Virus record (IMG/VR): IMGVR_UViG_3300020050_010385
Coordinates: 1-64,000 of that record
DNA from: a virus
Taxonomy: Duplodnaviria; Caudoviricetes
DNA length: 64,000 nt
Direction: 5' to 3' (one strand)
The notes under the pieces are model-generated. The model made no database searches. It had not been told where the DNA came from and saw only the letters and a list, made by a program, of their open reading frames with translations. A program made the translations under genes and the position numbers. How positions within the stretch are numbered: the first letter of the stretch is position 1; each line of letters starts with the position of its first letter. This document shows positions 1 through 64,000 of this stretch, in pieces.

Positions 1-66
1 AAGGGCGACAATCTCCAATATCAACCCGGACATATTACGCCCGAAAAGATCAAATTCGTCCCGAGT

Positions 67-996
67 TCAACATAAAAGTGATGGGGCCGTGCGGTATCGT
101 AACCGCCGGCCCCACTGAAAGATCTGCGTTTCTTCGGACACTGACCTACACATTCTTTCGCGGAGCCAAATATCGAGCTTGCCTAAATTCAAATATGATT
201 GTTTTTCTTTGGCAATAAATTCGCTTGAGAACTTCGACGGCCAAGTCGGGATGTGTTCATCGCTTTCGATCGGGATGCGTGAAGTGTTAAAGTTAAGCTC
301 GGCCTTGTTTGCAAATACACGCTCGACGATACACTTCTCGCCGAGATTGTTCCCGATTAAAAAGATGCGAGAGTTCTGACCCAAGAACATGACATCGGAC
401 AAGAACCAATTCCAATCTGATTCTAAAACTGTTTCCGACTTAGCGTCCTCGGTGTCTTGGGGATCGTCGATGATGATGATCTTAGGCCGGCGATCCTGAA
501 ACGCAATCCCGCGAATGGATGCACCCTTGCCGTAAGCTTCGATGCGTACGTTGACGATGTTCCCCTCGGAGTCCTCGACATCAACATCGAACACGTCACC
601 CGATTGGACGTTGATTTTAATAAGCGTCGCGCTGATAGCCGGGTTCGTTAGATATTCGTCAGTAATTTCTTTGAGCTTATTTTTTGCAAGCGTCGCATTG
701 TTTTTGATGATGACGATATAATCGAATTTCTTAGAAGGGAACGTGAGAGAGTGAAGTGGGAATGATCTTAAAATATATTGCGTTTTTGCAGATTCACGGA
801 AAGCTTCGATACCTTCGTGACCATCACCAAACAAAAGACTGTCCGACCAAGTTTTATGAAATGTAGCAGGCTCGACTTCACCGTCGCCGGTGTTTAATAA
901 TATTGCGCGATAATTGACGAGATTTCCGAATGCTTTTTTATATGCCTCGAGAAGCTTTTCTTCGCTGATCTCAATATCGTCGACGGATTCGCTCAA
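67..996 (-). CDS. Terminase large subunit, ATPase domain only (truncated)
   Basis: Walker A-like AFRESAKT, IRG..RP..IIIDDPQD Walker B, IGN coupling motif; frame ends soon after, nuclease domain absent. Confidence 0.8.
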   Translation of the reverse strand: MSESVDDIEISEEKLLEAYKKAFGNLVNYRAILLNTGDGEVEPATFHKTWSDSLLFGDGHEGIEAFRESAKTQYILRSFPLHSLTFPSKKFDYIVIIKNNATLAKNKLKEITDEYLTNPAISATLIKINVQSGDVFDVDVEDSEGNIVNVRIEAYGKGASIRGIAFQDRRPKIIIIDDPQDTEDAKSETVLESDWNWFLSDVMFLGQNSRIFLIGNNLGEKCIVERVFANKAELNFNTSRIPIESDEHIPTWPSKFSSEFIAKEKQSYLNLGKLDIWLRERMCRSVSEETQIFQWGRRLRYRTAPSLLC

Positions 997-1364
997 GTTG
1001 TTTGCGCCTTCTTGATGACCTTTTTAAGAAAGACGTTATGCTCGAGTGATCCCTTCAGGTCAACTTGTTGTTTAGGTTTGCCTTCGGAATACTCGACGAT
1101 CATTTTGTTTGCTTTCTGATCGCCTTTAAAGGCCCGATAAATTTGTTTCATAGCGAGGATGTCGGCGACTTCCATCTCGCGAACTTCACCGCTTGTCAAA
1201 TCCCTAAAGCACATTTTTTGCTTTAGTAATTCCCTGATCGCCGTCGAGATTCTTTTTCCCTTTGGGTGTCCGCACCCCGCCCCTGTCGGGTTAGGTGTAT
1301 AACCGGGCAACAATCGGCCATACTTGTCACGCTTTGCATCTTCGGGCTTTTCATTTAAAGCCAT
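993..1364 (-). CDS. Terminase small subunit (DUF5681-like)
   Basis: RD..GR..PG..PNP.G..KG N-terminus; abuts TerL. Confidence 0.7.
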   Translation of the reverse strand: MALNEKPEDAKRDKYGRLLPGYTPNPTGAGCGHPKGKRISTAIRELLKQKMCFRDLTSGEVREMEVADILAMKQIYRAFKGDQKANKMIVEYSEGKPKQQVDLKGSLEHNVFLKKVIKKAQTT

Positions 1365-1494
1365 TTAAAAACTCCCTTGCTCGTTAGGTAGGGCCGGCGG
1401 TCTGCGGAGACTACCGGCCCAAGGAGAAAACCAATTAATCGCTATTTGACAATTTCAGAATTAGCACGAAATTTTATATTGTGTCAAGAAAATT

Positions 1495-1686
1495 TTATTT
1501 TATATTTGTTGACCATCGGAATTTCGTGAAAGGACAAGTTTGATAATGCGGGGACATTTTTGCGGGATTGAATAAATTTTCATGCTCGATTTCGGGGGAA
1601 TAGTCGACGGCGGTTTGGAGTCCATAGGCATTTAATACAAACATGATTCTCTTTCCGCATTGGCATTTTTTGTTATTATTGAACAT
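1495..1686 (-). CDS. Small Cys/His protein
   Basis: CQCG...HYQTC; overlaps stop of RusA. Confidence 0.5.
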   Translation of the reverse strand: MFNNNKKCQCGKRIMFVLNAYGLQTAVDYSPEIEHENLFNPAKMSPHYQTCPFTKFRWSTNIK

Positions 1687-2122
1687 CGAAGTCTAAGTCC
1701 TTTTCTGATTCCATCATTTTTATGTTGACCTGAATCCCGATCAAATTCGAAGAATCGCCGTATCGCTTTTGAATTCGATAGTCGCAGAGCTGTGAATCAT
1801 CATTGAAAAATGATTTGTTCATGGTGTCCATTAACGCTTTGACAAGGTTGTCACCGTCGGGTTTTCGAATATGCCACTTTAAATTTTTAGCATTACCCGG
1901 GCGCGGCATCCAGAAAATAAATTCCGCGCGGCACGGGCCCATCGGCAAATTCCCCGGGCGATAAGGCAATAAATACATTCGCAAAAGGCTTTCATAGTCT
2001 ACCGTTTTCCTAGGCGTGTACGTGCAAACAAACTTCCCCCGTCGAGAAAATCGCGGACGCCCCTTAGCTACCGGCGTGATCGGTATAAAAAAAGATTTTG
2101 TTATCATTTTAAAACTCCTCAA
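1676..2122 (-). CDS. rusA: RusA-family Holliday junction resolvase
   Basis: PVAKGRPRF, KPDGDNL.K...D...DDSQ motifs. Confidence 0.9.
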   Translation of the reverse strand: MRSFKMITKSFFIPITPVAKGRPRFSRRGKFVCTYTPRKTVDYESLLRMYLLPYRPGNLPMGPCRAEFIFWMPRPGNAKNLKWHIRKPDGDNLVKALMDTMNKSFFNDDSQLCDYRIQKRYGDSSNLIGIQVNIKMMESEKDLDFDVQ

Positions 2123-2338
2123 TTTTTATGATTATCATGTTGATTTCGCGGCACTTCGGACACATCACGACATTAAAAAAAGCAAAACGATTGAAATCTA
2201 TTTTCACGTAGACCATTGATATTTCGCAAAATGCCGCGTGATGATCTACGAATCGTCGGATCTGAAGTTGAGTTAAGAATTTACTTGTCTCTGTGTCCAT
2301 ATAATTATTAATAATAAAAATAGTCCTAGTTTTTAACC

Positions 2339-2599
2339 TTAATGGAATTTCCCGGCATCAATTTTCTTTTCTGTTGCAAGGGCAATATCTTCAATGGTTT
2401 GCCACTTATCAGATTCATAGTCCATAAATTCGATTTTAAAATGTTCCTCGATCATCATTGTGAGTTCAACGCGGTCAAGGGAATCGAGCTCAAGATCATC
2501 TGAAAGTCGTGTTGTCCCGGTCAAGACAATTTTTGCATCATTATAAAGATTATTAATTAAGTTTTCGATGACTGTTTGGACTGGCAAAATTAATGACAT
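2339..2599 (-). CDS. acpP: Acyl carrier protein
   Basis: DLELDSLDRVELTMMIEEHF.IEF phosphopantetheine Ser motif; start refined to MSLILP. Confidence 0.85.
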   Translation of the reverse strand: MSLILPVQTVIENLINNLYNDAKIVLTGTTRLSDDLELDSLDRVELTMMIEEHFKIEFMDYESDKWQTIEDIALATEKKIDAGKFH

Positions 2600-2639
2600 T
2601 TTTATTCTCCTTTTTGGTGTTTCATTATTGAGCATCTGC

Positions 2640-3281
2640 TCAAAAGTTTTTATACATCATTTTATCTAAAATCGCTTCAGCAATTCCAAGCGATAGAAAG
2701 TGCTCTTTTATGTATTGAGCTGATTGACCAATCTTCTTACGGTTTCGAATGTCGCTTTTTAAATCATCCTCTGAAAAACTCTCAAAAATCCCTTTCTTTT
2801 GTAAGTTTTCTTTATTGTATATTGTGGGTGACGCCGCTGACACCCCTAAGTCCGCCACGGCTGACACCCCCCCAGTGTCGCCGCTGACACCCCCCCTAGT
2901 GTCGTCTGCGACACCCCCTGATAGTGTCGCCGCTGACACCCCCCCCTCATCATAAGCGACCCCGTTTGGGGCTAACCAGAGGGCATAATTTTTCTGAATT
3001 TTATAGGTGTTTATCTTGCTGTTTTTGGCATCCGAAACGGTGATTATATTACGGGTTTTGAGGGCCCCTAAACTACGTATTATCGAACGTCTTGGGAGCC
3101 CGGTAGACTGGCAAAATTGGGAGAAGCTGATCTGATCTTCTTTCTTGCCCCACCCGTAAGTTTTACGTATGATTGAAAAAAGGACTTTGATTTCGTTAGG
3201 TGAGAAATCAACGCGGGAAAGCGCATCGAGAAGCTCATTTGCGATCGGAGTGAATCCGTTTTCTTTTTGTGGTGATTTCAT
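2640..3281 (-). CDS. Lambda O-like replication initiator
   Basis: ENGFTPIANELL...IIRKTYGW.KK.DQIS.SQF N-terminal domain. Confidence 0.9.
   Translation of the reverse strand: MKSPQKENGFTPIANELLDALSRVDFSPNEIKVLFSIIRKTYGWGKKEDQISFSQFCQSTGLPRRSIIRSLGALKTRNIITVSDAKNSKINTYKIQKNYALWLAPNGVAYDEGGVSAATLSGGVADDTRGGVSGDTGGVSAVADLGVSAASPTIYNKENLQKKGIFESFSEDDLKSDIRNRKKIGQSAQYIKEHFLSLGIAEAILDKMMYKNF
2833..2946. repeat. Five iterons (GTGTCGCCGCTGACACCCC consensus) inside O gene; putative replication origin
   Basis: Direct repeats near 2833, 2857, 2875, 2899, 2924; adjacent AT-rich stretch. Confidence 0.75.
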
Positions 3282-3590
3282 ATTTAGAATCTATTAAAGA
3301 GCCGTTTCCACCAAGGAAGTGATCCCTGACAAATTCTCGGCCCCTGCTCCTACGGCCTTATTCTCCCGGCTCCTAGTTGCCGTTAGTCTTATTCCGTCGG
3401 GGCTTTTCGCATTTAAAAGAAAACGCCCCCGGGCACGACCGCGATGCGCTAGCGGCCGACTTGTGGATATAGGAGATCCCGGGGACGAAAGAAAGGGCCG
3501 ACCCTGTAAAATTGAGTCGGCCCGATGATTTGATTTTATTTTGTGGGAAGCGCGCGTCATTTGTTTGCCCTCTCCTAAAGGACAAGTTAA

Positions 3591-3619
3591 ATATTAAAGA
3601 ACAATTTGATTGATGTCAA
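3591..3619 (-). promoter_or_regulatory. Sigma70-type promoter
   Basis: TTGACA-17nt-TAATAT on minus strand upstream of the O gene leader. Confidence 0.6.
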
Positions 3620-3997
3620 TACAATATTACACTTTTGATGTTGTTGAACTTCCAGACTTCGACAAGATTTTTTTCATTGTTTTTAATTCCTGATGTTTAT
3701 CGTCGGTGCGGATAATTTGACCGTTATCAGTACGCCGGCCGTACTTTGCTTCGGCGATTTTCTGACCGCGATCAATGAATCTTCGAAGGGCTTTTGCTTT
3801 TTTGCCGCGCATGATACATCTCCTTAATATGTTTCGTTTCAATTTTCAATTTATCTTTTTTGAGCTGTACGACTATGAAGTGATCGCCGCCAATGTATTT
3901 GGCGTCGACGACGTAATCGAGAATTATGTCGTCAATTATTTTTTGATAGTTTTCATGTTCTTGTTTTAAATTAAGCGGGACGGGTATTCTGCGCCGT

Positions 3998-4381
3998 TTA
4001 AATATCTCCGCCGCCGACGGAATCACTACCTTGTTTGTCATCATTGATCCGCTCTCTTTCCGCGATCTGCGCGTCGGCCCAAGCGTAGGGCCATTGGATT
4101 GATGTTTGCTTTGCGTATTCTTTATCGAACTCCCGGACTTCTTTGATATTTGCACACTTTGCATCGAAAACCGGGTCATCGGAGTCAACGATAACGCCGT
4201 TCAATTTTACCGGGACTGGACGATCTTCTTTCATTGTTGGAGTAAACCAAGCTTGCGGCTCCGACGGAGCATGAACGGCAAAGACGTCACGCAAAGACAT
4301 ACCGTCGGGCATTGGATTATTGTTTCCGTCGAATTCTTGGAGCTTTGGGAACGCCGGGCCACCGTCATTAACTTTTGCCAT
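3998..4381 (-). CDS. Conserved phage protein (GGPAFP...GMSLRD.FA...ADA family)
   Basis: Motif pattern widespread in phage early regions; start refined to MAKVND. Confidence 0.7.
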   Translation of the reverse strand: MAKVNDGGPAFPKLQEFDGNNNPMPDGMSLRDVFAVHAPSEPQAWFTPTMKEDRPVPVKLNGVIVDSDDPVFDAKCANIKEVREFDKEYAKQTSIQWPYAWADAQIAERERINDDKQGSDSVGGGDI

Positions 4382-4382
4382 T

Positions 4383-4724
4383 TTATTTATCCTTTCTTCG
4401 GTAGACGACCCCGACTTCTTCTTCTTTGAACATGATATATTTATCCTCGAGAAAATCAAACCCGTCGGCGAAAGCGTTCGATCGGATCTGAACATAATCG
4501 CCGGCCTTGACCTGTTCGCAATCTTCAGCGACAAGAAGAACTTCCAACATGCAAGTGTTGGCTTCCAATTTATTTGCCCTTTCAGGCAATATGATGCCGC
4601 CGCCGGTGACGATCTCTTGAGCTACGACGACGACATGTTTGTTGACCGGCACAATGTGAAGCTTTTTTAATTCTGATTTCTCAATCATTTTAATTATCCT
4701 CTCTTTGGTTTGTAGGTTTTCCAC
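4383..4724 (-). CDS. groES: GroES/Cpn10 co-chaperonin
   Basis: PVNKHVVV...TGGGIILP...VKAGDYV...YIMFKEEEV. Confidence 0.8.
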   Translation of the reverse strand: MENLQTKERIIKMIEKSELKKLHIVPVNKHVVVVAQEIVTGGGIILPERANKLEANTCMLEVLLVAEDCEQVKAGDYVQIRSNAFADGFDFLEDKYIMFKEEEVGVVYRRKDK

Positions 4725-4923
4725 CCTTTAAAATGAGTTTGGTTCCCCTGCGCCACGTGCATTCAAAATTCGGGTACTCGTATCCAGTTTCTGTCTCAAC
4801 TCGATCACCCATATAACAAACCACCTCTTTTATTGGCGCTTTTGAAACATAGATAGCGTAAGCTGTAAATATGGCTAGCATCAACAAGAGTCCGATAATT
4901 AAAAAAGTCAATATCTCTTTCAT
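4690..4923 (-). CDS. Small membrane-anchored protein
   Basis: N-terminal hydrophobic helix; ATG follows GGAGAGGTGA RBS in shared linker. Confidence 0.55.
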   Translation of the reverse strand: MKEILTFLIIGLLLMLAIFTAYAIYVSKAPIKEVVCYMGDRVETETGYEYPNFECTWRRGTKLILKGGKPTNQREDN

Positions 4924-4955
4924 CTCTTCACCTCTCCTCGGTCGATTGCGGTTGT
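4920..4955. repeat. 36-nt linker identical to 52116-52151
   Basis: TCATCTCTTCACCTCTCCTCGGTCGATTGCGGTTGT at both loci. Confidence 0.9.
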
Positions 4956-5092
4956 TGGCGTGTATCTTTCTTCCATCCATAAGAAATCAATCGTCTAGAA
5001 ATAGCCGCTATACCATTCCAATGCGGATTACTTGAGATAGAACCCTTCAAATCTTTTTCCATTTCTTTTGCTAACTTACTTTCTTTGCTCAT
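4928..5092 (-). CDS. 54-aa cassette ORF MSKE...QPQSTEER (not in ORF track)
   Basis: Translated by hand; same termini as 52124-52294. Confidence 0.65.
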   Translation of the reverse strand: MSKESKLAKEMEKDLKGSISSNPHWNGIAAISRRLISYGWKKDTRQQPQSTEER

Positions 5093-5120
5093 CTCACCTG
5101 TCCTTTAGTTGTTGGAGTTG
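5085..5120. repeat. 36-nt linker, 35/36 identical to 52287-52322
   Basis: TTGCTCATCTCACC(T/C)GTCCTTTAGTTGTTGGAGTTG. Confidence 0.9.
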
Positions 5121-5354
5121 ATCGGTAATATCCTTAATGGCTTTTTCTACGTATAGATATTCTGGGAATTTCATGGAGTTTTTTACTGCTTCAAAGGCAC
5201 TTAACTTTGCCTCAATTGTCCGCTGAAGATGCCACAAAGCGATTTTTCGGTAAGGATCGTCGTTATAACTAGGCATACCAAAAATTGCCTTATCTCCTAC
5301 TTCACGAATCTCTTTGGCTGCCATTTCTATCTGATCTCTGAGTTCTTTATCCAT
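5094..5354 (-). CDS. Hypothetical protein MDKELR...QLQQLKD, paralog of 52296-52667
   Basis: Shared N-terminal, central (QRT.EA) and C-terminal blocks. Confidence 0.7.
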   Translation of the reverse strand: MDKELRDQIEMAAKEIREVGDKAIFGMPSYNDDPYRKIALWHLQRTIEAKLSAFEAVKNSMKFPEYLYVEKAIKDITDQLQQLKDR

Positions 5355-5508
5355 CTGATTTATCCTTGCTGGCGGGAGGCTCACCTGTCAATGTGCTGAT
5401 AATTCTTTTACCTTTACAAACAGGACATGGATTATTTGATTTTGTTGATACTTGGCTTGTGTGGTCAATTCCTGAGCCGTTACAAACTGGACACGTTTGG
5501 TATCCCAT
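5347..5508 (-). CDS. Small DnaJ-type Zn-finger protein (not in ORF track)
   Basis: CPVCNGSG...CPVCKGK. Confidence 0.55.
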   Translation of the reverse strand: MGYQTCPVCNGSGIDHTSQVSTKSNNPCPVCKGKRIISTLTGEPPASKDKSDG

Positions 5509-5540
5509 AACTATTCTCCCTTCTCCTTGCTGGCGGTTAG

Positions 5541-5855
5541 CTATGGTTGATTACCGGCTTCTTTATATGCCTGCGCTGATAGGTCTAAATCTTCTTGAGT
5601 TATTCCAAGTTCGTCCAGGCGTTTTTGCTTTTCATCTTCCATTGGGTTATCTTTATGTCCCAAGCATCCTTTTTCATCGTCCCAATTATCGCAATCGCCG
5701 ATCTTTAAATACTTCTGCCCGTTATAATCAAGCAACTTGAGGTATGCTTCCGCTATCTTCGGCGGTAATTCATTGCCTTCGTCATCAGTAAAACCTCTAA
5801 AGGCTTTATTCCTTATCGCGCCCTTAATATCCATTCTCATATGATACCGCATCAC
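5541..5855 (-). CDS. Hypothetical phage protein
   Basis: ORF with CDNWD...GC.GH motif. Confidence 0.55.
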   Translation of the reverse strand: MMRYHMRMDIKGAIRNKAFRGFTDDEGNELPPKIAEAYLKLLDYNGQKYLKIGDCDNWDDEKGCLGHKDNPMEDEKQKRLDELGITQEDLDLSAQAYKEAGNQP

Positions 5856-5889
5856 TCCCCCCGTTGTTATCGAGCGTTAAAATTGTTGC

Positions 5890-6160
5890 TCCCCCTAGTC
5901 AGATTCCCCGCTAGTTTATCGGTCGGAGCCAACCGTACCATTGTCTCACCAGAGTGCCTATCGTCAGAATCGAACTGACCTCCCGTCACACCCGTCCTCG
6001 GTAAGCGAGTGAGAGTCGAACTCACCCTATCTCTTGGGATTTCTCCCGTTAAAATCAGCTAGGCGGCTTTAGTAAGCAACGATTAAATTCCACCGCAATA
6101 CGAGCGACGTAACTTTTGGTTTCATTCGAATCGTCAGGGTACTACCCCACGCCTAGCTTA
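5890..6160 (-). ncRNA. Candidate structured RNA with two tRNA T-arm-like hairpins
   Basis: GTGAG-TTCGACT-CTCAC, GTCAG-TTCGATT-CTGAC, GGGA-GAAA-TCCC, and a 9-bp long-range stem in an ORF-free gap. Confidence 0.5.
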
Positions 6161-6288
6161 ATGTTTACTCACTTGGATTTCTTCTTACTGGCTTTCCTAG
6201 ATTTTGTTCTTTTGGGATAAGGAATTATCGAAACACAAGTATAAATCCAAGAATTTATAATCATATTATCCTTTCCACAACCAATGTA

Positions 6289-6480
6289 TCAAGGCGATGT
6301 CTTGGGCGGTAGCTCCTCCGCCCTCTTGCGCTCTTTTGCCATGTATTCGTCCATGCTAATTACCTTAACCTTCTTGCTTAAATCTTGCATTGTCGTTCCT
6401 GCGTGTGCCACCTTTGCAATCATAATCATTACCAGAAAAATGAATAACGTGAAACAGACTATCCAGATTAGAAACCGCAC
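6289..6480 (-). CDS. Small signal-peptide/membrane protein
   Basis: Hydrophobic N-terminus ending AHA. Confidence 0.55.
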   Translation of the reverse strand: MRFLIWIVCFTLFIFLVMIMIAKVAHAGTTMQDLSKKVKVISMDEYMAKERKRAEELPPKTSP

Positions 6481-6644
6481 TGATACTTCCCACCTTTTCT
6501 TTTACCCCTCATTTCACTGAAGTAACATTTTCTAGAACAATACTTCTGATCTTTGTTGTCTCCGATCAGGGTAATAATTATTTTGCACTTTGGTTTTTTG
6601 CACTTGACTTTTCCGTGATGGATCTTTGGTCTTCCTGCTCCCAT
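6468..6644 (-). CDS. Small Zn-finger protein (not in ORF track), homolog of 53637-53798
   Basis: RPKI.HG.VKC...C....GDNKDQKYC..C...GKRKGGKYQ. Confidence 0.65.
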   Translation of the reverse strand: MGAGRPKIHHGKVKCKKPKCKIIITLIGDNKDQKYCSRKCYFSEMRGKRKGGKYQCGF

Positions 6645-6662
6645 TATTTTTCTCCTTATTGT

Positions 6663-6956
6663 TTAAAGTATGTCGCCTTCTTGGTCTCTTTCTTCTTTCC
6701 AATTAGGCCACATCTTAGACTGTTGTTTTACTAATAATCTTTCTTTATCGCGGTCTTTATCACTTACCCGCTTTGCTATTCTACTTTGCTCTCTGGCAAA
6801 AAGTTGTCTTTGAATAGGCTTTTCTAAAGTATCCTTAACAGACCATCCGGCATTAAGGCGCATATAAATAGTTTTATTTTTTAACCCAGTTTTCCTAGCC
6901 CATTCTGACACAGACCAGGTTTCTCCGTTGTGCGTTAAACTTCTTTCAACCGTCAT
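6663..6956 (-). CDS. HTH DNA-binding protein of the type found on HNH endonucleases
   Basis: NGET.SVSEWA..TG....TI..RL..GWS. Confidence 0.65.
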   Translation of the reverse strand: MTVERSLTHNGETWSVSEWARKTGLKNKTIYMRLNAGWSVKDTLEKPIQRQLFAREQSRIAKRVSDKDRDKERLLVKQQSKMWPNWKEERDQEGDIL

Positions 6957-9151
6957 GCGACCCTCCTTTTAATAACTAATTTTTGTCTTCTTGGATCGCC
7001 TAAACCAGTTTTAGCTCTTTTTAAAATAACTTTGTGGTTGTTTCTATTCAATTCTTCTTCAGTCTCATAAAGTCTTGCTGTTGTAATGATGGACCTCATT
7101 TTGTCTGAAACACGGTAATAATGTTTTCGGCCTTCTTTCTGCCTATTGAGCATGTCAAGCATAACCATATCTTCAAGAAAGCAATGAACCGTATAAGCCG
7201 TGTACTTACTTCCTTCTTGAATCACGTGCTTAATAGGCTCGCGATCCGAATCTTCTTTATTTAGAAGCCACACTTTTCTCAGAATTTCTTCGTCTCGTTG
7301 GTTAATAGTATCAAGCGCTATTCTTCTAATTAACGGAAGATCCTCAAGCGTAGCTTCTTCACGCCCGTAAAGAAAAGCCCGATAGACAGCAATATTACTA
7401 ATCATTTTTGCAAATCTTATTCCAGTTTCGCTGTAAGGAGCAGACTTGATATAGTCTCTACGAAACTTATCCCGACTAACAACTCCACGCATTGCAGCCA
7501 CGTAAAGGGATATGCCTTTTACAGCCTCCTGAAGTTCAGGACTTAGCTTTGGAAGTTTAATTCCTTCCTCAGCCTTCTTCATTATGTTTTTAACGCAGCT
7601 ATAAACCATCCGAGCGCAACGATCTTCGTCTGCCTTAAAGGTTTCTCTGGAAGACGATGAAATAGCTTTATCAATAGCGCCTTCGGCAAAGGCTAAATCA
7701 TTGCTGCGCCCAATGTTAAGCTTAGCAAACCGCTCACCTAAAGCTTGATTTGTTACAGCCTCATTGTAAATATCGTCTGTAACTGCGGCCAATAGCCCAA
7801 ATCTAAGTTTTGTGTAATTACGAGTTACGCCATTTCCAAAGCTTTTAGAGGTATATCCATCATACCCATCTCTAAGCTGTGCATTGATTTCCATCTTTTC
7901 TGACTCTGGCATAGAAGTAACAGTTGAAAAATCTTTAATAATGAGAGACATTCTATTGCCGTCCAGCTTAGCAAAAACCGACGGATCGCCTCTTTTTGTT
8001 TCCATTCCAGAAACTAAAGCATGTGTAGTTACGGAGCTAAGAGAATACCCTATTTCTTCGTAAGGCTGACAAAGATATTTAAGGCCATTAATGACTTGAG
8101 TTTTTCCAGAAGAGGGCGGTGCAACTAAGAACATCCAGACCGGATCCGTATCAAACATATTGGAAATCATGATTATTATTGCAAGCTCAATGCTCATGTG
8201 GTTTGGCTCATGAAGTAGCTCGTCATAAGACCTAAGTACGTCTTGAATAGTTATGGAAGGGTCAACCTCGGGCGCCTTATTCTCTTCTAGCATTGCTTCA
8301 ACTTCCTGGGTAATAGAAGTCCTTGGCTTTGGCTTAAGCAACGCGCTAAGTAACCTAAAGCAGCGTTTTGGAGTATTTTTTAAAACGCCATATCTTATTA
8401 TAAAATCTCTTGAGTCAAATCCGTTAGGTTTTCCGGCTGGCCAATGGCAAAACTGTAATTGCTTTGCCGTTTTACTAAGCCTATCCAATACAATCATTTC
8501 TCCTTTTAAGCCTGCTTCGTCATGGTCATATAATACGGAAACGACTTTGCCCTTAAAAAACTCGGCCCACTCGGGTTTGAAAGTGCCTGCACCCGGAGAG
8601 CAAACCGCCCTACCCATTTTTTTTGCAGCATCAAGAAGCCACTGTACTGCAATGGTATCCCACTCACCCTCGCAAATATATACCGACTGAGGGTTGACTT
8701 TGACGAGCTCAGAAAGGCCAAACAAACCAGTCGATCTCCCAGCGGTAGATATAACCTTGCCTCCGATTCTGTATATTCTAAGATCAACCAGCTTTCTGTC
8801 AGCCCCGCGGACTGCAATAGTATAATGTCCAGCATATCCAAGTTCGACCCAATTAAAAGCGCATTTTGGCAATCCTCGATCTTCTGCAAGAGCTTCAATA
8901 TGCTCTGGGGTAATTTGTTGAATGTTTCGCTCATTGATTTTCTCCAGGAATTTTTGGGAATTTCCTGAGGAAGAACAAACTTTGCAATCCCACAAGAGTT
9001 TTTCCCAGTTAATGTAAAAGTGCTTCTCTTTCATGCAAAATGGACAATCACCAACTACCTGCGTGTCTGCCAATGATCTTAAATTAACTCCGTGCATCGT
9101 AAACATTTTAAGCTTCTTAAACCTGTCTTCTGTCAAATCTAGTTCACTCAT
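6953..9151 (-). CDS. Primase-helicase fusion (Zn finger + TOPRIM + AAA+)
   Basis: CPFC..H...CKVC; ICEGEWD, YDHDEAG; APPSSGKT Walker A, IIKD Walker B, ERF. Confidence 0.85.
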   Translation of the reverse strand: MSELDLTEDRFKKLKMFTMHGVNLRSLADTQVVGDCPFCMKEKHFYINWEKLLWDCKVCSSSGNSQKFLEKINERNIQQITPEHIEALAEDRGLPKCAFNWVELGYAGHYTIAVRGADRKLVDLRIYRIGGKVISTAGRSTGLFGLSELVKVNPQSVYICEGEWDTIAVQWLLDAAKKMGRAVCSPGAGTFKPEWAEFFKGKVVSVLYDHDEAGLKGEMIVLDRLSKTAKQLQFCHWPAGKPNGFDSRDFIIRYGVLKNTPKRCFRLLSALLKPKPRTSITQEVEAMLEENKAPEVDPSITIQDVLRSYDELLHEPNHMSIELAIIIMISNMFDTDPVWMFLVAPPSSGKTQVINGLKYLCQPYEEIGYSLSSVTTHALVSGMETKRGDPSVFAKLDGNRMSLIIKDFSTVTSMPESEKMEINAQLRDGYDGYTSKSFGNGVTRNYTKLRFGLLAAVTDDIYNEAVTNQALGERFAKLNIGRSNDLAFAEGAIDKAISSSSRETFKADEDRCARMVYSCVKNIMKKAEEGIKLPKLSPELQEAVKGISLYVAAMRGVVSRDKFRRDYIKSAPYSETGIRFAKMISNIAVYRAFLYGREEATLEDLPLIRRIALDTINQRDEEILRKVWLLNKEDSDREPIKHVIQEGSKYTAYTVHCFLEDMVMLDMLNRQKEGRKHYYRVSDKMRSIITTARLYETEEELNRNNHKVILKRAKTGLGDPRRQKLVIKRRVA

Positions 9152-11049
9152 TTTAATTCCTTTGCTTCGGCCCAAGTTGTAAAAGTTATTTTGCACCCAA
9201 CAGGAATGTCCACCGGCAGCCCAACTTTTTTGCTGTCTCTTTGCATTTCTTTTTGTACTGCTGATATAATTTCATTCCTGTATTTTTTGTCCGCATGTTC
9301 AGATACTTCTACAACAAGTTCATCGTGAATAGTTAAAACCATTTTAGCTTCCCACGATTTGGTAGCCCTTAACAAGGGGCCTATTCTACAAATGGCTCTT
9401 TTGATCATGTCGGCACACGGACCTTGAATATCGTAGTTTACAGCTTTATAAGCAAATCGTGGATCTAAATAGTATCTACGCCCAAAAACATTTTCTATCA
9501 TTCCCGCTTTTTCTGCCATTCTAGTTTTTCTTTCTACGTACTGACTTACACCAGGAAGTCTGCGATCAAATTCGTCTATAATATCTTGAGCTTCTTCGCG
9601 TGAGCATCCAAATAGCGCTGCTCCTGCTTTGGCTGTTCCCCCGTATTGTTTTAAAAACATTGTTGTTTTTCCTTTTTTACGGTGTATTGTTTTTCCAGGT
9701 TTCCAGTCTGGCAGATGCCCCCATACCTGGTTGCCTACAGCTTCATGAACATCTTTACCTTGTAATAGCGCTTCCATTAAGATTTTATCTCTGGCTTGAA
9801 ACGCAAATAGCCATACTTCCATTTGGCTATAGTCTAAAAGATACCAAACATGGCCTGGTCTAGGACCCATAGCTTCGCGCGGCTTAAGCTCAATATCAGC
9901 TTTCTTTTTTACACTATCTGGGGAAGCTACTTGCTGAAGATTGGGGTCCGCGCATGACAGCCTGCCAGTAACTGTAGCTTGACGAAAATTTGGGTGTAAT
10001 AACCAACACTCCTCGTCTTTGGCCATAAATCTCTCATAAGAATTTATAAACTTTTGAACCATAGACTCTGAAGCCTTGTACTCCAAAACCGCTTTAGCTA
10101 ATGGATCTTTTTCCGATAAACGTAGAAGCTCGTCATTGTCAATGCTTGGAGCGCCTGAGTCCGTCCTATTGTATACTCTGTTGCCGCGCTTCTTAACAAA
10201 CAACTCTACCATTTGCTTTGGGGAATTAACATTAAGATCTTTTGCGCCAAGCTTCTCCATTTTCTCTTTCCATTTAGCTGAATACGCGCCATAAAACTTT
10301 CTAAGGCTTAATAAATTTTCTGGAAAACAATTGACTCCATTAGCCTCCATTCTATAAAGCTCTTTCATTACCGCTATTTCACCTTCATAAACAGGCTTCA
10401 AAGATGGAGTTTTTTCTAATTCTTCAGATAACCCCGCAAATAATGGCATTGTCATTTCAAGATCTTCAAGCGCATACTCCATTAAAACATTTTTATCCGC
10501 CAACCAATAATCTGATCTCCAATGTTCTTTTGTGCCGTGGGTTTCTTCGTTAGCAATATTCCATTTTAGTTTCTTAGCTTGAAGCCGCGCTTTTTTTGTG
10601 CTATCTTCAAGAGCTTTCTGTTTAGTATTATCCATTTCTAACCACTGTAAAGATAAGTTTTTAAGACCGTAAGAAAACAAAGACCCACCCGTTAAAACAT
10701 GGGCCAAGAATTGTGTATCATGTACTTTTGTCCAATCAAATTTTATTCCAGAAAGTCGCGTCATCCTAATATCAAAAGACAAATTATGGCCAACCTTTAT
10801 AATTGCTGGGTCGCCAAGAATTTCTGACATTGCCTTTAGATCCCTGGAAACAATATTAACTTTACGAGTTGTGGGGTTTACTTCCCAACGAATAAAGGCA
10901 GAATTACCGTGTAGGTCTTTAAAGGCAAATGCAAAAGGTCTAGCGGGACACATAGCGTATTTGGTATAAATTGCACTTTTCCAAGGGTTTAACCCTGTGG
11001 TTTCGGTATCGTATGCTATAATTGGGCCTTTTAAAGACGATAATGACAT
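9148..11049 (-). CDS. DNA polymerase family A (3'-5' exo + pol)
   Basis: DTETTG, HNLSFD, TGRLS..PNLQQ, DYSQ.E, IHDEL. Confidence 0.95.
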   Translation of the reverse strand: MSLSSLKGPIIAYDTETTGLNPWKSAIYTKYAMCPARPFAFAFKDLHGNSAFIRWEVNPTTRKVNIVSRDLKAMSEILGDPAIIKVGHNLSFDIRMTRLSGIKFDWTKVHDTQFLAHVLTGGSLFSYGLKNLSLQWLEMDNTKQKALEDSTKKARLQAKKLKWNIANEETHGTKEHWRSDYWLADKNVLMEYALEDLEMTMPLFAGLSEELEKTPSLKPVYEGEIAVMKELYRMEANGVNCFPENLLSLRKFYGAYSAKWKEKMEKLGAKDLNVNSPKQMVELFVKKRGNRVYNRTDSGAPSIDNDELLRLSEKDPLAKAVLEYKASESMVQKFINSYERFMAKDEECWLLHPNFRQATVTGRLSCADPNLQQVASPDSVKKKADIELKPREAMGPRPGHVWYLLDYSQMEVWLFAFQARDKILMEALLQGKDVHEAVGNQVWGHLPDWKPGKTIHRKKGKTTMFLKQYGGTAKAGAALFGCSREEAQDIIDEFDRRLPGVSQYVERKTRMAEKAGMIENVFGRRYYLDPRFAYKAVNYDIQGPCADMIKRAICRIGPLLRATKSWEAKMVLTIHDELVVEVSEHADKKYRNEIISAVQKEMQRDSKKVGLPVDIPVGCKITFTTWAEAKELK

Positions 11050-11112
11050 TGATTTTTCCTTTGGGATTTTAGAATGCGCGTTGATGTGCAGTCGCGCCCC
11101 TGCCTGTGCTTT

Positions 11113-12006
11113 TTACTTCTTCTTTGCTGTTTTCTTAGCTGGTGCTTTTTTGGTTGCTTTAGCCACGGCTTTTCCTTTCGTTGGTGTTACTTTTTTTGCT
11201 TTTGATGGTTTTTCTTCTTCTTCCTCTTCTTCCTCGGATTCGTCTTCTTGATCCTCTACCTTGGGGATAGATAGACGGTCAACAGCGATTCCTTTGAAGT
11301 TTGTTTTCCCTGCTTTAACATCAACTGTGCCTTTTTTTTCATCAATGGCAGTTATTTCTCCAGACACTTTTTCGCCTTTCTTTGAGGTAAACTCAACAGT
11401 TATCCCAACGTCAAGCTGAACGTCATCTTCTTCTTCAGACTCCTCCTCAGACTCTTCTTCTGATTCTTCTTCGTCTTCTGATTCTTCAGATTCCGATTCT
11501 TCTTCATCGTCATCTTCGTCATCATCTTCGCTTTCTTCATCATCACTCAAGGCATTTTCGCCAGCATCAATTTCAGAAATAACCGTATCAAGATACGTAA
11601 ACTGTCCACTGTTTCCGGTTTTTAAACTAATCTTGACTTCTGGTTTTTGATCGTCAATCAATTTAGCAACTTCTGGAAGCTGTTCCAAATCGTCCAAGTC
11701 AATCCCAAACTTGCGAAGGTCACGGATCAAATATGCTGGACCATCTTCTTTTTCAACGTTGCACCATTTGCTGGCTTTGGCGCCAACAAGGCTTTCATCT
11801 TCGGCGCTCTCAGTAATCTCAAAAATAAATACTAAGTGCATTTCGCCTGCGTTTGAGTTTTTGATTTCGCAGCTAGCAACTTTAGCCAAGTATTTGCCGT
11901 CAGGAATTTCGGCAAATCCGCCAAGTTCATCTGCGCGCTTTTTTTCCTTTGAGAAGTTTTTGTTAAACTTTGCCAACTTTGCTTTCATTTTTGCATCAAT
12001 ACCCAT
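11113..12006 (-). CDS. Probable SSB (DUF669-like) with acidic linker and C-terminal small beta domain
   Basis: IPDGKYLAKV N-terminus; position between AAA ATPase and Pol. Confidence 0.6.
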   Translation of the reverse strand: MGIDAKMKAKLAKFNKNFSKEKKRADELGGFAEIPDGKYLAKVASCEIKNSNAGEMHLVFIFEITESAEDESLVGAKASKWCNVEKEDGPAYLIRDLRKFGIDLDDLEQLPEVAKLIDDQKPEVKISLKTGNSGQFTYLDTVISEIDAGENALSDDEESEDDDEDDDEEESESEESEDEEESEEESEEESEEEDDVQLDVGITVEFTSKKGEKVSGEITAIDEKKGTVDVKAGKTNFKGIAVDRLSIPKVEDQEDESEEEEEEEEKPSKAKKVTPTKGKAVAKATKKAPAKKTAKKK

Positions 12007-12021
12007 TTGATTCTCCTTTTT

Positions 12022-12870
12022 TTACTTGCGTTTAATAACAAGTTTTTTTGGTTGAGCAACCGCCTCTTCACGAGCGATTTGCAGTTTATTATTAAAAGCG
12101 GCAACAAAGTTCCTATATGCTTCACGAGGATTATTCCCCATTGGTATTCGGTCAAGAGGTGTACCATCCGTATCAAGAAAATGTCCCTCTACCCGATTAC
12201 CTGCATCAACTTCGTCTGAGCCGCCTATGATTAAGTATCGTCTCTTCCCATCGTACTCGTAGTTTGCCCAAATGTCTACCAAGCCTTCAAGAATATCTTT
12301 GGCTTGCCCTGCCATTGAAGCCCCTACCTTATTAAAAGTGTCTCCTTTTCTTGTTTTAAACTCCTCGTCCTTGCTATGGCTTATGAATATAATTCCTTTT
12401 CCAGAGTGAAGCAGCTCAGTTACCCATGCCTGAAACTCAGCCCGCACCGCTTTCCAGCCTTTACCATAACCTTCATCTGAAGGGTGGTCAATAACCATCT
12501 TTTTGCAGATATACTCCATGCAAAACTCATAAGCATAATCTGCAGTATCAATAGAGGCAGTTTTAAAGCGATCGTCTTTAATAAATAATCTTGTGTACTC
12601 GCGCAGCTCCTTCCAATTGCGACAAGGTACCTGATACATTTCCTGAGCTTTTCCACCCGGCTCACACATCATTCCTAACATCCCCTCAAACTGAGCCGTA
12701 AAAGAAGTTTTACCTATTTTCTTTTTACCGTACATCAAAATCGAATAGTCTTGAACCTCATCCGATCTCTCAGACTTATGCTTTGGCAAGCTAAGCTTAC
12801 CAATTGGCTCTTCAGCTTTTTCAATTCTTTTACTGCTTTTTTTATTGCCTTTTAGTATTTTAATAGCCAT
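12022..12870 (-). CDS. AAA_24/Sak4-like ATPase
   Basis: YGKKKIGKTS, SIDT, GYGKGW, IFISH. Confidence 0.85.
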   Translation of the reverse strand: MAIKILKGNKKSSKRIEKAEEPIGKLSLPKHKSERSDEVQDYSILMYGKKKIGKTSFTAQFEGMLGMMCEPGGKAQEMYQVPCRNWKELREYTRLFIKDDRFKTASIDTADYAYEFCMEYICKKMVIDHPSDEGYGKGWKAVRAEFQAWVTELLHSGKGIIFISHSKDEEFKTRKGDTFNKVGASMAGQAKDILEGLVDIWANYEYDGKRRYLIIGGSDEVDAGNRVEGHFLDTDGTPLDRIPMGNNPREAYRNFVAAFNNKLQIAREEAVAQPKKLVIKRK

Positions 12871-12881
12871 TTGCTTCTCCT

Positions 12882-13862
12882 TTATAGGTCCTCAAGTTCT
12901 TTGAAGACTACTTTTCTTTTTGCCAAAGAATTAAACTCATCTCTTCCACACACGGGCAGATACAAGCACTTGCCGTATTTGCCAATACACTCATAAGTAT
13001 TTTTATAGTGCGGAGCCAAGCCTTTCCACCAATTCCACATATCCTGAAGAAGAGAGGTTAACTCGGCTTTGAAGGCCAACAACTCTTTCTCAGATGTTGG
13101 GCTTTCCATGCGCATGAAGTAAAACTCTGGCCGCTTCTCAACGTCTTTCTTTACGCGCTTGGCATATTGAACTACTGTTTCACTGGTATTCATTCTTAGG
13201 GCTGTTCGTCTAATAACATTATAAAGACAGCCTCTAGGCACTGGACTTGAGGTGCCTCCCCAAGTTTCTAAAAGATAAAGCATAACTTGAGTTTCAAAGC
13301 TTAAAGTTTCCGATATTCCTCCTTCATCGATCATAGCTTTAAATTTAGTTTCAAAAAGCCATGTCCCTTTTGTCCCTTGAAAAGTTCCGTCTTTTTTTCC
13401 TCTTAGCGGAATGCTAACTTTTTTACCATCTGCCCCGACTATCGGTAACCACATAACCCACTTCTCTTCCAGAGAAAGCCATTTCTTTTTAGTAAAGTCG
13501 TCTCTCCAATAGTCAAAGTAAAGCGGAAGCACAACTTCCATGACTGCCAAGGCCTTGTCCACCATTACCCTAGCTTTTGTATCAAGCCGCACATGCTCTT
13601 GATTCCACATCTTCTCAACTATATCAGTGTACTTTCTAATACTTTTTTCAGACGGAGGGGAGGTAAGTTTTCCGGCTTTTACGTCCAAATAGGCATACTC
13701 TAAAACCGCATGGCCAACGTTCCCGTCAACTAACGCTTCTTTAGCATACCTACTTTCCCATCCCTGGAGGTAAAATCGGGCCTTTTGACGGCAAGACAGC
13801 CACATAGAAATAAGGCTTTGCGTCACGCCATCGCGTTCCATCTCGTAAAAAGTCTTGCTCAT
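12882..13862 (-). CDS. PD-(D/E)XK (Cas4/AddB-like) exonuclease
   Basis: C..G...H..LE, GKKD, ETK, terminal Cys cluster. Confidence 0.8.
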   Translation of the reverse strand: MSKTFYEMERDGVTQSLISMWLSCRQKARFYLQGWESRYAKEALVDGNVGHAVLEYAYLDVKAGKLTSPPSEKSIRKYTDIVEKMWNQEHVRLDTKARVMVDKALAVMEVVLPLYFDYWRDDFTKKKWLSLEEKWVMWLPIVGADGKKVSIPLRGKKDGTFQGTKGTWLFETKFKAMIDEGGISETLSFETQVMLYLLETWGGTSSPVPRGCLYNVIRRTALRMNTSETVVQYAKRVKKDVEKRPEFYFMRMESPTSEKELLAFKAELTSLLQDMWNWWKGLAPHYKNTYECIGKYGKCLYLPVCGRDEFNSLAKRKVVFKELEDL

Positions 13863-14037
13863 TTCAAAGCCTTTTGTGCGGCGGCTTTTTTAGCCTGCCC
13901 TTTACGAGAAAGCTTATTTGCACAAACTATACAAAGATTTGTTTTTTTCATAAAACGATTTCTTAATGTTTTGCAATTTATGCAAATTAAAGGCATATCA
14001 TATTTCTCAGAAACTTCTTTATTCCATTTGCTTTTGC

Positions 14038-15114
14038 TCATTTGGCTTCTCCAATTTGTAATGCTGCTATTGCCGGTAATTCGCCTGCTGCTATTGCTTC
14101 AATTTCGCCATGCATACTAGCTAGATTAAACGTTACCATAGAAATTTGTTTTTCGCGCTTTGCCCAGACTTTCTCCATAGCTCTTCTTTCAGAGTCTAAA
14201 TCAGCCTTCATAGTTCTATACGATTCAACAATCCCTTCAATCCTTCCTTTAAACTCAAGACCAGTCATATATTCGTAAACTAAAACTGCCTTGTCTTTCT
14301 TTCCAGCCTGTAAATACTTTTCTTTAGCCGCTCGCATAAGGCCTTGACGAATAGCATGAGCCAAAGGAATACAATTTCCTGGAGAAGAAACCCAGACACT
14401 TTCCACTTCACCAAATTCCTCTAAACCTTTAGGAAGGGTCTCAGTTGCAATCAAACAAACGTCGGCTTTAGCATTTCGAGCATCGGCTTTGATCTTAGTA
14501 ATCCAGCCGTCTGACCAAGCTTTAGTCCTCTTTATTTCCCAAAGCATTCTTCCGCATTCTGTGCCGGCCTTATTCTTAAAAATATGCAAAATATCCCCAC
14601 CTTTGATTCCAGGGGATACAGGGTCAATCACGTCAAAAGGAAACTGAATCCTAAGCATTTCCTCAAGCTCAGCCTCAAACGTTTCGCCTTGGGCCTGTTG
14701 AGAGCCTTGCTCCATGCGTCTTTTAAGTTCCTCAACTTGTGCCAGTGTGTCTGCTAACTTTTTGTCTTTCTCAGAATCTTTAGCGCGATGATCCTCAACT
14801 ATTCTGGCAGAAACTCTGGCCTCTATGCTTGCCTTCTCTTGTTCGAGCTTACGTTGAACCTCTAGGTCTATGTCCTTGGCTTTTTGCTCAAGTTCGGTCT
14901 TTTGCTTACGCAATGACAATTCGTTAGCATTAGCTTTGTCAAGCTTTTCCTGAAGAGAAATAACGCTTTCGTTAGCCTCCTTAAGGATTTTATTTTTTTC
15001 AACAGCTAATCTTTTGGCCAGTTCTTTTTCAACACCCGCCTCCATTTTTTTAGCCATGGCCTTGTCAAGCTCAAACTCTTCACCGCAACTTGGACATTTA
15101 ATTAAATCAGACAT
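14038..15114 (-). CDS. DUF2130-family coiled-coil protein
   Basis: IKCPSC, GSQQAQGE..E..LE, EIKRTKAWSDGWI.K.K.D. Confidence 0.85.
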   Translation of the reverse strand: MSDLIKCPSCGEEFELDKAMAKKMEAGVEKELAKRLAVEKNKILKEANESVISLQEKLDKANANELSLRKQKTELEQKAKDIDLEVQRKLEQEKASIEARVSARIVEDHRAKDSEKDKKLADTLAQVEELKRRMEQGSQQAQGETFEAELEEMLRIQFPFDVIDPVSPGIKGGDILHIFKNKAGTECGRMLWEIKRTKAWSDGWITKIKADARNAKADVCLIATETLPKGLEEFGEVESVWVSSPGNCIPLAHAIRQGLMRAAKEKYLQAGKKDKAVLVYEYMTGLEFKGRIEGIVESYRTMKADLDSERRAMEKVWAKREKQISMVTFNLASMHGEIEAIAAGELPAIAALQIGEAK

Positions 15115-15133
15115 TTTTTTTCTCCAGAAATTT

Positions 15134-15288
15134 ACAGGGTTGACAGGATTTTTACCTGCTGGCGATTTTGGTGATGCTCAAGTATAGGTTCGGTATCCTA
15201 CGACCTACTGCTTTATGTGACTTTTTGCATTCTCCGGCAGTTCGCTTAATCTGCCTATATTTTGCGGGTTCATCCCGCCACAACCCTG
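15134..15288 (-). ncRNA. tRNA-like element with ~100-nt central insert
   Basis: 8-bp terminal stem CAGGGTTG/CAACCCTG, D-like arm GCGGG/CCCGC, T-like arm GCAGG-TAAAAAT-CCTGT. Confidence 0.55.
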
Positions 15289-15294
15289 CTTATT

Positions 15295-16056
15295 TTACTT
15301 TTTATTTTTAGACGCCTTTTTCTTGGCACTGTAAGCCTTAAGCTTTGCCTTAGTCTCTTCGCTCATCGTAACCTTGGGCTTAGCCGGACGATCACTTTTT
15401 GCACGCACTGCCTTAACCTTGCCACTTGGCACATTTTTCTGGCCTTGAAGCTTACCGGCATTGTACATGCAGCGGTAAGATGCCACGTTCTTAAGCGTCG
15501 GCAACGACCCAGTTTTTCCCTCAATTGCTTTAGCAATCTGCTCATCAGTTAACGCTGACACAGCTTGCCCTGCAAAGATTTCAAGATAAAATGCACTTAC
15601 GCCTTGTCGCACTTCTTTTTTGTTTGCTTTCACTTTTTTGTTTCCCATTTTCACTTCTCCTTGTTTTTTACTTTCCATTATAATCCCCATAAACTTGCTC
15701 ATTCTTTGAGTCATTCTATCAACTCTAAATTCTCTGATTGCTTGCAAGTTTTGAAGAACTGATTTTGGCATTGGAATTCTTGCCTCTATATAAGCGCTAG
15801 CTTGCAGCTCGTACCCTATGCGGGTCTGCAATAACTCGGCGTCAACCTCGGGAATTTTTATATCACAAACTGTTGGCCACCATTTTCTAATTACTGTATA
15901 CTGTAAAGACCAATTGTCTGCGCTTGCCCATTCTTTTTGAAACTTGTATAATAGTGAAAAATCAAGATTGCTTGAAAAGCTCAAGCTGGGTTTGATTTCT
16001 GGAATAAACTCTGCAATCTTTTTTATCGGCTTTTTTCTCTTCAGAAACAATGGCAT
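15295..16056 (-). CDS. Basic DNA-binding protein (HTH-like, NUMOD3-like MSEETKAK); possible internal start 15648
   Basis: Lys-rich C-terminal half; RBS before MGNKK. Confidence 0.5.
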   Translation of the reverse strand: MPLFLKRKKPIKKIAEFIPEIKPSLSFSSNLDFSLLYKFQKEWASADNWSLQYTVIRKWWPTVCDIKIPEVDAELLQTRIGYELQASAYIEARIPMPKSVLQNLQAIREFRVDRMTQRMSKFMGIIMESKKQGEVKMGNKKVKANKKEVRQGVSAFYLEIFAGQAVSALTDEQIAKAIEGKTGSLPTLKNVASYRCMYNAGKLQGQKNVPSGKVKAVRAKSDRPAKPKVTMSEETKAKLKAYSAKKKASKNKK

Positions 16057-16380
16057 GGCCTTTCCCCTTTTCTATAACTTTAAACTCTTTAAACAAACAT
16101 TTGGGATTTTTATTCAGGCAGCGCGTGAAGACACATTTAGCCCCATCACTTTTTCGAGTGTAGAGCCTTTGTGTAATAGATTTTTCTCTGCAGGTATAAC
16201 AATAGTGAAGCATCTCGCACGCCCTTTGTCGATCCGGTCTGGAGAAGTCTGGGCGTGCGACCCGTACCATTTCTGGCTGACTTCGTCCAGCCGGATCATT
16301 TATTAATCCGCACTAGATTTAATTGAATAAATGTATATTAGACTTGTATTTGTAAGTTGTATACCAGTAATTAAACTATT

Positions 16381-16632
16381 TTACCCGCGACTTTTTTTCT
16401 TAAGTATTGCTCTTTTAGCTGCATATTCCCGATCAGTTGACATTCCTTCAAGCCCAAAACGGAAAGCCACAACTTTATCATATATCGACTGCAACCACTG
16501 ATGCTGCGCGGGAGTAAGAGTTTTTTCTTTTGCCAGAATTCCTGCGCACTCCACAATAAACTGAAATTCTTTATGAGTAAAATCTGCTTTATGCCAATCC
16601 ATTAAGACAGTCATAAGGTCAACGGCTTTCAT
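16381..16632 (-). CDS. Hypothetical protein
   Basis: ORF coupled to deaminase stop; LTPAQ..WL..IY motif. Confidence 0.5.
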   Translation of the reverse strand: MKAVDLMTVLMDWHKADFTHKEFQFIVECAGILAKEKTLTPAQHQWLQSIYDKVVAFRFGLEGMSTDREYAAKRAILKKKSRG

Positions 16633-17066
16633 ACAGTTTCTCCCCAAAGAGTTACTGGAATTTCGGCATGCTGAAGTACATTCCATCCACCGTCAATATT
16701 TAATTCCTTAACCCTAACTTCTTTTACTCCGACGTTAATCAAAGCCCTGGCACAATCTACACACGGCGCATAGCTGCAATAAAGAATTGAGTCTCTAAGA
16801 GCAGTCCCGCGTTTAGCGGCCTGACAAATTGCATTAATCTCAGCATGTATATTTCTTGTGCAAGGAGAGCCACAAGTCCCTGGTTGATACCCCATAGAGC
16901 CGGTTTTAGCATCACAATGGTTAAATCCCCTTGGCGGAGCGTTATAACCAGTTGCCAGGATCTCGTAGTCGGTATTTACAAACACGGCCCCCACTTTCCG
17001 CTTGAAGCAATCCGACTTAGACTTTACAACGTCGGCTATAGCGCAGAGATATTCATGCTTTGTCAT
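16629..17066 (-). CDS. dCMP deaminase
   Basis: GYN, HAE.NA, PC..C. Confidence 0.9.
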   Translation of the reverse strand: MTKHEYLCAIADVVKSKSDCFKRKVGAVFVNTDYEILATGYNAPPRGFNHCDAKTGSMGYQPGTCGSPCTRNIHAEINAICQAAKRGTALRDSILYCSYAPCVDCARALINVGVKEVRVKELNIDGGWNVLQHAEIPVTLWGETV

Positions 17067-17246
17067 AAGGTTTTTCCTTAGGTTCTTTAAATATAAAATA
17101 TTTTTCCATTCCTTTTTCTATTACAATTTGCCCTTCCCATTGACATTGACCGGCTTTTGCAATTTCTTTACCTTCAATGCTTGTTACTGCTTCAGCACAT
17201 AGATTTCCGTTTATATCTCTTGAAACATTTTTAAGTTTTAACTTAA

Positions 17247-18047
17247 TCATGCCGCAGCCTCCAATCTATCATTTACTGGAAACTTAACCGTTTCATACCA
17301 GCCTGAACAAATCCCAACAAAAGTATCCGGTTTCTCCAGAATTTCCGCCACCGTCCATTCGTGGTCAAGATAATGTTGAAAATGCGGCACAATATTATCG
17401 ATCATTGTATTAGCAACCTGATAGCAATTCTCATAAATATGCGCATCCCCAATCATAATCCCTACACCGCCAAACTTAATACCCACCGAGTTAAATATAG
17501 CCTGGCCTAACAAATAGTAGGTCATCAAGTCATACGGAATTCCAATAATAACATCAGCCGACCGCTGATAAACTGAAATAAATCCTTTCCCTGCAACAAT
17601 ATAGAGGTTGAAGGCAAACGGGCACGGCACATTTTTATCAAACCCTTGACTCATTAACCCATCAGTCCCCGGATTCCATGAAATCACGAGGGCCTGGCGC
17701 GTGGACGGATCTTTTTTAAGAAGCCCAATAGCCTCCTCTATTTGATTTCTTCCAAACTCATGTACCCACCTATACCCATAAGCCGTGTTAATAAACCCAG
17801 GCCGATCCTCAAACTTCTGCCAGATTTTAGTATGCTTAGACAGCCACTCTGTACTTCTAGTCCCAGACAGCATCCAGGCCACTTCGGCCGCAGCAATCCG
17901 AGGCAGGATCTTTCTGGTAGAAAATAGCTGATTGGACTTCAACTCAACCGTTTGATTAAGAAGCCTTCGGGTTTTAAGCCCAGTTCTTTGATTGGGTTCT
18001 TCAATCCCATCTACTAACACTCGAAACACTAAGTCCATGTAATTCAT
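17247..18047 (-). CDS. Thymidylate synthase-family enzyme, Asp-type
   Basis: VPC, YQRSAD..IGIPYD, DAHIY. Confidence 0.85.
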   Translation of the reverse strand: MNYMDLVFRVLVDGIEEPNQRTGLKTRRLLNQTVELKSNQLFSTRKILPRIAAAEVAWMLSGTRSTEWLSKHTKIWQKFEDRPGFINTAYGYRWVHEFGRNQIEEAIGLLKKDPSTRQALVISWNPGTDGLMSQGFDKNVPCPFAFNLYIVAGKGFISVYQRSADVIIGIPYDLMTYYLLGQAIFNSVGIKFGGVGIMIGDAHIYENCYQVANTMIDNIVPHFQHYLDHEWTVAEILEKPDTFVGICSGWYETVKFPVNDRLEAAA

Positions 18048-18364
18048 GAAGCCTCCGTCATGTTGGTTCCTTCACCTATCATAACTGCATACAAAGCGCA
18101 GTAATTAGCCAAATCTTTAAGCCTTTCACGTATAGGCTCAGACTCCAGCTGTCCCTTTTTTGCATGGCTCATAATTGCATTCCAATGCTTATCCATGTAC
18201 ACTGTCAGCACTTGCTCAGGCTTAATGCCAAGCTTAGCTGCAGTTGCTTTTATTTCAGAAAACGGCACGCCTTCTGGATTATAATCCGCACCTTTTTTTT
18301 CTAGAATTGCAAGACATTCAATAAAAAAGTCTTTAAGACTATTATCTCTTTCTACCATACTCAT
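18044..18364 (-). CDS. Nucleotide-modification-associated (Nmad1/DUF1599-like) protein
   Basis: KG.DY...DK.....DLANY pattern next to TS. Confidence 0.65.
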   Translation of the reverse strand: MSMVERDNSLKDFFIECLAILEKKGADYNPEGVPFSEIKATAAKLGIKPEQVLTVYMDKHWNAIMSHAKKGQLESEPIRERLKDLANYCALYAVMIGEGTNMTEAS

Positions 18365-18502
18365 CTTGATTTCCCCCTTAGGCTTTGGTACGCATAGCTA
18401 AATACTCTGCGCATTTGTATTTTACTTAATCCATCTTCATATAACACTTGCATAAGCTTATCAGCAAGCACTTTCTTATACTGGCTAGACATGCGCTCGG
18501 CT

Positions 18503-18901
18503 TTAATAGCCGCTTTTTTGTCGTTCTTCATTAATCTCCCCTTTCCTGGAAAAGTACTGATATATGTTCTCAGGCGTCATACTTAACGCAATTGCCTTGC
18601 TCATAAGAAACTTGAGGTCATCAATAACTTCCATGCGCGCAGCTTCAAGGTCCAGCGGTTTGGTTGTTTTCTTCCAGTGTTTCCAATTAAGTTCCTCAAT
18701 CAATTCCGCATTCTCCATAATCGCGCATAAGCTTAACTCCTTAAGCCATCGATTTACTTCCGCAGGCGGCATGTTTGGCGTCAAGCCAAACTGCCTAGCA
18801 AACTTTAATTGATCCTCATACATTTGGCCTAACCTATCTTGCCCAATCACAGGGACCCAAGTCTTACCTTTAATCATTTTACTTTCTTGTCTTTCCATCA
18901 T
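18503..18901 (-). CDS. Dimeric dUTPase/dCTPase (all-alpha NTP-PPase)
   Basis: E..EL..E..WK.WK...E.ID...K...N..RQ..GY. Confidence 0.85.
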   Translation of the reverse strand: MMERQESKMIKGKTWVPVIGQDRLGQMYEDQLKFARQFGLTPNMPPAEVNRWLKELSLCAIMENAELIEELNWKHWKKTTKPLDLEAARMEVIDDLKFLMSKAIALSMTPENIYQYFSRKGEINEERQKSGY

Positions 18902-19088
18902 CTTATCCCTTTCAAAGCCCCACGTTTAAATGCGCTCTTATACCACGAGAAATGCCGCTCGTTGAATTTACTTTCTGGGAAAAAACTTTTAACTTCTTTC
19001 AGCGTTTTCTCATAGCTATTCTTTGCCTCCGTCTTTAGTAAAGCCTTCATTAAGGCCGTTATACTTCCATACTTAGCTTTCTTAGTCA

Positions 19089-19532
19089 TTACGCACGCCC
19101 CTTTCTCTTCATATAGACATGACTCCCAATAGTCACGGTTACCTTCATATCCTTCATCCAATACGGTTTTCCAAATCGATCAACGTTCTCCCAGTGCGTT
19201 GCCCCGCAGGTTATATCCTTCCCGCACGCCCTGTCATAAGCCGACTGCACCCAAGCCCTTCTTGCCATCTTCCACACCCAAGCCGGCTCCTTCTTAACGT
19301 GGGGAGCATGTTCCCCATATACCCCTTTCAAAGTCCCGCGATTGCGTATCGCATGGGCGCAGGCCAGCATCGCCCGATACTTTAGCTCCAGGTTTGCCCC
19401 GCCTTCCCCCGACACTTCCCCGATTATCGCGGCAATGGCTCTATCCGCAGGGATTTGCGTATCCGAAGCATAGGCCAAGGTGCATGAACTAAGCGTCACG
19501 GCTATTAACGTCACTATGGCAGGTTTATACAT
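19089..19532 (-). CDS. SleB-like cell wall hydrolase with N-terminal signal
   Basis: IIGE..GE, A..IRNR, DIT.GATHW, IGSH.Y. Confidence 0.75.
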   Translation of the reverse strand: MYKPAIVTLIAVTLSSCTLAYASDTQIPADRAIAAIIGEVSGEGGANLELKYRAMLACAHAIRNRGTLKGVYGEHAPHVKKEPAWVWKMARRAWVQSAYDRACGKDITCGATHWENVDRFGKPYWMKDMKVTVTIGSHVYMKRKGRA

Positions 19533-19761
19533 TGCTCACCTCCGGGATTGTGGTGAGGTATTGTCCTTTTCCAACTCCAAGTTCGCATTCTTCCCGATCA
19601 AAATGTGATCGGCAGACGTTAGCCCAGTAACCCCTGGAAGGAAGCTTGGCATCATAGCAAGCTTCGTGCGTTTCGCCAACTAAATGGCAGAGGTCGCATT
19701 TCGGAAGTGAAGCAACAAGTACAACGTTCTTAAGTTTTGGTTTGATCACGGTGTGTGGCAT
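19525..19761 (-). CDS. Small Zn-binding phage protein
   Basis: CDLC..YDA....WA..C..H....LG.GKGQ. Confidence 0.6.
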   Translation of the reverse strand: MPHTVIKPKLKNVVLVASLPKCDLCHLVGETHEACYDAKLPSRGYWANVCRSHFDREECELGVGKGQYLTTIPEVSNV

Positions 19762-20861
19762 TTGCGAGCCTTTCGTTTATTTGTTTATTGTCTACTGATG
19801 TAATCTTCCGCTAACATTCTCGGAGTGATACGGTAAAAATGAAGCTGCGCCTCTAAGCTGTAAAGAAACGCAAACTCTCTAGCGTCTTTTTCCAACGCCT
19901 CAATTCTTTCTTCTCGTGTTATATCAACTTGTTGAATGTTTGTTCTACGATAAAGATTTGCTTGGTTCTCTTTTTCGTAGTGAAAAAAGAACTCGGACAA
20001 ATTAACTTCTACCATGCGGTTTTGAATATGTTCAGGATTTGTTGTAGGGTATACCATTTTATTTTTCTCCCCAGCATTCGGTTTCGTATTGGATCTCTCT
20101 GTCTTTGGCTTGCTCTTCAACGGAGTCTGGTTGAAACAGGGAACAAATAAATTTCAATAAGCTTTTCATGTAAGTCTCCTTTTTAGCTCATAAGCATGCC
20201 GTTTATGAAGATCGCCTAGACTAAGCATTGCGTTAATCCAATAACGGTCATTCCCAAACGCTTTTAATATAGAGAAAGCCTCTGCGGCTTTGGAACGGAC
20301 GGGGACGGCGATCATGTGCCGATTGTCCGTAGCTCGCAACCCACCAGTGAAGGCGTCCTTAGCCGCAGGGCTTTTGTTAATCTGATTTTTGTCTTGATTC
20401 TGGTCCATTGCTTTGCGAGCCTTTTGTGTTGGTGTTTCTCTTTATATAGTAACCACACCAATGTCAATAATTCTGCAAGCTGTTTTACATACAAAATCAC
20501 ACATATCATTTGTGTTTGAAAAAAACGCTTGTTGCCCAATTCCGTACGTTATTACCCAACTTTTAACTTGTTTCATTGCGAGCTCCTTTAGTTGTTTGTT
20601 TCGTTCCGCATTCGTTAATTAAAATATATCATGCTTTTGCAGAAAAGAACAGTATTATTTTAAAATAATTTAGGGGGCCAAAAAGTTCCAATTTTCATTT
20701 AGGCACGCAGAAAACAGCCTGCTGCCCGGGAGCGTTGCGCTTTAAGTAGTCCTTAAGCTGCGTCGACACCGCCTCGCAGGCCGTCCCGCCGACAAACTCC
20801 TGCGTGTGAACCGCGGTAACGTTCCCGCCGCTCGAGATAATAATTATAAACAAAATGTAAA

Positions 20862-21287
20862 TCATATTTTTAACCTCCTATAAGAATCAAAGAGCTTCTC
20901 TATATATAGCGTCATCTCATCCCTATTCTGGCAAAAAACAATCTCAATGCCGTAGATCGCCCGAATTGTGTAAAGCTGCTTTACAATGCTTACTCCTGTT
21001 CTTTGGGATCTTGAATAGCCTTTAAGCACTTTGCTTAAGCTGCCTTCAACTATAATAATAATCTTAACTTTATCTGCTTCCGCCTTTCTTAACATATTCC
21101 GAAACCGCTCATATCCCTTTGAAAGGCTCCCAAACAAATCCGCAATCGATTTCCTCTCAAATATCACCGGCACCATGCTCTCATCGTCAAGCTCACACCC
21201 ATAATCCCCAAACGGCAAACACGCCTTGGCCGAAGGCCAGGCAAACTCAAGGGGCCTTTGTTCGCGCGTATCAATTAGAATTTTCAT
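20862..21287 (-). CDS. ERCC4-domain nuclease
   Basis: IDTREQ.P, GDY, ERKS..DL. Confidence 0.85.
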   Translation of the reverse strand: MKILIDTREQRPLEFAWPSAKACLPFGDYGCELDDESMVPVIFERKSIADLFGSLSKGYERFRNMLRKAEADKVKIIIIVEGSLSKVLKGYSRSQRTGVSIVKQLYTIRAIYGIEIVFCQNRDEMTLYIEKLFDSYRRLKI

Positions 21288-21450
21288 ACACCTTCCTCAG
21301 GATCAAATCCTTCTCTTTTAATACAGTTTATGACCGTGCCCAGATCAGAAGCAACTCTCTCCAGTCGATAGAGAAGTTCTTTTGAGGCCTTTAACTTCTT
21401 AAGCCGCTCTCTTTCCTTCTTAACTGCAAGCTGCGCCTCTACAATATTCA

Positions 21451-21687
21451 TCATTCCTCCTCCTTCCAGTTAGCCCTAGGGGAGCTATCTATTAACCCTT
21501 TTTCATATGCCCATTCTAATACACTGAATTCTAAGGTTTTACTTGCCCTTGATTTACCGTTTTCCCATTTAGAAATTGTTACCTGTGAAACTCTAAGTTC
21601 ATTCGCTAATTCAACTTGAGACATTCCTAAAGTTGCTCTCCATTCTACTAATAATTTTTCAAATTCTTTTGGTATTTTATTTGACAT
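21451..21687 (-). CDS. Xre-family HTH regulator
   Basis: MSQ.ELA..L.VSQ.TISKWENG. Confidence 0.9.
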   Translation of the reverse strand: MSNKIPKEFEKLLVEWRATLGMSQVELANELRVSQVTISKWENGKSRASKTLEFSVLEWAYEKGLIDSSPRANWKEEE

Positions 21688-21775
21688 TAGTTTCTCCTTT
21701 CATTGAAAAACATTATATAGAGAAGAAAGTCTTTTGTACATACTTTTTATTAACGTTTATACTAAATAGTATGAT

Positions 21776-22010
21776 TATAACTGCGTTTTAGTCGTAAACT
21801 ATTGGTACATATAGCTTTAAGCCCTATAGTTGCGCAGATAGCATACACTAGCTATACTATTATCTTAGATTGATAAGCATATTTTTAATTTTTAATTAAG
21901 ATATTAACTAAAATACTATGCCATGATAGGGCTTATTCGCGCAACTATCGTATCAAATTGCTATACGCACCAACGCTTTAAGTAGCCTTTTTGAGCAAAA
22001 CGCAGTTATA
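21776..22010. repeat. Large multi-box inverted repeat in divergent intergenic region
   Basis: Four pairs of inverted boxes around an AT-rich core. Confidence 0.75.
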
Positions 22011-22152
22011 TTAAGAATATTGAGAATAATTATTATTAAAACTCATTTTATTTTAATCCTTGCCCAAAGTCATTTGCGCATTCATTTCCAGCATAGCAAC
22101 TGCGGGGAAACTATTTCTCTTACTCTTTTCGCATTCTTGTTATACTTAAATC

Positions 22153-22602
22153 ATGAAACGGAAACTAAGCGGAAAAAAACCAGGCAATCCAAATCCTTCA
22201 CCTGCTACACGATTTAAACCGGGTAATAGATACCCAGGTCAAGGTAAAAGAAAAATTCCTAATTCGGAACTTATTAAATTTACAGCCCTTGTAATTGCTG
22301 AAACAATTAAAAAACTTCAAGCTCTTACAACTCCAGAATTAGAAAAAGTTTCTCGATCAAACGAAGTACCTTCTCTTGAACGCACTATTGCACGGGGAAT
22401 GATAACAGATATTAGATCCGGTTCTCTTTATAACTTTGATAGGCTCTTAGCGCGATCAATTGGCAATGTACCTACTAAACAAGAAATTTCTGGATTAGAT
22501 GGAGCGCCATTAGTACCGCCTCAAATTGTGATCCAGGAGGTAGAGCCTAATAGAGAAGAGGCTCCTAAGCCTAATGATAATCCAAGTACCGCCCAAGGTT
22601 AG
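22153..22602 (+). CDS. Terminase small subunit
   Basis: GNP...TRFKPGN; EISG.DG.P C-terminus; precedes TerL. Confidence 0.75.
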   Translation: MKRKLSGKKPGNPNPSPATRFKPGNRYPGQGKRKIPNSELIKFTALVIAETIKKLQALTTPELEKVSRSNEVPSLERTIARGMITDIRSGSLYNFDRLLARSIGNVPTKQEISGLDGAPLVPPQIVIQEVEPNREEAPKPNDNPSTAQG

Positions 22603-23776
22603 AAAGGTTCTCTATAACGAAGAAGCCGACCGCAAGGCACTATACGGCGGAAGAGGCTCAACCAAGTCCTGGTCCGTCGCGGATTACCTGCTAACTCGAA
22701 CCGCGTATGCTAAAAGACGGGTTTTATGTACCAGAGAAATTCAAGGCTCAATAAGAGATTCAGTTTACCGTTTGCTCTGCGACCGAATATATCATCATAA
22801 GCTCCAAAACGTTTACGACATTCAAAGGGACTGCATTTATGGGATATTTGGTTCAGAATTCCTATTTAAAGGCCTTAGGCAAAACATAAGCGAGATAAAG
22901 TCAACCGAAGGCGTTGATATTTGCTGGGTCGAAGAAGCTGAAAAGGTATCAAAAGACTCTTGGGATACTCTAATACCAACAATCAGAAAGCCAAAGTCAG
23001 AAATCATTCTGACATTCAACCCCGAAGATGAGAACTCAGACACCTACACCAGATTCGTTGAAAAAGACGGCAAGCCCGTTTCTCAGCCAGGGCTTGTCAG
23101 CGCCTTTGTCAACTGGTGGGACAACCCATGGTTCCCAGAAGTGCTGCGGCGGGAAATGCTCTGGTGCAAGCAAAACGACCCTGAAAAATACGACCATGTG
23201 TGGGGAGGGCGACCAAAGAAATACGGTCAAGCGGTTATCTTTAAGAATAAACTTCGGGTTGAAGAATTCGAACCAGCAGGCGAAGGCACTCAGTTCATGT
23301 TTGGCGCAGATTGGGGTTTTGGTGTTGACCCTTCTTGTTTGGTTCGTATGTTTATTCGGGATCGTAAATTATACATTGACCGGGAATTCTACGGGTACGG
23401 TATTGAGATTGACGATTTGCCTCGTTGTTTTGATGGCGTTGAACACTCTCGTAAGTTTACAATTCGTGGGGATTCTTCCCGTCCTGACACAATCTCTTAC
23501 ATGTCGAATCAAGGATTTAATTGCATCGGTGCAGAGAAAGGTCCAGGAAGCGTAGAAGATGGAATCGAATTCCTTAAAAACTTTGAAGCCATTATTGTTC
23601 ATCCAAGTTGTACAGGTAGCGTGGGTGATTTCTCAAATTACCGTTGGAAGGTTGACAGAATTACAGATGAAGTTTTACCTATTCCTGTGGATAAGTCAAA
23701 TCATGCTTGCGACGCTGCTCGTTATGCGCTCGAGCCGTATATGAAAGGAAACGTCAGTATCTACGACGTAATGTAA
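22574..23776 (+). CDS. Terminase large subunit, PBSX family
   Basis: GGRGSTKS, WVEEAE, FNP, GADWG, NHACDA.RY. Confidence 0.95.
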   Translation: MIIQVPPKVRKVLYNEEADRKALYGGRGSTKSWSVADYLLTRTAYAKRRVLCTREIQGSIRDSVYRLLCDRIYHHKLQNVYDIQRDCIYGIFGSEFLFKGLRQNISEIKSTEGVDICWVEEAEKVSKDSWDTLIPTIRKPKSEIILTFNPEDENSDTYTRFVEKDGKPVSQPGLVSAFVNWWDNPWFPEVLRREMLWCKQNDPEKYDHVWGGRPKKYGQAVIFKNKLRVEEFEPAGEGTQFMFGADWGFGVDPSCLVRMFIRDRKLYIDREFYGYGIEIDDLPRCFDGVEHSRKFTIRGDSSRPDTISYMSNQGFNCIGAEKGPGSVEDGIEFLKNFEAIIVHPSCTGSVGDFSNYRWKVDRITDEVLPIPVDKSNHACDAARYALEPYMKGNVSIYDVM

Positions 23777-23778
23777 CT

Positions 23779-24486
23779 ATGGACAACCAAATCAAATTTT
23801 CCGTTGTTTTCCCCACCCGTGAAAGAATCTTTTTGCTCAAGCAACTCCTCAGTTCTCTCATCCAGAACACGTGCAACACCAAAGAAATTGAAGTTCTCAT
23901 TGCCGTTGATTCCGACGATGTCATTACCCAGGAATACCTAAACACCTACCCGTTACCCTTCGTTCATATGCACGTTGTGGAACGCTCCCTCAATTTCTCT
24001 CGTGATTATTACTCTTACCTCGCATCCCAATCCAAAGGGCGTTGGATTATTACGGCAAATGACGACTGTGTTTTCGAAACTCCTGACTGGGACGTTCTTG
24101 CTTACGACGTTCTCAAAGACAAACCCAATGTTATTTACGGTTGGATCCAGGACGGCATTGACGGCTTCAGAGCCAAAGGTCACGGTAACTATTGCTGTTT
24201 CCCTCTCCAGGGACGTGCTGGTGTTGAAGCTTTGGGGGGAGTTTTCCCTGCTCGCATTCCAACTTGGGGTGCCGACATTTGGTGTAAGAACCTTTACGAC
24301 GCAGTTGACTCGGTTGTTGAATTGCCCATTACGTTGCGACATTATTGCCATCACAACCAAACCCGTGAGCAAGACCACATCTCTAAGCGCATTATGGAGA
24401 ACCAAGTTCCTTTCGACATGCGTCCGAACTATGAAGAAATCAACAAGCTGTTAGCCGCCCTTCGTAAGGAGGTTTCAAATGCGTGA
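23779..24486 (+). CDS. Glycosyltransferase (GT-A fold, GT2-like)
   Basis: SVVFPTR.R, D.DD, NDD motif. Confidence 0.8.
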   Translation: MDNQIKFSVVFPTRERIFLLKQLLSSLIQNTCNTKEIEVLIAVDSDDVITQEYLNTYPLPFVHMHVVERSLNFSRDYYSYLASQSKGRWIITANDDCVFETPDWDVLAYDVLKDKPNVIYGWIQDGIDGFRAKGHGNYCCFPLQGRAGVEALGGVFPARIPTWGADIWCKNLYDAVDSVVELPITLRHYCHHNQTREQDHISKRIMENQVPFDMRPNYEEINKLLAALRKEVSNA

Positions 24487-25021
24487 CATTATCTTCGATC
24501 CGCAAATGACCTCGTTCGACATGGCTTCCCTCGAGGCTTTGGTTGAGCAAAAACGTCCCAAGTGCGCCGTTGAGATTGGTTCTTGGAAGGGACTTTCTTC
24601 CAGCATCATTGCTCGGTACTCTGATCTTTTGTATTGTGTTGACACGTGGCAAGGTGCCCCGGACGAAGTTCACATGGTTAACGAAGCGAAGGAACGGTCA
24701 GTGTTGGAGGTTTTCCGAAGCAATATGAGCATCATGGGGTTGACCGAGAAGGTTCGTCCGATGCTTATGACCTCGGTTGAAGCGCAAAAGATCTTTGTTC
24801 CAGGGATCATTGATTTCATTTACATCGACGGGGATCACACCTACGAAGCTGTGATGGAAGACTTTAATTGGTTTGAACTATTAATGCCGGGAGCAATCAT
24901 GGCTGGACACGACAACGACGAAGCTCACCCCGGAGTGCAAAGAGCGTTAAAAGAAAGCTTTGGGGAGCACTTCAAAGCTATGGATAAATCCTCGGTTTGG
25001 TTCATACAGAAGGCTCAATAA
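24479..25021 (+). CDS. Class I SAM methyltransferase (Methyltransf_24-like)
   Basis: VEIGSWKG.S, IDGDHTYE, GHD. Confidence 0.85.
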   Translation: MRDIIFDPQMTSFDMASLEALVEQKRPKCAVEIGSWKGLSSSIIARYSDLLYCVDTWQGAPDEVHMVNEAKERSVLEVFRSNMSIMGLTEKVRPMLMTSVEAQKIFVPGIIDFIYIDGDHTYEAVMEDFNWFELLMPGAIMAGHDNDEAHPGVQRALKESFGEHFKAMDKSSVWFIQKAQ

Positions 25022-25023
25022 AA

Positions 25024-26433
25024 ATGGCCACAAAGAAAACAAATTCAAAGCTTAAAGGTAAGGAAGTCAAGAACAATTCCATTGGTCCACTCACTAACCC
25101 GATGTCGGGTATTTTTGACACGTTCGGTTTGGGTGGAGGTGCTGCTGCTTCTTTGCCGTACGAGATTGCTAACAACAACTCTTACAACCTCATTTCTCTC
25201 CAGAGAGTCATGCTCACGTATGCGTATGTTCTCCATGGACCACTTCGCACGTTGGTGGATCAGCCTGTGTATGACGCTTTCCGTGGGGGCATTAAGATCA
25301 AGACTGACGAGGTTTCGCCTGAAGAAATCGAAGACCTTCACCGTGAAATGAAGAAACTCAAGGTCACCAAAAAGATTATCGAAGCCATGCGTTGGGACGG
25401 TTTGTTTGGTGGGGCTGGGATTATCATTAACACTAACCAGAATCCGGCATCTAAACTTGACATCGACCAGGTTAAAGACAATTCCCCCCTCGAGTTAATC
25501 GCAGCTGACCGTTGGGAACTTACCTGGAACGGTATTCCAACCTCGGAAAAAGCCACGTTCTCCTATTATACCAAAACAGTTCATCAGTCCCGTGTCGCCC
25601 GTATCGTTGGAGAAAATGCTCCTTCCTTGGTAAGACAGCGTTTACAAGGTTGGGGGATGTCCAAGATCGAATGCGTTATCCGTGAAATTTCCGCTTACTT
25701 TAAGAACAACAACGTTATTTTCGAACTCCTCGATGAAGCCAAGATCGACATTTGGAAAATCAAAGGTTTTAATTCTCAAGTTCTTTCCCAGTTAGCGCAA
25801 GGTAAAACGGCTAAGCGCATTCAAATGGCGACGTACATGAAGAACTTTTTGAACGCTATCACCCTTGACGCTGACGACGATTACCAACAAAAGACCATGA
25901 CCTTCACAGGTCTAGCCGACATGCTTGAGCAAATTCGCATTGGAATTGCTGCTGCTGTTCGCATGCCCATGGCTAAGATCTTCGGGTTAGCTGCTAAAGG
26001 TTTCGCTTCCGGCGAGGACGACATCGAGAATTACAACGCTATCGTCGAGAACGAACGGGAAAAAGCCGAGGAAGTTTTGGAGTTAATCGTTCCAGTTATT
26101 ATGATGAAGGTTTGGGGATTTGTTCCGGACGACTGGAAAGTGGAGTGGAAACCGCTTCGAGTGCTTTCGGCTGAACAGGAAGAAAACGTTAAGACCTCGA
26201 AGTTCGCCCGATACTCTTCACTTTTCTCCCAGGGAATTCTCAACCCGCAGGAATACTGCGAAGTGCTCAAGCAGGAAGGCATTCTTCAAATGGAAACCGA
26301 AGTTGCTAAGGGGGCTGAACCTGAACCCCCGATGATGGCACAAATGGACATGGGGGACGAGGGTGAAGGGGAAAACATTTCAGGGGCAAAGAAACCTAGT
26401 GGTGGGAAGAGTCCGACAAAGGAGAAAGAATAA
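25024..26433 (+). CDS. Portal protein (DUF1073-type)
   Basis: VD.P..DA.R, LFGG, H.SR, FG....GF..GE.D..NY; position. Confidence 0.85.
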   Translation: MATKKTNSKLKGKEVKNNSIGPLTNPMSGIFDTFGLGGGAAASLPYEIANNNSYNLISLQRVMLTYAYVLHGPLRTLVDQPVYDAFRGGIKIKTDEVSPEEIEDLHREMKKLKVTKKIIEAMRWDGLFGGAGIIINTNQNPASKLDIDQVKDNSPLELIAADRWELTWNGIPTSEKATFSYYTKTVHQSRVARIVGENAPSLVRQRLQGWGMSKIECVIREISAYFKNNNVIFELLDEAKIDIWKIKGFNSQVLSQLAQGKTAKRIQMATYMKNFLNAITLDADDDYQQKTMTFTGLADMLEQIRIGIAAAVRMPMAKIFGLAAKGFASGEDDIENYNAIVENEREKAEEVLELIVPVIMMKVWGFVPDDWKVEWKPLRVLSAEQEENVKTSKFARYSSLFSQGILNPQEYCEVLKQEGILQMETEVAKGAEPEPPMMAQMDMGDEGEGENISGAKKPSGGKSPTKEKE

Positions 26434-26609
26434 TGCGACGTCATGAGTTGCTTGCTGCTAAGAAGGATGAGCATCGGGAGTCACGGGTAATGTACGGTAA
26501 GACCGTAACCAAGGTTACTATAGACGGTAAAATCGATAGATACGAAGTAGATCAAAAAACCTTTAAGACCATTGAACAATTACAAGAGTACATACCTCAG
26601 TTAAAATGA
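26433..26609 (+). CDS. 58-aa protein with MRRHELL leader (not in ORF track)
   Basis: Translationally coupled to portal stop and to the next ATG. Confidence 0.65.
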   Translation: MRRHELLAAKKDEHRESRVMYGKTVTKVTIDGKIDRYEVDQKTFKTIEQLQEYIPQLK

Positions 26610-27592
26610 AAACCCTTAAACCAATATACGACCGTGACGCTTACTCAGCCCCGATTGCAAAGGAGATTTACTACGCTTTGTATTTGGCTATCTTTGCTCC
26701 GCTTTTCCAGATCATGGAAGGCAAGCCGACGGTTGAGAATGCTTCGAGTCGTTACTTGGTTCAGGCTTTGCGCTCGGGAAAGTTACAATACGTCAACGGA
26801 TTCTTCATTGGACAACTCAATTCAAACCTTTCAAAAGAACTTAGGGGCATTGGCGCAGTTTACAATAAAGTAAAAAAGGCCTATAAGCTGGAGACTGGCG
26901 ACCTGCCCCAAGATGTACTGTTGGCAATCACAGAAGGTAACATCGAAGCAAAAGCAAAGTTAAGACAGGTCGAGGATTTCCTTAAAGCCGTTGAAGGGCA
27001 AAAGATTAAGGTGGGTGACCTTACTCCGCTCTTCGGGAAAACCTTACAGGGGTTGGATAAGCAATTCGAAACCACTACAAAGAAGGTCACGGGCAAAGAG
27101 TTAGGGATTCCTTTACGTCCAGAGTTGGTGGAAAAGCTTAAAGACGACTACACCGAAAACCTCGATCTTTACATCCAGAAATGGCACGATGAACAAATCC
27201 TGCGTTTAAGACAGAAAGTGTCTTCAAACGTACAGCAAGGTTTCCGAGCAGAGAACTTGATTCAGGATATCCAAGCGGAAAAGAAGGTATCCTACAATAA
27301 AGCGAAGTTCCTAGCCAAGCAAGAAACAAGCTTAATGGTTTCGAAGTACCGCCAAGTTCGTTACGAGGACGCCGGAGTTAATAAGTACATGTGGTCTACA
27401 TCAAAGGATTCAAGGGTGCGTGATGCTCATCGCCACCTACAGGGGAGAATTTTCAGGTTCGATCAACCCCCCGTCACTGATCCTGCGACAGGTGCAAGAA
27501 ACAATCCCGGCGAAGATTTTAACTGCCGCTGTGTAGCAATTCCCGTTTTATCAACCGTTAACATGTTGGAGTTTGATTATGCAGAAAAATGA
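26606..27592 (+). CDS. Minor head morphogenesis protein (Mu gpF/SPP1 gp7)
   Basis: W.T..D.RVR..H..L.G..F...PG..NCRC. Confidence 0.9.
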   Translation: MKTLKPIYDRDAYSAPIAKEIYYALYLAIFAPLFQIMEGKPTVENASSRYLVQALRSGKLQYVNGFFIGQLNSNLSKELRGIGAVYNKVKKAYKLETGDLPQDVLLAITEGNIEAKAKLRQVEDFLKAVEGQKIKVGDLTPLFGKTLQGLDKQFETTTKKVTGKELGIPLRPELVEKLKDDYTENLDLYIQKWHDEQILRLRQKVSSNVQQGFRAENLIQDIQAEKKVSYNKAKFLAKQETSLMVSKYRQVRYEDAGVNKYMWSTSKDSRVRDAHRHLQGRIFRFDQPPVTDPATGARNNPGEDFNCRCVAIPVLSTVNMLEFDYAEK

Positions 27593-28412
27593 CAAACCGC
27601 TCAAGGTTCTAATTGCTTGTCCGACTTGTGGGATTGATCCTGACCCCGACCGTTGGCTAAGTTCGCTATTTAAGATTCTTAACGACGTTCGACGTAATGG
27701 ATTCACGCACGCTATTTTTTGTCCGTACCGTCAGAATTGGTGGCCAGCTAACAACGAAATTTGGGACGTCGCTTTCGCTAACAAGTTCGATTACATCCTT
27801 CGGATTGACGACGACATTCACGGAGTTCCCGTTGACGGATTCACCAAGCTTCTGGAAGCTGACAAGGTTGTCATCGGTGCAGCCTATCCAAATCGCCGTT
27901 ACCCGTACACCGTTCAAGCGATGCTAAGGAGGGATCCTTCCAGAAGTTTGATTGAGACCTTTGACAAGAACGAGCAGACGTTGGAGTCGGTTCAGTTCCA
28001 CGGTTACACCGGGACGGATGTTCAGCAAGTTGACTTGATCGGGTTCGGTATGACACTTATTAAGGTAGCACCTTTTAAATACCTGGAACGCCCAATGTAC
28101 AAAGGCGACGAGGTTTGCCCGGACGATTCTTACTTCGCTCAGATTTGTTTGGACAACAACATCCCCCAATACGTGCACTGGGGTGTAAGAATTAAACATG
28201 CGCACGTTACGTTTGCCAACTCCGGGCATCTGTTTAATGCTGACGTTCTTGAAAGAAATCCCGGACTTAACGAAAAGTCGGAAAATGTATTTTTAGCTGA
28301 ACCGAATGAACCGAAAAGGGCAGTGGAAGAAAAACACCCCAATATTATGGGAAATGGGCAAAATGATCATACTAGTAATTTGTTTAAGGAGATAGAAAAT
28401 GCGAAGACATGA
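27579..28412 (+). CDS. Glycosyltransferase (GT-A fold)
   Basis: RIDDD, GFGMTLIK, DD.YF. Confidence 0.7.
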   Translation: MQKNDKPLKVLIACPTCGIDPDPDRWLSSLFKILNDVRRNGFTHAIFCPYRQNWWPANNEIWDVAFANKFDYILRIDDDIHGVPVDGFTKLLEADKVVIGAAYPNRRYPYTVQAMLRRDPSRSLIETFDKNEQTLESVQFHGYTGTDVQQVDLIGFGMTLIKVAPFKYLERPMYKGDEVCPDDSYFAQICLDNNIPQYVHWGVRIKHAHVTFANSGHLFNADVLERNPGLNEKSENVFLAEPNEPKRAVEEKHPNIMGNGQNDHTSNLFKEIENAKT

Positions 28413-28581
28413 TTTGTTAGAAAGAAAGAATGGCATTGGTCATAGCTTTCCTACAAAAGAAAAAGCTGAATTTTATAAAGAGCAGTTAGAAAAAGAAGGG
28501 TATAAAGTTTCAATTCATCAAGAAGCTAATGGGTTTGTAGCTATTGTAGAAAGAGTACCAAAAGACTATGGAACTAAGTAA
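28399..28581 (+). CDS. 60-aa protein with MRRHDLL leader
   Basis: RBS AAGGAG; directly before the protease gene. Confidence 0.65.
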   Translation: MRRHDLLERKNGIGHSFPTKEKAEFYKEQLEKEGYKVSIHQEANGFVAIVERVPKDYGTK

Positions 28582-29715
28582 ATGCAATTAAAAAACGCTA
28601 AAGACTGGCCAGAAGTTTATTCCTGCAAGTTCCTTGAAGCTGGGATTGTTTCCTATGAGGATTCCGGTGCTGGGATTGCTTTGCTCAAGAAAGAAACGAT
28701 CGACAAGATGGCTCACACCTTCATCGGTCGTCCGGTTATCATTGATCATCAAAATGTTACACCGGAGAATTACGACAAAGTGGCCGTTGGCTACGTTATC
28801 AATGTCCGTTTTTCTCCAGAAGATGCGTGGTTCTACGCTGACTTTATTGTGACGGACGACAAAGCACGGGCTTTGATCGACGAAAAAGGCTATTCAGTTT
28901 CCTGCGCCTATAATGTTTTAGACGTAGCAGAGGGGGGTTTATGGCATGACATCAAGTTCGACGGAGAGATTACTGACGGTTCATTCACGCACTTAGCGTT
29001 AGTGAATTCTCCCAGGTATGAGGATTCTAAAATCACAAAGCAGTTACCAGCGATGCTGGTGAACGGAAAGGCTGCTCATTATCTAAACAATCAGAAGGAG
29101 TGTGGAATGTCAATTTTCAAATTGTTCAAGAAGTCGGAGAACAATAAGCAGGAGGAAGCCCCGATTCACGTCGCCCTAAACGATAAAGCCGTTCCCCTTG
29201 CTGACGTTCTTTTGTACTGCCTTAATGGCAAGAAGTTAGCGTTTGAAACTTATACTGCCAGCAATGACAAAGAAAAGTACGTTGCTCAGGATTCTGACAT
29301 CGTTGACATGAACGGTAATTCTGTCAGCATCGGCGAACTCAAAGCTTGCTATCTTATGAAGTCAGAGAATGAAAAGAAAAACTCTGATGACGAAAAGAAA
29401 AAGGAAGAGGAAGCCAAGAACGCTAAGGAAGAGGAAGAAAAGGAAAAGATGGAAGCCGCAAAGAAGAATGAAAAAGAAGAAGAGGAAAAGAAAGCCAAGG
29501 AGGACGAAGAAAAAAAGAACGCTGCAGCTGAAGAAGAAAAAGCTAAGGAAGAAGAAAAAAAGAACTCCAAAGCTAAGTCCGATGCTTTCTTCCTTGAATT
29601 AAGTAATGCAAGCAAGAACTTCGACGCTCTGGAAAATGAATCTGGTTCGCCTGCTCCGAAAACACGTGCAGAACGGGCTGCTGAATTCCGAGCGAAAACC
29701 AATAAAAAAGCTTAA
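28582..29715 (+). CDS. Prohead protease-scaffold (DUF2213)
   Basis: P.IIDH, SVSCAY, HLALV..PRY; charged coiled C-terminus. Confidence 0.85.
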   Translation: MQLKNAKDWPEVYSCKFLEAGIVSYEDSGAGIALLKKETIDKMAHTFIGRPVIIDHQNVTPENYDKVAVGYVINVRFSPEDAWFYADFIVTDDKARALIDEKGYSVSCAYNVLDVAEGGLWHDIKFDGEITDGSFTHLALVNSPRYEDSKITKQLPAMLVNGKAAHYLNNQKECGMSIFKLFKKSENNKQEEAPIHVALNDKAVPLADVLLYCLNGKKLAFETYTASNDKEKYVAQDSDIVDMNGNSVSIGELKACYLMKSENEKKNSDDEKKKEEEAKNAKEEEEKEKMEAAKKNEKEEEEKKAKEDEEKKNAAAEEEKAKEEEKKNSKAKSDAFFLELSNASKNFDALENESGSPAPKTRAERAAEFRAKTNKKA

Positions 29716-29745
29716 CAATCGAAAACAAAACAGGAGGTTATAGAA

Positions 29746-30204
29746 ATGCCTATTCAATTGAATCAGTTTAAGCTCACCAACCAACTCGGTGAGGTCATGA
29801 ACCCGGCAGCAAACGTTATCGCTGTCCGTCTTTCCAGTACGTATACACCTGCGGGTGCAGCTGGTGACGTTGTTAAATTCAACGCTACCGAAGACGGTGA
29901 TACGCCAGTTGTTAACCCTGCAATCTCAGGTGACGCTGGTCAGGGTGTTATTCTTTTCAACGCAAAGAAAGCTACGTACGCTGCTTTAGACGTTACCGAA
30001 ATTGCTTTGGAAGGTACAATCGTTACAATGGCCGCTGCTGGTACACTCAGCCGTCGTCAGTTGGTTTCTTGGAACTCGGTCAGTAAATACGTTCAGGCAA
30101 CTGCCACGAACCAGAATTATATCGGTATCACCCTGGATGAAGCTTCGGCTGCAGGTGACATTGTTCGTGTGTTGATTCGTCCGACACCTAACGCATTAGC
30201 ATAA
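29746..30204 (+). CDS. Capsid decoration/cement protein
   Basis: Position before MCP; IG..LD.A..AGD.VRV. Confidence 0.7.
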   Translation: MPIQLNQFKLTNQLGEVMNPAANVIAVRLSSTYTPAGAAGDVVKFNATEDGDTPVVNPAISGDAGQGVILFNAKKATYAALDVTEIALEGTIVTMAAAGTLSRRQLVSWNSVSKYVQATATNQNYIGITLDEASAAGDIVRVLIRPTPNALA

Positions 30205-30237
30205 TTTTAAAATCAAATCCTAAGGAGGAAATTAAAA

Positions 30238-31302
30238 ATGAATTACAAAGGTATCGATCCGGACAAGTTTAAACACATGATGGAAGAAAAGTACAATACC
30301 AAGAAGTTCCGTGGTTTGGAACTTATGAACGCAAACGGTGACATTGCCACCTCTTCCCTTGCTTACCAGTACGCCACCGATCGTTTGACTTACATCCGTC
30401 AACGCATTGTGGAGCAGTCGTTCTACGAAGTTAACCCGTCAGAATACTTTGACGTTATCCCAGGTGAGGGTGCCTTCTCAGCCCAGATCATTACCCAGGC
30501 TTCCATTAAAACGGGTGCCAGTTTCAAATCTGGTAAGATCAACACCGCTGGTCACAACAGCAAATTAGCCACGGCTGATGCTGCAGTTACACCGTTCTAC
30601 ACCTACGTTCGTAACTGGGCGTTGGCAATCGAGTACAGCATCTTCGACGTTCAGCAAGCTTTGTTTACAGGTTCTTGGGATCCTGTTGAAGCTAAAGAAC
30701 GTGCCCGTAAAATGGATTACGACCTCGGTATCCAAGAAATCGCATTCCTCGGGGATTCGGATGACTTGACCAATTTCCCTGGTCTTTACAGCCAATCCGG
30801 TGTTAATATCAACACCACCTTGATCACGGCTGGAACCGGAGAATTGAACGCTATGTCCGCAGCTAACTTCTCCACCTTCGTTGGTGCAGTCGTTGGAGCG
30901 TTCTTGTCAAACTGTAACCAAACCCGTTTCCCGAATACGTTCATTATTCCTCAGGACGTATACGCTGGTTTGGCTGTTCCAGTTTCTTCGACCTACCCGA
31001 ACATCAGCATGTTGAGCTACTTGAAACAAGCTTTTGACATGATCATCCCGGGTGGGAATTTCCGCATCCTTCCTTCTGCTTACGGTATGGCAACATACAA
31101 CGCAGCAGCAGGGGTTAACAAGTCACGTTACATCTTGATGCGTCGTGACATTGATACCTTGTTCCAAGAACTCCCGGTTGAGTATCAAACAACCGCTGTC
31201 GGGACGTTGAATAACTTCAACTTCCAGAACGTCGCCTACGCTCAATACGCAGGCGTTACGGTTCTTAAACCATTGGAAATTCTCTACATTGATAAAACAT
31301 AA
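30238..31302 (+). CDS. Major capsid protein (DUF2184/HK97 fold)
   Basis: Size, position, AFLGD...GL, GV....P C-terminus. Confidence 0.85.
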   Translation: MNYKGIDPDKFKHMMEEKYNTKKFRGLELMNANGDIATSSLAYQYATDRLTYIRQRIVEQSFYEVNPSEYFDVIPGEGAFSAQIITQASIKTGASFKSGKINTAGHNSKLATADAAVTPFYTYVRNWALAIEYSIFDVQQALFTGSWDPVEAKERARKMDYDLGIQEIAFLGDSDDLTNFPGLYSQSGVNINTTLITAGTGELNAMSAANFSTFVGAVVGAFLSNCNQTRFPNTFIIPQDVYAGLAVPVSSTYPNISMLSYLKQAFDMIIPGGNFRILPSAYGMATYNAAAGVNKSRYILMRRDIDTLFQELPVEYQTTAVGTLNNFNFQNVAYAQYAGVTVLKPLEILYIDKT

Positions 31303-31315
31303 TCAATAGAGAAAT

Positions 31316-31351
31316 GGGGAGGGTAGTTTTCTAGCGACTTCTACCCTCTCC
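31316..31351 (+). terminator. Hairpin downstream of MCP
   Basis: GGGGAGGGTAG...CTACCCTCTCC; weak U-tract. Confidence 0.4.
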
Positions 31352-31594
31352 TTCCTAAAAACAAAAAGGAGTTAACGATGTATAGAATCACCAATAGTTC
31401 CAACCGTTCCTTTATCGTTAGGGCGGAAGATGTAATCAAAGGTGCCTCAGCAGGGCATAAAAAAGAAGAAAAAATCATTGAACCCGGTAAAGGTATCGTT
31501 GAAGTCTCCGATAAGCTCGGTAAGAACCTTGTGGGTTACGCAGGAATAACCGTCGTAGAAATTGTCGAAGAGAAGAAAACAAAAGGAAAATAAA

Positions 31595-32038
31595 ATGAGT
31601 TGGACACTGCCAACCGTAGCTGAATTTAAAACTCAATTTTACCGAGACTTTCCTTACGCTCCAGATAGCGATCCGAGTAACTTGGATTACGTAATTGACC
31701 TAGACATTACTAACGCAATTAACGAGGCTTTCAACAACTTTAACTACGCCTTGTTTGGTGACTTAGCTGCCAAGATATTCCTTTACTTAGCCGCTCATAC
31801 CTTGGTTTTGAATATTCGTAATTCGTCAATGGGGCTTTCTTCTTTGGCAAAGTTTGCTTTGGATTCTAGTTCGGTTGGTGGTGTTTCGATTTCAAACAAC
31901 ATCAACGATAAGTTTGCAGGGGATCCGATGTTTTCTGGATACCTAACAACGGGGTACGGAAAAAAGTACCTCGACCTTGTTTACCCGTTCACAGTCGGAA
32001 ATGTCGGAATGAGTTGTGGGTGGACTACCGCAGCCTAA
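31595..32038 (+). CDS. Head-tail adaptor (DUF4054)
   Basis: F...F..F, YL.AH, SVG.VS, T.YG..Y. Confidence 0.8.
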   Translation: MSWTLPTVAEFKTQFYRDFPYAPDSDPSNLDYVIDLDITNAINEAFNNFNYALFGDLAAKIFLYLAAHTLVLNIRNSSMGLSSLAKFALDSSSVGGVSISNNINDKFAGDPMFSGYLTTGYGKKYLDLVYPFTVGNVGMSCGWTTAA

Positions 32039-32046
32039 GGAGTTGA

Positions 32047-32598
32047 ATGAGTTCCAAGGTTACCAAAATCGGAAATTCAGGATCGGTTAAATTAGACTTA
32101 ACCAACCTGAAGTCTTTGATTAAAAACATCAACTCTCAGTACGTGGTCAAGGTAGGAATCCTTGGGGGAGACGCTTCCCAAGCGCATCAAAGAAAAGAGA
32201 CGGGTGCTCCGGCTAAGGGTGGCGGTCATAAAAAAGGCAAAAACGATTCCCCCACAACCAACGCCGAAATAGGCTTGGCGCATGAAAAAGGGATTAAGTC
32301 CAAAAACCTACCCCGACGTTCTTGGTTAGAAGTTCCTCTCCAGGATCACCTGAACGAGTATTTTAAGAAACTTGGTCCAGAAGTTATTTCTGATATGTTA
32401 GTTAATCAACCCAAGTTAGCTTTTCAGAATTTAGGGTTTGTTTGTGAGCAAATTATTCTCAAGGGGTTCGAGACTAATGGTTTCGGGAAATGGAAGGCTC
32501 TTAAACAGTCTACCATTAATGCTAAAGGTTCGGATCGGATTCTCGTTGACACAGCACAACTTAAAAAATCCATAACTTCTGAGGTAGTGACCAAGTGA
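32047..32598 (+). CDS. Neck/virion morphogenesis protein
   Basis: VKVG, HE.G...P.RS.L, STI..KG....L.DT.QL..SI. Confidence 0.75.
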   Translation: MSSKVTKIGNSGSVKLDLTNLKSLIKNINSQYVVKVGILGGDASQAHQRKETGAPAKGGGHKKGKNDSPTTNAEIGLAHEKGIKSKNLPRRSWLEVPLQDHLNEYFKKLGPEVISDMLVNQPKLAFQNLGFVCEQIILKGFETNGFGKWKALKQSTINAKGSDRILVDTAQLKKSITSEVVTK

Positions 32599-33002
32599 TT
32601 AAGAACGGTAAAGATAAAGCTTTTGGACAATCTTCTGCAGGCTTACCCGACGTTTCTCCTGCCGTGATGAACCTGTTTCAACCTGTGACCGTGGGCATTA
32701 TTAAAGCCACACAGGTGGGGGGTTACACTCAAACTATTGTTACCGAACGGATCCGGACAAAGGGCGTTCGTATCCAAAACCCCAATCAACTGGTAATGTC
32801 AAAGACGGGGGAAAGAATTTGGGACTCGGTCGAAATCTACTTTTTGAACGATATTAACCTAGCCGCCGACGATCTTTTTATCTTCCAGGGAATTCAGTAT
32901 CGAGTAGTTGCGACCGAAGAATGGACCGAGTATGGTTACAATCGTTATTCAGTTGTCCAGGATTACACTAAAATTTATAACCCGTTACCAAATGTCCTAT
33001 GA
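32595..33002 (+). CDS. Head closure/neck protein
   Basis: Position; D......YRV....W..YG. Confidence 0.6.
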   Translation: MIKNGKDKAFGQSSAGLPDVSPAVMNLFQPVTVGIIKATQVGGYTQTIVTERIRTKGVRIQNPNQLVMSKTGERIWDSVEIYFLNDINLAADDLFIFQGIQYRVVATEEWTEYGYNRYSVVQDYTKIYNPLPNVL

Positions 33003-33571
33003 TTAAATCCGACGGTATACCTCAAACTTCTCTTGACCTTTTGCGTTTGATTTTAATTAATCAAATGGGGTTGGAAGGCGACCGAGTCAATGTCTACGAC
33101 GAAAAGTGGAAGATCCCTGCTTATGAGGATTTGTTCATTACCCTTGAATACCGTAACGCACGTTGTATTTCTAATCGTAATACCTTTGTTTCTACGGGCG
33201 GTGACCCCATTGAAGAGCAGGACGTTAACATGCTGGAAAACATTACGGTGGGAGTTTTCTCCAGGGATCGTTCTGCAACGCAACGCAAAGAAGAAGTTTT
33301 GATGGCAATCATGTCTCAGTATGCTCAATTTATCCAGGAGTCTTATGCATTCAAAATAGCGAGAGTGGGTTCTATCGATGATCTTTCAAGCTTAGAGGGT
33401 GCCGCAATGCTGAAAAGATACGACGTTAACTTAACCGTCTTTGCTTGGTACCAGAAAATTATTACACCCCGATATATTTCACCACCTTTCTTAGTTCGTG
33501 TAACAGCGAACGATTCGGGTAATGGGAAAATGACAAATCAATTTACGCAGATATTAACTCAACCAACATAA
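32999..33571 (+). CDS. Tail terminator/completion protein
   Basis: Position immediately before sheath. Confidence 0.55.
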   Translation: MIKSDGIPQTSLDLLRLILINQMGLEGDRVNVYDEKWKIPAYEDLFITLEYRNARCISNRNTFVSTGGDPIEEQDVNMLENITVGVFSRDRSATQRKEEVLMAIMSQYAQFIQESYAFKIARVGSIDDLSSLEGAAMLKRYDVNLTVFAWYQKIITPRYISPPFLVRVTANDSGNGKMTNQFTQILTQPT

Positions 33572-33584
33572 AGGAGTACGATGA

Positions 33585-34949
33585 ATGTCTACACTTCCGT
33601 TGTCTAATGTAATTTCCGTGAACGTCTTCTTCCCACCTACGGGAGTCGGGGCGTTTAATGTAAACAACTTAGCTTTGTTTACTTCTGATGCTTTTTTAAG
33701 TAATCCTGATAACGACGCCTATCGGGTTTACACTTCCGCTCAGCAGGTAGGGGTTGATTTCGGAACCACGACTGAAACCTACGAACAAGCCGTTGCAGTT
33801 TTCTCCCAGCAACCGAATATCTTAGCTGGTGGTGGTACGTTGATCATCTTCCCAAGCTTTGTTAATAGCGCAATCAACGCAGTTAGCATTGCAGCAGGTG
33901 GTACGGGATACGTGGTCGGGGATGTTCTTAACGTGGTTCAGGGGGTTGCTTACGGTGGTGTGGTTCGTGTATCGAGCGTTTATGCAGGGGCGGTCACGGG
34001 AGTTACCGTGGTTTCGGGCGGTGCAGGGTATTCTGCAGCAGTCGGTTTAACTACCACTGGCGGTACGGGTAGTGGATGCACCATTACTATCTCGACAGTT
34101 ACCACTGAAACTTTAACGCAAGCTGTCGCTCGTGTGTCAGAAATGGTCTTCTTCTGCGGTATCATTTCCACGTCGTATGGTGCTAATTCAACCTGGGCAG
34201 CGTTGGCAACGGCGATTCAATCTTACGGTAATAAGCTTTTGTTCTTACCTTCGAACGCTTTGACCGATATCCCTGGAGTTTTCACTACGATTAAAAATGC
34301 AACGAATTACTACACACGTTGTTTGTATTACTCTGGTACGGCTTTGCAAGGTCGTTTGTTCGCAGCTTCTTATGCGGCTAGACTCTTGTCCGTGGACTTT
34401 ACGGGTTCCTTCACAGCCATCACAATGAACCTGAAACAACTTTCGGGTGTCACAGCTGACGCAGGGATCAATACAACTGTTGCAGCGTTGTGCGTGACGG
34501 CAGGGGTTGACGTGTACGCTTCTTACGCCAACGTTCCAGCAACCATCTCAAACGGAGCAAACAAATACGCTGATCAAGTTTTCAACCTTATCTGGTTCGT
34601 TCTCGCTCTCCAGGTAGCTGGGTATAACGCTTTAGCTACTTTGTCAACTAAGATTCCTCAGACAGATAGCGGTATGAATCTTTACAAAGGTGCTTTAAAA
34701 CAAATCTGTGAGCAAGCAGTAGCCAACGGTTACTTGGCTCCCGGGACTTGGACAGCGGTTGATACCTTCGGGAATCAGGCTGACTTCCTTAATAACATCC
34801 TTTCCAAAGGTTACTATATCTACTCTGCTCCGATCAATCTACAAACCGTTGCAGCAAGAGCAGCACGTCAAGCACCACTCGTTCAGATTGCAGTTAAAGA
34901 AGCCGGAGCAATCCAGTCCAGCGTCATCAACGTATATGTTAATCCGTAA
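33585..34949 (+). CDS. Contractile tail sheath (DUF3383)
   Basis: K.L.GV, KIPQTD.G, AV.NG..APG.W, GYYIY, R.AR, K.AGAI. Confidence 0.9.
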   Translation: MSTLPLSNVISVNVFFPPTGVGAFNVNNLALFTSDAFLSNPDNDAYRVYTSAQQVGVDFGTTTETYEQAVAVFSQQPNILAGGGTLIIFPSFVNSAINAVSIAAGGTGYVVGDVLNVVQGVAYGGVVRVSSVYAGAVTGVTVVSGGAGYSAAVGLTTTGGTGSGCTITISTVTTETLTQAVARVSEMVFFCGIISTSYGANSTWAALATAIQSYGNKLLFLPSNALTDIPGVFTTIKNATNYYTRCLYYSGTALQGRLFAASYAARLLSVDFTGSFTAITMNLKQLSGVTADAGINTTVAALCVTAGVDVYASYANVPATISNGANKYADQVFNLIWFVLALQVAGYNALATLSTKIPQTDSGMNLYKGALKQICEQAVANGYLAPGTWTAVDTFGNQADFLNNILSKGYYIYSAPINLQTVAARAARQAPLVQIAVKEAGAIQSSVINVYVNP

Positions 34950-34969
34950 TTCTAAAGAAGGAGAAAATA

Positions 34970-35425
34970 ATGTCAATTGTAGCATTAACTGGAAAAGACA
35001 CTATCACGATCAATGGTCGTAATCTTAACGACTTTGCGGATGGTGTGGTTGCAGAAATTACATTCCCAAATGACCTAGTGCAAATGAAAACGGGGAAAAA
35101 TGGTAATACGCTTTACGGTTTGAACAACACAGGAAGACAAAGCGAAGTTAATTTGAGAGTCATTCTTGGTTCATCGGACGACATCTTTTTTAACAATCTA
35201 CTCCTGAATATGCAGAGCAACTTTGCAGGCTTTGCCTTGATGGTCGGTACTTTCGTTAAAAACGTTGGGGACGGTGCTGGAAATGTGAAGCCCGTAACCT
35301 ATGTTATGTCGGGTGGGGTTTTAAAACGTCCGGTCAGTGCAATGGAGAACTCTGACGGTGACACGAATCAGTCAGTTTCCGAATGGCACTTAATGTTTAG
35401 CAACGCTCCTAGAGCGATAGGTTAA
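34970..35425 (+). CDS. Tail tube protein
   Basis: Size and position after sheath; F.DG, G..G. Confidence 0.8.
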   Translation: MSIVALTGKDTITINGRNLNDFADGVVAEITFPNDLVQMKTGKNGNTLYGLNNTGRQSEVNLRVILGSSDDIFFNNLLLNMQSNFAGFALMVGTFVKNVGDGAGNVKPVTYVMSGGVLKRPVSAMENSDGDTNQSVSEWHLMFSNAPRAIG

Positions 35426-35429
35426 GCCC

Positions 35430-35807
35430 ATGGAACCACTTAAAAAGACACTCGAGTCCGGAGTGGAACTGACAGTCAGTTTGGCTTCTTTTCCAGAAGG
35501 ACACCGCTTGTTTAAAGCGGTAACAAAAGAATTACAAAGTGTCGACTTGGCTGAGGACACCGTTCAAAAACTGTCCATGCAGTTAGTTTCCAGTGACGCA
35601 ATCGAACAAGCTTTGTGGCCTTGCATGGCACGGGCGACGTATAACGGTTTAAAAGTTAACCAAGAATTATTTGAAAATGCAGAAGCTAGATGTGACTTTC
35701 TGGAAGTCATGAAGGAGGTGCTGGCTTATAACCTCGTCCCTTTCTCAAAAAACCTAGGTTCATTGTCAACGGCCATATTCCGAAAAGATACAGATATCCT
35801 AACGTAA
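35430..35807 (+). CDS. Tail assembly chaperone
   Basis: Position; slippery sites near 3' end. Confidence 0.75.
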   Translation: MEPLKKTLESGVELTVSLASFPEGHRLFKAVTKELQSVDLAEDTVQKLSMQLVSSDAIEQALWPCMARATYNGLKVNQELFENAEARCDFLEVMKEVLAYNLVPFSKNLGSLSTAIFRKDTDILT

Positions 35808-35983
35808 GTATAAACGTTGACGATTCAGTAATTATTGTTCTTAGGTTAAGTAAACACGGATATGGTAGTATTAAAGAATTAATGGAAATGTCTTCGGAGT
35901 GGATTTTAGCAGCACTGGAGTATGACAACTTTGTTAACGAGTTAGAAAGTGCTTTTGTAGAACTGAATAAGGACGCTCGATGA
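35738..35983 (+). other. -1 frameshift extension of tail chaperone
   Basis: C CCT TTC and A AAA AAC heptamers; -1 frame open to TGA 35983. Confidence 0.7.
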
Positions 35984-37017
35984 AAATAGCTGAATTGTTT
36001 GCAGAAGTTGGTTTTAAGTTTGACTCCATTAAGTTGAGAGAGGTTACTAAGTTGCTAGGTAATCTTAATCTTTCTTCCGTGGTGGGAGCGACTTCACTAG
36101 CTACCCTAGGAAAGGGGATTGCTTCTATTATGGATCAAGCAAGTAAGGCTTCCGTAGCGTTACTCAATCTAAGAGAAGCCACGGGTTTAGATCCCCTTAG
36201 ACTCCACCAACTGGATGTTTACTTCCAGAAGTTTGGAGCCAGTGCGGGAGAAGCCCAACAAGCAATTTACAATTTAAACAAGTTACGTCTCGAAGTTCTA
36301 CAGGGTAGAGGTGACGCTCAACCGTTCATTATGACAGGGTTGTCTCCTACAACCGACACCCTTAAGCTACTGGATCAAATTCATGAAAAGTTTAGTGATA
36401 CGTCCTTCTTGAAAAACTGGGCAGGATCTTTTGCTCAGGGTGCTCAGTCTCTTCAAGAAATGCGTGCTGCCTGGAAAGACATGATTGCAAGTCAGTTCGG
36501 TTTTACTTCAAGTATGTTACGGGGTTTAGATCAATCTAATGAAAAATGGAAAGATCAATTAAAGATATTGGGTTTGAATCTGGAAGAAGTAAAAGCAAAC
36601 GCTGAGGTGCATGAAAAATGGGTTGGTGCCATGAATGACCTCAATCTTGAGACACAGAAATTAGTTACCAACTTAACTCCGATTGCTATTGAGGTTTTAA
36701 AAATTGTAGAAGCTACCACACGTTGGGTAGACAATACAAAAATTTTAGAGAACTTGTTGAAACGAGGAGTTACCAACGTTAAAGCTTACGGGTACATGGC
36801 GCACGAGGTTGGGAACAAAGGGAGTCAGTTTATAAAAGATATAATCCCTAACCTCAGAGGGATGCTGTTACCAAGCGTAGATCGTCAAATGAAACAAACA
36901 AACAATGTTACGGTGCACGTCAATGCTAACAATCCCGAAGAGTTTGTAACTAAATTTGATTCAGTATTTAAAAAATATCTTTCTAACGCTGACATTCAAT
37001 TCGGACAACAACGATGA
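35980..37017 (+). CDS. Tape measure protein (short)
   Basis: IAELF...GF N-terminus, helical, position. Confidence 0.75.
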   Translation: MKIAELFAEVGFKFDSIKLREVTKLLGNLNLSSVVGATSLATLGKGIASIMDQASKASVALLNLREATGLDPLRLHQLDVYFQKFGASAGEAQQAIYNLNKLRLEVLQGRGDAQPFIMTGLSPTTDTLKLLDQIHEKFSDTSFLKNWAGSFAQGAQSLQEMRAAWKDMIASQFGFTSSMLRGLDQSNEKWKDQLKILGLNLEEVKANAEVHEKWVGAMNDLNLETQKLVTNLTPIAIEVLKIVEATTRWVDNTKILENLLKRGVTNVKAYGYMAHEVGNKGSQFIKDIIPNLRGMLLPSVDRQMKQTNNVTVHVNANNPEEFVTKFDSVFKKYLSNADIQFGQQR

Positions 37018-37904
37018 GCCTAAATTTAAACTTTGCTTCAAAGAAACCTAACTTAGTTCAGAATGCAGCCAATCTCCTTTCTTCAGTTGTTAACCAGGCT
37101 ATCGTTAGACCTCTTGGAATGCCGAACGTCATTGGTGTTTCTGGATTCGTAATGGACATTCTGGAGGATGAAGAAATAAGTTTAGATTCGGACATTACTG
37201 ATCATTACGTTGAACAGAACTACGCTATTCAAGATCACATAGCTTTGAAACCCGTGCGGTTTTCCCTCAAAGGATTAGTGGGAGAACAGGTAGACTCTTT
37301 ACCCAATTCGCTCGCTACTATCTTTACCCAGGTAACAGGGCTGTCTACGTTAGGGGGACTGACTCCGCAGTTTAACGTTCAGGATGCTCAATTCTACGCA
37401 AAGGTGAATGACGTAGTTCAGCTTGGAACTAACGTTTTGAAACAGGTTAAGAATGTCTTTCAACTTTTCAATCAGTCTTCCACAACCACCAACAAACAAC
37501 AAACGGTGTACCAATTCTTCTACAACATGTGGAAGACTCGACAACTTTGTTCGGTAGAAACTCCTTTTGCGGTATTTGAAAACATGGCTATTGAGTCCGT
37601 CCGGGCATTCCAATCTGGTGACACGGACATGATTAGTGAATTCGTGGTTACTTTTAAACAGATTCAAACCGTTTCAACCGTAGTTTTTTCGGGTAACGTG
37701 GGATCGATGGTTTCACAAAACCTCGGATCAATTTCTAACCTACCCCGTGAACCCGGAGGACGTTTTGAGCAGATGGTTTCTTCTCCAGTAAGCTTGGGAA
37801 CCGATCCGGGTAAAGCTAATGACGTAAACGGTAACTTGATTTCCGTAGCAAATACTTCTCAAAACCTATATGTTCAACAAGCTGGTGCACCGAATGAGTA
37901 TTAA
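37014..37904 (+). CDS. Baseplate hub/tube initiator (Dit-like)
   Basis: ITDH.VE....I.DH...P, ENMAI. Confidence 0.7.
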   Translation: MSLNLNFASKKPNLVQNAANLLSSVVNQAIVRPLGMPNVIGVSGFVMDILEDEEISLDSDITDHYVEQNYAIQDHIALKPVRFSLKGLVGEQVDSLPNSLATIFTQVTGLSTLGGLTPQFNVQDAQFYAKVNDVVQLGTNVLKQVKNVFQLFNQSSTTTNKQQTVYQFFYNMWKTRQLCSVETPFAVFENMAIESVRAFQSGDTDMISEFVVTFKQIQTVSTVVFSGNVGSMVSQNLGSISNLPREPGGRFEQMVSSPVSLGTDPGKANDVNGNLISVANTSQNLYVQQAGAPNEY

Positions 37905-37907
37905 TCT

Positions 37908-38279
37908 ATGAAACAGATAACCTCTTTAACGAATGATGCAAATCAGATTTTAGCTGTCATCCTGGACGATGGAACAAAGGTTAGTATTAATTTAACCTAT
38001 TGTCCGAATCAATTGGGGTGGTTTTATTCTTTAACTTACGGGGAGTTTTCGGTGAACAATCGGAGAGTGGTTAATTCCCCAAATATGTTAAGACAATTCA
38101 GAACCTTTATTCCTTTCGGTTTAGCTTGTTTAGTCGTTGATGGGTATGAGCCGATTTACCAAAGTGACTTTGTGGACGGAAGGGCTTCGTTGTATATTCT
38201 GAATGCTGAGGATTTAGTAGAAACTGAAACTCTGATTACCGTAACGTTACCGAACTTTGTCGGGTATCCTTTAAACTAA
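37908..38279 (+). CDS. Baseplate protein
   Basis: Position and size. Confidence 0.6.
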   Translation: MKQITSLTNDANQILAVILDDGTKVSINLTYCPNQLGWFYSLTYGEFSVNNRRVVNSPNMLRQFRTFIPFGLACLVVDGYEPIYQSDFVDGRASLYILNAEDLVETETLITVTLPNFVGYPLN

Positions 38280-39220
38280 TGACACTTATAACTAGTACCA
38301 ATAAATTCCAAAGAACTTACACAATGCAAATCCAAGGCATTGATGGTACTATTTATAATGTGGGTTCGGAAAATGGTGGTTCTCTTTTGACCTTAGAGTT
38401 TTCCGTTAAACGTGACGTGTTAGCTTCGGCTCAATCGGGAACTTTCCGCATTCGAAATCTTAACCCCAGTGTTCGATCCCAGATCTATAAAGACTGGTTT
38501 GACACCGGAAGGTTACCAACGGTGATCGTTAAAGCTGGATACCTCGGGACGCCTTTGTCCACTATTTTCAACGGGATTGCTTTGTCGATAACCTCGTATC
38601 GTGAAGAAGGTGGAACGGACTTTATTACCGAAATCGAAGGGCAAGATTACTCTTTGGTAATGTCCAATAGCTTTTCGAACTGGACAATTGGGGACAACAA
38701 CAACCCTGTAAATCAGGAAGACGTGATTAATCGTTTGATTGGAGATCTCAAACTTACTGCCCAGAAGTACGGTAAGACTCTCGCTACGGGAATAGTGGGG
38801 GGTTTTCTTGCAAACCGTTACACGTATACGGCTAACGATTACACCTGGAATTTGTTGCAAGTTGAGACCAATCGCCTTTCATACATTGACAATGGTAAAA
38901 TTTATTGCCTCCCAAACAACTATGTTTTTGAAGGCGACGTTAACTTAGTTTCTTCCGAGACGGGTTTGTTGGGAAGTCCTCGTAGATACCAGAGCAATTT
39001 GATTGCAGAAATGATCTTTGAACCGTCAATTATTCCTGGACAACAAATTTACTTAGACACCAATCTTGACAAATCGTTTAATAGTTCTAAGAACGGAACC
39101 TATAAAGTTACGGGCGTGCAGCATGCGGGAGTTATCTCTTCAGCTGTGAGCGGTAAATGTAAAACCTTAATAACCATGCAAATTATAGGGACTCCGTTTG
39201 TAGCGAGTTTTGGTTTATGA
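38279..39220 (+). CDS. Baseplate hub protein
   Basis: I.NL, KAGY, IF.G, TGL.GSP, G.YKV....H.G. Confidence 0.8.
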   Translation: MTLITSTNKFQRTYTMQIQGIDGTIYNVGSENGGSLLTLEFSVKRDVLASAQSGTFRIRNLNPSVRSQIYKDWFDTGRLPTVIVKAGYLGTPLSTIFNGIALSITSYREEGGTDFITEIEGQDYSLVMSNSFSNWTIGDNNNPVNQEDVINRLIGDLKLTAQKYGKTLATGIVGGFLANRYTYTANDYTWNLLQVETNRLSYIDNGKIYCLPNNYVFEGDVNLVSSETGLLGSPRRYQSNLIAEMIFEPSIIPGQQIYLDTNLDKSFNSSKNGTYKVTGVQHAGVISSAVSGKCKTLITMQIIGTPFVASFGL

Positions 39221-40245
39221 CAGAAAATACTTCAAACAATAGGTACATAGTTCCCGACCTAGCTGAGTTTCTTTCCAGAAGAATGGACGATATTTCAGCT
39301 AGGATCAATTGCTTAACTATGGGTACAATCATTTCTTTTAATGCCACAAACCAAACTGCGGTCGTATCTGTCAATTTTCAAAAAGTGATTAAAGGCGTTA
39401 ATCCTACTGACAATATTGGTGAAGTTTCGGACATGGTTGTGAATTATCCCACACTGGTGAATGTACCCGTAGCATTTATGAACGGTGGAGGAGGTTATTT
39501 AACTTTCCCGATTATTCCAGGTGACTCATGTATTCTTCTTTTCTGTGACCGAGACATGGACATTTGGTTTGCAACGGGGCAAGTAACCCCTCCGAATTCT
39601 GAAAGATTGCATGACATTAATGACGCTGTTGCTTTAATTGGAATCCGTAATTTACAGCAATCTCTAAGTGGATATTCTACTACGAAAGTTCAATTGAACT
39701 TTCCTACGGGGTTGGTAACGGTAACCGACCTAACTGGAGAAAGACTAAATCAGGCGGGATTCCTCCAACCGTACGCTGGTTCCAGTGCACCTTCGGGTTG
39801 GTTATTATGCTACGGTCAAGCCATCAGCCGTACCACTTACGCTACTCTGTTTGCTGTGATCGGGACTACGTACGGTTCAGGGGACGGTTCCACAACCTTT
39901 AATGTACCCGATTTACGTGGTAGAACTGTTGCAGGGTTGGATAACATGGGCGGTTCGAACGCAAATGTTTTGACCAATACTTACAACCCGAACCGTAACA
40001 CTCTGGGAGGAAATACTGGAGAAGAAGCTCATCAGCTTTCTATTCCAGAAATGCCAGAACATGACCATCCGGGCAGTACTGCTAATACTCGGAATGATAG
40101 TTCAGCTGCTGGTGCTGCTGATGCGGCGGTTCAAGCTCAATTAATTAATAGTCTTATAAATGTTACCGTAGCTCCTCAGGGTAGTGACACACCTCACCAG
40201 AACGTTCAACCTACAAAGATGGTTAATTGGATTATAAAAATATGA
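39217..40245 (+). CDS. Baseplate spike (Gp138-type OB) fused to tail-collar domain
   Basis: VPV...GG...FP...GD...F.DRD.D.W...R.H...DA, then P.GWLLC.GQ...LF..IGTTYG.GDG.TTFN.PDLRG. Confidence 0.8.
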   Translation: MTENTSNNRYIVPDLAEFLSRRMDDISARINCLTMGTIISFNATNQTAVVSVNFQKVIKGVNPTDNIGEVSDMVVNYPTLVNVPVAFMNGGGGYLTFPIIPGDSCILLFCDRDMDIWFATGQVTPPNSERLHDINDAVALIGIRNLQQSLSGYSTTKVQLNFPTGLVTVTDLTGERLNQAGFLQPYAGSSAPSGWLLCYGQAISRTTYATLFAVIGTTYGSGDGSTTFNVPDLRGRTVAGLDNMGGSNANVLTNTYNPNRNTLGGNTGEEAHQLSIPEMPEHDHPGSTANTRNDSSAAGAADAAVQAQLINSLINVTVAPQGSDTPHQNVQPTKMVNWIIKI

Positions 40246-40607
40246 TCATTAGAGCCTTAGACATAAATCACGATTGGACATTTGGTAAAGGTAAAGAGAA
40301 TTACCTCTCAGGGCAGTTAGCAATTGCTGAAAATATCCAAACTCGGATATTGTCTTTTTTCGGTAATTGTTTTTTCGACATGTCGGCAGGGATTAATTGG
40401 TTCACACTTTTAGGGATACCGAATAGTGAACAGCAAATCATGCTGAATGTGCGAGCAGTAATCCTTCAGTCTTACGGAGTTGTGAGCGTAAATAGCATCA
40501 GCTTAAACTTGGTTAATTCAAATCGCAGAGCAACTTTGACTTACAGTATAAACACAATCTACACTCAAAATTATACTCAAACCTTACAGGTGGTACAAGA
40601 TGTCTAA
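40242..40607 (+). CDS. Baseplate wedge (gp25/W-like)
   Basis: R.LD...DWTFG.G, F.G..F.D...G. Confidence 0.75.
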   Translation: MIIRALDINHDWTFGKGKENYLSGQLAIAENIQTRILSFFGNCFFDMSAGINWFTLLGIPNSEQQIMLNVRAVILQSYGVVSVNSISLNLVNSNRRATLTYSINTIYTQNYTQTLQVVQDV

Positions 40608-41775
40608 TCAGATAACAGCAGCAGGGATTCAAATCGAAACTTTCGAACAAATCGTATCGAATATCATTAATGGGACTTCCGATACCCCTGGTTTGATTCA
40701 GATTTACGGAGCCGATATTAATGTGGCTTCAAATTCCCCGGACGGGCAAGCGGTCAACATTTACGCTCTTTCAAAAATGGACATTTTGAATCTCTGCGTA
40801 GCTATCTACAATTCCATGGATCCTGATCAAGCTGTGGGGGTGTCCTTAGACCGCATTGCTCAAATTTCGGGGTTGACACGTAAACCTGGAACTTACACAC
40901 AGGTAGACATTGACGTGGTAACCAACCAAAGCGTTAACCTAAATGGACTGGATACTTCCACCCCGTTTACTATCCAGGATTCCAACGGTAATTTATTCTA
41001 CCTTATTACCTCAGCTTCTCTTTCTTCTGGAACCACTAGCCTCAGTTTTCAATCTGCAGCAATCGGCTTTATCCAGGTATTAGCAAATACCTTAACAACT
41101 GCGGTAACGATCGTAGCAGGGGTAGTGAGTGTAAACAATCCAGCAGTTCCTACGCAGGTGGGTACGAATCAAGAGACCGACGCTAATTTCAGATTACGTC
41201 GACAAGCCTCCACTGCTTTCCCAGCACAGAGTTCTTTGAAGGCTCTTTTCTCAGGATTAAATTCTCTGGTAGGGGTAACCGAAGCGGTCGTATACGAGAA
41301 CACTACCAACGCAGTTGACGCTGACGGGATCCCTGCGCACGGCATTTGGGTGGTAATGGACGGGGGAACAAACGCTGAAATCGGGGAAACCATTTATACT
41401 TATCGAAACTTGGGTATCCCGATGAAAGGGGCTGAGACTTACGTAGTGACTCAGATAGACAGTTCTACAATTACCATGCAATACGACAACGTGGTAAATG
41501 AAGACCTATACCTCGAAGCTACCTTGGTATCTTTGACAGGTTCAGCTATCGATCGTACCGCTATCAAAGCGGCTTTAGTAACGAATTATGTTTTAGGTAT
41601 CTATGATACAGCTGACGTTTCAACTCTGAATCAGCAAATTCGTGCTATAAATCCTGACGTAGTTTGTTCTGGTTTAGGGGTTTCCGATGACGGGATTGCT
41701 TGGGTAAATCTTTTAAGTCCTTCATCCAAACAGAATAAATTTGTTCTATCAACCGCTAGAATAACCTTGAGCTAA
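40600..41775 (+). CDS. Baseplate J-like protein
   Basis: S.DGQ, P..A.G..LD, G...ETD...R.R, YEN.T. Confidence 0.9.
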   Translation: MSNQITAAGIQIETFEQIVSNIINGTSDTPGLIQIYGADINVASNSPDGQAVNIYALSKMDILNLCVAIYNSMDPDQAVGVSLDRIAQISGLTRKPGTYTQVDIDVVTNQSVNLNGLDTSTPFTIQDSNGNLFYLITSASLSSGTTSLSFQSAAIGFIQVLANTLTTAVTIVAGVVSVNNPAVPTQVGTNQETDANFRLRRQASTAFPAQSSLKALFSGLNSLVGVTEAVVYENTTNAVDADGIPAHGIWVVMDGGTNAEIGETIYTYRNLGIPMKGAETYVVTQIDSSTITMQYDNVVNEDLYLEATLVSLTGSAIDRTAIKAALVTNYVLGIYDTADVSTLNQQIRAINPDVVCSGLGVSDDGIAWVNLLSPSSKQNKFVLSTARITLS

Positions 41776-41779
41776 GTCT

Positions 41780-42382
41780 ATGACCTTAAGTGAAGCTTTA
41801 GATTACTACGCAAACCAGTTAATAATTCAGTACGCTAAACTACCAAAAGCAGAAGATACGATAAAGTGCTTGGTAAACAACGCCGTGTGCGATGGATTGG
41901 TTTTTTCTCTCCAGGACGCTTTTAACTTAGATACGGCTTCTGGAGAACAACTCACTATTCTTGGAAGAATTGTGGGAGTCCCTAGAGAAATCTTTGGTTT
42001 AGACTTGACACACGAGTTTTTCAACTTTACCAGGTATTCTGGAGTTCCTGCTAGTTTTGGATTCAATCGATTCAGTACTCCAAACGATACGTATTATATT
42101 TCAAGATGGCAAACCACAGCTTCTTATACGACAACTGATTTTGAGTTACTAGCCTTAATTAAAATTAAAATTATCGCTAACAATAATTATACCTCTTTAA
42201 AAACAATTAAAGAAGCTTTGTACGAAATTTTTGAAGGAGCAATTGACGTGGTAGATAATTTAGATTATACCATAACTTACAATCTTCAAAATCCGTATCA
42301 CAACGTGGGAACTATCTGTGACTTTTTAGACAACATACTACCGAAACCGATGGGCGTAGGTATCAATATTATCAATGTATAG
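41780..42382 (+). CDS. Baseplate wedge (DUF2612)
   Basis: IIQY...PKA, F.LD.A.G.QL...G.IVG..R, P.P.GV. Confidence 0.85.
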   Translation: MTLSEALDYYANQLIIQYAKLPKAEDTIKCLVNNAVCDGLVFSLQDAFNLDTASGEQLTILGRIVGVPREIFGLDLTHEFFNFTRYSGVPASFGFNRFSTPNDTYYISRWQTTASYTTTDFELLALIKIKIIANNNYTSLKTIKEALYEIFEGAIDVVDNLDYTITYNLQNPYHNVGTICDFLDNILPKPMGVGINIINV

Positions 42383-42391
42383 GAGACTTGA

Positions 42392-43237
42392 ATGGCAAAA
42401 CTAACCAGGAAAACCTTACTACAATTTGGTAGCACAGTAAATGCTGGGTCAGAAATTGGTCAGTTTGGTTCTTACGCTGCCCCAATTTACACTGCTGACA
42501 TTGCTACCCTCCAAGCAGGTACTGCGTGGCCACGAGGGTGGGCGGCTGAAACTGTTGCAACAAATCGACCGTTCCTTGAAGACATGAACGCCATTGACTA
42601 TGTGTACGGTTACATGCTTTCTTACATTTTGCAAATGGGCATCCCTGAGTATGATTCAGCAACGACCTATTATATTGACAGCTTTGTGCAGGTAGCTGGA
42701 CAAATCTATCAATCCTTGGCCGACAACAATACCGGGAATACTCCTTCTTCTTCTCCAGCAAGTTGGCAACCTGGAATCGGATCTAAGAATACTGAAACCG
42801 CTGGTGTGGTTAAAATGTTTGCTGGATCAATTGCTCCTACGGGTTACTTGATATGTAACGGTGCCGCAGTTAGTAGAGCTACGTATGCGGCGTTGTTTGC
42901 TATTTGTGGTACAACTTACGGGGCTGGAGACGGTGCAACAACTTTCAATATTCCCGACTTGAGAGGGAATGTAGCAGTAGGGTATAAGGCGTCTGATTCT
43001 GATTTTGGTACGTTGGGCGCGAACCCTGGTGCAAAGACACATACTTTGATTACTGCAGAAATGCCAGCACACAGTCACTCTACCTGGTATGCTCATAACT
43101 CTGGAAGCGGTAGTGAATCTCCGGCAGGTGGTAGTAATACCAATAGACAAGACGCTTCTACTTCAACCGAAGGTGGTGGAGGAGCACACAATAATATCCA
43201 ACCTTCATTGGTTCTTAATTACATCATCAAAACTTAA
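42392..43237 (+). CDS. Short tail fibre with collar domain
   Basis: Q.GIPEY....Y N-terminal module; collar; HNN.QP..V..YIIK. Confidence 0.85.
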   Translation: MAKLTRKTLLQFGSTVNAGSEIGQFGSYAAPIYTADIATLQAGTAWPRGWAAETVATNRPFLEDMNAIDYVYGYMLSYILQMGIPEYDSATTYYIDSFVQVAGQIYQSLADNNTGNTPSSSPASWQPGIGSKNTETAGVVKMFAGSIAPTGYLICNGAAVSRATYAALFAICGTTYGAGDGATTFNIPDLRGNVAVGYKASDSDFGTLGANPGAKTHTLITAEMPAHSHSTWYAHNSGSGSESPAGGSNTNRQDASTSTEGGGGAHNNIQPSLVLNYIIKT

Positions 43238-43246
43238 GGATCTTAT

Positions 43247-43618
43247 ATGCAGAATGATTGTGAAGTAGCTATCGATATCGTAAGAGGAACAGATTTTTAT
43301 TTACCAATTATTTATATGGTAAGTGTAGAATCGATCGGACTAAAATACCCAGTTAATATTACTGGGTACAGCGTGCAAATGCAGGTAAGACCAACGGTGG
43401 GTTCTACGGGTACACCACTAGTGAATATCTCTACGGCACTGGGTACAATTTTAATCGATGGACCAAGTGGAAAAATAGAATTACTAATCCCCAAAAGCGT
43501 AACCACTACTCTTCCAGTAGGAAGCTGGAGTTATGATGTTTTAGTAACAAACGTAAGTGGGTGGACAGAACAAATTATCTTTGGGACGGCTAATGTTATT
43601 GAAAGGACTACTAAATGA
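43247..43618 (+). CDS. BppU-like tail/baseplate adaptor
   Basis: I.RG.D, ITGY...MQVR, T..L....YD. Confidence 0.65.
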   Translation: MQNDCEVAIDIVRGTDFYLPIIYMVSVESIGLKYPVNITGYSVQMQVRPTVGSTGTPLVNISTALGTILIDGPSGKIELLIPKSVTTTLPVGSWSYDVLVTNVSGWTEQIIFGTANVIERTTK

Positions 43619-44130
43619 ATCCAGGAATAGTGCTACTACAACAGCAGAAAGTAATTGAGGCACTATCTCAATTCCCTATTTTACCCCAGTATCGAAACTT
43701 CTCGATTGTCGCTACTTCAGACGGACAAACGGATTTTGAACTTGACGACTACCCGGTATTGACGGGGATTATTTCCGTGAATATAAATGGGATAGCTCAG
43801 GATCCTTTAAACGGGGATTATACTATTTTGGACAGTACCCTGACTGTAAGCCCTGGAAGAGACATCGGAGACAAGGTGGCTGGTTTTTATCAAGTCATGA
43901 CTCCGGTGGTGGGGGCTAATGTTCTTAATTTTGCCTCGTATTATGAGTTGGTCGGCACAGCTGACAAGACCGTGTTCACGCTTTCTTTCCAGCCTAACCC
44001 TATTGTATATGTAGCAGTGAACGGAGTCGTACAAGACAACTTAGACTATACAATAAACGGTTACACATTGACCTTGAACGTAGGATTAGATATAAACGAT
44101 AAACTATATGTAGTCGGAATTAACAGCTAA
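43615..44130 (+). CDS. Virion-associated protein with two short beta repeats
   Basis: Duplicated F.L...V..NG..Q....DYT.....L. Confidence 0.55.
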
Positions 44131-44140
44131 GGAGAAACAA

Positions 44141-46510
44141 ATGAAAAAATGGTTTTTAAGTTTACTTGCAATCCTACTTTCGTCGTCTTTAGCTTTTGCT
44201 GATACGAAAGTCCCGGCCAAGGACGTTACAGTTAATACGTCTACTTTCGGAGACAACATACCTGTCGACGCAAACACGGTTCAAAAGGCTCTTCAGGCTG
44301 TCAACGATGCCACCTTTGGTGGTACCCCAGCAGGTTCTACTGGGCAGTTTCAGTATAATAACGGAGGGATCTTTGCTGCCGGTAACATGCTTTACACGGA
44401 CGGCACAAACATCGGGATTGGTAATGCTTCTCCTACCCAGAAACTGGACGTTACTGGAACTGTAAAAGCCACCACGTTCAGTGGTAGTGGTTCAGGGTTA
44501 ACAGGTATTCCATTAAGTGGTGCGGTTACTGGTAATCTTCCCGTGGGTAATTTAAACAGCGGTACTTCCGCAAGTTCTTCAACTTTCTGGAGGGGGGATG
44601 GGACGTGGGCTGCACCTACAAGTAGCGGCGGAGCTATTGCTACGTATACGGTATGTGCCTCTAATAAAACCGCTACGTATAAGTGCGATTATACGGCGGA
44701 CGGAACTGCGGATCAGGTAGAGATTAATGCTGCTATAGTTGCAGCTAATGCTCTTACGTACGGAGGAAAAGTATTTTTAACTGAAGGAAGTTTTAATATT
44801 TCTCAAAGTATAAAACCACTACCTAATGTGTGGGTTCAAGGCTCAGGTATGTTAGGTCAAACAACGTTGTTTGGTCTACAATCGCTAAATAATACGGGTA
44901 TCTTTCAAAATTGGGATGGAACTGCTGGTTCTCCAACAAATAATATCCGTATAAGCGATATGAAAATGGTAGGAACCGATATGCGAAATGCTACGTATGG
45001 GGTATCTCAAAAAGGAATAAGTATAATTTATTTAAACAATAGTAAAATTGATCATACTTGGATATATGATACTCCAGCTACGTGCTTAGCAACCGATCAC
45101 GCTACTCGAACAGTTATTGACAATAATATTGTTGAAAGTTGTGGTAGTGCTGCTAGATCGATTGGCGGTCACGGTGTACCGCTGGGAAGTAATGGTATCG
45201 GATTTGGAACGAACGGTACTGGCATAGATGAAAATGTTATTATAACAAATAACCAGGCTGTAAATGTCTTATACGATGCAGGAATTCTTTTAGAAGAACA
45301 AACGGGATCTACTTCTCCGAATTATAATTTTGTTATTGCTAATAATACCACTTCAGGTTGTTTTGATGGCATTCGTATTAGTGGGACTTCCGGAGTAATT
45401 ATTGCAAATAACACCGCAGTTAATAATAGTAATGATGGAATAGTAGTTACTACGGGCACCTTTGTTAATCTTACGGTAAATGATTTCACAGTTACAGGAA
45501 ACATAGTATTAAATAATACCCTTAATGGTGTTGAATTCCGTGGGTATTCAACAGATACAAATTCTCGAATAATCTTTACTAATAACATTGTGAGGAATAA
45601 CGGAGGCTACGGTGTTAGAACAATGTTCAATCGATCCCTCATCAGTGGAAATATTATTTCAGCCAACGGGTTAGAAGGCATCTACGCAGATTTAACCATT
45701 CTTCGGAACGTGGATAATGTAAATATTTCCAATAATACCATTACCAACAATGGTACATTAGGAACAGCAGGAAGAAATGACGGGATTAATATCGTTATAC
45801 CTGCTGGTAAAGCTATAAATGCTTTACAGATTAAGAGCAATATCATCACCGATACTCAAACCACCCCTACTCAAAGATATGGTATTACTATTGACAACGC
45901 AGGATTACTATCTAACTTTGCTATGGATAATAATTACTTAGCAGACAACAGTACAGGGGAGACTAATTTTACAAAGGTTCCTTTAGATCGAGTTATCTTA
46001 GCTGGCGGAGAAGGTATCTCTACTCTTGCTGGAGGGCTAAACGTTCCTACAACTGCGGATATTCAATCAGGGGGTTCAAGAATAAATTACAATTTAATTG
46101 GCTACGGTACAGGAACCGCTTACACACTTACTAACGCTTCAGCATTTGTTGACATGGGTACCAGTGACCCCACCATGGTAATCGATAAAGCTGGAACATA
46201 CACCCTTTCAGGGAGTGCTCAACTAAAGTATAATGCGGTTACTTACGCGGCTGATCAGACAGCAAACTGTGTACTTTATCGTACCAACAATACCGCAGGA
46301 GCAGTTCCCTTAGCTACAAGTACTGTTAACCTAAGAATTATTGCTTCACCTATTACCGATAATGCTGGCACTATTACCTTACCCCCTGTTCTATACACCA
46401 CAACAAATACAAGTGATCAAGTTCAGTTATGGTGTTCAGTATCAGCTACTCCAGGAGCAGGTAGTGTACAGGTTATTTCCGCTTGGGTAAGAGCACATAG
46501 AGAATTCTAA
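44141..46510 (+). CDS. Signal-peptide protein with right-handed beta-helix (tailspike/pectin-lyase-like)
   Basis: [20 protein letters not shown]; NIGIG..P..KLDV.G; DQ.EIN.AI; many I.NN...N...GI repeats. Confidence 0.8.
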
Positions 46511-46541
46511 AAACTTATAAAAATATAAAGGAGATTATGCA

Positions 46542-47798
46542 ATGAAAAAATTAATATTACTACTACTACTAATCTTTGGGTTCTGCAGTAACGCTTTTGC
46601 TACAAAATTCATGTACAATTTCGGGTCAAATACTAATAATTCAGCTGACGTATCCTACTGGTATATCGACGGTATCGGAACATCTTCGGCTTTCGAAGCC
46701 CAAAGATTTATGCCTGTAGCTTTACCTGTAAAACTTAGTAACCTATCGGTAGTAACAACAATTGCTCCCACAGCAGGACAGGGAGTTATTTATACAGTAT
46801 TCGTTAATGGTGTTGCAACAGCTTTAACGTGTACTATTCCTGATCTGCTTCTAGTATGTACTGATACTACGCATACCCTCTATCTGAATAAAAATGACAA
46901 TGTTTCTATCTACGTTACAAAATCAGGGACTCCAACCTATGGTCCATTTGTAGGATATGTACAGGCTGAAATTGAAAATAATAACTATGACTCATTGGTG
47001 GGAAGTGGTGCAAATAATACGTCAGTGAGTAATGCGGTAACTAATTACCTTGGGTTATTTACTGAGACCCCCTCAACAAGTGAAGCAGCCCACCAATTCG
47101 TCATTCCCTTAGATGGATATCTGTCTAAATTATACGTTCAGCTCTCAGGAATTCCTGGAGCAGGAAAAAGCTATACTATTACTGTCAGAAAAAATGGAGC
47201 CGATACTGCTTTAACTATCCCAGTTGCAGATAGTGCAACAACTAATGAAGATTTATTTAATAGAATAGCAGTATCTGCTGGTGATCTTATTGCGGTATCA
47301 GTGGTACCTTCAGGAACCCCCACAGCTAGAATTGTATCATTTTCTGCTGTCTATACTTCTTCAATCTCGGGGTATTTTATTAAAGGTATGAACACGGGTT
47401 CTACCTCACTCTCCCCATCTTCCACTTACTATACTGCCTTTGTAGGTACCATAGCCCCCACTACGTCAGGTCTAACGCAGAATGAACTTATCCCACCGAA
47501 TCTTTACTTAAAAAGAATGTACGCCTATTTAGCCACTGCTCCTGACACGGGAGTAGGGACTCAAAGTTACGCAATTACCCTCAGAGATTCAACAGCTTCC
47601 AGTAACACCACAGCAACGTGTACTATATCCGATATCGCTCAATCTTGTTTATTCAAATACCCAGTACCTTTACCTGCTACCGATATGCGAGCATCTTATA
47701 GTGCAGTTCCTTCTGGTACACCGGCAGCGTCAACCTTAACTGTAGGTGGAGCATTTACTCTAATCCCTCCTCAAGCATCTAATATTAAAGGTTACTAA
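46542..47798 (+). CDS. Signal-peptide protein with three internal beta-sandwich repeats
   Basis: MKKLILLLLLIFGFCSNAFA; repeated L..L.V....P..G....T...NG..TALT...SGTP. Confidence 0.7.
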   Translation: MKKLILLLLLIFGFCSNAFATKFMYNFGSNTNNSADVSYWYIDGIGTSSAFEAQRFMPVALPVKLSNLSVVTTIAPTAGQGVIYTVFVNGVATALTCTIPDLLLVCTDTTHTLYLNKNDNVSIYVTKSGTPTYGPFVGYVQAEIENNNYDSLVGSGANNTSVSNAVTNYLGLFTETPSTSEAAHQFVIPLDGYLSKLYVQLSGIPGAGKSYTITVRKNGADTALTIPVADSATTNEDLFNRIAVSAGDLIAVSVVPSGTPTARIVSFSAVYTSSISGYFIKGMNTGSTSLSPSSTYYTAFVGTIAPTTSGLTQNELIPPNLYLKRMYAYLATAPDTGVGTQSYAITLRDSTASSNTTATCTISDIAQSCLFKYPVPLPATDMRASYSAVPSGTPAASTLTVGGAFTLIPPQASNIKGY

Positions 47799-47972
47799 TA
47801 TGATAGAAAACGTAGTCTTGACTATTCCTCCAGAAAAATACAAGTTCATGGTAAAGACCCTAGAATCCTTCAAGTCAGGAATACGTTTATTAAACCTAAA
47901 TGCACTTTATAAACAAAGCCTAATAAAAGAACTCCACACCATAGAGAGCATCATTAAAACTAATAGGAGTCA

Positions 47973-48317
47973 GTGATGGAATTCACTCAAGAATTTAAAG
48001 ATGAAATGCTAAAGGAGATTAAAAATTTCAGAGTCCTACTCGTAGGTGACGGCACACTAGAAAATACTGGATTGATCGGTGTTGTAAAAGATCACGACAA
48101 TTACGTCCGTGACGGTAAGAAGTGGCGGTGGGCGATTATTGGATTGATCGGATCCTTTGCCACGTACGTTGTCGGAGGGTTCATACTATACGGCAAAATG
48201 GAAGAACGAATTGAGTGGCACGACAAATATATTAAATACTTTATTGACGAGAGAATGAATGCAAAAACACCAGTGCAACCCAATTACTATGACCCCCGAA
48301 CAACTAAAAAACATTAA
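47973..48317 (+). CDS. Single-TM protein (holin-like)
   Basis: L.G.G....GL; one TM helix. Confidence 0.5.
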   Translation: MMEFTQEFKDEMLKEIKNFRVLLVGDGTLENTGLIGVVKDHDNYVRDGKKWRWAIIGLIGSFATYVVGGFILYGKMEERIEWHDKYIKYFIDERMNAKTPVQPNYYDPRTTKKH

Positions 48318-48452
48318 GGACTGTGTGAGGAAGATTGTGATACTGGAGAAAGCTATACAATTAAATAAACTCGAATTAGCCATTACTCTCATTGATCAGC
48401 TTAGGTTTGATTTAGGTCTACTAAATGAAGAAAGAAAACAAAGGAGACACGA

Positions 48453-48665
48453 ATGAACTTGATTATCAAACTACTCAATCTTTTAAACGGCTACAAGACT
48501 TACCTAACAGCAACAGCTGCTGTTCTAACGGCTATCGTTGCCTACCTTAATCACGCTATCACAATCGAGGAGTTGCTCACAGCAGTCTTTACCGCTATCC
48601 AAAGTATGAACATTCGACACGCCATTACTACAACCGTATCCAAAGCAACTGGAGAAAAACTATGA
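48453..48665 (+). CDS. Holin-like protein
   Basis: L.GYKTY, two hydrophobic segments, R.AI. Confidence 0.6.
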   Translation: MNLIIKLLNLLNGYKTYLTATAAVLTAIVAYLNHAITIEELLTAVFTAIQSMNIRHAITTTVSKATGEKL

Positions 48666-48835
48666 GGGATTTCATTCTAGTGATTTTAATGATGGGTATT
48701 ATCGGCTGCACTTTTTCCAGACAAATGGAAGTCACGGCAACGGGTACGAATGTTGAGAGCATTTACGGTAGCGGTAGCTTGAACACTGGGTATAAATCTA
48801 ACACAACCACGGGGTTCTTAAATGGAAGAAATTAA
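48662..48835 (+). CDS. Small lipoprotein, spanin-like (not in ORF track)
   Basis: MRDFILVILMMGIIG-C lipobox. Confidence 0.55.
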   Translation: MRDFILVILMMGIIGCTFSRQMEVTATGTNVESIYGSGSLNTGYKSNTTTGFLNGRN

Positions 48836-49382
48836 AGAGGGAAAAGTGTATACCGATCCTAGGAGATTCACCGAAGCTGATTTACCTTTAATTGTTTTAG
48901 CTGATGACCTAAGGGGGTTCATTGGTTACGCCATCAAGTCCCATACCAAAGGAAATTACAACCACGCCTTCATTATGCATCGTCCAGGTTTCTGTGTTTC
49001 CCAGGACTTCGGGGGGTTCAAAGAACACCCGATCGATGTCTATCTTACGGAAGGGATGATGCTGAAATTCTGGAAAGTAAGAAACTTGACTCTGGTAGAA
49101 AAAAGTATTATCCTCTTGAACATTAAAAAGAGACTGGGAAGAAAGCGGTGGCAAAATAGCTATGACTTCCTAGGGGTTCTTGTTGGCCAGGTAACCCGAC
49201 TCCGTTGGATCCAGAATCCTTTTCAAATGTTTTGCAGTGAGCAGGTAAGATGGGATTTCCTTAAACCCTTAGACCGAGCAATTAAGTTCATACGTCAGCA
49301 ACCAAGTCCAGCTGACCTGGATGCTAGTTTCAAGCCAAACCCCAACGTGTTTATTCCCGCAGGGTATTGGTGGAGTGACTAA
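48822..49382 (+). CDS. Permuted papain-like (YiiX/NlpC-P60) amidase
   Basis: YNHA upstream of YD..G and FCSE. Confidence 0.75.
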   Translation: MEEIKEGKVYTDPRRFTEADLPLIVLADDLRGFIGYAIKSHTKGNYNHAFIMHRPGFCVSQDFGGFKEHPIDVYLTEGMMLKFWKVRNLTLVEKSIILLNIKKRLGRKRWQNSYDFLGVLVGQVTRLRWIQNPFQMFCSEQVRWDFLKPLDRAIKFIRQQPSPADLDASFKPNPNVFIPAGYWWSD

Positions 49383-49468
49383 GATACCCCTGCCGTAATT
49401 GGTAGGGCGGTTGGTGAAAAAACGGAAGAATAGCCTTCGACCTTGAGCAAGTTGGAGGCTATTTCTTT

Positions 49469-49891
49469 TTACTCAGTAATTTTATCTAAAGCCCGGAGTA
49501 GTTTATGCCTTAAAACAATCGGTAGATCTTTATCCAGTAGACATCTCAATTCCAGTTCATTAAACGAGAGTGTAAAACGTTTTTTACGCTCTGATACAAA
49601 TCCCGTTCTATGCAAGGTTGGTAATTTAAAACGAGGGATTCCATCACTGTCGTCGTAACCATAAGTTTTACCAATAACCGCATATAGCTTAGGAAACATA
49701 CTAACCTGTAATAATTGTCCACAACACTTTACCCAACCAGTGGTATCGATACTATTGGGGAACCTCTGTAATGCACCAACTGGCCAAAGCTTACTTTGTG
49801 CCCCTATGGTATCGTTATATCTTATGTACCAATCCCATTTATTTTCCATCTTGAACCTCCTCTTCGTTTGACCACTCATTATATCTTTCAA
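49469..49891 (-). CDS. Stand-alone tail-collar-domain protein
   Basis: PVG......GW..C.GQ.L....P.LYAVIG.TYG.....F.LP. Confidence 0.7.
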   Translation of the reverse strand: MKDIMSGQTKRRFKMENKWDWYIRYNDTIGAQSKLWPVGALQRFPNSIDTTGWVKCCGQLLQVSMFPKLYAVIGKTYGYDDSDGIPRFKLPTLHRTGFVSERKKRFTLSFNELELRCLLDKDLPIVLRHKLLRALDKITE

Positions 49892-50750
49892 TAAATATTT
49901 GTTCTCTCTTTACAGCCGCAGATCCTTCTTGGATTTTCTTAATTAAAAAAGCAATCAAGCAATAGATCCCGTAGATTAACCAGAATAATAACCCTAAAGC
50001 TATGCCTATAAGAATTGCTAAATTCACAGTTAGTGTTGGATTTGACTCAGGCACTTGTTAGTTCCTTTCCGAATGACTCATGTTCATGTATTAGTGTTCC
50101 TCTCTTAGTCCTATAGAATGTATCATGACAAGTAAAAAGGGTACCGTCTTGATTAAACTTGTGATAACAAAAACTCCAGTAGACCATTCTATTCTACCTT
50201 CTCTGAGTAATACATTCCCATACAAAAGGTCGTAACAATAGCTATAAATACGGTAGCTATGTAAGGAACGAAATACCAGGGAGTTTCTTCCAATGTAAGC
50301 TTACTGCCGATGTAAAAACCTACCCACAGTAAAATTAAACTTGCTGAGTATGAAATAATAGCTTTGGCACTGTTACTCATTTTCCACTCTCTTTCTCTAA
50401 CTTCTCAGCTAGGTGTTTTTTAAGACGCTCTATCTCCTTTAAAATTTTTTCTTTACTCCAGTGGTTTTGTATAAATCCATCACAGGTTCTTCCACATTCA
50501 TCCCAACAATAAGTACACTCTCGTAGGCTCATTTATTTACCTCTCCTTGGTAACCCCATCATTTTAATTTTCATCTCTGAACAAGTTTCATTACTTTCTT
50601 TGAATAGTTTTTTATCCACCAAGAACGATTTCATAATCTCATTCTCAATATCTATTATCGTATTTTCAATGGCCTTTTTAATTCTTTTCTCAATAGCTTT
50701 TCTTTGGCGACTATTTACTTTTACAAACTCAAAAACTATGGTGGTATTAT

Positions 50751-51230
50751 TCACTTTTTATCCTCTGTATTTACAAGACGTTGTTGGATTAAATAAATTA
50801 ACATTTTGGCTCTGGCGTCGGCTTCGGTAACTGCTTTCTCTCCGTGGTATAACTCAAATTGCTTATCGTAAGGCTTTGGTCGATATATTTGATAATCACA
50901 GTACCAAGCTTGCAATGGCTCAGGGGTTTTAAATTTACCACAGACAAGATGAGCTTCTTCTTTCCAAATTCCACCATTGGTAAACTGCTTATCTCCATTC
51001 TCAATATCAATCTTTGGCGGCAACAACTCCCCCAGCTCGGACGATAGGAAGGCGGAATATCTAAATGGTGAAGCCCAAGCCATAGCGTCTTCGCCAGAAA
51101 AAACATAAGCATCGTATCCTGTACCAGCCGCATTATCTGTTTCAGTCCAATAGAAAAAAGAACTTTGCTTAACCCCCAACTCCTTAAGCTTCTTACTCAA
51201 CTCCAAACTCGTAACATGATTCTCAATCAT
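50751..51230 (-). CDS. Conserved phage protein
   Basis: V.SLEL.KKLKELG..Q, AF..SELGE.LP, TEADA.AKMLI.L. Confidence 0.65.
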   Translation of the reverse strand: MIENHVTSLELSKKLKELGVKQSSFFYWTETDNAAGTGYDAYVFSGEDAMAWASPFRYSAFLSSELGELLPPKIDIENGDKQFTNGGIWKEEAHLVCGKFKTPEPLQAWYCDYQIYRPKPYDKQFELYHGEKAVTEADARAKMLIYLIQQRLVNTEDKK

Positions 51231-51892
51231 TGCTTTTCCTCCGTCTTGGCGAATAGGGCGTGGATGGCTTGCTCGACCATTAGAGCATTTTCGTAGGCTT
51301 TTGGTCCAGGTCCAAATAGGCAAACAATATCATTGTTTTCTGCGGATATACAGTAACCAACATATTTTTCTTTGTCTGGAGATAACTGGTTGCATTGTTC
51401 TACAAACTCATTCCACGGACGGTCAAGACCAAAGAGTTTCCAAGGCAGAGGGGATAATTTATTCATCTCTTCCACCGTCGGAACCCTCCGCTCGGGGATT
51501 GACATGGTTATATTTGTTTTTAACTGCTCATTTTTAATTGTGTGTTGAAGAATGTTGTTCTGCCCCTCTTTAAATCCGTTACTATAACCACGGCTGTAAT
51601 GGTATTCTTCCAGATTCTTCTCCGGCGCATACATCTCAGACATACACTTACCACACATCGGAACAGAGTTTAATCCATAAGTATCGGTTGGGGTCTTACA
51701 TTTTATACACTTCTTCTCTGACGTGTTCTCTACAAGATACTTGCGGGTGTTCCATTGGATTATTGTGGGAGCATTAAATCCGCAATCCTCGCATAAAACT
51801 GCCATTTCAATTGCTCTTCGCCACTTGGTTAATTTAATACCCATACAACCAGGACACGGCAATAACTCTTCACTCTTATTTGCGTCGCTCAT
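51227..51892 (-). CDS. Lar-like Zn-finger modular protein
   Basis: L.PCP.C...C..C....WNTR, then further modules. Confidence 0.6.
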   Translation of the reverse strand: MSDANKSEELLPCPGCMGIKLTKWRRAIEMAVLCEDCGFNAPTIIQWNTRKYLVENTSEKKCIKCKTPTDTYGLNSVPMCGKCMSEMYAPEKNLEEYHYSRGYSNGFKEGQNNILQHTIKNEQLKTNITMSIPERRVPTVEEMNKLSPLPWKLFGLDRPWNEFVEQCNQLSPDKEKYVGYCISAENNDIVCLFGPGPKAYENALMVEQAIHALFAKTEEKQ

Positions 51893-52119
51893 TTTGGCTC
51901 CTTAATAGCTTCATCGCCAACGTAAATGAAATAACCTTTACCTGTATCAATATAAATATCGTATACCCACGAAAAACGTTCACCAAAACCACTTTTATAA
52001 GCAACGCCTCTAACTTCTCCCTCTTGCCATACTTTTGGTGTCTTCCTGTAATTTAAAACAAGAACAGTGTCGCCATATTTAGCTTTCGGTTTACTTATGG
52101 TTATCTTTCCCACGCTCAT
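51889..52119 (-). CDS. Small SH3/KOW-like protein
   Basis: K.KYGD.V; starts in shared linker. Confidence 0.55.
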   Translation of the reverse strand: MSVGKITISKPKAKYGDTVLVLNYRKTPKVWQEGEVRGVAYKSGFGERFSWVYDIYIDTGKGYFIYVGDEAIKEPK

Positions 52120-52123
52120 CTCT

Positions 52124-52294
52124 TCACCTCTCCTCGGTCGATTGCGGTTGTGGGCTTTTCATATATTGTTGATAGTGATACCGACACATACAGGTGTTTC
52201 CGATTTTAATAACCGATGGATATTTACACATACGAGCATAAGCAGTACCCTCGTATCTAACATTGACTTGACATGGCTTAAGCTCCTTGCTCAT
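52124..52294 (-). CDS. 56-aa cassette ORF MSKE...QPQSTEER (not in ORF track)
   Basis: Translated by hand; Cys-rich middle unrelated to 4928-5092. Confidence 0.65.
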   Translation of the reverse strand: MSKELKPCQVNVRYEGTAYARMCKYPSVIKIGNTCMCRYHYQQYMKSPQPQSTEER

Positions 52295-52295
52295 C

Positions 52296-52667
52296 TCACC
52301 CGTCCTTTAGTTGTTGGAGTTGGTGCTTAATTTCAAATATTCTATCGTTCATGTCTTCGCACCATTTATTACTGACAATTTCATCAATCCTTGCCTCAAG
52401 TGTCCGCTGAATATGGAATTTACCGAGTTTTAAATAATTCTTCTTTAAACTAGGCTGCTGGTCTGCGGCTTCCCAAGTCAATGGGTCACATAAATGCTCA
52501 AACATATCAGCTGCCACCTTTTCTATCTGCTCTCTGAGTTCTTTATCCATAAAATATTCTCCTGCGGGTTTTCCATCTATATAGGCTATCGTTGGAGGAG
52601 TTTTTGCTACTGAACCGTCCATGAAACTATTTAAAGCATCTATTGATTTCTTAAGTTCGTTATCCAT
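52296..52667 (-). CDS. Hypothetical protein, paralog of 5094-5354 with extra N-terminal module
   Basis: MDKELREQIE...HIQRTLEA...QLQQLKD. Confidence 0.7.
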   Translation of the reverse strand: MDNELKKSIDALNSFMDGSVAKTPPTIAYIDGKPAGEYFMDKELREQIEKVAADMFEHLCDPLTWEAADQQPSLKKNYLKLGKFHIQRTLEARIDEIVSNKWCEDMNDRIFEIKHQLQQLKDG

Positions 52668-52684
52668 CTGTTTTATCCCCCTTG

Positions 52685-53080
52685 CTATCTACTCTCATCA
52701 ATATTGATAAATTTCCCAAAGGCCGGATCGTAGTTATAAACCTTGCCGTTCTTCTCGTATCTAATCCAAGCGTGCCCGATATTCTGCTTTGTACCAATCA
52801 TCATCGACGGGTTCTTGATGTCTTTGTCTTTCCTGATTTGGTTGAGTGTGTCCAGAGCCCTTACCCAACACTCTTTGCTTAACTCCAGAAGAGGCTCGTA
52901 GGGAGCGTCGAAAACGGCTTTTTCGGATTTAATTTCTAAGATATAGTTTTTGATCTCCCTTACTTGAAAGAAAGTCAAATAATACGGGATCAAGAATGAT
53001 ACGGCAAAAGCGATAAACCCAAAGTTATACCAAAAATCGTTATTATTTTTTTTCATACAATTCCCCTTTAAGGATGCCAC
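52685..53080 (-). CDS. Membrane-anchored transglutaminase-like protein
   Basis: TM helix; C...A, GHAW, YDP triad pattern. Confidence 0.55.
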   Translation of the reverse strand: MASLKGNCMKKNNNDFWYNFGFIAFAVSFLIPYYLTFFQVREIKNYILEIKSEKAVFDAPYEPLLELSKECWVRALDTLNQIRKDKDIKNPSMMIGTKQNIGHAWIRYEKNGKVYNYDPAFGKFINIDESR

Positions 53081-53640
53081 AAAGTTACAGTGTTTGAACC
53101 AACATGAACCATTGCCGCGACCGCCGAGCTTGACTTTAGCTTCTCTTGCGCTTCTTTGATCATCTGTAAGGCGTAGTCAAATTTCTTTTCTTTAACTGCA
53201 ATTCTTACATTGTTTCTTTCTTTTCTGGAAAAGAACTCAGTATCCTTCCCATCACGTGTCACCTGCTCGGAAAACAATGCCATGTCAAGGTGGAATAGAT
53301 TAGGTTCTGCAATATTTTTTGAGAGTTCGTACAAAAGCCATTCGTAATAAACTGCACTGGATGAACTTCCCTTTAAAACTTCATTTGCTTTTGCGAGATA
53401 CTCATCGAGCTTCTCTTTACTCAAACCCTTCTGGCTTAACTCTTTTGCTTCCCGAATCTCTTCAGCAATCTCTTGCATTTCTTTATCGTTCTTGAGTTTG
53501 ATAATACTTGTTACCTCAGATAGAGTTGAAAAATTACTTCCAGCACAAGCTTCCTTAGCGTGTAGACAAAATAGAACCATTAATACCAGTGCTATAAAGA
53601 TATATACCACCATCCCTATCATGGCTAATTTTACTTTCAT
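53068..53640 (-). CDS. Signal-peptide/membrane protein
   Basis: Hydrophobic N-terminus ending ACA. Confidence 0.55.
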   Translation of the reverse strand: MKVKLAMIGMVVYIFIALVLMVLFCLHAKEACAGSNFSTLSEVTSIIKLKNDKEMQEIAEEIREAKELSQKGLSKEKLDEYLAKANEVLKGSSSSAVYYEWLLYELSKNIAEPNLFHLDMALFSEQVTRDGKDTEFFSRKERNNVRIAVKEKKFDYALQMIKEAQEKLKSSSAVAAMVHVGSNTVTLWHP

Positions 53641-53798
53641 TGATACTTCCCTCCTTTTCTTTTACCTTTCATTGCCTTAAACTTACAAGCTTGACCACAA
53701 TATTTTTGGTCTTTATTATCCCCATATAGTTTAATCATCTTCTTGCATAATATACTCTCACACTTTACTTCTCCGTGGTATATTTTAGGTCTTGGCAT
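53637..53798 (-). CDS. Small Zn-finger protein (not in ORF track), homolog of 6468-6644
   Basis: RPKIYHGEVKC...GDNKDQKYC...GKRKGGKYQ. Confidence 0.65.
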   Translation of the reverse strand: MPRPKIYHGEVKCESILCKKMIKLYGDNKDQKYCGQACKFKAMKGKRKGGKYQ

Positions 53799-54162
53799 AT
53801 AAGGCCTCACTTAATCTTAATGACTGTTCTTTTAATAATTTTACAAAACCAGCAGTAGGGTACTTAATTCTTTCTAATCTATGAATAAACATGTGCTCTC
53901 CTCTACTCATAACTACTCCTTTAGCTGTCCATAAGGCCCTGCACTTAATGGCCTCTTCTACAGTAGTAATATTATTCTCTACTATGATTTTACTAATGTG
54001 TCTAAGGTGGTGTACTTGAGTAAACTTCTTTACCTTTGGATACGTAGGACACTGAGCTTTAATAATCTTTAACTTCCACCTTAAATACTCTTTAGTCTTT
54101 CTTATCTTAGCTATAAGAACTTTCATGGGACTGAGCTTCTTTTTCCTTCTTCTCTTTGGCAT
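53785..54162 (-). CDS. Degenerate HNH-like protein
   Basis: Y..W...I, QVHH, LW...G......H...H. Confidence 0.5.
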   Translation of the reverse strand: MPKRRRKKKLSPMKVLIAKIRKTKEYLRWKLKIIKAQCPTYPKVKKFTQVHHLRHISKIIVENNITTVEEAIKCRALWTAKGVVMSRGEHMFIHRLERIKYPTAGFVKLLKEQSLRLSEALYAKT

Positions 54163-54177
54163 TTTATTTCCTTTAAC

Positions 54178-54759
54178 TTAACGATAGTTTCTCAGTTCCC
54201 AGTAGATTGGATTTTTCTGTAAACTACCAACTTTTATTTTATAATAACTCCACTCTACTATACAAGATCCTTCATCCCAGCATAGGTCTCTTACTTCATA
54301 GATTATTTCATTGATCTCTCGATAAAAGGGAGATAGCTCATTAGTAACCCATTTAAGGCTCCCCGCAGGGATCTCAAGGCTCTTTTTGTGTGGGTGGGTG
54401 TCTAGTTCCCTTACCAGCCCAATTCCCTCTACGAACTCCACCAAAATACCTCCCTCGGGGAGGGTAGCTACTGTCCCAAAGGCTAAGCTATCCTTCTTAT
54501 CTAAGGCAGGATATAATAAGAGTAAATAGCCTTCTTCTAGGTGCCTTATTACTTTAGGTAAGAGGTCCATGGGCTTTAAGAGGTAATAAAAGGGGCATAG
54601 GAATTCATAGCCCCTTTCAGTCCTCATAGACAATAGAGTACCTTCATTCTTATCTAAGTAGGCACAAGCTTCAATAAGATCCCTGGTCATAAAGCACTCT
54701 AGGGTATTTAGTCCCAGTTCTTGCATTTTAATAATACTCTCTGATTTTCTTAGTGCCAT
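54178..54759 (-). CDS. Possible ATP-grasp (PPDK N-domain-like) protein
   Basis: S.R, VE.V.G.G, VEWS, I.WE.R pattern; weak. Confidence 0.4.
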   Translation of the reverse strand: MALRKSESIIKMQELGLNTLECFMTRDLIEACAYLDKNEGTLLSMRTERGYEFLCPFYYLLKPMDLLPKVIRHLEEGYLLLLYPALDKKDSLAFGTVATLPEGGILVEFVEGIGLVRELDTHPHKKSLEIPAGSLKWVTNELSPFYREINEIIYEVRDLCWDEGSCIVEWSYYKIKVGSLQKNPIYWELRNYR

Positions 54760-54760
54760 A

Positions 54761-55189
54761 TTAGTAATTACTTTTTTGTCTAAAAAGGTTAACCATAGAC
54801 TTTTTGAAATATAGGATATAAACTTGGGTAGAGGTAAGTCCTAACTCCAAAAATAGCTGGATCATAAAATGAAGAGCATCTGCTAGTTCTTCTAGGAAAT
54901 GGTCTTTATCCGTAGGTACATGAGTATTCTTCCAAGCTTTATTTCTTAAGCAATTACCAGCTTCATATAGCTCTTCAGTAATACGATATATGATAGCTCT
55001 TGCTCTTCTCTGCCCTTCAAAAGTATCAATATCTATGGGGAAACTAGGTAATGCTTCTCCATTTTTTATTTCAATTTCATAGTACTTCTTTTCAAGCTCT
55101 TCCTGTCTTTTAAAAATATCGGTGAGCATATCACCACTAGTTTGGAATTCCTTTTGAATATCTTCTTTAGTTATATTTTGAATATTCAT
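54761..55189 (-). CDS. Dimeric dUTPase/dCTPase
   Basis: EEL.EA...L.NK.WK, EELAD.LHF, K..VN.FRQ.S.Y. Confidence 0.85.
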   Translation of the reverse strand: MNIQNITKEDIQKEFQTSGDMLTDIFKRQEELEKKYYEIEIKNGEALPSFPIDIDTFEGQRRARAIIYRITEELYEAGNCLRNKAWKNTHVPTDKDHFLEELADALHFMIQLFLELGLTSTQVYILYFKKSMVNLFRQKSNY

Positions 55190-55375
55190 TTTACTACTCC
55201 TTTGTTAGTCCTAAGCTTTCTGCAATGAGTTGATCCTGTAGGCCCCTAATATCTTCAATATCCCACCCTCTTTCTAGTAGGTATTTTTCAACCATCCTTA
55301 AAGCTTTAGTAAATAGTTTAACAAGCTTATCATCATATTTAGTCTTCTCCATCATATTCTCCTTCACTTGTAGTT

Positions 55376-55720
55376 TCATTTTAAGCCTATTCTATAAGCA
55401 TGTTTAATATTCTCACTAGCTGTTACATATTCCAGATTACCCTTACAATTATTTAGCCTATCACCGTCCTTATGGTTTATTTGAAGTTTTCTAGGTTTTC
55501 TACCTATAAAAGCCCTTGCTACGATACTAGCAACTGAAATACTATTACCTAGTAAAGTAACATTTAAATATCTTCCCTTACCTCTCTTTTGTCCTTTTAA
55601 TATTCTTCCTGGCCAAGTACCACACATGGCTTTACCGTCTCTTCTTATTCTACCCAGTGAAGAAACTGAGTATAATTTTTTATAACCAATTACTGGTTTC
55701 CATACCTCAATCTTCGCCAT
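55376..55720 (-). CDS. NUMOD4-HNH homing endonuclease
   Basis: E.WKP..GY...Y.VS..GR; INHKDG...NN...NLEY.T..EN..H. Confidence 0.9.
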   Translation of the reverse strand: MAKIEVWKPVIGYKKLYSVSSLGRIRRDGKAMCGTWPGRILKGQKRGKGRYLNVTLLGNSISVASIVARAFIGRKPRKLQINHKDGDRLNNCKGNLEYVTASENIKHAYRIGLK

Positions 55721-56615
55721 CGTAATCAACCTCTGAAGTAGTTTCACCACCATCATTTTCCATGAACAACCGATGTTCTTTGGGTAAATCCATCCACTCA
55801 CCTCTCTTTGTACATCTATTCCAGTAGCCGCACATTTGGGGAGAGCAGAACATATTATTTTCTCTTTGTGGTAGGAATACTCCTCTTCTTACCTGAAGAA
55901 CTATTTTATAAACTAGATTAATAAACTGTCTAGTATCTTCTGGAGTAATGATCCTTAGCTCACTGCTTCTCATTTCAGGCTCAGCCTTCTTAATTAGAGT
56001 ATCAAGTACAAAGCCAGAAGGATTCTTATTAAACTTAGCTTGATACCCCAGCCAATAAGAAACTCCCTGAGTAGACTTTATAGCTTCTAACCAATTAGGG
56101 GCCCTACTCTTATTCTTTAAGTCCCTAATCATATGCCTAGTGGTAACCAAGTCAATAGTACCAGTAATACTAGCATTGACCTCTTTAAACTCTATGGCAA
56201 AGGGTTCTTCAACGTATAAGGGATCTACTCTCTTAGCTAGTTTCTCATAATAAACTGGTAATGCTTTCCTAATACCGTACTCCCTCATAGCCTCAGGCTT
56301 TTCATCCTGAGTAAACCTAGTTAAGACTGCTCTCTCTTTCCATGATTCATTGAAAACATCCTGAAGCACTGATAATTTAGCATCTCTACCTTTTCTTAAT
56401 TTGTACTTATTTTGATGCTCAGCTGACTTGTGCATTGAGGTACCGAAGGTAGCATAGCTACGAGGTGGTTCTATAATACCCTTGTGGTACCTAAATAAAG
56501 CCTGGGCAGAACATTTTAAGGCCATTTTAATATAGGAGGTTCTTAGAACAATGTGCTTATTAGGCGGTATCATCCAGCCCTCAGTATTATCTAATGCTTC
56601 AGGATGTTCTCTCAT
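55707..56615 (-). CDS. PD-(D/E)XK (Cas4/AddB-like) exonuclease
   Basis: C...GT..H, G.ID, DLK, C....C.Y...C. Confidence 0.8.
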   Translation of the reverse strand: MREHPEALDNTEGWMIPPNKHIVLRTSYIKMALKCSAQALFRYHKGIIEPPRSYATFGTSMHKSAEHQNKYKLRKGRDAKLSVLQDVFNESWKERAVLTRFTQDEKPEAMREYGIRKALPVYYEKLAKRVDPLYVEEPFAIEFKEVNASITGTIDLVTTRHMIRDLKNKSRAPNWLEAIKSTQGVSYWLGYQAKFNKNPSGFVLDTLIKKAEPEMRSSELRIITPEDTRQFINLVYKIVLQVRRGVFLPQRENNMFCSPQMCGYWNRCTKRGEWMDLPKEHRLFMENDGGETTSEVDYDGED

Positions 56616-56617
56616 GA

Positions 56618-57535
56618 TTATTTCCTTACTCTGTTGCGTGGTTTACGGGTACGAGCTGGTTCTTCTTCCTCTTCTTCAACTACCTTCTTCTTTTTAGTGA
56701 CCTTAGCTGGCTCTTCATCATCATCTTCAGAGTCATCATCTGAGTCATCTGAGTCATCTGAGTCATCGGAATCATCATCATCATCAGCTACTTTCTTTGA
56801 TTTACCTTTTGGTTCCTCATCTTGATCATCATCATCGTTATCAGAGTCATCATCGTCGTCATCACTGTCTTTGGATTTCTTGGCCTTAGTACTCTTTCCA
56901 AAGTTCTCAGCAATAACATCTTCTTGTTCATCTTCATCTAATTCCTCAGATACCTCATCTTCTAAATCAAACATCTTAGAAAGATCTGGTTCACCATCTG
57001 CATTTAAGGCAGGAGTAGATTTTGGTCTAACTCTTACTTCATATCGAGTATCAGTCATACCAGTTCCTTCACGATCGATAATTACGTCGAAGCCTTCTTC
57101 GAGGTCGGTAATATCACCAATGTCCTCATCATCCATAGCTCCAAGTAATACCTTTAAGGTCTTCTTACTAAATCCCCAAATGCAAATCATACCAGTTTTA
57201 CGATCAATGATATTAGCAAAGTACTTAGTCTTTGGTTCTAGTCTCTTAGCTAATTTTTCTCCTTCAGCCCCTTCTTGCTTTAACTTATTGATATACTGCA
57301 TGATAGGGGAATCATTACCAGTAAACTTAACTGAGATACCTCTACCATCTTTTTTAAGACCATAGTGAATACTTTCCTCATGATAAAAATTACCTGAATC
57401 ATTATTAGGAGGTAGGATTCTTACTCTATTAGGCCCAACTACGGGCTTAAAAAATTTACCACTTCCGATCTCAGCTAATTTTTGTTTAGCCTTATCCATG
57501 TTTGTTTTACCAATTTTACTTTTTTGCTTTACCAT
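56618..57535 (-). CDS. T4 gp32-like single-stranded DNA-binding protein
   Basis: G.N.VRILP, H, Y.ANI, D..D...G.D..I.R.G.G..T.Y; acidic tail. Confidence 0.75.
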   Translation of the reverse strand: MVKQKSKIGKTNMDKAKQKLAEIGSGKFFKPVVGPNRVRILPPNNDSGNFYHEESIHYGLKKDGRGISVKFTGNDSPIMQYINKLKQEGAEGEKLAKRLEPKTKYFANIIDRKTGMICIWGFSKKTLKVLLGAMDDEDIGDITDLEEGFDVIIDREGTGMTDTRYEVRVRPKSTPALNADGEPDLSKMFDLEDEVSEELDEDEQEDVIAENFGKSTKAKKSKDSDDDDDDSDNDDDDQDEEPKGKSKKVADDDDDSDDSDDSDDSDDDSEDDDEEPAKVTKKKKVVEEEEEEPARTRKPRNRVRK

Positions 57536-57743
57536 TTTTTTCTCCTTTACTTTTGTTTGCTTTGATTTCTTCTGGGGTAGCTTTACCGATGATCCTAAAA
57601 ATAACATCCCCATTTTCCTTTGACTTACCACGAATAGCCTTCATATTATTTTTCATGATAATAGTTTCACAATCTACCATCTCTACTTTCTTACCCAGCC
57701 GTACTGAATAACCATAGACTTTTTCACTCTTATCTTTTTTCAC
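57516..57743 (-). CDS. DUF5679-like small basic protein lacking Cys
   Basis: Y.V...K.EM.......KN...A..G......G...FRI.G. Confidence 0.55.
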   Translation of the reverse strand: MKKDKSEKVYGYSVRLGKKVEMVDCETIIMKNNMKAIRGKSKENGDVIFRIIGKATPEEIKANKSKGEKNGKAKK

Positions 57744-59554
57744 AGACTAACCTCCTTAAGGTCACTCCAACGTTCTCCAATTTTAATGTCCATTTTCATT
57801 GGTACTCTTAATTCTATAGGTGGATTCTCGGCTATGGATTTTAGCATCTTACCTATCTTTAAAGCATCCTCTTTCTTACAGTCTATGATTACTGAGTCGT
57901 GTACATTACATACCACCTTTCCGTTTAGTTTTAGTTTCTTAAGAGCATAATGTGCTCTAGTCCCTACCCACTTAGTTAAGTCTCCTGCTCCACCTTGTAT
58001 GGGTGAATTAACTCCTTGTCTAAGCTTTCCTCTACCTGGTCCAGTATTATAGTTAGCTCCTGGTAGTCTTCTCTTCCTTCCAAAAAGATTAGTTACAAAG
58101 CCATTCTCTATAGTATTTTCTTTCTGGTCATCAATATATCTCTTAACTCTTTTAAATTCTCTGAACCAATCATTAATCAATTCCCTAGCTCTTTCCTCAC
58201 TACAGTCTAATTTATCCGATAATCCCAGTGGTCCAATCATATAAACTATACCGAAGTTTACCTGCTTAGCAAATTTCCTCTGCTCTTCAGTTACCTTTTC
58301 ATAAGCAATATTAAATACCTTAGCAGCAACCTCTTGATGAATGTCTCTCCCTGACTTAAAGGCTCCTATTAAAGATTTATCACCGCTATGATGGGCTAAT
58401 AGCCTAAGCTCAGCCTGAGAATAATCTCCTTGTACTAATACACCATTGGTATATGAAGAAATAAATAATCTTTTAATATCTCCATTCCTTGGAATATTCT
58501 GTAGGTTTGGTCCTTCACATGACATCCGCCCGGTTACTGTAAACATCTTATAGTTGCAATGTACTTTACCATCAGACTTCATAATATAGTTATCTGTTAA
58601 TCCAGCAACATAGGTAGAGTACATCTTAGCAGTATAGCGATACTTTAGCAGATCTAATAGTGGTTGCTTATGTACTTTATTTAATTTCATCCTACCCAAT
58701 TTTAAAAGAGTATCTTCATCACAAGAAGGTGCTCCTGGTTTATCTGGATTCTTCTTAGTGGGTGGATTCCTTTTAATAATGGGAAACTTATATTCTCCAT
58801 ATAACTTTTCACTTAGCTGCTTTGAAGAATTAAAATTCATATCACCGAAGTGGTGCAGTAGTGTCTTTTCACTTTCCTTTAATTCCTTTTCGTACTTAGT
58901 TCTTAGTTCACGTCTTACTCCATCATCTATCTTAAACCCATTCATTTCCATATAACACAGAACCTTTAGATTTTTCATCTCAAAATCCATGAGGTCAGAT
59001 AGCTCTTCTTTCTCTAGTAGCCTTTTTTGAGCTGAGAATACTTGAAAGGCTGCATCAACATCTCCCCCATTATAATCAGTCCATTGTTTTAAATTCCAGC
59101 CTTCTCCGTATTTACTCTTCTTAAATAAATCCTTTTGCTTAGTAAGGTATTTCCCAAGCTCTGGGTTATACTTTCTTGTTAAAGCATCTAAGGTATTCTG
59201 CCATTGGTTTTCATCTAATAAATGCTCAGCAACATGGGTGCAGAATATTTTAGACTTAATTGATTTAATTAGCTCATGTCTTAATAGCCACTTTAAATCA
59301 AATTTAATATCCTGGTTGATTAACATTTCACATGAATTTAAAATCTCTGAGATATTCTTAAAGTATCTTTCATGATATGGAAATACATAGCCTAAATCTG
59401 GCTTATTAGTAAAACCTACAAATTTAATAGTTTTAGAATTATCAAAGCAATCTAGTCCTTCAGTTTCAAGGTCACAAACTAAATTCTCAGATCCCTGCAG
59501 TAACTCGGTAATTCTTTTTAAATTTGTTTTATCTACCAATTTATAGTGGGCCAT
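57740..59554 (-). CDS. DNA polymerase family A
   Basis: DLETEG, KFD, TGRMS..PNLQNIPR, DYSQAELR, R..AK..NFG, VHDS. Confidence 0.95.
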   Translation of the reverse strand: MAHYKLVDKTNLKRITELLQGSENLVCDLETEGLDCFDNSKTIKFVGFTNKPDLGYVFPYHERYFKNISEILNSCEMLINQDIKFDLKWLLRHELIKSIKSKIFCTHVAEHLLDENQWQNTLDALTRKYNPELGKYLTKQKDLFKKSKYGEGWNLKQWTDYNGGDVDAAFQVFSAQKRLLEKEELSDLMDFEMKNLKVLCYMEMNGFKIDDGVRRELRTKYEKELKESEKTLLHHFGDMNFNSSKQLSEKLYGEYKFPIIKRNPPTKKNPDKPGAPSCDEDTLLKLGRMKLNKVHKQPLLDLLKYRYTAKMYSTYVAGLTDNYIMKSDGKVHCNYKMFTVTGRMSCEGPNLQNIPRNGDIKRLFISSYTNGVLVQGDYSQAELRLLAHHSGDKSLIGAFKSGRDIHQEVAAKVFNIAYEKVTEEQRKFAKQVNFGIVYMIGPLGLSDKLDCSEERARELINDWFREFKRVKRYIDDQKENTIENGFVTNLFGRKRRLPGANYNTGPGRGKLRQGVNSPIQGGAGDLTKWVGTRAHYALKKLKLNGKVVCNVHDSVIIDCKKEDALKIGKMLKSIAENPPIELRVPMKMDIKIGERWSDLKEVSL

Positions 59555-59555
59555 T

Positions 59556-59987
59556 TTAATCTACCTGCTCATATATTAGTTCTGATTCACCGCCAAGTAG
59601 GTTAAGAATAAACCGGTCTCTGGCTAGATCCTTGTATAAATTAATAAAATAGAACTCTCTTACTCCTACTGAGTATAGATGCTTAAAGCAATCTTTGCAA
59701 GGTTCGTGAGTACAAAACATAATAAGTCTTGAGTAATTATGTTCCAAGTGTAGAAGGGCATTCATCTCAGCATGAATAGTTCTAATGCAATGACCTTCGT
59801 GTATAAGACAACCAATATCTATACAATGGGCTTCTCCAGGAGGAGAGCCGTTATAGCCTGTTGCTACTATCCTATTGTTATAGACTAATACTGCTCCTAC
59901 TTGAGCCCGGGAACAGGTAGATCTCAAGGCTACTAACTTAGCTATCTTTGTGTAATACTTTATTCGATCTATTCTTTTGAAGGTCAT
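59556..59987 (-). CDS. dCMP deaminase
   Basis: RSTC.RAQVGA, GYNG, HAE.NA, PC..C. Confidence 0.9.
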   Translation of the reverse strand: MTFKRIDRIKYYTKIAKLVALRSTCSRAQVGAVLVYNNRIVATGYNGSPPGEAHCIDIGCLIHEGHCIRTIHAEMNALLHLEHNYSRLIMFCTHEPCKDCFKHLYSVGVREFYFINLYKDLARDRFILNLLGGESELIYEQVD

Positions 59988-60717
59988 TCCATTCTCCAGT
60001 CTTATAGTTAAGTAAAGGTAGCATACCATTCTTTACCTGTTTTTCTCCATAGATACCCATTAAGTAGTTTCTATAGTTTGTTAATCTTCTTATAGTAGGT
60101 AACTGATATCCACCAAAGTCTTTTTCTAAGTCTAAGCTGGTCCCTACATTTTCACCAAAGATTGTTTTGTAGCTTCTCATAGTTACCATAGAGAAAAATA
60201 TTACAGTACAATTAAAGACTACCTTTACCTTCTCTAGCTTCAATTGATTTAACATGTAAGAGATTAATCTTAGGTCAGCTAAGAATTTCTTGGGTACTTC
60301 AGCTATCTTACTGGTTACTACTACGGTTATTTGTTTATTAGCTTTAAAAATATGGAAAGAAGATAAGCACCCTCCCTTACCACTGGGCTTCATTTTAAAG
60401 TTCATACCAATAGCGAAATACCTAGTATTTTTAATCTCCTCAAACTTTTCCCTTAATTCTCTCCACTGTTCTTGGTCAATATAAGTATTAACTAACCTAG
60501 TCATTTTATTACTTACTGTCCTCTCATAGCCCACAGTATGAAATAGTGCCATACCAGTCCATGATTTTTCCCAGCTCTTTATGACCATACGATTATTTAA
60601 AGAGATAATTCTTGTTCCCAGATCACAATCTATAATCCCACTTTGGTCATTATTTAAAGCCATATCACCTAATTTTATCCATAAATGAGTTGGATTCTCT
60701 ACAGTAATATCGATCAT
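59938..60717 (-). CDS. Divergent thymidylate-synthase-fold paralog
   Basis: GGCLSSFH...VTSKIAE....FLAD lines up with TS PC..Q...RS.D....PxN/D. Confidence 0.5.
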   Translation of the reverse strand: MIDITVENPTHLWIKLGDMALNNDQSGIIDCDLGTRIISLNNRMVIKSWEKSWTGMALFHTVGYERTVSNKMTRLVNTYIDQEQWRELREKFEEIKNTRYFAIGMNFKMKPSGKGGCLSSFHIFKANKQITVVVTSKIAEVPKKFLADLRLISYMLNQLKLEKVKVVFNCTVIFFSMVTMRSYKTIFGENVGTSLDLEKDFGGYQLPTIRRLTNYRNYLMGIYGEKQVKNGMLPLLNYKTGEWNDLQKNRSNKVLHKDS

Positions 60718-61424
60718 TAAAACACCTTTTTCTTGTTCCAGTCTTTACGATAAGCATGTAAAGATCCAATAAATTGTGTAAATCTACCAGGCTCAATATC
60801 TAAATAATCTGCTAGTGCTCTTTGGAAACCCATTGTTAGGGCTATATCATAGGGGAAATGAGTATAGAAATCACATGAGCGCATGGTATAAATACAATCT
60901 AGGTACTCTACATTATCACGAACTCTTCTTAAAAATTGGTAGTACATACTGCACGGTATTCTAGCTTTACCACCAATATTAGCTAAGTCTTTGTCCTTGT
61001 CATATAAAGTAATAATAGCCTGTCTAGTATTAGGATTTTTAATTAAGTTTTCAAGGATAGGAGTAAGTTGTTCACGAATTCTTTCATTGTAGGTATAAGA
61101 AAACTTACCGTCATGTAGGAATTGTTGCCATACCTCTAATCTATTTAGATAAGCCTCTCCTGGATTAAGGTAGGTACTTGAAATACGGGCATCTACTTCT
61201 TCATCGATATAGGCTCTATTTAACCCTAGCTCTTTAATATCTTGCCAGATAAATTTTTGGCTAGTAATCATAAAAGAATAACCCTGAATTTCTTTAGTAA
61301 TGAAGTCATCATTATCTTTTACATTTTTATCCTGCATAGTTTCTGGGTGTACTAAAGTTCCCATTTCATTTAGATCTCTTTCCACTTCATTTACTGCTTG
61401 TGCTAATCCTTCATAGATACGCAT
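60717..61424 (-). CDS. Thymidylate synthase-family enzyme, Asp-type (dCMP methyl/hydroxymethylase-like)
   Basis: YTY..R, TRQA, IPCS..YQF, MRSCD...FPYD, SLHAY. Confidence 0.85.
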   Translation of the reverse strand: MRIYEGLAQAVNEVERDLNEMGTLVHPETMQDKNVKDNDDFITKEIQGYSFMITSQKFIWQDIKELGLNRAYIDEEVDARISSTYLNPGEAYLNRLEVWQQFLHDGKFSYTYNERIREQLTPILENLIKNPNTRQAIITLYDKDKDLANIGGKARIPCSMYYQFLRRVRDNVEYLDCIYTMRSCDFYTHFPYDIALTMGFQRALADYLDIEPGRFTQFIGSLHAYRKDWNKKKVF

Positions 61425-62248
61425 TTTTTATTTCCTCCTATTATTTTACGAAGTTCACGAGCTGGAATATCATCTGGATCTTTATAATTATCTAAGAAGA
61501 TATACTTAGTAGGTATATGAAAACTTAGTTGCTTAATTAATTCCCATTGCTCCTTAACAGCATCTCGATCGAGCATAATGGTGGCACTATTAGCTACTTT
61601 AGCTATCTCCTGGAGTTGAGCAGCATCTGCTCTCTTCCCTAGTAATGAAATAGCTGGCTTTACTCGACCAATTTTTATTGCATCGAATACTCCCTCTACT
61701 ACAATAGCATGGTCTACTCTTCCAGCAAAAGTAGTGAATAATACTCCTTTCTTTGAGAAACTAATTGAATTAAAGTATCTGGGTTCCTTATTAGTAAATG
61801 ATCTACCAACAAAATAAATTAATTTACTCAATCGATAAATTGGCAAAATTATTCTTTCTGAGTAGTCTCCATCACTGCAATACCCCATATTGTACTGAGC
61901 AACCTCATCTGGATTAATTCCTCTATTAATGAGGTAGTTATAGGGAAGGCCACTATTAGAATTAAGCTTGTTAAAATGTTCTGGTAATTTCATTATCTTT
62001 CTTTCTTTAATTTCCCTTGATTCTTTTGTTAAAAACTTATTAGCTCTATCTTGAAAGTTGTCTAGGGTAGGGCCTAAGTCTTCTACCTTTCCCTTAAAGG
62101 CACATTTTTGACAATAGAATAGTTTTTTACCGAGGTGGACATATAAGTGATATTTCTGGTCATCGCAATTAGTACAGCAGAATCTTACCTGCCTGGGATT
62201 ATTAGTTCTTTTAGATTCTCCTAATGATAGAAGATTAATTCTTACCAC
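61403..62248 (-). CDS. DNA primase (Zn finger + TOPRIM)
   Basis: C..C...H...C.KC, YL..RG, VEG.FD, LD.DA, KDP. Confidence 0.9.
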   Translation of the reverse strand: MVRINLLSLGESKRTNNPRQVRFCCTNCDDQKYHLYVHLGKKLFYCQKCAFKGKVEDLGPTLDNFQDRANKFLTKESREIKERKIMKLPEHFNKLNSNSGLPYNYLINRGINPDEVAQYNMGYCSDGDYSERIILPIYRLSKLIYFVGRSFTNKEPRYFNSISFSKKGVLFTTFAGRVDHAIVVEGVFDAIKIGRVKPAISLLGKRADAAQLQEIAKVANSATIMLDRDAVKEQWELIKQLSFHIPTKYIFLDNYKDPDDIPARELRKIIGGNKKCVSMKD

Positions 62249-63506
62249 TTTTATATTCTCCCATAAACATAGTCTCTGGCTCTAATGCTAAACGTATTGT
62301 TGGATGCCCAGACTTCTTTCTAGACTTAGCAATAAATAGTCTTACTAACTTTTCTTCTTCCTCTTCTGGTGTTTGACAAATACCAATAACTACATCAGCT
62401 ACCTTTACTTTACCAAAAGACTCAGCTACGTCCCTGAGGCCAACCAGGTTCCTATTTAAGCTTTCTCTATTACTTTGACTTGCCGTATAAATTGGTACTT
62501 GTAGCTTTACAGCTAATCTCCTTAGGTCAGTATATACTTCTTCTAAGCTATGGCGGGTATCTTTGTGCTTTTGCCCAGGAGCTAATAAATCACCATAGTC
62601 AACCACTATAATATCAAACTGCTCATTATTCCGACTTTGATAATTAAGGACCATTGAGTAAATATCTTGTACTCTAGGTGATTCCATTGAGTAGTCTTTA
62701 ATAACTAGGTTGCATCCTTTAGCCTTTAGTCTACTAAGTGGGTTCTTAATGGCTCCGGGATTATCTCTGAGACTCTGGAAAGTATTTTTAGTTATCCTCA
62801 TATCATATCTACGAGCTATTTTCCGATCGGATATTTCTAGAGTTAAGTGTAGTACCTTTAGTCCCTGCATTAAAGCTCCCATACCCATATTGATTAAAGC
62901 GGTAGTCTTACCTCTACCAGGAGGGCCTAGAAATACCAGTAATTCTCCTGGACTCATTCCTCCATCTAGTTCAAGATCTAGCCTTTTAATTCCAGTGGAA
63001 ATCTTCTTTTCTTTTACCTCATCTATCATCCTTTGTCCTGGATCTTCAAAATATGAATAAGTATCAGAGGCTACTCCTACGTCTAAGTTCATGGCCTTAT
63101 CAATATATTCTTTTACCGTTAGGAAATCAGGATTGCTGTGGTCCAATAAAGCTAAGGCCTCTGTTATAGCTAATTTAACTAATTGAATCTTAGCAAAATG
63201 ACTAATAGTTTCTTGAATGATTTTATTATCTGTACTATTTTGCCTTCTAATTAAACTAACTATCGATAGGCAACTTTCTCTTAAGTCTTCATCCTTAATA
63301 TTCTTATTAATTAGAAGCCTCATATTTCCTGTGCTTAGCTTATATGAATCATACTTTTGAAAGAAGCCTTCAATAATCTGGAATAATTGCTTTGTCTCTT
63401 CACTAGCAAAGAAGGCTGGCTGTAGGATAGACTTATACTTGAACCAATTTTCTTTTACTCTTATGGTACTTAGAATGCGGATTTCAGTTTGCTTGGTTGC
63501 TTCCAT
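62235..63506 (-). CDS. DnaB/gp41-like replicative helicase
   Basis: GPPGRGKT, LEI, VDY.D, TASQ.NR. Confidence 0.9.
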   Translation of the reverse strand: MEATKQTEIRILSTIRVKENWFKYKSILQPAFFASEETKQLFQIIEGFFQKYDSYKLSTGNMRLLINKNIKDEDLRESCLSIVSLIRRQNSTDNKIIQETISHFAKIQLVKLAITEALALLDHSNPDFLTVKEYIDKAMNLDVGVASDTYSYFEDPGQRMIDEVKEKKISTGIKRLDLELDGGMSPGELLVFLGPPGRGKTTALINMGMGALMQGLKVLHLTLEISDRKIARRYDMRITKNTFQSLRDNPGAIKNPLSRLKAKGCNLVIKDYSMESPRVQDIYSMVLNYQSRNNEQFDIIVVDYGDLLAPGQKHKDTRHSLEEVYTDLRRLAVKLQVPIYTASQSNRESLNRNLVGLRDVAESFGKVKVADVVIGICQTPEEEEEKLVRLFIAKSRKKSGHPTIRLALEPETMFMGEYKSGKN

Positions 63507-63753
63507 AACTAAAATGCTCCTTTTCTGCATGAATCAAATACTTTATCAGGCACCGTAACTCTTTTTGATTAAAGCTCAGCCCATTGCTGGTAAACATAAA
63601 ACCTTTTGAATTATGAGTACATTCTCTTAAGTCTAAAACTAGATTGTAGTTTCTAATTAGCACTCTAATCCTATATTTGATTATCTTCTCAGAATCATTC
63701 CTTTTTATGATTGAAGGATATTCAGTAATTTTCTCTTCTTGGAATTTGCCCAT
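63484..63753 (-). CDS. PC4-like ssDNA-binding protein
   Basis: LDLR........T..G.S pattern. Confidence 0.5.
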   Translation of the reverse strand: MGKFQEEKITEYPSIIKRNDSEKIIKYRIRVLIRNYNLVLDLRECTHNSKGFMFTSNGLSFNQKELRCLIKYLIHAEKEHFSYGSNQAN

Positions 63754-64000
63754 GGTGAGGACTACCTTTTTAAAATATTTTTTCTATAGTTGATATAAAT
63801 GGCTAGTAGTTCTTTTTTTGAGTATTTAGCCCATGAGATAACTTTATTGCTTTTGTCTATTGAGTAGTGATTTGATAGCCACTCAACTAGTTGATACTTA
63901 AATGAAGGAATCCAAAAATCTATTTTTAAATTGTACATCGGTATTTTACCTGATTAAACTATTAAGAGAATCTTTCCTTAAATAGGGATTTGAACCCTTA

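Follow-up and report, generated by a model that had tools for sequence, protein, structure and literature searches.

Conserved linkers between unrelated gene cassettes in the early regions of wastewater phages: a probable natural example of the linker model

How do two sets of small phage genes come to share a series of short, near-identical sequences in the same order when the DNA in between is unrelated? The question is raised by two arrays, at 4.9-6.6 kb and 52.1-53.8 kb, in the first 64,000 nucleotides (here called the window) of the viral record IMGVR_UViG_3300020050_010385. An earlier note, made from the sequence alone, had listed five shared blocks separated by largely unrelated DNA. 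Direct comparison of the two arrays, hereafter A and B, returns the same positions and identities:

Block 1: 4920-4955 and 52116-52151, 36/36 identical
Block 2: 5085-5120 and 52287-52322, 35/36 identical
Block 3: 5207-5231 and 52391-52415, 23/25 identical
Block 4: 5324-5354 and 52520-52550, 30/31 identical
Block 5: 6481-6506 and 53641-53666, 25/26 identical

Self-BLAST of the window agrees (E = 5e-12, 9e-10, 5e-7, 9e-5 and 0.05 for the five blocks) and adds a sixth pair, 5326-5365 and 52639-52678, at 85% identity. The five blocks follow one another in the same order and orientation in both arrays, at offsets of 47,160-47,202, and their genes lie on the minus strand. When the four stretches between the blocks are aligned globally between A and B, identities are no higher than for shuffled sequence, which bears out the description of this DNA as largely unrelated.

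Two phages in one record

The window covers the first 64 kb of a record of 95 kb, in which two phage genome equivalents are strung together at a repeat:

47784-47992, plus strand: 209-bp repeat, where genome equivalent A/A' meets phage B; the second copy is at the end of the record (94923-95131), and the last 121 bp are identical

In the first 47.9 kb the early genes are A-type and the virion module is of the myovirus type, and phage B runs from 47.9 kb on. The virion modules at 22.8-44.5 kb and 69.4-91.2 kb are 74-83% identical, and an independent 129-kb contig (L014) closes phage B on itself via the 209-bp repeat. The arrays are therefore not two arrays of one phage but positional counterparts in the early regions of two different genome equivalents. 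This carries a practical warning: “intragenomic” repeats in records like this one from IMG/VR can be inter-genomic homology.

Linkers and the cassettes between them

Blocks 1 to 5 correspond to the linkers h, g, f, e and z, and four more (a-d) lie upstream. The linkers are 25-47 nt long and mutually dissimilar, and self-BLAST of the window and the whole record found no repeat family among them. Linkers a, d, e, g, h and z span a stop, a Shine-Dalgarno sequence and a start, and f lies within a gene. Blocks 1, 2 and 5 are junction sequences, in which the close of one ORF, a ribosome-binding site and the start codon of the next ORF lie together; the three conserved motifs of a family of small three-helix proteins coincide with blocks 2-4. 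The features around linkers g and h are as follows:

4920-4959, minus strand: linker h (block 1), A copy; conserved core of ~29 nt, then Shine-Dalgarno, TGA, 4 nt and ATG of the next gene
52113-52155, minus strand: linker h (block 1), B copy
5085-5120, minus strand: linker g (block 2), A copy; last codons QLQQLKDR and stop of the three-helix gene, 1 nt, then ATG of the next ORF
52287-52322, minus strand: linker g (block 2), B copy
4928-5092, minus strand: g-h cassette ORF in A, 54 aa, MSKE...QPQSTEER
52124-52294, minus strand: g-h cassette ORF in B, 56 aa; first 4 and last 8 residues as in the A ORF, middle unrelated

The translations match the earlier account of two ORFs that begin with MSKE and end with QPQSTEER but have different, indeed unalignable, middles. 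The genes after the first linker (4690-4924 and 51889-52119) have no similarity, again as described. The upstream ORF in A runs into linker h and thereby gains the tail QPQSTEER; the same linker is translated as QPQSTEER in A, B and the contig L024, but is intergenic in two other phages (L018 and L019). MSKE and QPQSTEER are linker sequence translated at the ends of ORFs, and not protein modules that have been exchanged. Across phages, the slot between g and h is filled by ORFs of 54, 56, 62 or 147 aa, or by a pair of 80 and 169 aa, and five unrelated genes occur downstream of h. In the contigs compared, at least five unrelated genes stand after linker h and at least five before it, and g precedes at least five. 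L024 has linker g twice, around an insert, and the partial second copy shares only 21 nt.

The three-helix gene carries blocks e, f and g:

5094-5354, minus strand: three-helix gene, A form; 86 aa when read from its MDKELR start
52296-52667, minus strand: three-helix gene, B form; 123 aa, with the family core (from an internal ATG at 52550) preceded by a 39-aa extension
5205-5234, minus strand: block f (block 3), A copy; codes the central motif W-H-L-Q-R-T-I-E-A-K, crossover site of the hybrid described below
52386-52421, minus strand: block f (block 3), B copy
5308-5366, minus strand: linker e (block 4), A copy; Shine-Dalgarno, ATG and first ~10 codons (MDKELRDQIE)
52513-52563, minus strand: linker e (block 4), B copy, internal and in frame
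52639-52678, minus strand: second, diverged (85%) copy of linker e, at the annotated start of the B gene

The module of about 39 residues that had been noticed in front of a second MDKELR start in B is confirmed at exactly 39, and the two copies of linker e in B bracket it. The family consists of helical proteins of 70-125 aa, and it is rare, with 11 representatives in 1.84 billion proteins. In an alignment of eight members, its motifs are an N-terminal MDKELREQIE, a central H-[LI]-Q-R-T-L-E-A-[KR] and a C-terminal QLQQLKDG. AlphaFold predicts three helices (pLDDT 76); searches gave no Pfam or PHROG hit and no fold match.

Upstream lie the remaining linkers and block 5:

5849-5887, minus strand: linker d, junction before a 104-aa ORF in A; precedes an unrelated 73-aa ORF in other phages
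6039-6167, minus strand: linker b at 6147-6167 and linker c at 6039-6065, which form the arms of a conserved inverted repeat of ~20 bp around a variable loop of 60-120 nt
6261-6307, minus strand: linker a, which spans the upstream ORF's end and holds sigma-70-like hexamers; a mosaic boundary recurs at 6307
6478-6513, minus strand: block 5 (z), A copy; C-terminal codons GKRKGGKYQ of a Zn-ribbon ORF, holding the Shine-Dalgarno and start of the next ORF
53638-53673, minus strand: block 5 (z), B copy

The b/c stem of ~20 bp is conserved without covariation, and in one relative linker c itself provides the Shine-Dalgarno of the three-helix gene. Linker a alone has a 10/12 match to sigma-70 hexamers; overall hexamer counts are at shuffle level. 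Block 5 is confined to A and B, and it may simply be the best-conserved end of the Zn-ribbon protein, an ordinary diverged ortholog with 62-67% amino-acid identity between the two.

Several of these features would be expected if the blocks were the best-conserved parts of orthologs and initiation regions, kept by purifying selection during ordinary divergence, with no special part for recombination. The three invariant motifs of the eight family members fall on blocks e, f and g, each junction block has a Shine-Dalgarno and an ATG, the b/c stem is conserved, and linker a has its hexamers. The intervening segments might themselves have been ordinary diverged orthologs, and this is true of the Zn-ribbon and three-helix pairs (about 40% amino-acid identity for the latter); the inter-block DNA stays at shuffle level. 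However, synonymous sites are conserved in the blocks as well: codon identity at identical residues of the three-helix gene is 74-91% in all 15 pairs (35-54% amino-acid identity), as against 35-52% for six further orthologs of A and B and 40% for the sheath, which is 93% identical. In linker h, the ~20 nt that precede the Shine-Dalgarno are identical even where they are non-coding, the flanking genes are unrelated rather than diverged, and a natural hybrid exists. Furthermore, L028, a more remote member of the family, retains parts of its protein motifs with no nucleotide similarity, suggesting that nucleotide identity in the blocks is a property of the exchanging pool and not an absolute sequence requirement. 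Constraint is thus unlikely as the whole explanation, but functional conservation of the Shine-Dalgarno and start, the protein motifs of e, f and g, the b/c hairpin and the promoter-like hexamers in a could contribute to, or even explain, linker identity.

Recurrence in other phages and a natural hybrid

Occurrence of the linkers beyond the two copies had been set as a test beforehand. L018-L026, a set of contigs from unrelated samples and different assemblers, carry linkers a-h in unchanged order and at 92-100% identity, with other genes between them. The flanks switch sharply around the conserved cores in 4-8 contexts, and the cores of 29-36 nt are intact. In relatives, Acb2/Tad1-like, Lar-like and methyltransferase genes occupy slots between the same linkers. 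Phages that share linkers differ in their replication modules, in line with the earlier suggestion of exchange among phages with unrelated replication machinery, and apparently also in their virion modules (podovirus-type versus myovirus-type). The linkers, like the three-helix family, are rare, and searches of IMG/VR and of cultured phage genomes found neither.

The contig L017 appears to be a product of such exchange. Its left part matches A from 6307 to 5207 at 99.6% and its right part matches B from 52415 to 49344 at 99.9%, with the switch inside an 11-nt identical core of block 3. Its three-helix gene consequently has its first variable segment from A and its second from B, and private variants lie next to the junction. 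In the assemblies, this one clear hybrid indicates that crossovers do fall in linkers. The recurrent boundary at 6307, which lies in linker a, points the same way: five other contigs, as well as wastewater runs of four studies, end or change at precisely this position.

The evidence base for the linkers and their exchange consists of short-read metagenome assemblies, several of them composite. The record and the 129-kb contig are each composites pieced together across shared repeats, and the first 124 nt of the record derive from another context, so the assembler might be suspected of having made the shared blocks or the hybrid. This is highly improbable: contigs of JGI, ENA (two assemblers) and Logan carry the 25-47-nt blocks internally and in different contexts, and the 11 nt of exact identity at the L017 junction are too short for a k-mer assembly chimera.

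The same boundaries bear on the Hendrix model of illegitimate recombination followed by selection, by which non-homologous joins survive only at gene borders, and the identical islands would be leftovers of a backbone rather than substrates of exchange. The boundaries do lie at or near gene ends, and some joins are a few codons inside ORFs, as with the tails read from linkers and the boundary at 6307, which sits 18 nt before a stop. The 21 nt shared by the partial g copy in L024 would also fit, as would the reported absence of conserved sequences at most mosaic boundaries (PMC3029335). Independent events, however, would erode the islands unequally, yet the same cores are intact on both sides in the 4-8 unrelated contexts. 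The L017 crossover falls within shared sequence, and islands also occur inside a gene, in frame. We therefore regard this origin, too, as improbable.

A dedicated system that recognizes the linkers, integron-like or otherwise site-specific, comes to mind at first sight, as an array of cassettes is suggested by small promoterless ORFs that all point one way and are separated by short conserved sites, and two inserts are flanked by duplicated linkers. However, the linkers are unlike one another and form no intragenomic repeat family by self-BLAST, most have no attC-like inverted-repeat structure, and neither an integrase nor a serine recombinase is found among the annotated neighbors. Such a system is very unlikely. 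The earlier proposal of a recombination-based system that swaps whole genes and in-frame sub-gene modules thus survives in part. The linkers recur in order with other genes, L017 crosses over in block 3, and inserts of both kinds differ between identical linkers; there is no sign of a dedicated “system”, and the pattern fits the boundary-sequence model.

A model of exchange and its known relatives

The linkers are probably sites of homologous crossover between phages, by which cassettes are swapped position by position. The early accessory regions are fine-scale mosaics in which ordered, unique sequences of 25-47 nt are near-identical and the intervening genes or segments unrelated. Homologous recombination between phages, which are assumed to co-infect the same cell, would cross over at the linkers, and since crossovers occur there, cassettes would be exchanged position by position with gene order and translational coupling preserved. 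An ORF with no stop of its own before a linker reads into it and shares the encoded tail QPQSTEER, and one that starts in a linker shares its first codons (MSKE). The exchange is presumably catalyzed by the phages' own annealing recombinases, for which the annotation offers candidates:

12022-12870, minus strand: Sak4-like single-strand annealing protein, phage A; candidate recombinase
55707-56615, minus strand: PD-(D/E)XK exonuclease, phage B; candidate recombination module
56618-57631, minus strand: SSB-like protein, phage B; candidate recombination module

A third variant has an annotated RecT and exonuclease, and the examined parts of the phages contain no lysogeny genes. Red-beta is reported to have a minimum homology of ~30 bp, and annealing proteins of phages to recombine diverged sequences (PMC3945230, PMC5928155). 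The length of the linkers is close to that minimum.

Modular theory, as applied to the evolution of phages, already includes boundary or linker sequences (Susskind & Botstein 1978; Clark et al. 2001, for HK620 and lambdoid phages; summarized in PMC3029335): short conserved junction sequences are proposed sites of homologous recombination that reassort modules among otherwise dissimilar phages. The same elements are found here: conserved short sequences with unrelated flanks, a position at junctions, and alternative inserts for one linker pair. The difference lies in extent, as linkers occur at nearly every junction of a stretch of ~1.5 kb and inside one gene, and they are common to phages with different replication modules and with podovirus-type or myovirus-type virion modules. 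They are known from uncultured, wastewater-type metagenome contigs only.

In the PeSL cassettes of T4-type phages (PMC2839356, PMC4122927), short conserved regulatory sequences likewise flank small accessory ORFs in hyperplastic regions, and recombination shuffles the modules. The promoter-like linker a together with the b/c stem-loop may be comparable to a promoter and stem-loop unit. However, PeSL is one motif family with many copies per genome that can recombine intramolecularly into mini-circles, and self-BLAST of the window and record shows no such family among the linkers. The linkers are single-copy, mutually different and in fixed order, so exchange would be position-specific and between genomes.

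Relaxed homologous recombination by Rad52-like and Sak4 proteins (PMC3945230, PMC5928155, PMC2896510) also yields mosaics with short or diverged flanking homology in phages that encode Sak4-like, RecT-like or exonuclease/SSB modules. That work covers temperate coliphages and prophages and was experimentally tested, whereas the enzymes here are known by annotation and the mosaics are much finer. The closest parallel to the three-helix gene is the gp38 adhesin of T-even phages (PMC3157838), a single gene with hypervariable segments between conserved glycine-rich motifs; in the three-helix gene, e, f and g separate two interchangeable variable segments. gp38 is a host-range determinant of known function, whereas none is known for the three-helix protein, the last motif of which is at the same time the initiation region for the gene that follows.

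Other candidates were rejected. An integron-like array would need a common attC-type site, which mutually dissimilar linkers do not provide, and an integrase, which is absent from the annotated neighbors. For a diversity-generating retroelement, the variable segments are unequal in length and unalignable, self-BLAST of the record reveals no template repeat, and no RT is recorded among the neighbors.

A more far-reaching reading is possible but doubtful: the linkers may be a maintained, ordered set of unique “address” sequences of 30-45 nt in a community of wastewater phages with differing replication and virion modules, more than relics or ordinary initiation regions. Accessory and anti-defence cassettes, the Acb2/Tad1-like, Lar-like and methyltransferase genes among them, would be swapped slot by slot via annealing recombinases while gene order and translational coupling stay intact, a natural exchange standard selected for evolvability.

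There are two old views of phage mosaicism: homologous exchange at conserved boundary sequences, and random illegitimate joins filtered by selection. The former was weakened when most boundaries turned out to have no conserved sequences (PMC3029335). The locus described here is no new kind of system but a clear natural case of the long-standing linker model of gene exchange among phages. It has conserved sequences at nearly every junction, many alternative cassettes across samples and a hybrid whose crossover lies inside one of the linkers. Given long reads or a cultured host, the linker model is directly testable at this locus.

Two phage genomes in one record

The full IMG/VR record is 95,131 bp long, and the window is its first 64 kb. 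Self-BLAST of the whole record revealed two virion modules with 74-83% identity to each other, one at 22.8-44.5 kb and the other at 69.4-91.2 kb. A 209-bp repeat at 47784-47992, which takes in the final part of a tail-fibre gene, an ORF of 58 aa and the start that follows, recurs at the record end (94923-95131) with 205/209 matches, the final 121 bp being identical. An independent 129-kb JGI contig (L014) runs from the early region of the second phage (53038->47787) via the 209-bp repeat directly into 95131->89435. Because of this path, the second phage, B (~47.1 kb), closes on itself, and the record reads A + repeat + B + repeat, A being the phage in the first 47.9 kb. In the 95-kb record, two phage genome equivalents of ~47 kb each stand end to end, joined at the 209-bp repeat. 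Since the record is composite, as the repeat, the duplicated virion modules and L014 demonstrate, the accessory arrays at 4.9-6.6 kb and 52.1-53.8 kb are not two arrays in one phage but positional counterparts in two phage genomes, offset by ~47.2 kb.

The structural module is of the myovirus type, with a tail sheath, baseplate wedge, Terminase_3 and portal. The two tail sheath proteins (33585-34949 and record positions 80274-81638) are 93% identical but use the same codon at only 40% of conserved residues, which indicates that the virion modules are anciently diverged under strong purifying selection and that A/B synonymous sites have reached saturation. It is this ancient divergence that makes linkers identical at 36/36 positions stand out. 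The early regions of A and B, compared as a whole, have no more than a few homologs in common, all distant (PolA, 25-29%; dCMP deaminase, 37%; ThyA, 23-26%), and their primase and helicase arrangements differ.

The start of the record is irregular, too. Its first 124 nt, which consist of a gene 3' end and a GC-rich hairpin at ~82-112, are found in another phage context (L014, 5635-5758), and ORF 67-996, cut at ~114-124, encodes the N-terminal part (309 aa) of another large terminase (phrog_38), which differs from the first and is of podovirus context. The A-type early region is also found in L009 (129-kb contig), 99.93% identical over 15.2 kb, where it runs into other virion genes: a terminase complete at 497 aa, a portal of the T7 type (Head-tail_con) and a different capsid gene. 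When the 141-aa ORF at 20862-21287 was searched for the join between the A early region and the virion module, only a 1.9-kb contig matched.

Within the A early region, direct repeats with 23-nt exact cores (2863-2896 and 2910-2945) are found inside a replication-initiator O-like gene (2640-3281). By analogy with lambda, they look like origin iterons located in the initiator gene itself.

Shared blocks in the two arrays

Direct comparison confirmed the five blocks reported between the arrays, with the coordinates and identities listed below. They are collinear and have the same orientation in both arrays, the genes of which are on the minus strand. Self-BLAST of the window recovers all five with E-values from 5e-12 to 0.05, together with a sixth pair (5326-5365 and 52639-52678, 85%).

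Shared blocks of A and B, and further linkers of A
4920-4955 and 52116-52151, minus, block 1 (linker h), 36/36: ~29-nt core, then a Shine-Dalgarno containing TGA, then 4 nt and ATG
5085-5120 and 52287-52322, minus, block 2 (linker g), 35/36: final eight codons and stop of the 86/123-aa gene, 1 nt, ATG of the next ORF
5207-5231 and 52391-52415, minus, block 3 (f), 23/25: middle of the 86/123-aa gene
5324-5354 and 52520-52550, minus, block 4 (linker e), 30/31: start of the 86/123-aa gene
6481-6506 and 53641-53666, minus, block 5 (z), 25/26: C-terminal nine codons of the Zn-ribbon ORF, with the Shine-Dalgarno and start of the next ORF inside
5849-5887, linker d: in A, upstream of e
6039-6065, linker c: in A, upstream of e
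6147-6167, linker b: in A, upstream of e
6261-6307, linker a: in A, upstream of e

For the four stretches of DNA between the blocks, global alignment identities are not above those of shuffled sequence. The claim that the intervening genes are not orthologs holds with two exceptions, the Zn-ribbon (62-67% identity) and the 86/123-aa protein (~40%), the only ortholog pairs in the array region; the other genes between and after the linkers are unrelated. The MSKE and QPQSTEER ends common to two ORFs are present as described, MSKE being the downstream edge of g and QPQSTEER the read-in to h up to the TGA. The B gene also has its 39-aa extension, which lies between a diverged e copy (52639-52678) and the in-frame e copy (52513-52563). 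A search with the Zn-ribbon family returned only the A and B forms, and block 5 was seen in no third context.

Two small ORFs on the minus strand lie among the A cassettes: a GroES-like co-chaperonin (4383-4688) and a 53-aa CXXCXGXG zinc finger of the Anti-TRAP/DnaJ type, below Pfam cut-offs (5347-5508).

Linkers and cassettes in other phages

A profile search with the 86/123-aa pair led to a small family (P0001-P0008), with 11 representatives in 1.84 billion proteins, that has three invariant motifs in the alignment and a predicted three-helix fold. Its contigs are drawn from JGI, ENA and Logan and from many samples. No viral structure matched the fold of the model at E < 0.1, and no match was informative; IMG/VR peptide-pattern scans with the three-helix and Zn-ribbon alignments gave no match.

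Through this protein profile, the linkers were found not to be confined to the two copies: they recur in contigs of relatives with other inserts. Linkers e, f, g and h, as well as a, b, c and d, keep their order at 92-100% identity, while their flanks are sharply different. The slot between g and h holds ORFs of 54, 56, 62 or 147 aa, or of 80+169 aa, in A, B and relatives; five unrelated genes follow h, and at least five follow g. The upstream ORF ends before h in two contigs (L018 and L019), leaving h intergenic, and h is translated as QPQSTEER in A, B and L024, which has a methyltransferase-like ORF there. L024 also has an inserted 80-aa ORF flanked by a partial second g. Another contig, L025, has two genes between a and b, one of them Acb2/Tad1-like, and c directly supplies the Shine-Dalgarno of the family gene.

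Exact scans with linker cores (h 29-mer, g 35-mer and g 31-mer in IMG/VR; g 31-mer also in JGI metagenome contigs) gave no match, which does not amount to absence, as such scans may omit records near the window, and the protein route recovered the linkers. Among phage genomes that are cultured or deposited, nothing matched 1-22000 (megablast) or 4880-6320 (blastn).

A second small family, with weak similarity to Lar_restr_allev, has the same architecture as the three-helix gene, with three near-identical blocks of 23-41 nt (start, middle and end) and diverged DNA between them (L010 647-910, L021 1410-1730, L024 1311-1562 and L025 69-404). Slots between the same linkers were seen to carry Lar-like restriction-alleviation, Acb2/Tad1-like and N6/N4 methyltransferase genes (L025 75-1636, L024 1690-2361 and L028 1060-1770), and L024 also carries a TnpB-like gene. 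This content suggests that the linker region is an anti-defence or accessory island.

One contig, L017 (4,148 bp), matches A at 99.6% over 6307->5207 and from there on B at 99.9% over 52415->49344, and is the one unambiguous hybrid (n = 1) in data that are all short-read assemblies, some of them composite. The switch lies inside the 11-nt identical core of block 3, with three private substitutions just left of it, and the resulting protein is the N-half of A joined to the C-half of B. Because the overlap is just 11 nt, L017 is not a k-mer chimera. Exactly at 6307, five contigs end or lose their match to A. The same stop is seen in the contigs of four wastewater runs, from four studies, one contig going on with unlike sequence; these Logan contigs are fragmentary (depth 2-8x) and their internal ends do not fall cleanly on linkers, which leaves the stop or change at 6307 as their one informative feature.

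Probable recombination at boundary sequences

The three-helix family uses the same codon at 74-91% of identical residues in 15/15 pairs, at protein identities of 35-54%, against 35-52% for six other A/B ortholog pairs and 40% for the sheath. Given this synonymous-site excess, block identity is not explained by protein constraint. Neither is it an absolute nucleotide requirement, since in L028, a family member further removed, the motifs are partly kept with no nucleotide similarity. The linkers probably have ordinary roles too, as initiation regions, as a promoter-like element (a) and as the b/c hairpin, and such roles may account for the degree of conservation that let them provide homology to begin with.

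The b/c element at 6039-6167 (minus) is a ~20-bp inverted repeat around a variable 60-120-nt loop, conserved in four phage lineages; its arms, followed by an A/U-rich run, are invariant, without covariation. Possible roles are those of a terminator or an RNA-processing hairpin. At 5867-6085 (minus) lies an apparently non-coding 430-nt gap with a pair of hairpins resembling T arms (GTTCGA-type loops). In the window, ARAGORN detected neither tRNA nor tmRNA, and relaxed thresholds gave only a sub-threshold tRNA-like call in this gap; Rfam gave nothing for the window at the gathering threshold and chance-level matches only for 5780-6360 at a permissive one. RNA folding of 5856-6310 was not distinctive (z = -0.95).

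Integron-like and DGR readings failed their defining tests, which covered self-BLAST of the record and the annotated neighbouring genes, and so did an assembly artefact as the source of the blocks. Membership in the T4-type PeSLs (PMC2839356, PMC4122927) was rejected as well, since PeSLs are one repeated motif, whereas the linkers here are unique and ordered. At the level of a single gene, the pattern of conserved motifs and hypervariable segments resembles that of gp38 (PMC3157838).

The L017 crossover and the cassette tables are best read as homologous recombination at boundary sequences. Co-infecting phages would recombine at short conserved boundary sequences, with junction linkers delimiting exchanges of whole small genes and in-frame motifs delimiting those of sub-gene segments. 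Candidate enzymes would be the Sak4-like protein of A, the PD-(D/E)XK exonuclease and SSB-like protein of B, and RecT with an exonuclease in a third variant. Phage annealing recombinases use short, diverged homology, with a minimum of ~30 bp for Red-beta (PMC3945230; for Sak4, see PMC5928155). B also has a small NUMOD4/HNH_3 homing-endonuclease-like ORF at ~55376-55720 (minus), between the exonuclease and a dUTPase-like gene (Pfam, identical contig L015), which could also drive local gene conversion.

Modular theory already proposes boundary sequences, or linkers, of this sort (Susskind & Botstein 1978; Clark et al. 2001, both cited through PMC3029335), and the linkers of A and B match that proposal. 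They are an unusually clear case of this known linker exchange, in uncultured wastewater-type phages, and not a new kind of system. From the sequence comparisons, block identity appears to mark the phage pool that exchanges, and hence homogenises, these segments.

Follow-up and report, generated by a model that had tools for sequence, protein, structure and literature searches.

On the minus strand of a 95-kb virus genome recorded in IMG/VR and rated complete, a structured element lies between two genes of a module concerned with nucleotide metabolism and replication/recombination. The window referred to throughout is the stretch of DNA that was analysed, namely the first 64 kb (64,000 nucleotides) of that genome. 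The module runs, on the minus strand, from thymidylate synthase and dCMP deaminase through a 253-aa protein, the element, a DUF2130 gene, a Sak4-like AAA_24 gene and DUF669 to a family A DNA polymerase (PolA). The element itself occupies 15134–15288 (15134–15289 when a terminal G•U pair of its closing stem is counted). It starts 6 nt past the stop codon (15297–15295) of the gene for the 253-aa protein (15295–16056, minus strand, taken from the ORF list) and ends 20 nt before the ATG (15114) of the DUF2130 gene (14038–15114, minus strand); the first-pass annotation had said that it fills the intergenic gap almost exactly, and so it does. The remaining nucleotides, 15115–15133, hold a short stretch rich in U and then the GGAG that serves the DUF2130 gene as its ribosome-binding site; they are near-identical in the two closest relatives, L017 and L018. 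The element occurs once in the 95-kb genome, whose other intergenic gaps carry plain hairpins. G+C-rich hairpins of 11–13 bp lacking a clear U tract follow plus-strand (structural) genes at 31316–31351, 49425–49468 and genome positions 78020–78053; at 49.4 kb, a long hairpin between convergent genes, flanked by runs of A and T, looks like a bidirectional terminator. Among GenBank phages, no DNA similar to window positions 13000–17000 was found.

The product of the downstream gene matches Pfam PF09903 (E = 3.9e-59), and the DUF2130 family is listed in the PD-(D/E)XK nuclease superfamily (PMC3424549). The upstream 253-aa protein, for which 19 homologues were found and aligned, has no Pfam or PHROG match and no sequence match in the PDB. 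Alignment and an AlphaFold model (pLDDT 76) show a helical domain at the N-terminus, one of winged-helix/HTH-like type at the C-terminus, and a tail rich in Lys. A Foldseek search of the model against PDB and BFVD returned nothing below E = 0.27, and the C-terminal domain gave only weak, generic structural matches of winged-helix type (Z 5–6; VIA). It is a putative DNA-binding protein. An unannotated small ORF, 83 aa long as read here (15962–16213, minus strand), extends in a different frame beyond the ATG of the 253-aa gene. Its zinc-ribbon-like CxxC...C...C N-terminus is kept in relatives, it has no Pfam match, and it overlaps the poorly conserved, low-confidence first ~30 codons of the 253-aa gene. 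The true start of the latter may lie further downstream than the annotated ATG.

About 1.1 kb upstream of the element, a promoter-like site (16335–16363, minus strand) fits the pattern T[GA]TACA-N17-TAnnAT and precedes a leader, right after which the small Cys-rich ORF begins; the same pattern recurs at 21712–21740 (minus strand), at the head of the leftward operon. In L009, L010, L011, L012, L018 and L021, an equivalent site precedes the leader or the small ORF. The site at 16363–16335 thus suggests that the 253-aa gene begins its own transcription unit, placing the element at that gene's 3′ end. Inside the gap, neither a sigma-70 scan nor the phage's own promoter-like pattern revealed a promoter.

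Architecture of the element

Every pairing named in the first-pass annotation was found in the minus-strand sequence at 15134–15288, and the minimum free energy (MFE) structure given by RNAfold is exactly the architecture described there, including the closing stem and the D-like, T-like and GGCAG/CTGCC hairpins. The closing stem, P1, which had been called acceptor-like, pairs 15288–15281 with 15142–15135 (8 bp) and is extended by a G•U pair between 15289 and 15134. Both of its strands (5′ strand, 15281–15289; 3′ strand, 15134–15142) are supported by the sequence, by RNAfold and by a shuffle test, and the 5′ strand additionally by compensatory changes relative to L017 and L018. Two nucleotides past the P1 5′ strand stands the D-like hairpin, P2 (15278–15264; 5 bp, with a 5-nt loop AUGAA), followed by the middle hairpin GGCAG/CTGCC (15255–15236; 5 bp and a 10-nt loop in the RNAfold structure). 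An extra interior of ~76 nt (15160–15235), inside which RNAfold predicts a long imperfect hairpin, then leads to the T-like hairpin, P3 (15159–15143; 5 bp including one G•U pair, with a 7-nt loop UAAAAAU), which directly adjoins the 3′ strand of P1. The element had been portrayed as a tRNA shape whose anticodon region is replaced by additional hairpins; the additional ~76 nt do exist, but they sit between the middle and T-like hairpins. P1 closes a 138-nt multibranched loop, and the continuous P1+P3 helix measures 13–14 bp. Directly 3′ of the closing stem the sequence reads UAAAUUUCUGGAG (UAAAUUU), with no discriminator followed by CCA.

The MFE structure has a predicted energy of −47.5 kcal/mol (z = −3.85), a stability that RNAfold reached in 2 of 200 dinucleotide shuffles. 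An enclosing stem of P1 quality appeared in 0.3% of dinucleotide shuffles of the window gap, and, judged on the window sequence alone, the position of the D-like hairpin has p = 0.006 and that of the T-like hairpin p = 0.08. On the complementary strand the predicted fold is about as good (z = −3.7), so folding alone does not fix which strand is the functional one. A 43-aa ORF lies inside the element; it has no similarity to the small ORFs found at the same place in L009 and L014, and none of these matches Pfam, on which grounds a coding remnant was rejected. A MITE or other mobile inverted-repeat element was likewise set aside, the element being single-copy and its flanks, AATAAG and TAAATT, not forming a duplication. 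GGCGATYT occurs 5 times in the window against 3.4 expected, which is no enrichment of this motif.

The slot in related phages

Relatives were reached as syntenic contigs, designated by L numbers, through homologues of both flanking proteins. Searches of IMG/VR by four routes turned up only one syntenic relative, a degenerate DNA pattern of the conserved 3′ flank yielded no further ones, and a scan of genome contigs returned only distant cellular DUF2130 genes. The slot between the 253-aa and DUF2130 genes turned out to be the most variable place of the module. In ten lineages it is structured, with spacers of 52 to 230 nt and structures of 28–156 nt whose sequences are almost unalignable. In L009 a small ORF (55 aa; L009:3359–3526) follows a 96-nt structured spacer; in L014–16 a 67-aa ORF (L014:3293–3496) fills the slot and there is no structured spacer; L013 has an ERCC4-type nuclease gene there (L013:3304–3756), and L026 probably does likewise (L026:1028–1492). 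Since L013, L014–16 and L026 have an extra ORF in place of the structure, the element is dispensable. Judging by these contents, the module boundary at the slot is an insertion hot spot. Genes for Vsr, Endonuclease VII, Pyr_excise and MT-A70 also appear and disappear near the slot in relatives.

Behind this variability, a few features recur. In each of the ten lineages a stem encloses most of the gap. With 300 dinucleotide shuffles per lineage, this stem has p = 0.003–0.033 in 8 of the 10 (Fisher 7e-9, uncorrected for shared ancestry). The stem is also kept in position: 12–21 nt separate its 3′ end from the DUF2130 start codon in nine lineages and 30 nt in L002, and its 5′ end lies 3–17 nt from the upstream stop codon. 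A hairpin stands 0–4 nt from the P1 3′ strand in every lineage except L011 (9/10; combined p = 1.4e-4), with no spacing in the window, L017 and L018 and 1–4 nt in the six others. Its loop ranges from 3 to 12 nt and has no sequence common to the lineages, and the P1+P3 stack, 13–14 bp in the window, measures 9, 11, 13, 13, 16, 17, 17 and 25 bp in relatives. Within ~10 nt after the stem, 3–7 U residues occur in 9 of 10 lineages. A P2-type hairpin, by contrast with the closing stem and the 3′ hairpin, stands out in no lineage other than the window and L018 (combined p for the family, 0.06), and both P2 and P3 are weak in most lineages when taken singly. L012, L019, L021–24, L002, L010 and L009 form three-way junctions, while L011, with a gap of 52 nt, has a plain hairpin.

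The strand can be approached through G•U pairs. P1 contains internal G•U pairs in the sense orientation in L021, L018 and L002, which would be A–C mismatches on the other strand and mismatches in DNA. This is mild evidence for a coding-strand RNA rather than an antisense RNA or a DNA cruciform. For the element as a whole, MFE values are mixed: the sense strand is the more stable in 7 of 10 lineages (in three of these by <1 kcal/mol) and the antisense strand in three, the window included.

Compensatory change in the closest lineages

The most direct comparison is offered by the three closest lineages, namely the window, L017 (DUF2130 89% identical) and L018 (74%). They share a 3′ flank consisting of CCCTG, a T or C, AAATTT and the ribosome-binding site, and this common flank fixes the register of the P1 3′ strand, so that the pairs of P1 are directly comparable. 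At pair 6 the window has T-A, L017 G-C and L018 C-G, and at pair 7 they have T-A, A-T and C-G, respectively, such that two adjacent pairs have each changed three ways with pairing retained, while pairs 2–5 and 8 are identical in all three. P3 shows one compensatory A-T to G-C exchange and one G•U to G-C change among the same lineages. In P2, the window and L018 have hairpins of the same size (5 bp, 5-nt loop) in which four of the five pairs differ. L017 and L018 also have a middle hairpin at a place that, on our reading, matches that of the window. All three lineages therefore follow a cloverleaf-like order: closing stem, a hairpin 1–2 nt on, a middle hairpin, and a hairpin adjoining the 3′ strand. 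The register of the 5′ strand is our own reading, which MAFFT fails to recover. A MAFFT alignment of the slot (L012, L019, L021, L002) mis-registers two subgroups, for which reason no covariance model of the slot was made and the helix comparison uses our own flank-anchored register. As far as comparison of sequences can tell, the structure is real, and its stems are kept under selection on pairing. The first-pass annotation had proposed conservation in homologues as a check; the closing stem does covary and the 3′ hairpin does recur, but P2 is not general and the interior is not conserved.

A hypervariable interior

Whereas the stems are kept, what they enclose is not. The interior ranges from 8 to 138 nt across lineages, a 17-fold span, and is 68 nt long in L017 and 54 nt in L018. 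The window element is twice the length of those of its nearest relatives (~80 nt longer), the extra sequence lying between the middle hairpin and the 3′ hairpin, and this extra interior is, on the present comparison, a lineage-specific expansion. In L017 the whole element folds no better than its shuffles (z −0.6 to −0.9), and only the closing stem is robust in the centroid structure. A further case comes from five wastewater/activated-sludge sequencing runs that were compared as contigs, which carry no information on ends or strand. Three runs are labelled RNA-Seq but are probably DNA, and no run containing the stretch is recorded as RNA. The contigs give no cover over the element save for one contig of run X1, in which 15151 is joined to 15277 by 45 other letters that replace 125 nt (15152–15276). 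The flanks of this contig are near-identical to the window, with 3 differences in 108 nt and 10 differences in 99 nt. Stems that are kept while loops and interior are free to change form the pattern expected if only the stems matter.

A proposed structured junction between two expression units

We infer that the element acts as an RNA on the sense strand and has a role there. Our preferred reading, held tentatively and at somewhat short of an even chance, is that of a cis-acting intercistronic mRNA structure, serving as a leaky non-canonical terminator and/or a barrier to decay or processing. The element would be part of a polycistronic early/middle mRNA, at the junction of two expression units. 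The upstream one, short and regulated, would comprise the promoter (16363–16335), the leader, the small Cys-rich ORF and the 253-aa gene; the downstream one would hold the recombination/replication genes DUF2130, Sak4-like AAA_24, DUF669 and PolA. The G+C-rich P1 would clamp the whole spacer just 5′ of the DUF2130 ribosome-binding site, with P3 stacked upon it, and selection would hold P1 and P3 while the interior drifts, expands and gets replaced. Such a barrier could block exonucleases and RNase E and/or terminate leakily, whereby the 3′ end of the upstream message would be protected and the downstream message would begin with a structure, setting the expression ratio of the two units. The separate promoter-like site 1.1 kb upstream, together with the lack of one in the gap, supports placing the element at a junction of units, and the covarying stems, fixed distances, free interior, dispensability and U residues fit a cis-acting message structure.

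Intercistronic stem-loops are familiar from phage and bacterial operons, where they act as leaky intrinsic terminators, as REP-type 3′ stabilisers, or as RNase III sites between the genes of phage T7. Like these, the element separates two cistrons read in the same direction and stops a short way 5′ of the ribosome-binding site of the second. A few U come after its G+C-rich stem, its pairing is kept though its sequence is not, and some relatives do without it. It departs from them in that its stem closes a 138-nt multibranched interior and is followed by only a weak U run, and in that an additional, recurrent hairpin stacks against the 3′ side of that stem. A classical T7-type RNase III site presents about two turns (around 20 bp) of near-continuous helix, for which the 13–14 bp of the window and the 11 bp of L017 are too short, although the 25 bp of L012 and the 17–20 bp of L019 would be compatible. 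Several observations count against a barrier or terminator. The U run is short and interrupted, and a terminator scan limited to loops of 3–8 nt leaves the element unflagged. L013, L014–16 and L026 manage without the structure, and strand energies across the ten lineages do not point one way. The four-helix, cloverleaf-like plan of the three closest lineages is also more elaborate than a simple barrier needs.

Alternative readings

Conceivably, the inverted repeats have no RNA function and are by-products or mediators of DNA cassette exchange at a recombination/insertion hot spot, or form a site that works as DNA, for instance an origin or a cruciform bound by protein. The variability of the slot, with its different occupants (hairpin only in L011, the 55-aa ORF of L009, the 67-aa ORF of L014–16, the ERCC4-type nuclease of L013), speaks for such an account, as does the interior swapped in the near-identical X1 contig; both strands fold about equally, and the adjoining gene encodes the putative DNA-binding protein. 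We nonetheless regard it as unlikely. The element is single-copy, with no target-site duplication and no transposase, and shows neither iterons nor an adjacent A+T-rich unwinding stretch. The distance between stem and start codon is maintained in 9 of 10 lineages, the stem undergoes compensatory changes in a conserved register, and the sense-strand internal G•U pairs would be mismatches in a DNA cruciform.

A second reading takes the tRNA resemblance at face value: P1 and P3 would imitate an acceptor/T-arm minihelix, as in the t-elements of plant mitochondria, and host RNase P or RNase Z would cut the message there, possibly freeing an RNA of ~155 nt. The likeness to tRNAs and t-elements is real in outline. 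The closing stem has 7–9 bp, a hairpin follows its 5′ strand after 1–2 nt, and a hairpin with a 7-nt loop directly adjoins its 3′ strand; in the window, L017 and L018, P3 borders P1 directly (1–4 nt away in six others), and the same three lineages have the cloverleaf-like order of helices. Like the tRNA-like signals, the element is intergenic and lies among early phage genes. The arms and spacing noted in the first-pass annotation hold up as topology in these lineages, but they lack the loop signatures and a fixed 12-bp stack. A tRNA top half would require an acceptor/T stack of ~12 bp, against 9–25 bp across the lineages. The P3 loop reads UAAAAAU against UUCRANY, and none of the P3 loops, of 3–12 nt, carries a UUCRA-type sequence. 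The P2 loop, AUGAA, has no GG, and the stem has 8–9 bp against the 7 bp of an acceptor. CCA follows P1 in none of the lineages, nor CCG the stem of the window, and distant relatives of the element are three-way junctions or plain hairpins. The genome has one copy of the element, and its other gaps hold plain hairpins.

Detectors agree with this. The annotation had favoured a tRNA-like RNA or an intron-containing tRNA, and had suggested ARAGORN with introns allowed and a covariance-model search as checks. By default, ARAGORN calls no tRNA or tmRNA in the window element, in eight related loci or in the whole 95-kb genome, which has no tRNA genes at all, and with the intron option at the default threshold it finds nothing in any slot or element. 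Rfam 15 gives no match at the gathering score, and over 15050–15350 none, whether to tRNA, tmRNA or YrlA, even at E ≤ 10, by which a Y RNA/YrlA was also rejected. Together with the missing loop signatures and CCA, these results run against both tRNA and tRNA mimic. We rate cleavage at a top-half mimic as quite unlikely, and give only a slim chance to the more specific form of this idea, in which a degenerate minihelix mimic recruits host tRNA-processing enzymes and its fast-evolving cargo may come free as a stable ~155-nt RNA, which would make the junction a further case of tRNA punctuation in phages. A partial parallel exists in phage T4, whose stable RNAs species 1 and 2 (rnaC, rnaD), of 120–140 nt and of unknown function, are likewise larger than a tRNA and smaller than tmRNA. 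The present element would share with them that it is a phage-encoded structured RNA of such intermediate size. Whereas T4 rnaC and rnaD belong to a cluster of tRNA genes and undergo processing alongside the tRNAs, the genome studied here is devoid of tRNA genes and its element lies inside a protein-coding operon.

The stem might instead serve translation, with P1 looping out the spacer as a clamp that keeps the stop codon near the DUF2130 ribosome-binding site (~10 nt past P1), so that terminating ribosomes could re-initiate whatever the length of the sequence between. In favour of such coupling, the stem is the only conserved part, ending 3–17 nt from the stop codon and 12–21 nt (L002, 30) from the start codon while the interior varies 17-fold. 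A ribosome on the stop codon, however, would unwind the 5′ strand of P1, and the 52-nt gap of L011 needs no clamp yet still has a strong hairpin. Coupling of this kind is also without experimental precedent in this phage group, and we judge it markedly improbable.

A chance structure in a non-functional spacer is very unlikely. The eye readily picks out short hairpins, P2 and P3 are each weak on their own in most lineages, and the whole L017 element is no more stable than its shuffles; against this stand the significance of the enclosing stem in 8 of 10 lineages (Fisher 7e-9), the two P1 pairs that covary three ways in an anchored register, and the z of −3.85 in the window. Finally, a true tRNA gene interrupted by a long intron can practically be dismissed, as can a degenerate tRNA or a gene of tmRNA type: when its threshold is lowered to 80% and introns of up to 200 nt are allowed, ARAGORN places a tRNA-Val(aac) with a 64-nt intron exactly over the element, but this call cannot be told from noise, the relaxed setting making 187 calls in 95 kb and matching 41 of 1000 gap shuffles, default ARAGORN and Rfam are negative as described, and no conserved anticodon arm or cloverleaf was found across homologues, the interiors of the closest relatives differing and that of the X1 contig being swapped. 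By every detector and signature applied here, the tRNA-shaped fold is not a tRNA.

A leader RNA in the same unit

The unit that the element would close on our intercistronic reading also begins with a structured RNA. Between the promoter-like site and the small Cys-rich ORF, 1 kb upstream of the element, lies a leader of ~115 nt (16321–16208, minus strand). Counterparts are found at L017:2736–2849, L009:2231–2348, L018:859–977, L021:78–190, L013:2229–2345, L014:2236–2360, L012:1920–2042, L002:1733–1866 and, truncated, L019:1–91, whereas L010 and L011 lack it. The leader consists of a long closing stem, a hairpin with a covarying stem that bears a GNRA-type tetraloop (GAAA, GCAA or GAGA) in 7 of 9 lineages, and a third segment, the 3′ half of which is paired to the purine-rich ribosome-binding stretch immediately 5′ of the start codon. 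Its long-range helix is recovered by RNAalifold in nine lineages, with 94% of cells paired and four of eight pairs changed on both sides. For the whole tested structure of 12 pairs, 0 of 500 shuffles reach the observed covariation, which collapses when the partner is shifted 1–3 columns along. From the nine sequences a covariance model was made, and it finds the truncated L019 copy, which had been left out of building, with E = 3e-9. The same model detects no other copy in the window or the loci and matches no slot element, so the slot element is no second leader. Some likeness between the two closing stems does exist in L012, where the 5′ strand in the slot (2971–2985) resembles that in the leader (1946–1964; ATC..CGGCGGC), but it is not seen in the window. 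No Rfam family matches the leader. It resembles a translational control element, one that would act by occluding the ribosome-binding site, and it could be a new cis-regulator, for example a riboswitch-like element or a protein-binding translational operator. Although a by-product, it is the more valuable finding.

Implications

The element offers a caution that a tRNA-shaped outline does not make a tRNA. Its comparative pattern, with covarying stems, fixed position and a hypervariable interior, provides a clean small example of selection on pairing alone. If the intercistronic reading holds, the element would be an ordinary RNA barrier between cistrons in an unusual branched, rapidly expanding form, and would mark the edge of a short, separately promoted, leader-controlled unit within the replication module of a poorly known group of phages from wastewater and sediment.

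Follow-up and report, generated by a model that had tools for sequence, protein, structure and literature searches.

A short N-terminal leader shared by unrelated microproteins in the head operon of a wastewater phage: a candidate capsid-targeting tag

Two tiny genes in the head operon of an uncultured wastewater phage share an 11-residue N-terminal peptide, and the same leader stands at the front of six proteins, whose bodies are of at least four unrelated kinds, in four closely related phage genomes: A and B in the window (the whole stretch of DNA analysed here, 64,000 nucleotides, positions 1 to 64,000 of the IMG/VR record IMGVR_UViG_3300020050_010385), C and D in a second phage unit, and P0006 and P0005 in two other phages. 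Our best explanation, to which we give a probability of roughly one half, is that the leader may be a portable N-terminal tag that sends small, fast-exchanged accessory proteins into the prohead, in the manner of the capsid-targeting sequence (CTS) of phage T4. The record itself is 95 kb long and consists of two diverged phage units in tandem. The phage, a myovirus of some 47 kb, is not T4-like and has its protease fused to the scaffold; a metagenome scan with its MuF-like protein gave no relative closer than 58% identity.

The head operon lies on the + strand and has the order portal, ORF A, MuF-like, glycosyltransferase-like, ORF B, protease-scaffold, cement and capsid. The portal gene (24997..26433; Phage_portal_3, Pfam PF06381, E 6.7e-62; PHROG 146) is followed by slot 1, which holds micro-ORF A (26433..26609, 58 aa), seen both in the list of open reading frames and in the sequence. 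The ATG of ORF A overlaps the portal stop (TAATG), and its own stop overlaps the start (ATGA) of the gene for the MuF-like minor head protein (26606..27592; Pfam PF04233, E 1e-20; PHROG 324). Then comes a glycosyltransferase-like gene (27573..28412; PHROG 1574, E 1.9e-5, with no curated family match), which has orthologues in the related loci L003, L015, L107 and L108. Slot 2 holds micro-ORF B (28399..28581, 60 aa, from the list of open reading frames), which starts 14 nt inside the 3' end of the upstream gene and whose stop adjoins the ATG of the protease-scaffold gene. The genes of the cement/decoration protein (29746..30204; Pfam PF09956) and of the major capsid protein (30238..31302; Pfam PF09950, PHROG 264) lie further downstream. 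Both micro-ORFs are preceded by the Shine-Dalgarno sequence AAGGAG, situated 8 nt before the ATG of A (26419..26424) and 7 nt before the ATG of B (28386..28391). Their leaders, 11 codons each, read MRRHELLAAKK (26433..26465) and MRRHDLLERKN (28399..28431), and the two ORFs that the preliminary description had reported with an MRRH(E/D)LL leader are confirmed.

The leaders of A and B are identical at 7 of 11 residues. The bodies had been described as different, and this is borne out by BLASTP, in which the alignment of the two proteins is limited to residues 1-10. In the ESM Atlas model of B, residues 12-53 form a small beta-alpha-beta-beta domain with the leader outside, and a low-confidence model of A shows three strands and a helix from residue 17 on, again with the leader outside the fold. 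No family emerged for either protein from the ESM Atlas, whose sole result for B was a beta-alpha-beta-beta shape of a generic kind (SPOR/TusA-like). In word-index homology searches A, B and C retrieved nothing but the query sequences, phmmer matched A and B to none of the ORFs in 90 related loci, and neither Pfam nor PHROGs gave anything above threshold for A-D, i.e. no known family, T4 internal proteins included; the sub-threshold matches were to gpW, SPOR and RraB. The assignment of ORF A to the lambda gpW head-completion protein (PF02831) was rejected, as the match (14.9 bits, E 0.024) is below the Pfam gathering cut-off of 22.5. Also rejected was a family with a small helix plus G.I.L.F..G (alignment A3), found in slot 2 of distant relatives, for which the hhalign probability is 0.1% with B and 0.3% with A. 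A twin-arginine (Tat) signal peptide can be discarded as well, since the sequence after RRHELL is charged (EKRN..., AAKKDEH...) and has no hydrophobic stretch.

The leader was sought on other, diverse cargo and was found there. In unit 2 the leader is present in both slots, in front of other bodies (73 and 121 aa), and slot 2 of two further phages holds leader-bearing proteins of the P0005/P0006 type (127 aa and 119 aa). The N-terminus common to A, B, C and D is MRRH[ED]L[LV], and BLASTP alignments among these four are confined to the leaders; over all copies the consensus is MRRH[ED][LI][LV]E[KR][KR]N, and the leaders are on average identical at 7.7/11 residues. Nothing matches the bodies of A, B or C; those of D, P0005 and P0006 have a single module in common, and a search of IMG/VR gave no further occurrence of module X of D. 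Each of the six leader-bearing genes occupies one of the two fixed slots and overlaps its neighbours in the head operon at start and stop.

Taken alone, the A-B pair is marginal. Six of the 10 residues after the Met are identical, and a composition shuffle over all pairs of 117 ORFs gives P(max>=6) = 0.087, the two leaders reaching a BLOSUM score of 31 and the runner-up pair one of 22. As DNA, the 19-nt repeat does not stand out from some 20 repeats that arise by chance within the same 2.4 kb. It is because of the extra copies, in unit 2 and in the other phages, that the significance of the leader is decisive: four ORF starts in the whole 95-kb record match MRRH[DE][LI][LV], as opposed to 0.0 in 200 shuffles. 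The leader was not found outside the four closely related genomes in the IMG/VR and GTDB genomes searched. The pattern scan of IMG/VR gave one match beyond them, which is within chance expectation and is internal to a 129-aa ORF between the portal and the scaffold of an unrelated phage (L106), and the scan of GTDB genomes gave two chance matches only.

Codon comparisons indicate that selection acts on the leader peptide and not on the DNA. In codons 2-7, the six pairs among A-D have pS values of 0.46-1.0 and pN values of 0-0.22, in agreement with the earlier observation that the leaders differ at synonymous sites and conserve the peptide; C and D differ by 3 synonymous and 0 non-synonymous changes in their leader codons. 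As the residues persist although synonymous change has nearly reached saturation, the leader is not a DNA homology arm.

The slots, on the other hand, are hypervariable. When unit 1 is aligned with unit 2, the flanks align and the alignment breaks exactly at the slot bodies, and in one wastewater contig positions 26436-26604 are replaced by 456 other bases. Unit 2 and the related locus L108 are 99% identical in the portal, 98% in the glycosyltransferase-like protein and 100% in both the protease-scaffold and the cement protein, and yet their slot proteins differ. Slot 1 contains an untagged 78-aa protein (MAHTKE...) in L108 and is empty in L107, therefore the operon position by itself does not imply packaging. 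Morons are common in head operons and need not be structural. A co-evolution of leader position 7 with the head proteins was considered and rejected, as the scaffolds of unit 2 (V7) and L108 (L7) are 100% identical.

The gene after ORF B (28582..29715; PF09979, DUF2213 / Pa193_gp24) is, according to structure prediction and alignment, that of an assemblin/T4-gp21-like prohead protease fused to a scaffold. It consists of an N-terminal protease domain (residues 10-150, approximately), a coiled coil rich in E and K, and a C-terminal helix. The AF2 model has pLDDT >90 for residues 10-150, the top Foldseek matches are herpesvirus assemblins (E 1.6e-4) and T4 gp21 (5jbl), and H56, S107 and H137 are invariant across 43 protease-scaffold sequences. 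Part of Pa193 gp24, a member of the same family, has been observed to bind the inside of the capsid (PMC11456595), and proteases of this kind in T4, phiKZ and SPN3US cut after Glu (PMC5694885). Residues 6-8 are [LI]-[LV]-E in five of the six leaders, the exception being ORF A, which has L-L-A, i.e. Ala at position 8. The T4 cleavage rule is [LI]-x-E, and the five leaders would fit it as putative cleavage sites.

If the leader is a capsid-targeting tag, the tagged proteins would be made together with the head proteins from one late operon, whose layout suggests translational coupling. The free N-terminal tag would dock to some part of the core or shell of the prohead, and the gp21/assemblin-like protease encoded right after ORF B would remove it, probably after Glu8 of [LI]-[LV]-E. 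The mature cargo would then stay in the head and, we speculate, may enter the host with the DNA. A likeness to the T4 CTS had been proposed in the preliminary description, and it stands in part: the head operon beside a protease-scaffold of the assemblin/gp21 fold and the hypervariable slots speak for it, whereas ORF A has no Glu for a T4-type cleavage site and the leader has no detectable likeness to the tail of its own scaffold.

It is also conceivable, albeit unlikely, that the leader serves to dock the proteins onto a common partner in a role unrelated to packaging, the partner being perhaps a factor of the host or a phage protein for assembly or regulation, and that their site of action is the cytoplasm late in infection, where they would be assembly cofactors, regulators or exclusion proteins. 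A peptide that is conserved on varied bodies and, in the model of B, free of the folded domain would suit such a role, and so would a slot 1 that is untagged or empty in relatives, and the result of a whole-genome scan in which no head-protein terminus resembled the leader. However, the genes are strictly within the head operon beside the protease-scaffold, the Glu-ended hydrophobic motif fits the protease class, and a sister lineage has a copy of the scaffold tail in these slots.

This sister lineage comprises L003, L015, L016 and L019, in which the micro-ORFs of the same slots carry another shared motif, of the MDRRERA type. When it is compared with the C-terminal tail of the scaffold (block [TS]RxERA..[WF]), the observed score is 24.0 against a null of 9.1 +/- 2.0 (P<=0.0005). 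In the window this tail is KTRAERAAEFRAKTNKKA (29659..29712), which is predicted to be a helix after a disordered linker. In any order-specific way the window-type leaders resemble neither their own scaffold tail (P=0.60) nor the sister-lineage motif (P=0.70), which speaks against the leader as a mimic of the scaffold tail, and HMM searches with the motif or the tail retrieve neither A nor B. As the leader is like neither of the two, no docking site can be named for it. Scaffold mimicry appears from these comparisons to apply to L003, L015, L016 and L019, and not demonstrably to the phage of the window. The co-variation of motif and tail within the sister-lineage genomes is inconsistent, since in L015 and L019 the motif matched the tail of its own genome best, whereas in L003 it did not. 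Sharing of a scaffold tail is known from SaPI1 CpmB and 80alpha gp46, and encapsulins load their cargo by short cargo-loading peptides; by analogy with the latter, the scaffold-tail copy of the sister lineage would load cargo by mimicry.

We consider it rather improbable that the leader has no function of its own and is the surviving N-terminus of a duplicated small-gene family, the bodies of which diverge or are swapped by recombination, and that it persists because the exchanges fall just downstream of it. Recombination does occur at this place, as the homology between D and P0005 begins inside the leader, at EILEKRN. Moreover, C and D share V at position 7 and 9 of 11 leader residues, suggesting copying within one genome, and A and C have a common upstream flank. 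Such a remnant is, however, hard to reconcile with residues that are kept while synonymous sites approach saturation, or with B, D and P0006, which have the same peptide behind different upstream sequences, and L108 shows the reverse, i.e. the upstream flank and ribosome-binding site of A in front of another N-terminus.

Still less credit can be given to a signal for degradation or timing, such as an N-degron read by a host or phage protease, or to an effect of the leader on the translation of the coupled genes. The tag is indeed short, charged, N-terminal and shared, and a protease gene is adjacent, but by inspection it matched no known N-degron pattern, and an effect on translation should show as constraint on the RNA and not on the residues; no Rfam family was found in 24500-30500. 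A chance resemblance between spurious ORFs, which the marginal A-B pair (P about 0.09) and a DNA repeat at background level might suggest, is refuted by the extra copies (four in the record against 0.0 expected, and two in other phages) and is at odds with the strong ribosome-binding sites and the tight coupling of the genes.

Returning to the capsid-targeting tag, a wider picture may be drawn, which we put forward tentatively and with more doubt than conviction. A lineage of myoviruses of about 47 kb might load hypervariable microprotein cargo by very short tags: in the clade of the window by an 8-11-residue leader cut by the assemblin-like protease-scaffold, and in the sister clade by a copy of the scaffold's own C-terminus, presumed to bind the capsid, at one end or the other of the cargo. 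The slots would then be an arms-race locus of injected effectors. If the tag is a packaging signal, protein delivery of the CTS type would not be confined to T4-like, jumbo and P1 phages but would extend to small myoviruses with a protease-scaffold, and a minimal tag of 8-11 residues would be at hand for loading foreign proteins into capsids. The two slots of quick-turnover, injected and probably host-directed microproteins would also be good places to seek anti-defence proteins. The scaffold-tail copy of the sister lineage suggests a simple way in which phage genes might, in the course of evolution, acquire access to the capsid.

It is instructive to compare the leader with known systems. Polymorphic toxin and MuF-toxin systems join a conserved N-terminal trafficking part to swappable C-terminal modules. 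The general plan is similar here, with a conserved N-terminus, swapped bodies and a MuF gene alongside; on the other hand, instead of a domain there is a tag of 11 residues, which is separate from MuF, and no body is toxin-like. In the 250 kDa DarB of phage P1, the first 30 residues are enough to bring a reporter into the capsid (PMC9024508). The P1 signal is described for one large protein, whereas here one short tag is found on many microproteins. SPN3US gp53/gp54 and the phiKZ-like ejection proteins are paralogous head proteins with identical N-terminal propeptides, about 15 residues long and with Glu-ended protease motifs (PMC5694885), but these are large proteins of jumbo phages related to each other, as opposed to the tiny and unrelated bodies described here. 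A close parallel in design is the CTS of the T4 internal proteins IPI, IPII and IPIII, likewise an N-terminal peptide of about 10 residues on otherwise diverse small proteins, whose genes are polymorphic between close relatives and whose phage encodes a gp21-type prohead protease; among T-even phages the internal proteins are diverse and only the CTS is conserved (PMC3012670). In contrast to the T4 internal proteins, the proteins A-D have no family match in PHROGs or Pfam, and their genes are inside the head operon. On these sequence comparisons the tag of the window is an analogue of the T4 CTS rather than its homologue.

The two micro-ORFs, A (58 aa, 26433-26609) and B (60 aa, 28399-28581), are located in a head-morphogenesis operon. 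The genes follow each other on the + strand in the order large terminase (22574-23776), GT2 glycosyltransferase (23707-24486), methyltransferase (24479-25021), portal (24997-26433), A, a MuF-like minor head protein (26606-27592), a glycosyltransferase-like gene (27573-28412), B, a PF09979/DUF2213 protein (28582-29715), a cement protein (29746-30204) and the major capsid protein (30238-31302). There are no gaps around A or B: A joins its neighbours through TAATG and ATGA overlaps, B starts within the 3' end of the upstream gene and its stop abuts the next ATG, and both have AAGGAG 7-8 nt 5' of the start. The N-termini are MRRHELLAAKK... in A and MRRHDLLERKN... in B, and the preliminary description of a common leader on different bodies was correct, as BLASTP finds no alignment past residue 10. 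In both proteins the leader is outside the folded part (B, Atlas model, domain 12-53; A, AF2 model of low confidence, strands from residue 17). The two glycosyltransferase-like genes and the methyltransferase, which are kept in the related loci L003, L015-L020, L107 and L108, hint at virion-protein modification by their presence inside a head operon.

Taken alone, the A-B pair is marginal: 6 of the 10 residues after Met are identical (P(max>=6) about 0.09 for all pairs of 117 ORFs), the BLOSUM score is 31 with the next pair at 22, and the 19-nt DNA repeat is not above twenty other chance repeats within the same 2.4 kb. This picture was changed by a looser scan of the whole 95,131-bp IMG/VR record, of which the window covers the first 64 kb. 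Two more ORFs, C and D, begin MRRHELVEKMNS and MRRHELVERRNS, at 72,956 and 74,939, both with Val at position 7, bringing the record to four such starts as compared with 0.0 in 200 shuffles.

When the record is compared with itself, 22.7-48.0 kb runs colinear with 69.3-95.1 kb, these structural halves being 73-83% identical in nucleotide sequence. The early halves are mostly unrelated and have only small patches in common, at the same offset of ~47.1-47.2 kb. Two minus-strand ORFs of 84-86 aa (5097-5354 and 52296-52550) with the common start MDKELR[ED]QIE are the counterparts of one early gene, offset by ~47.2 kb. Each unit has a DNA polymerase (9148-11049 and 57740-59554) and a primase- or helicase-type replication gene of its own, and related contigs of 45,962 and 43,297 bp are consistent with a unit genome of ~47 kb. 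The 'complete' 95-kb record is two ~47-kb colinear phage genomes in tandem, either as a real arrangement or as an assembly/binning join of two related phages, and unit 2 is usable as a close relative whichever the origin.

The two units cease to align precisely at the micro-ORF bodies (26448-26603 and 28304-28561), and the alignment restarts at the following start codon. Unit 2 has C (73 aa) in slot 1, between portal and MuF, and D (121 aa) in slot 2, directly upstream of the PF09979 gene; when A is compared with C, and B with D, by BLASTP, the leader alone aligns. An exhaustive HMMER search with D gave two relatives, P0006 (127 aa, MRRHELLEKRN...) and P0005 (119 aa, MRRHEILEKRN...), which occupy slot 2 of L107 and L108, two otherwise syntenic phage contigs. 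The leader is thus found on further diverse cargo (C, D, P0006 and P0005), contrary to the outcome that the preliminary description had named as refuting. One module (KFKITMEDGEAYTLEAP...) is common to D, P0005 and P0006, at a different position in each, and the bodies of A, B and C gave no matches. The homology of D and P0005 starts within the leader, at EILEKRN, the second half of D (unit-2 locus L105:6939-7304, G000 74939-75304) being equal to the P0005 start from leader residue 5 on, so D is apparently a fusion product of two tagged cassettes.

L107 has nothing in slot 1, and the slot-1 ORF of L108 (78 aa) is untagged, with the same ribosome-binding site as A. Unit 2 and L108 differ in the proteins of both slots, and their portal (99%), GT-like (98%), protease-scaffold and cement proteins (100% each) are identical or nearly so. 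In a wastewater contig (run X1) position 26435 is joined to 26605 through 456 other bases replacing 26436-26604, which is another slot-1 cassette. These differences identify the slots as hot spots for the exchange of cassettes, in which the leader persists. The MuF protein of L108 (4042-5226) has 394 aa, versus 328 in the window, with an insertion near the N-terminus.

The leaders of the six proteins have a mean identity of 7.7/11 and the consensus MRRH[ED][LI][LV]E[KR][KR]N; only four genomes, closely related to one another, are known to carry them. The T4 cleavage rule is L/I-x-E, and five of the six leaders agree with it in having [LI]-[LV]-E at positions 6-8, the exception being A with L-L-A. 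The proposal that the peptide rather than the DNA is conserved held up, since in codons 2-7 of A-D pS is 0.46-1.0 and pN 0-0.22, with Arg encoded by CGA, CGT or AGA and Leu by TTG, CTA, TTA or CTT. This codon divergence, the differing sequences 5' of B, D and P0006, and an Rfam search in which no RNA element was found all argue against a DNA homology arm, an Rfam-type RNA element or recent gene conversion. A Tat signal is excluded, since the RR motif is not followed by a hydrophobic region, and a gpW identity was rejected, the match being sub-threshold.

The model of the PF09979 protein (28582-29715), built on a 43-sequence alignment, has pLDDT >90 at residues 10-150; beyond these come a disordered segment, a long helix rich in E and K and, set apart from it, a C-terminal helix (362-376). 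Foldseek matches the N-domain to the assemblin proteases of herpesviruses (E from 1.6e-4 on) and T4 gp21 (5jbl), and His56, Ser107 and His137 are invariant in the 43 sequences. The gene therefore encodes a prohead protease with a scaffold fused to it. The DUF2213/PF09979 N-domain is without a functional description in Pfam, and PHROGs matches say head maturation protease. An F-x-x-L-x-N-A motif, conserved at ~35 residues from the C-terminal end, may serve as a maturation site. Pa193 gp24, from the same Pfam family, was observed bound inside the capsid in a cryo-EM study that termed it a putative scaffold and also reports unassigned ~16-residue helices beneath hexons (PMC11456595). T4, phiKZ and SPN3US have proteases of the same class as the window's, which cleave after Glu (PMC5694885).

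In L003, which is closest among the other phages (MuF 58% identical), one micro-ORF lies on either side of MuF (5849-6004 and 6974-7093), the two with a common leader MDRRERA(H/N)... and synonymous differences. The motif of this sister lineage, [DN]R[RK]x[RK]Axx[YWF][KR]xK, is borne by micro-ORFs in the head-operon slots that A and B occupy in the window; it occurs in two copies in the 244-aa slot-1 protein of L015 (4270-5004), at the C-terminus of a 57-aa protein in L016 (4019-4192) and L020, and internally in an 89-aa ORF of L019 (4732-5001); the C-terminal tail of these phages' own protease-scaffold is [TS]RxERAxx[WF]. An HMM of the micro-ORF motifs has its next-best matches at the extreme C-termini of scaffold proteins, the reverse HMM recovers the micro-ORF motifs, and a column-shuffle test gives 24.0 vs 9.1 +/- 2.0 (P<=0.0005), so that the sister-lineage small proteins carry a copy of the scaffold tail, in what looks like mimicry. 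Other scaffolds, taken as analogues, lead one to expect that this tail holds the capsid protein. By the same test the window leader has no likeness to the scaffold tail (P=0.60) or to the sister motif (P=0.70). This parallel lends weight to the general notion of short common tags on variable head-operon microproteins; it does not locate the docking site of the window's leader. The second L003 micro-ORF reads on in frame 26 codons past its TAA (6974-7175); with this extension it reads like a small SH3/Tudor-like domain, and the TAA could reflect a pseudogene, a sequencing error or read-through.

The nearest cultured relative is Bdellovibrio phage phi1422 (34-35% identity; none closer), with an unrelated HTH protein in slot 1. 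In wastewater metagenomes of two studies 39-54% of the region's sampled words are present. Slot 2 of more distant relatives is occupied by a family of small conserved proteins, in which G-x-I/L-x-I/L-x-F-x-x-G comes after a helix, with no Pfam match (L015:6777-6968, L018:6818-7006, L019:7809-7991, L020:5556-5750, L026:5962-6111, L027:5988-6113, L004:6975-7163, L010:5903-6124), of which B is not a detectable member. The sole match of a pattern scan, ...HRDHMRRHDLVEIGNE... in a 129-aa ORF between portal and scaffold-like genes of an unrelated IMG/VR phage (L106:4652-5041, minus strand), may be a coincidence, as ~1 chance match was estimated.

The leader is a genuine N-terminal tag that selection maintains on exchangeable microproteins. 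Its best-supported reading, to which we assign a probability of about one half, is a tag like the capsid-targeting sequence (CTS) of T4, a candidate variant new for a phage lineage without any known before. The conserved peptide, unrelated bodies, fixed head-operon positions, hypervariable cargo and right-class protease next door support it; the tag would dock and be cut after Glu8, and its cargo would be packaged, then injected. Set against the operon positions and the protease, a docking peptide for a partner unconnected with packaging seems unlikely, if still worth considering. A functionless family remnant kept by recombination, to be weighed between the cassette exchange and the low pN, is more doubtful, and a degron or timing signal on these same N-termini is improbable. 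Chance resemblance, conceivable for the A-B pair alone, is hardly credible with four starts in the record. The CTS-like tag has three known analogues. In T4, the internal proteins are diverse and their CTS alone is conserved (PMC3012670); in P1, the analogue is the first 30 residues of DarB (PMC9024508); and in SPN3US it is the N-terminal propeptide that gp53 and gp54 have in identical form (PMC5694885).

What the first reader, a model, noticed from the sequence alone, without database searches (positions are those of the whole stretch)
59556..61424. Tandem TS paralogs (one Asp-type, one degenerate) plus deaminase wired between primase and polymerase
Seen: 60717-61424 has PC, RSCD, FPYD and H.Y. 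The coupled 59938-60717 keeps a Cys and the Asp (FLAD) but has lost RS.D and H.Y. Known: TS active sites are built across a dimer. Inference: a heterodimeric cytosine-modifying enzyme or a two-step base modification.
Basis: partly seen in the sequence, partly recalled or inferred. Interest (0 to 1): 0.7.

Follow-up and report, generated by a model that had tools for sequence, protein, structure and literature searches.

The report
Paired thymidylate-synthase-like enzymes in phage
A phage replication module carries a cytosine-directed thymidylate-synthase relative, then an unannotated second protein of the same fold that keeps the catalytic cysteine; this pair recurs in many phages, including Mycobacterium phage Muddy, and points to undescribed cytosine chemistry.

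Summary
ORF1 (60717-61424) is a short thymidylate synthase (TS) homologue with Cys, RSCD and H.Y, and Asp where TS has uracil-reading Asn177. ORF2 (59938-60717) has no Pfam or PDB sequence match, but its AlphaFold model (pLDDT 91) is a TS fold (Z 14.9 to phage HY126 dCMP hydroxylase AfhB). Cys117, Lys137, Glu140 and Asp148 have the spacing of TS Cys146, Arg166, Asp169 and Asn177. A dCMP deaminase follows, between primase and PolA.

New here: ORF2 belongs to an unannotated family. Its Cys, Asp, one Tyr and an Arg/Lys stay nearly invariant at 13-20% identity. All 8 contexts retrieved from ORF2 relatives had a short TS gene within 2 kb. About 70% of ORF1-type loci carry an ORF2-like gene, including Muddy gp46/gp47 and Clostridium perfringens, Gordonia and Streptomyces phages. 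Three complete genomes have ORF1-like alone, so an obligate heterodimer is unlikely.

Best reading: a pre-replicative cytosine-modification kit in which ORF2 is a second active enzyme, probably working on ORF1's product. The final base is unknown.

The 95-kb record looks like two related phages joined; the finding lies in the second.

The parts
60717..61424 (-). ORF1, 235 aa. A short Asp-type thymidylate-synthase homologue, probably a dCMP C5-modifying enzyme. Key residues: R134-Q135 (TS R126-R127), R155 (L143), C158 (C146), S159 (H147), R182-S183-C184-D185 (R166-D169), D193 (N177), H223/Y225 (H207/Y209). It ends 10 aa after H.Y and lacks roughly the last 45 residues of TS.
   Evidence: PF00303 at 60.5 bits. 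phrog_160 'thymidylate synthase' at 2.9e-27. Alignments to solved TS chains. Model pLDDT 92.3. Z 20-22 to AfhB, MilA and TS, covering E. coli TS residues 1-219 only. Signature uniform over about 85 relatives.
59938..60717 (-). ORF2, 259 aa. A divergent TS-fold paralogue from an unannotated family. It keeps C117 (C146), K137 (R166; Arg in most relatives) and D148 (N177 position), plus invariant Y79 and basic K71. E140 sits at the D169 position. It lacks H207/Y209 equivalents and has extra C-terminal helices.
   Evidence: No Pfam match; weak phrog_34294 'unknown function'. No PDB sequence match even with a family profile. AF2 pLDDT 91. Foldseek and VIA give a TS fold. hhalign register. Family conservation.
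59556..59987 (-). dCMP deaminase, 143 aa from the ATG at 59987 (the longest ORF reaches 60029). Zinc motifs HAE and PCxxC are present. It is translationally coupled to ORF2 by a 50-nt overlap.
   Evidence: PF00383 at 74.2 bits. phrog_174 'dCMP deaminase' at 3e-39. The gene call of 143 aa in the 99%-identical contig L005. Start context.
54761..55189 (-). dUTPase_2/MazG-like nucleotide pyrophosphohydrolase, 142 aa. By inference it is the module's dNTP-to-dNMP step (dCTPase/dUTPase-like).
   Evidence: PF08761 at 38.1 bits. phrog_12184 'nucleotide pyrophosphohydrolase' at 3.8e-26. Its family accompanies ORF1-type genes in 61 loci.
57740..59554 (-). Family A DNA polymerase with 3'-5' exonuclease, 604 aa, immediately downstream of the deaminase.
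   Evidence: PF00476 at 322.6 bits and PF01612 at 45.8 bits. PolA accompanies ORF1-type genes in 68 loci.
61403..62248 (-). DnaG-type primase, 281 aa, immediately upstream of ORF1 with a 22-nt overlap.
   Evidence: PF08275 at 32 bits. phrog_47 'DNA primase' at 6.1e-45.

Best explanation
This is the nucleotide-modification core of a phage replication module. It most likely replaces or decorates cytosine before replication, on the T4 pattern.

Shown:
- ORF1 is a complete, strongly conserved, short TS homologue. It has the catalytic Cys, the Arg-Ser-x-Asp phosphate/folate motif and His/Tyr, with Asp at the base-reading Asn177 position. That points to dCMP rather than dUMP as substrate.
- ORF2 is a second TS-fold protein from a distinct, unannotated family. 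The family keeps the covalent-catalysis core (Cys nucleophile, Arg/Lys at R166, Asp at N177, an invariant Tyr, two further conserved basic residues). It has lost the deoxyribose-binding His/Tyr and the usual Asp169.
- ORF2-like genes were seen only beside short ORF1-type genes, while ORF1-type genes also occur alone.

Inferred:
- ORF1 uses methylene-tetrahydrofolate to put a one-carbon group on C5 of dCMP. Asp169, Trp80 and Tyr94 equivalents are kept. Hydroxymethyl is more likely than methyl, because the closing C-terminal segment of TS is absent and no DHFR is present.
- ORF2 is an active enzyme that attacks C6 of a cytosine nucleotide with Cys117 and works downstream of ORF1. It probably acts on ORF1's product with a co-substrate other than folate.
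- The MazG-like hydrolase supplies dNMP, and the deaminase shifts the pool toward dUMP or deaminates the modified dCMP.

The final base is not known.
For: - Fold and residues of ORF1.
- Fold and residues of ORF2.
- ORF2-like family conservation at 13-20% identity: Y79 98%, C117 98%, D148 100%, basic at 137 98%, basic at 71 95%, basic at 214 84%.
- Asymmetric dependence: 8 of 8 ORF2-derived contexts have a short PF00303 gene within 2 kb. 41 of 58 well-flanked ORF1-type loci have ORF2-like. Three complete genomes have ORF1-type only, with control 4/4.
- ORF1's signature does not depend on the partner.
- Multiple ORF2-like copies occur in some loci.
- Module partners across loci: dUTPase_2/MazG-like 61, dCMP deaminase 45, thymidylate-kinase-like 32, PolA 68.
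- Published residue rules: N177D means dCMP, L143D/E means hydroxymethyl, D169N means 5-hydroxy-dCMP synthase (PMC13326640).
- TS homologue, pyrophosphohydrolase and dCMP deaminase co-occur on cytosine-modified metagenomic contigs (PMC8670742).
- The long Asp-type TS of Xanthomonas phage MET13-T1 sits next to a DHFR gene, and none is seen here.
Against: - No chemistry was measured, so ORF1's product and ORF2's substrate are both inferred.
- ORF1 has Arg at the L143 position, which fits neither the published methyl (hydrophobic) nor the hydroxymethyl (Asp/Glu) signature.
- This record has no dNMP kinase. A host kinase would have to accept the modified dNMP.
- Tight translational coupling here (TAATG) is equally what a heteromeric enzyme would show.
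- Co-occurrence counts come from metagenomic loci that are not phylogenetically independent.
Confidence: 0.45

Rival explanations
1. ORF1 and ORF2 form a heterodimer on the TS dimer pattern, with two unlike active sites. ORF2 acts as a structural or regulatory half, or its Cys117 site is completed by ORF1's Arg134 across the interface.
For: TS active sites use Arg126'/Arg127' from the partner subunit (established knowledge). ORF1 keeps Arg134 but has Gln at the second Arg. ORF2 has no conserved basic residue in that loop. The genes overlap by one base here, and by 1 or 4 bases in several relatives in either order. ORF2-like was never seen without an ORF1-type gene.
Against: ORF1-type genes occur without ORF2-like in three complete genomes, with an identical active-site signature. 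Only 7 of 41 pairs are overlapping or within 5 nt, and other genes often lie between them. Some loci have two ORF2-like copies. No fusion was found, which is weak evidence. The ORF2-like family has three conserved basic positions of its own that could bind a phosphate in cis.
Confidence: 0.22
2. ORF2 is an independent enzyme acting on unmodified dCMP (or dCTP/CMP) with a non-folate cofactor, such as a flavin-dependent C5 hydroxylase like AfhB. It would give a second modification in parallel with ORF1's.
For: The closest solved structures to the ORF2 model are the flavin-dependent dCMP hydroxylase AfhB entries 9iqu and 9iqc (Z 14.9 and 14.4), against Z 13.4 or less for MilA and about 11-12 for TS. 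The Cys/Arg/Asp core is kept while folate-associated Asp169 is not.
Against: The published diagnostic for 5-hydroxy-dCMP synthases is Asn at the D169 position. ORF2 has Glu there, and relatives have Glu, Tyr or Phe. The Z advantage of AfhB over MilA is only about 1.5 and may just reflect both being short forms. Strict dependence on an ORF1-type neighbour is not explained.
Confidence: 0.13
3. ORF2 is a non-catalytic nucleotide-binding protein: a pseudoenzyme, an allosteric regulator, or a scaffold linking ORF1 and the deaminase in a dNTP-synthesis complex.
For: It has lost Ser167, Asp169, His207 and Tyr209 equivalents and matches no TS profile. It is coupled on both sides, to ORF1 and to the deaminase.
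Against: Near-invariance of the nucleophile Cys, the base-reading Asp, a Tyr and the Arg/Lys across a family at 13-20% identity is what purifying selection on catalysis looks like.
Confidence: 0.12
4. This is ordinary thymidylate supply: the deaminase makes dUMP and ORF1 is a normal dUMP-methylating TS. ORF2 is an unrelated hypothetical protein.
For: Database annotations of relatives read 'thymidylate synthase'. The phage half is AT-rich (GC 0.34-0.38), so dTTP demand is high.
Against: Asp replaces Asn177 in ORF1 and in all roughly 85 relatives. ORF1 lacks the TS C-terminal segment. ORF2 is a TS fold and is not unrelated.
Confidence: 0.05

Closest known systems
T4 gp42 dCMP hydroxymethylase (PDB 1B5D/6A9A) and the T4 dCTPase / dCMP deaminase / dNMP kinase kit
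   Same: ORF1 is a short TS homologue with Cys, RSxD and HxY, and Asp at the Asn177 position. It sits in a module with a dNTP pyrophosphohydrolase, a dCMP deaminase and the phage's own polymerase.
   Different: ORF1 has Arg where T4 gp42 has Asp (L143 position) and Arg-Gln where gp42 has Arg-Arg. Identity is low: gp42 is not among the 60 best PDB sequence matches. T4 has no second TS-fold partner. This record has no dNMP kinase and no glucosyltransferase.
Phage HY126 AfhB / RB69 gp48 flavin-dependent 5-hydroxy-dCMP synthases (PDB 9IQU, 9IQC; PMC13326640)
   Same: They are the best structural neighbours of both models: ORF2 Z 14.9, ORF1 Z 21-22. They share the short architecture of about 235 aa and the dCMP substrate.
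   Different: The diagnostic D169N change is absent. ORF1 keeps Asp185 and ORF2 has Glu140. Sequence identity of ORF2 to AfhB is about 10%.
Canonical thymidylate synthase ThyA (PF00303)
   Same: Same fold and same covalent-catalysis residues in ORF1. The ORF2 model superposes at Z 11-12 over about 180 residues.
   Different: Asn177 is Asp in both proteins. ORF1 lacks TS residues from about 220 to the end. ORF2 fails the Pfam profile and lacks His207/Tyr209, Ser167 and Asp169.
Long Asp-type TS homologue of Xanthomonas phage MET13-T1 (Bosavirus); from memory, not checked here, this phage group is close to XP12, the 5-methylcytosine phage
   Same: Asp at the Asn177 position, with an adjacent dCMP deaminase.
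   Different: That type is long (313 aa, with a C-terminal segment), has Asn at the L143 position and sits next to a DHFR gene. The other TS gene of this record (17247-18047) resembles it; ORF1 does not. No ORF2-like gene accompanies that other TS gene in this record; the MET13-T1 locus itself was not scanned with the ORF2-like profile.
MilA CMP hydroxymethylase (PDB 5JNH/5B6D)
   Same: A TS-fold enzyme acting on a cytosine nucleotide. Z 21-22 to the ORF1 model and 12-13 to the ORF2 model.
   Different: It is a bacterial antibiotic-pathway enzyme of about 320 aa with a C-terminal extension, acting on a ribonucleotide. Identity to ORF2 is 4-7%.

Membership tests
TS / dCMP hydroxymethylase superfamily (PF00303), ORF1 | Profile match above the curated cut-off | tested here: met
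   60.5 bits against a 24.3 cut-off, covering residues 89-230.
TS / dCMP hydroxymethylase superfamily (PF00303), ORF1 | TS fold | tested here: met
   Model pLDDT 92.3. Z 20-22, rmsd 2.0-2.5 A over 205-216 residues to AfhB, MilA and E. coli TS.
TS / dCMP hydroxymethylase superfamily (PF00303), ORF1 | Catalytic Cys146, Arg166-Ser167, Asp169, His207/Tyr209 | tested here: met
   C158, R182-S183, D185 and H223/Y225 are aligned to solved TS chains and are invariant or nearly so in relatives.
Canonical ThyA (dUMP to dTMP), ORF1 | Asn177 reading uracil, and a C-terminal segment that closes over folate | tested here: not met
   Asp193 sits at that position. The protein ends 10 aa after H.Y, and the model covers only E. 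coli TS residues 1-219.
T4-type dCMP hydroxymethylase, ORF1 | N177D together with an acidic residue at the L143 position (PMC13326640) | tested here: not met
   N177D is met. The L143 position is Arg155 in ORF1 and all relatives, while T4 gp42 has Asp. This lowers membership; a hydroxymethyl product is still possible.
5-hydroxy-dCMP synthase (AfhB / RB69 gp48 type), ORF1 and ORF2 | Asn at the Asp169 position (PMC13326640) | tested here: not met
   ORF1 has Asp185. ORF2 has Glu140, and relatives have Glu, Tyr or Phe.
5-hydroxy-dCMP synthase (AfhB / RB69 gp48 type), ORF2 | Bound flavin cofactor | not testable with these tools
   This needs purified protein, or a ligand-aware model.
TS / dCMP hydroxymethylase superfamily, ORF2 | Profile match to PF00303 | tested here: not met
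   No Pfam family at E up to 0.1. A profile of 24 relatives finds no PDB chain at E up to 10. The ORF2-like profile does touch Muddy gp46 TS at 4.3e-5 over the Cys-to-Asp stretch.
TS / dCMP hydroxymethylase superfamily, ORF2 | TS fold | tested here: met
   Model pLDDT 91.0. Foldseek probability 1.00, E 3e-6 to 1e-3, to AfhB, T4 dCH, MilA and TS. Z 14.9 (180 aa, 3.0 A) and 11-13. BFVD hits to TS/dCH.
TS / dCMP hydroxymethylase superfamily, ORF2 | Catalytic Cys146 and Arg166 in register | tested here: met
   C117 and K137 are 20 residues apart, as are C146 and R166, and hhalign aligns them to ORF1 C158 and R182. Across 61 relatives Cys is 98% and the 137 position is Arg 84% / Lys 15%.
TS / dCMP hydroxymethylase superfamily, ORF2 | Ser167, Asp169, His207/Tyr209 | tested here: not met
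   The sequence is K137-I-A-E140, and there is no H.Y after the last core strand. Positions 138 and 139 each carry Ser/Thr in 44-62% of relatives.
dCMP deaminase (PF00383), 59556-59987 | Profile match and HAE / PCxxC zinc motifs | tested here: met
   74.2 bits against a 25 cut-off. HAEMNAL and PCKDC are visible in the translation.

The most novel reading that the evidence does not exclude
The ORF2-like proteins are a new catalytic branch of the thymidylate-synthase superfamily. They would use the Cys-at-C6 mechanism without folate to convert the ORF1 product (for example 5-hydroxymethyl-dCMP, via the exocyclic methylene intermediate) into a new C5-substituted cytosine nucleotide. Phages carrying the pair, including Mycobacterium phage Muddy and Clostridium perfringens, Gordonia and Streptomyces phages, would then hold a cytosine modification that has not been described.
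Probability: 0.3. Interest if true: 0.85.

Novelty: new variant of a known kind. Interest (0 to 1): 0.66.

Why it matters
Phage DNA base modifications decide whether restriction, CRISPR and other nucleases can cut the phage. They also supply enzymes for epigenetic sequencing tools. All TS-family enzymes characterised so far in this role act singly: T4 gp42, dUMP hydroxymethylases, dCMP methylase and the flavin-dependent 5-hydroxy-dCMP synthases.

This work shows a recurrent two-gene arrangement. A distinct short Asp-type TS clade (Arg at L143, Gln at R127) is joined in about 70% of loci by a second TS-fold protein that no profile library recognises, yet which keeps the nucleophile, the base-reading Asp and a Tyr.

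The pair is present but annotated 'hypothetical' in cultured phages that are easy to test.

If the pair makes a modified cytosine, that bears on host range and defence evasion of those phages, and on how their DNA behaves in sequencing and cloning. If ORF2 has its own chemistry, it extends what the TS fold is known to do.

Tried and rejected
- Sequence annotation of ORF2. Pfam gave nothing and PHROGs gave only a weak 'unknown function' family. A PDB search with a 24-sequence profile gave nothing at E up to 10. tblastn of ORF2 against 50,697 phage records gave nothing. More distant family members did find cultured phages.
- hhalign of the ORF2 family against the ORF1 family gave a correct-looking register but only 7% probability. 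I use it only together with the fold result.
- The search for related loci with the ORF2 alignment failed for lack of a conserved 7-10 column stretch. I retrieved loci through ORF1 and scanned them with my own HMMs.
- Fusion search. There was no ORF1/ORF2, ORF2/deaminase, ORF2/kinase or ORF2/dUTPase fusion among the loci or among longer ORF1 homologues; the long forms are intein insertions. A 408-aa 'deaminase domain' protein in BFVD with a TS-like fold (rank 8) could not be fetched and remains a lead.
- Correlations. The ORF1 signature, deaminase, kinase and dUTPase do not track presence of ORF2-like.
- Literature. I found no paper describing a second TS-fold paralogue, or DNA modification in Muddy or the C. 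perfringens phages, in the held library. This is not an exhaustive search.
- Earlier findings of this scan returned nothing. The protein atlas gave only 'hypothetical protein' clusters.
- Rejected: that the 17-kb TS gene and ORF1 are two paralogues of one genome working together. The record appears to hold two phages.
Full report
WHAT IS THERE. The window is the first 64 kb of a 95,131-bp IMG/VR virus record. Between 54.7 and 63.5 kb, all on the minus strand, lies a replication module:
- DnaB-like helicase, 62235-63530
- DnaG-type primase, 61403-62248
- ORF1, 60717-61424
- ORF2, 59938-60717
- dCMP deaminase, 59556-60029 (probable start 59987)
- family A DNA polymerase, 57740-59554
- an SSB-like protein, a PD-(D/E)XK nuclease and an HNH endonuclease
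- a dUTPase_2/MazG-like pyrophosphohydrolase, 54761-55189

ORF1's stop and ORF2's start share TAATG. The deaminase ATG at 59987 has GGAG 8 nt upstream and lies 50 nt inside ORF2. A 99%-identical contig has the same gene calls.

ORF1. It matches PF00303 at 60.5 bits over residues 89-230. Alignments to solved TS chains place C158 on Cys146, R182-S183-C184-D185 on Arg166-Asp169, H223/Y225 on His207/Tyr209, and Asp193 (FPYD) on Asn177 (PFNI). Its AlphaFold model (pLDDT 92.3) superposes on AfhB, MilA and TS at Z 20-22. It covers only residues 1-219 of E. coli TS, because the protein ends 10 residues after H.Y.

The family is large: 916 proteins at E up to 1e-10. Across about 85 loci the signature is almost uniform: R134-Q135 (TS R126-R127), R155 (L143), C158, S/T159 (H147), R182, S183, D185, D193, H223, Y/F225.

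Published rules read N177D as dCMP specificity, L143D/E as hydroxymethyl product, and D169N as flavin-dependent 5-hydroxy-dCMP synthase (PMC13326640). ORF1 meets the first rule only. T4 gp42 has Asp and Arg-Arg where ORF1 has Arg155 and Arg-Gln. ORF1 is therefore a distinct clade of cytosine-directed TS homologues. I infer folate use from the retained Asp169, Trp80 and Tyr94 equivalents. I lean to a hydroxymethyl product because the closing C-terminal segment is missing and no DHFR is present. In Xanthomonas phage MET13-T1, by contrast, a long Asp-type TS sits next to a DHFR gene. This product call is inference.

ORF2. Sequence methods fail. Pfam gives nothing and PHROGs gives only a weak family of unknown function. 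There is no PDB match even with a family profile, and no tblastn hit in phage records. An exhaustive HMMER scan of 1.84 billion representatives found only 32 clusters.

Their alignment gave a confident model (pLDDT 91.0, pTM 0.89) that is a TS fold:
- Foldseek probability 1.00 to AfhB (E 3e-6), T4 dCMP hydroxymethylase, MilA and many TS entries.
- VIA Z 14.9 over 180 residues at 3.0 A to 9iqu, and Z 11-13 to MilA and TS.
- BFVD hits to uncharacterised viral proteins, then TS/dCH.

hhalign against the ORF1 family is weak (E 0.005), but it aligns C117, K137, E140 and D148 with ORF1's C158, R182, D185 and D193. The spacings 20, 3 and 8 are those of TS C146-R166-D169-N177. The ORF2-like profile also touches Muddy's TS gp46 at 4.3e-5 over this stretch.

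A WIDER FAMILY, AND ITS CONSERVATION. I scanned 79 viral loci retrieved through ORF1 with an iterated ORF2 profile. This found 68 ORF2-like ORFs, 61 of them distinct. At 13-20% identity to ORF2 the family keeps:
- Y79 (98%), C117 (98%) and D148 (100%)
- a basic residue at 137 (Arg 84%, Lys 15%), at 71 (95%) and at 214 (84%)
- structural L75, F107, G115 and L118

The loop that in TS donates Arg126'/127' to the partner subunit is not conserved. This pattern argues for a working active site on a cytosine nucleotide. It argues against a decayed copy.

CO-OCCURRENCE. Of 58 loci with at least 3 kb on both sides of the ORF1-type gene, 41 have an ORF2-like gene on the same strand. The order goes either way. 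Seven pairs overlap or lie within 5 nt, 15 more lie within 300 nt, and most of the rest within 2 kb. Some loci hold two copies (L002, L018, L024).

Starting instead from ORF2 relatives, all 8 contexts have a short PF00303 gene (233-257 aa) within 2 kb.

Three complete genomes with terminal repeats have the ORF1-type gene and no ORF2-like gene. The same search recovered 4 of 4 known positives. ORF1's signature does not differ between the two groups.

Dependence therefore runs one way: ORF2-like needs ORF1-type, and the reverse does not hold. I take this as the main argument for a downstream or accessory enzyme rather than an obligate heterodimer. No fusion of the two was found.

Other module members across the loci are PolA (68 loci), dUTPase_2/MazG-like (61), dCMP deaminase (45) and thymidylate-kinase-like (32). 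This toolkit has been linked to cytosine-modified contigs in metagenomes (PMC8670742) and resembles the T4 scheme. This particular record has no such kinase.

CULTURED CARRIERS. The pair is present and unannotated in:
- Clostridium perfringens phages P21, CPD4, CPAS-15, Clo-PEP-1 and relatives
- Mycobacterium phage Muddy, where the order is thymidylate kinase gp49, dUTPase gp48, ORF2-like gp47, 'thymidylate synthase' gp46, deaminase-domain gp45 and Pol I gp44
- Streptomyces phage KimJongPhill gp77/78
- 58 Gordonia phage records

Muddy gp46 and KimJongPhill gp78 carry the ORF1 signature. Muddy gp47 and KimJongPhill gp77 carry Y79, C117, R137 and D148. I found no paper on DNA modification in these phages in the held library.

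HOW IT MOST LIKELY WORKS. The fold, residues, coupling and co-occurrence above are shown. The following steps are inferred.
- The MazG-like enzyme turns dCTP/dUTP into monophosphates.
- ORF1 adds a one-carbon unit at C5 of dCMP.
- ORF2 uses Cys117 at C6, Asp148 on N3/N4 and Tyr79 as acid/base to act on a cytosine nucleotide, most simply ORF1's product, with a co-substrate other than folate.
- The deaminase feeds dUMP to host TS for an AT-rich genome (GC about 0.34), or deaminates the modified dCMP.
- The phage polymerase incorporates the result.

Rivals are a heterodimer with asymmetric sites, an independent AfhB-like hydroxylase, and a non-catalytic partner. Each is scored in the Rival explanations section.

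CONTEXT CAVEAT. The record looks like two related phages of about 47 kb each, joined end to end.
- Structural modules at 22.7-44.5 kb and 69.3-91.2 kb are collinear and 73-83% identical.
- The record's last 284 bases match 47709-47992 at 89%.
- Each half has its own polymerase, dUTPase_2-like gene, Asp-type TS and deaminase.
- A separate 43-kb contig carries the second half's module.

The TS gene in the first half (17247-18047, PF00303 137 bits) is a long, MET13-like Asp-type with no ORF2-like neighbour. It should not be read as a third paralogue of the same genome.

VERDICT. The thing is a new variant within the TS superfamily: a recurrent, unannotated ORF1/ORF2 pair whose chemistry is unknown and which can be tested directly in cultured phages.

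Noticed in passing
window 1-48000 versus record 48000-95131 (structural modules 22719-44502 and 69255-91194): The 95-kb record holds two collinear sets of structural genes at 73-83% DNA identity and two unrelated replication modules. Its last 284 bases match 47709-47992 at 89%. It looks like two related phages of about 47 kb joined in assembly, with swapped replication and nucleotide-modification modules.
   Followed up: partly
window 16629-18901 (-): The first half has its own kit: a dUTPase_2-like gene (18503-18901), a long Asp-type TS homologue (17247-18047, IPYD, Asn at the L143 position, full C-terminal segment) resembling the TS of Xanthomonas phage MET13-T1, and a dCMP deaminase (16629-17066). 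It has no ORF2-like gene. It may be a dCMP methylase type.
   Followed up: partly
loci L017, L033, L037, L045, L051, L071 (slot next to the ORF1-type gene): Where ORF2-like is missing, the gene next to the ORF1-type gene is often a C5 cytosine DNA methylase (PF00145). Six of the 8 loci with such a gene lack ORF2-like (Fisher p 0.0065; the loci are not independent). This could be an alternative Cys-at-C6 enzyme in the same slot, or just common cargo.
   Followed up: partly
L078 6001-7947; proteins P0153 and P0155: Some ORF1-type genes carry an insertion of 390 aa or more at the catalytic-Cys region, with intein-splicing (both proteins) and LAGLIDADG (P0153) domains.
   Followed up: partly
window 55376-55801 (-): An HNH endonuclease gene overlaps the end of the PD-(D/E)XK nuclease gene. 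It is absent from the otherwise 99%-similar 43-kb contig (L005), so it looks like a recent homing-endonuclease insertion.
   Followed up: partly
BFVD entry A0A8S5MQL3 (rank 8): A 408-aa viral protein named 'CMP/dCMP-type deaminase domain-containing protein' matches the ORF2 model over 291 columns. It may be a natural TS-fold/deaminase fusion. The sequence could not be fetched.
   Followed up: no
L009, L090, L093 (polymerase genes): In several relatives the family A polymerase next to the deaminase has an N-terminal uracil-DNA-glycosylase-like domain (PF03167). The window's polymerase lacks it.
   Followed up: no
MN417334.1 Clostridium phage CPAS-15, 13253-13999: The ORF2-like gene is annotated 'colanic acid biosynthesis glycosyltransferase' in this record and 'hypothetical protein' in nine near-identical phages. 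The former is probably a mis-annotation.
   Followed up: no
window 56618-57631 (-) and 56604-57365 (+): The SSB-like protein has a long Asp/Glu/Ser-rich acidic tail. The Ser-rich ORFs on the opposite strand are mirror artefacts of that tail.
   Followed up: no
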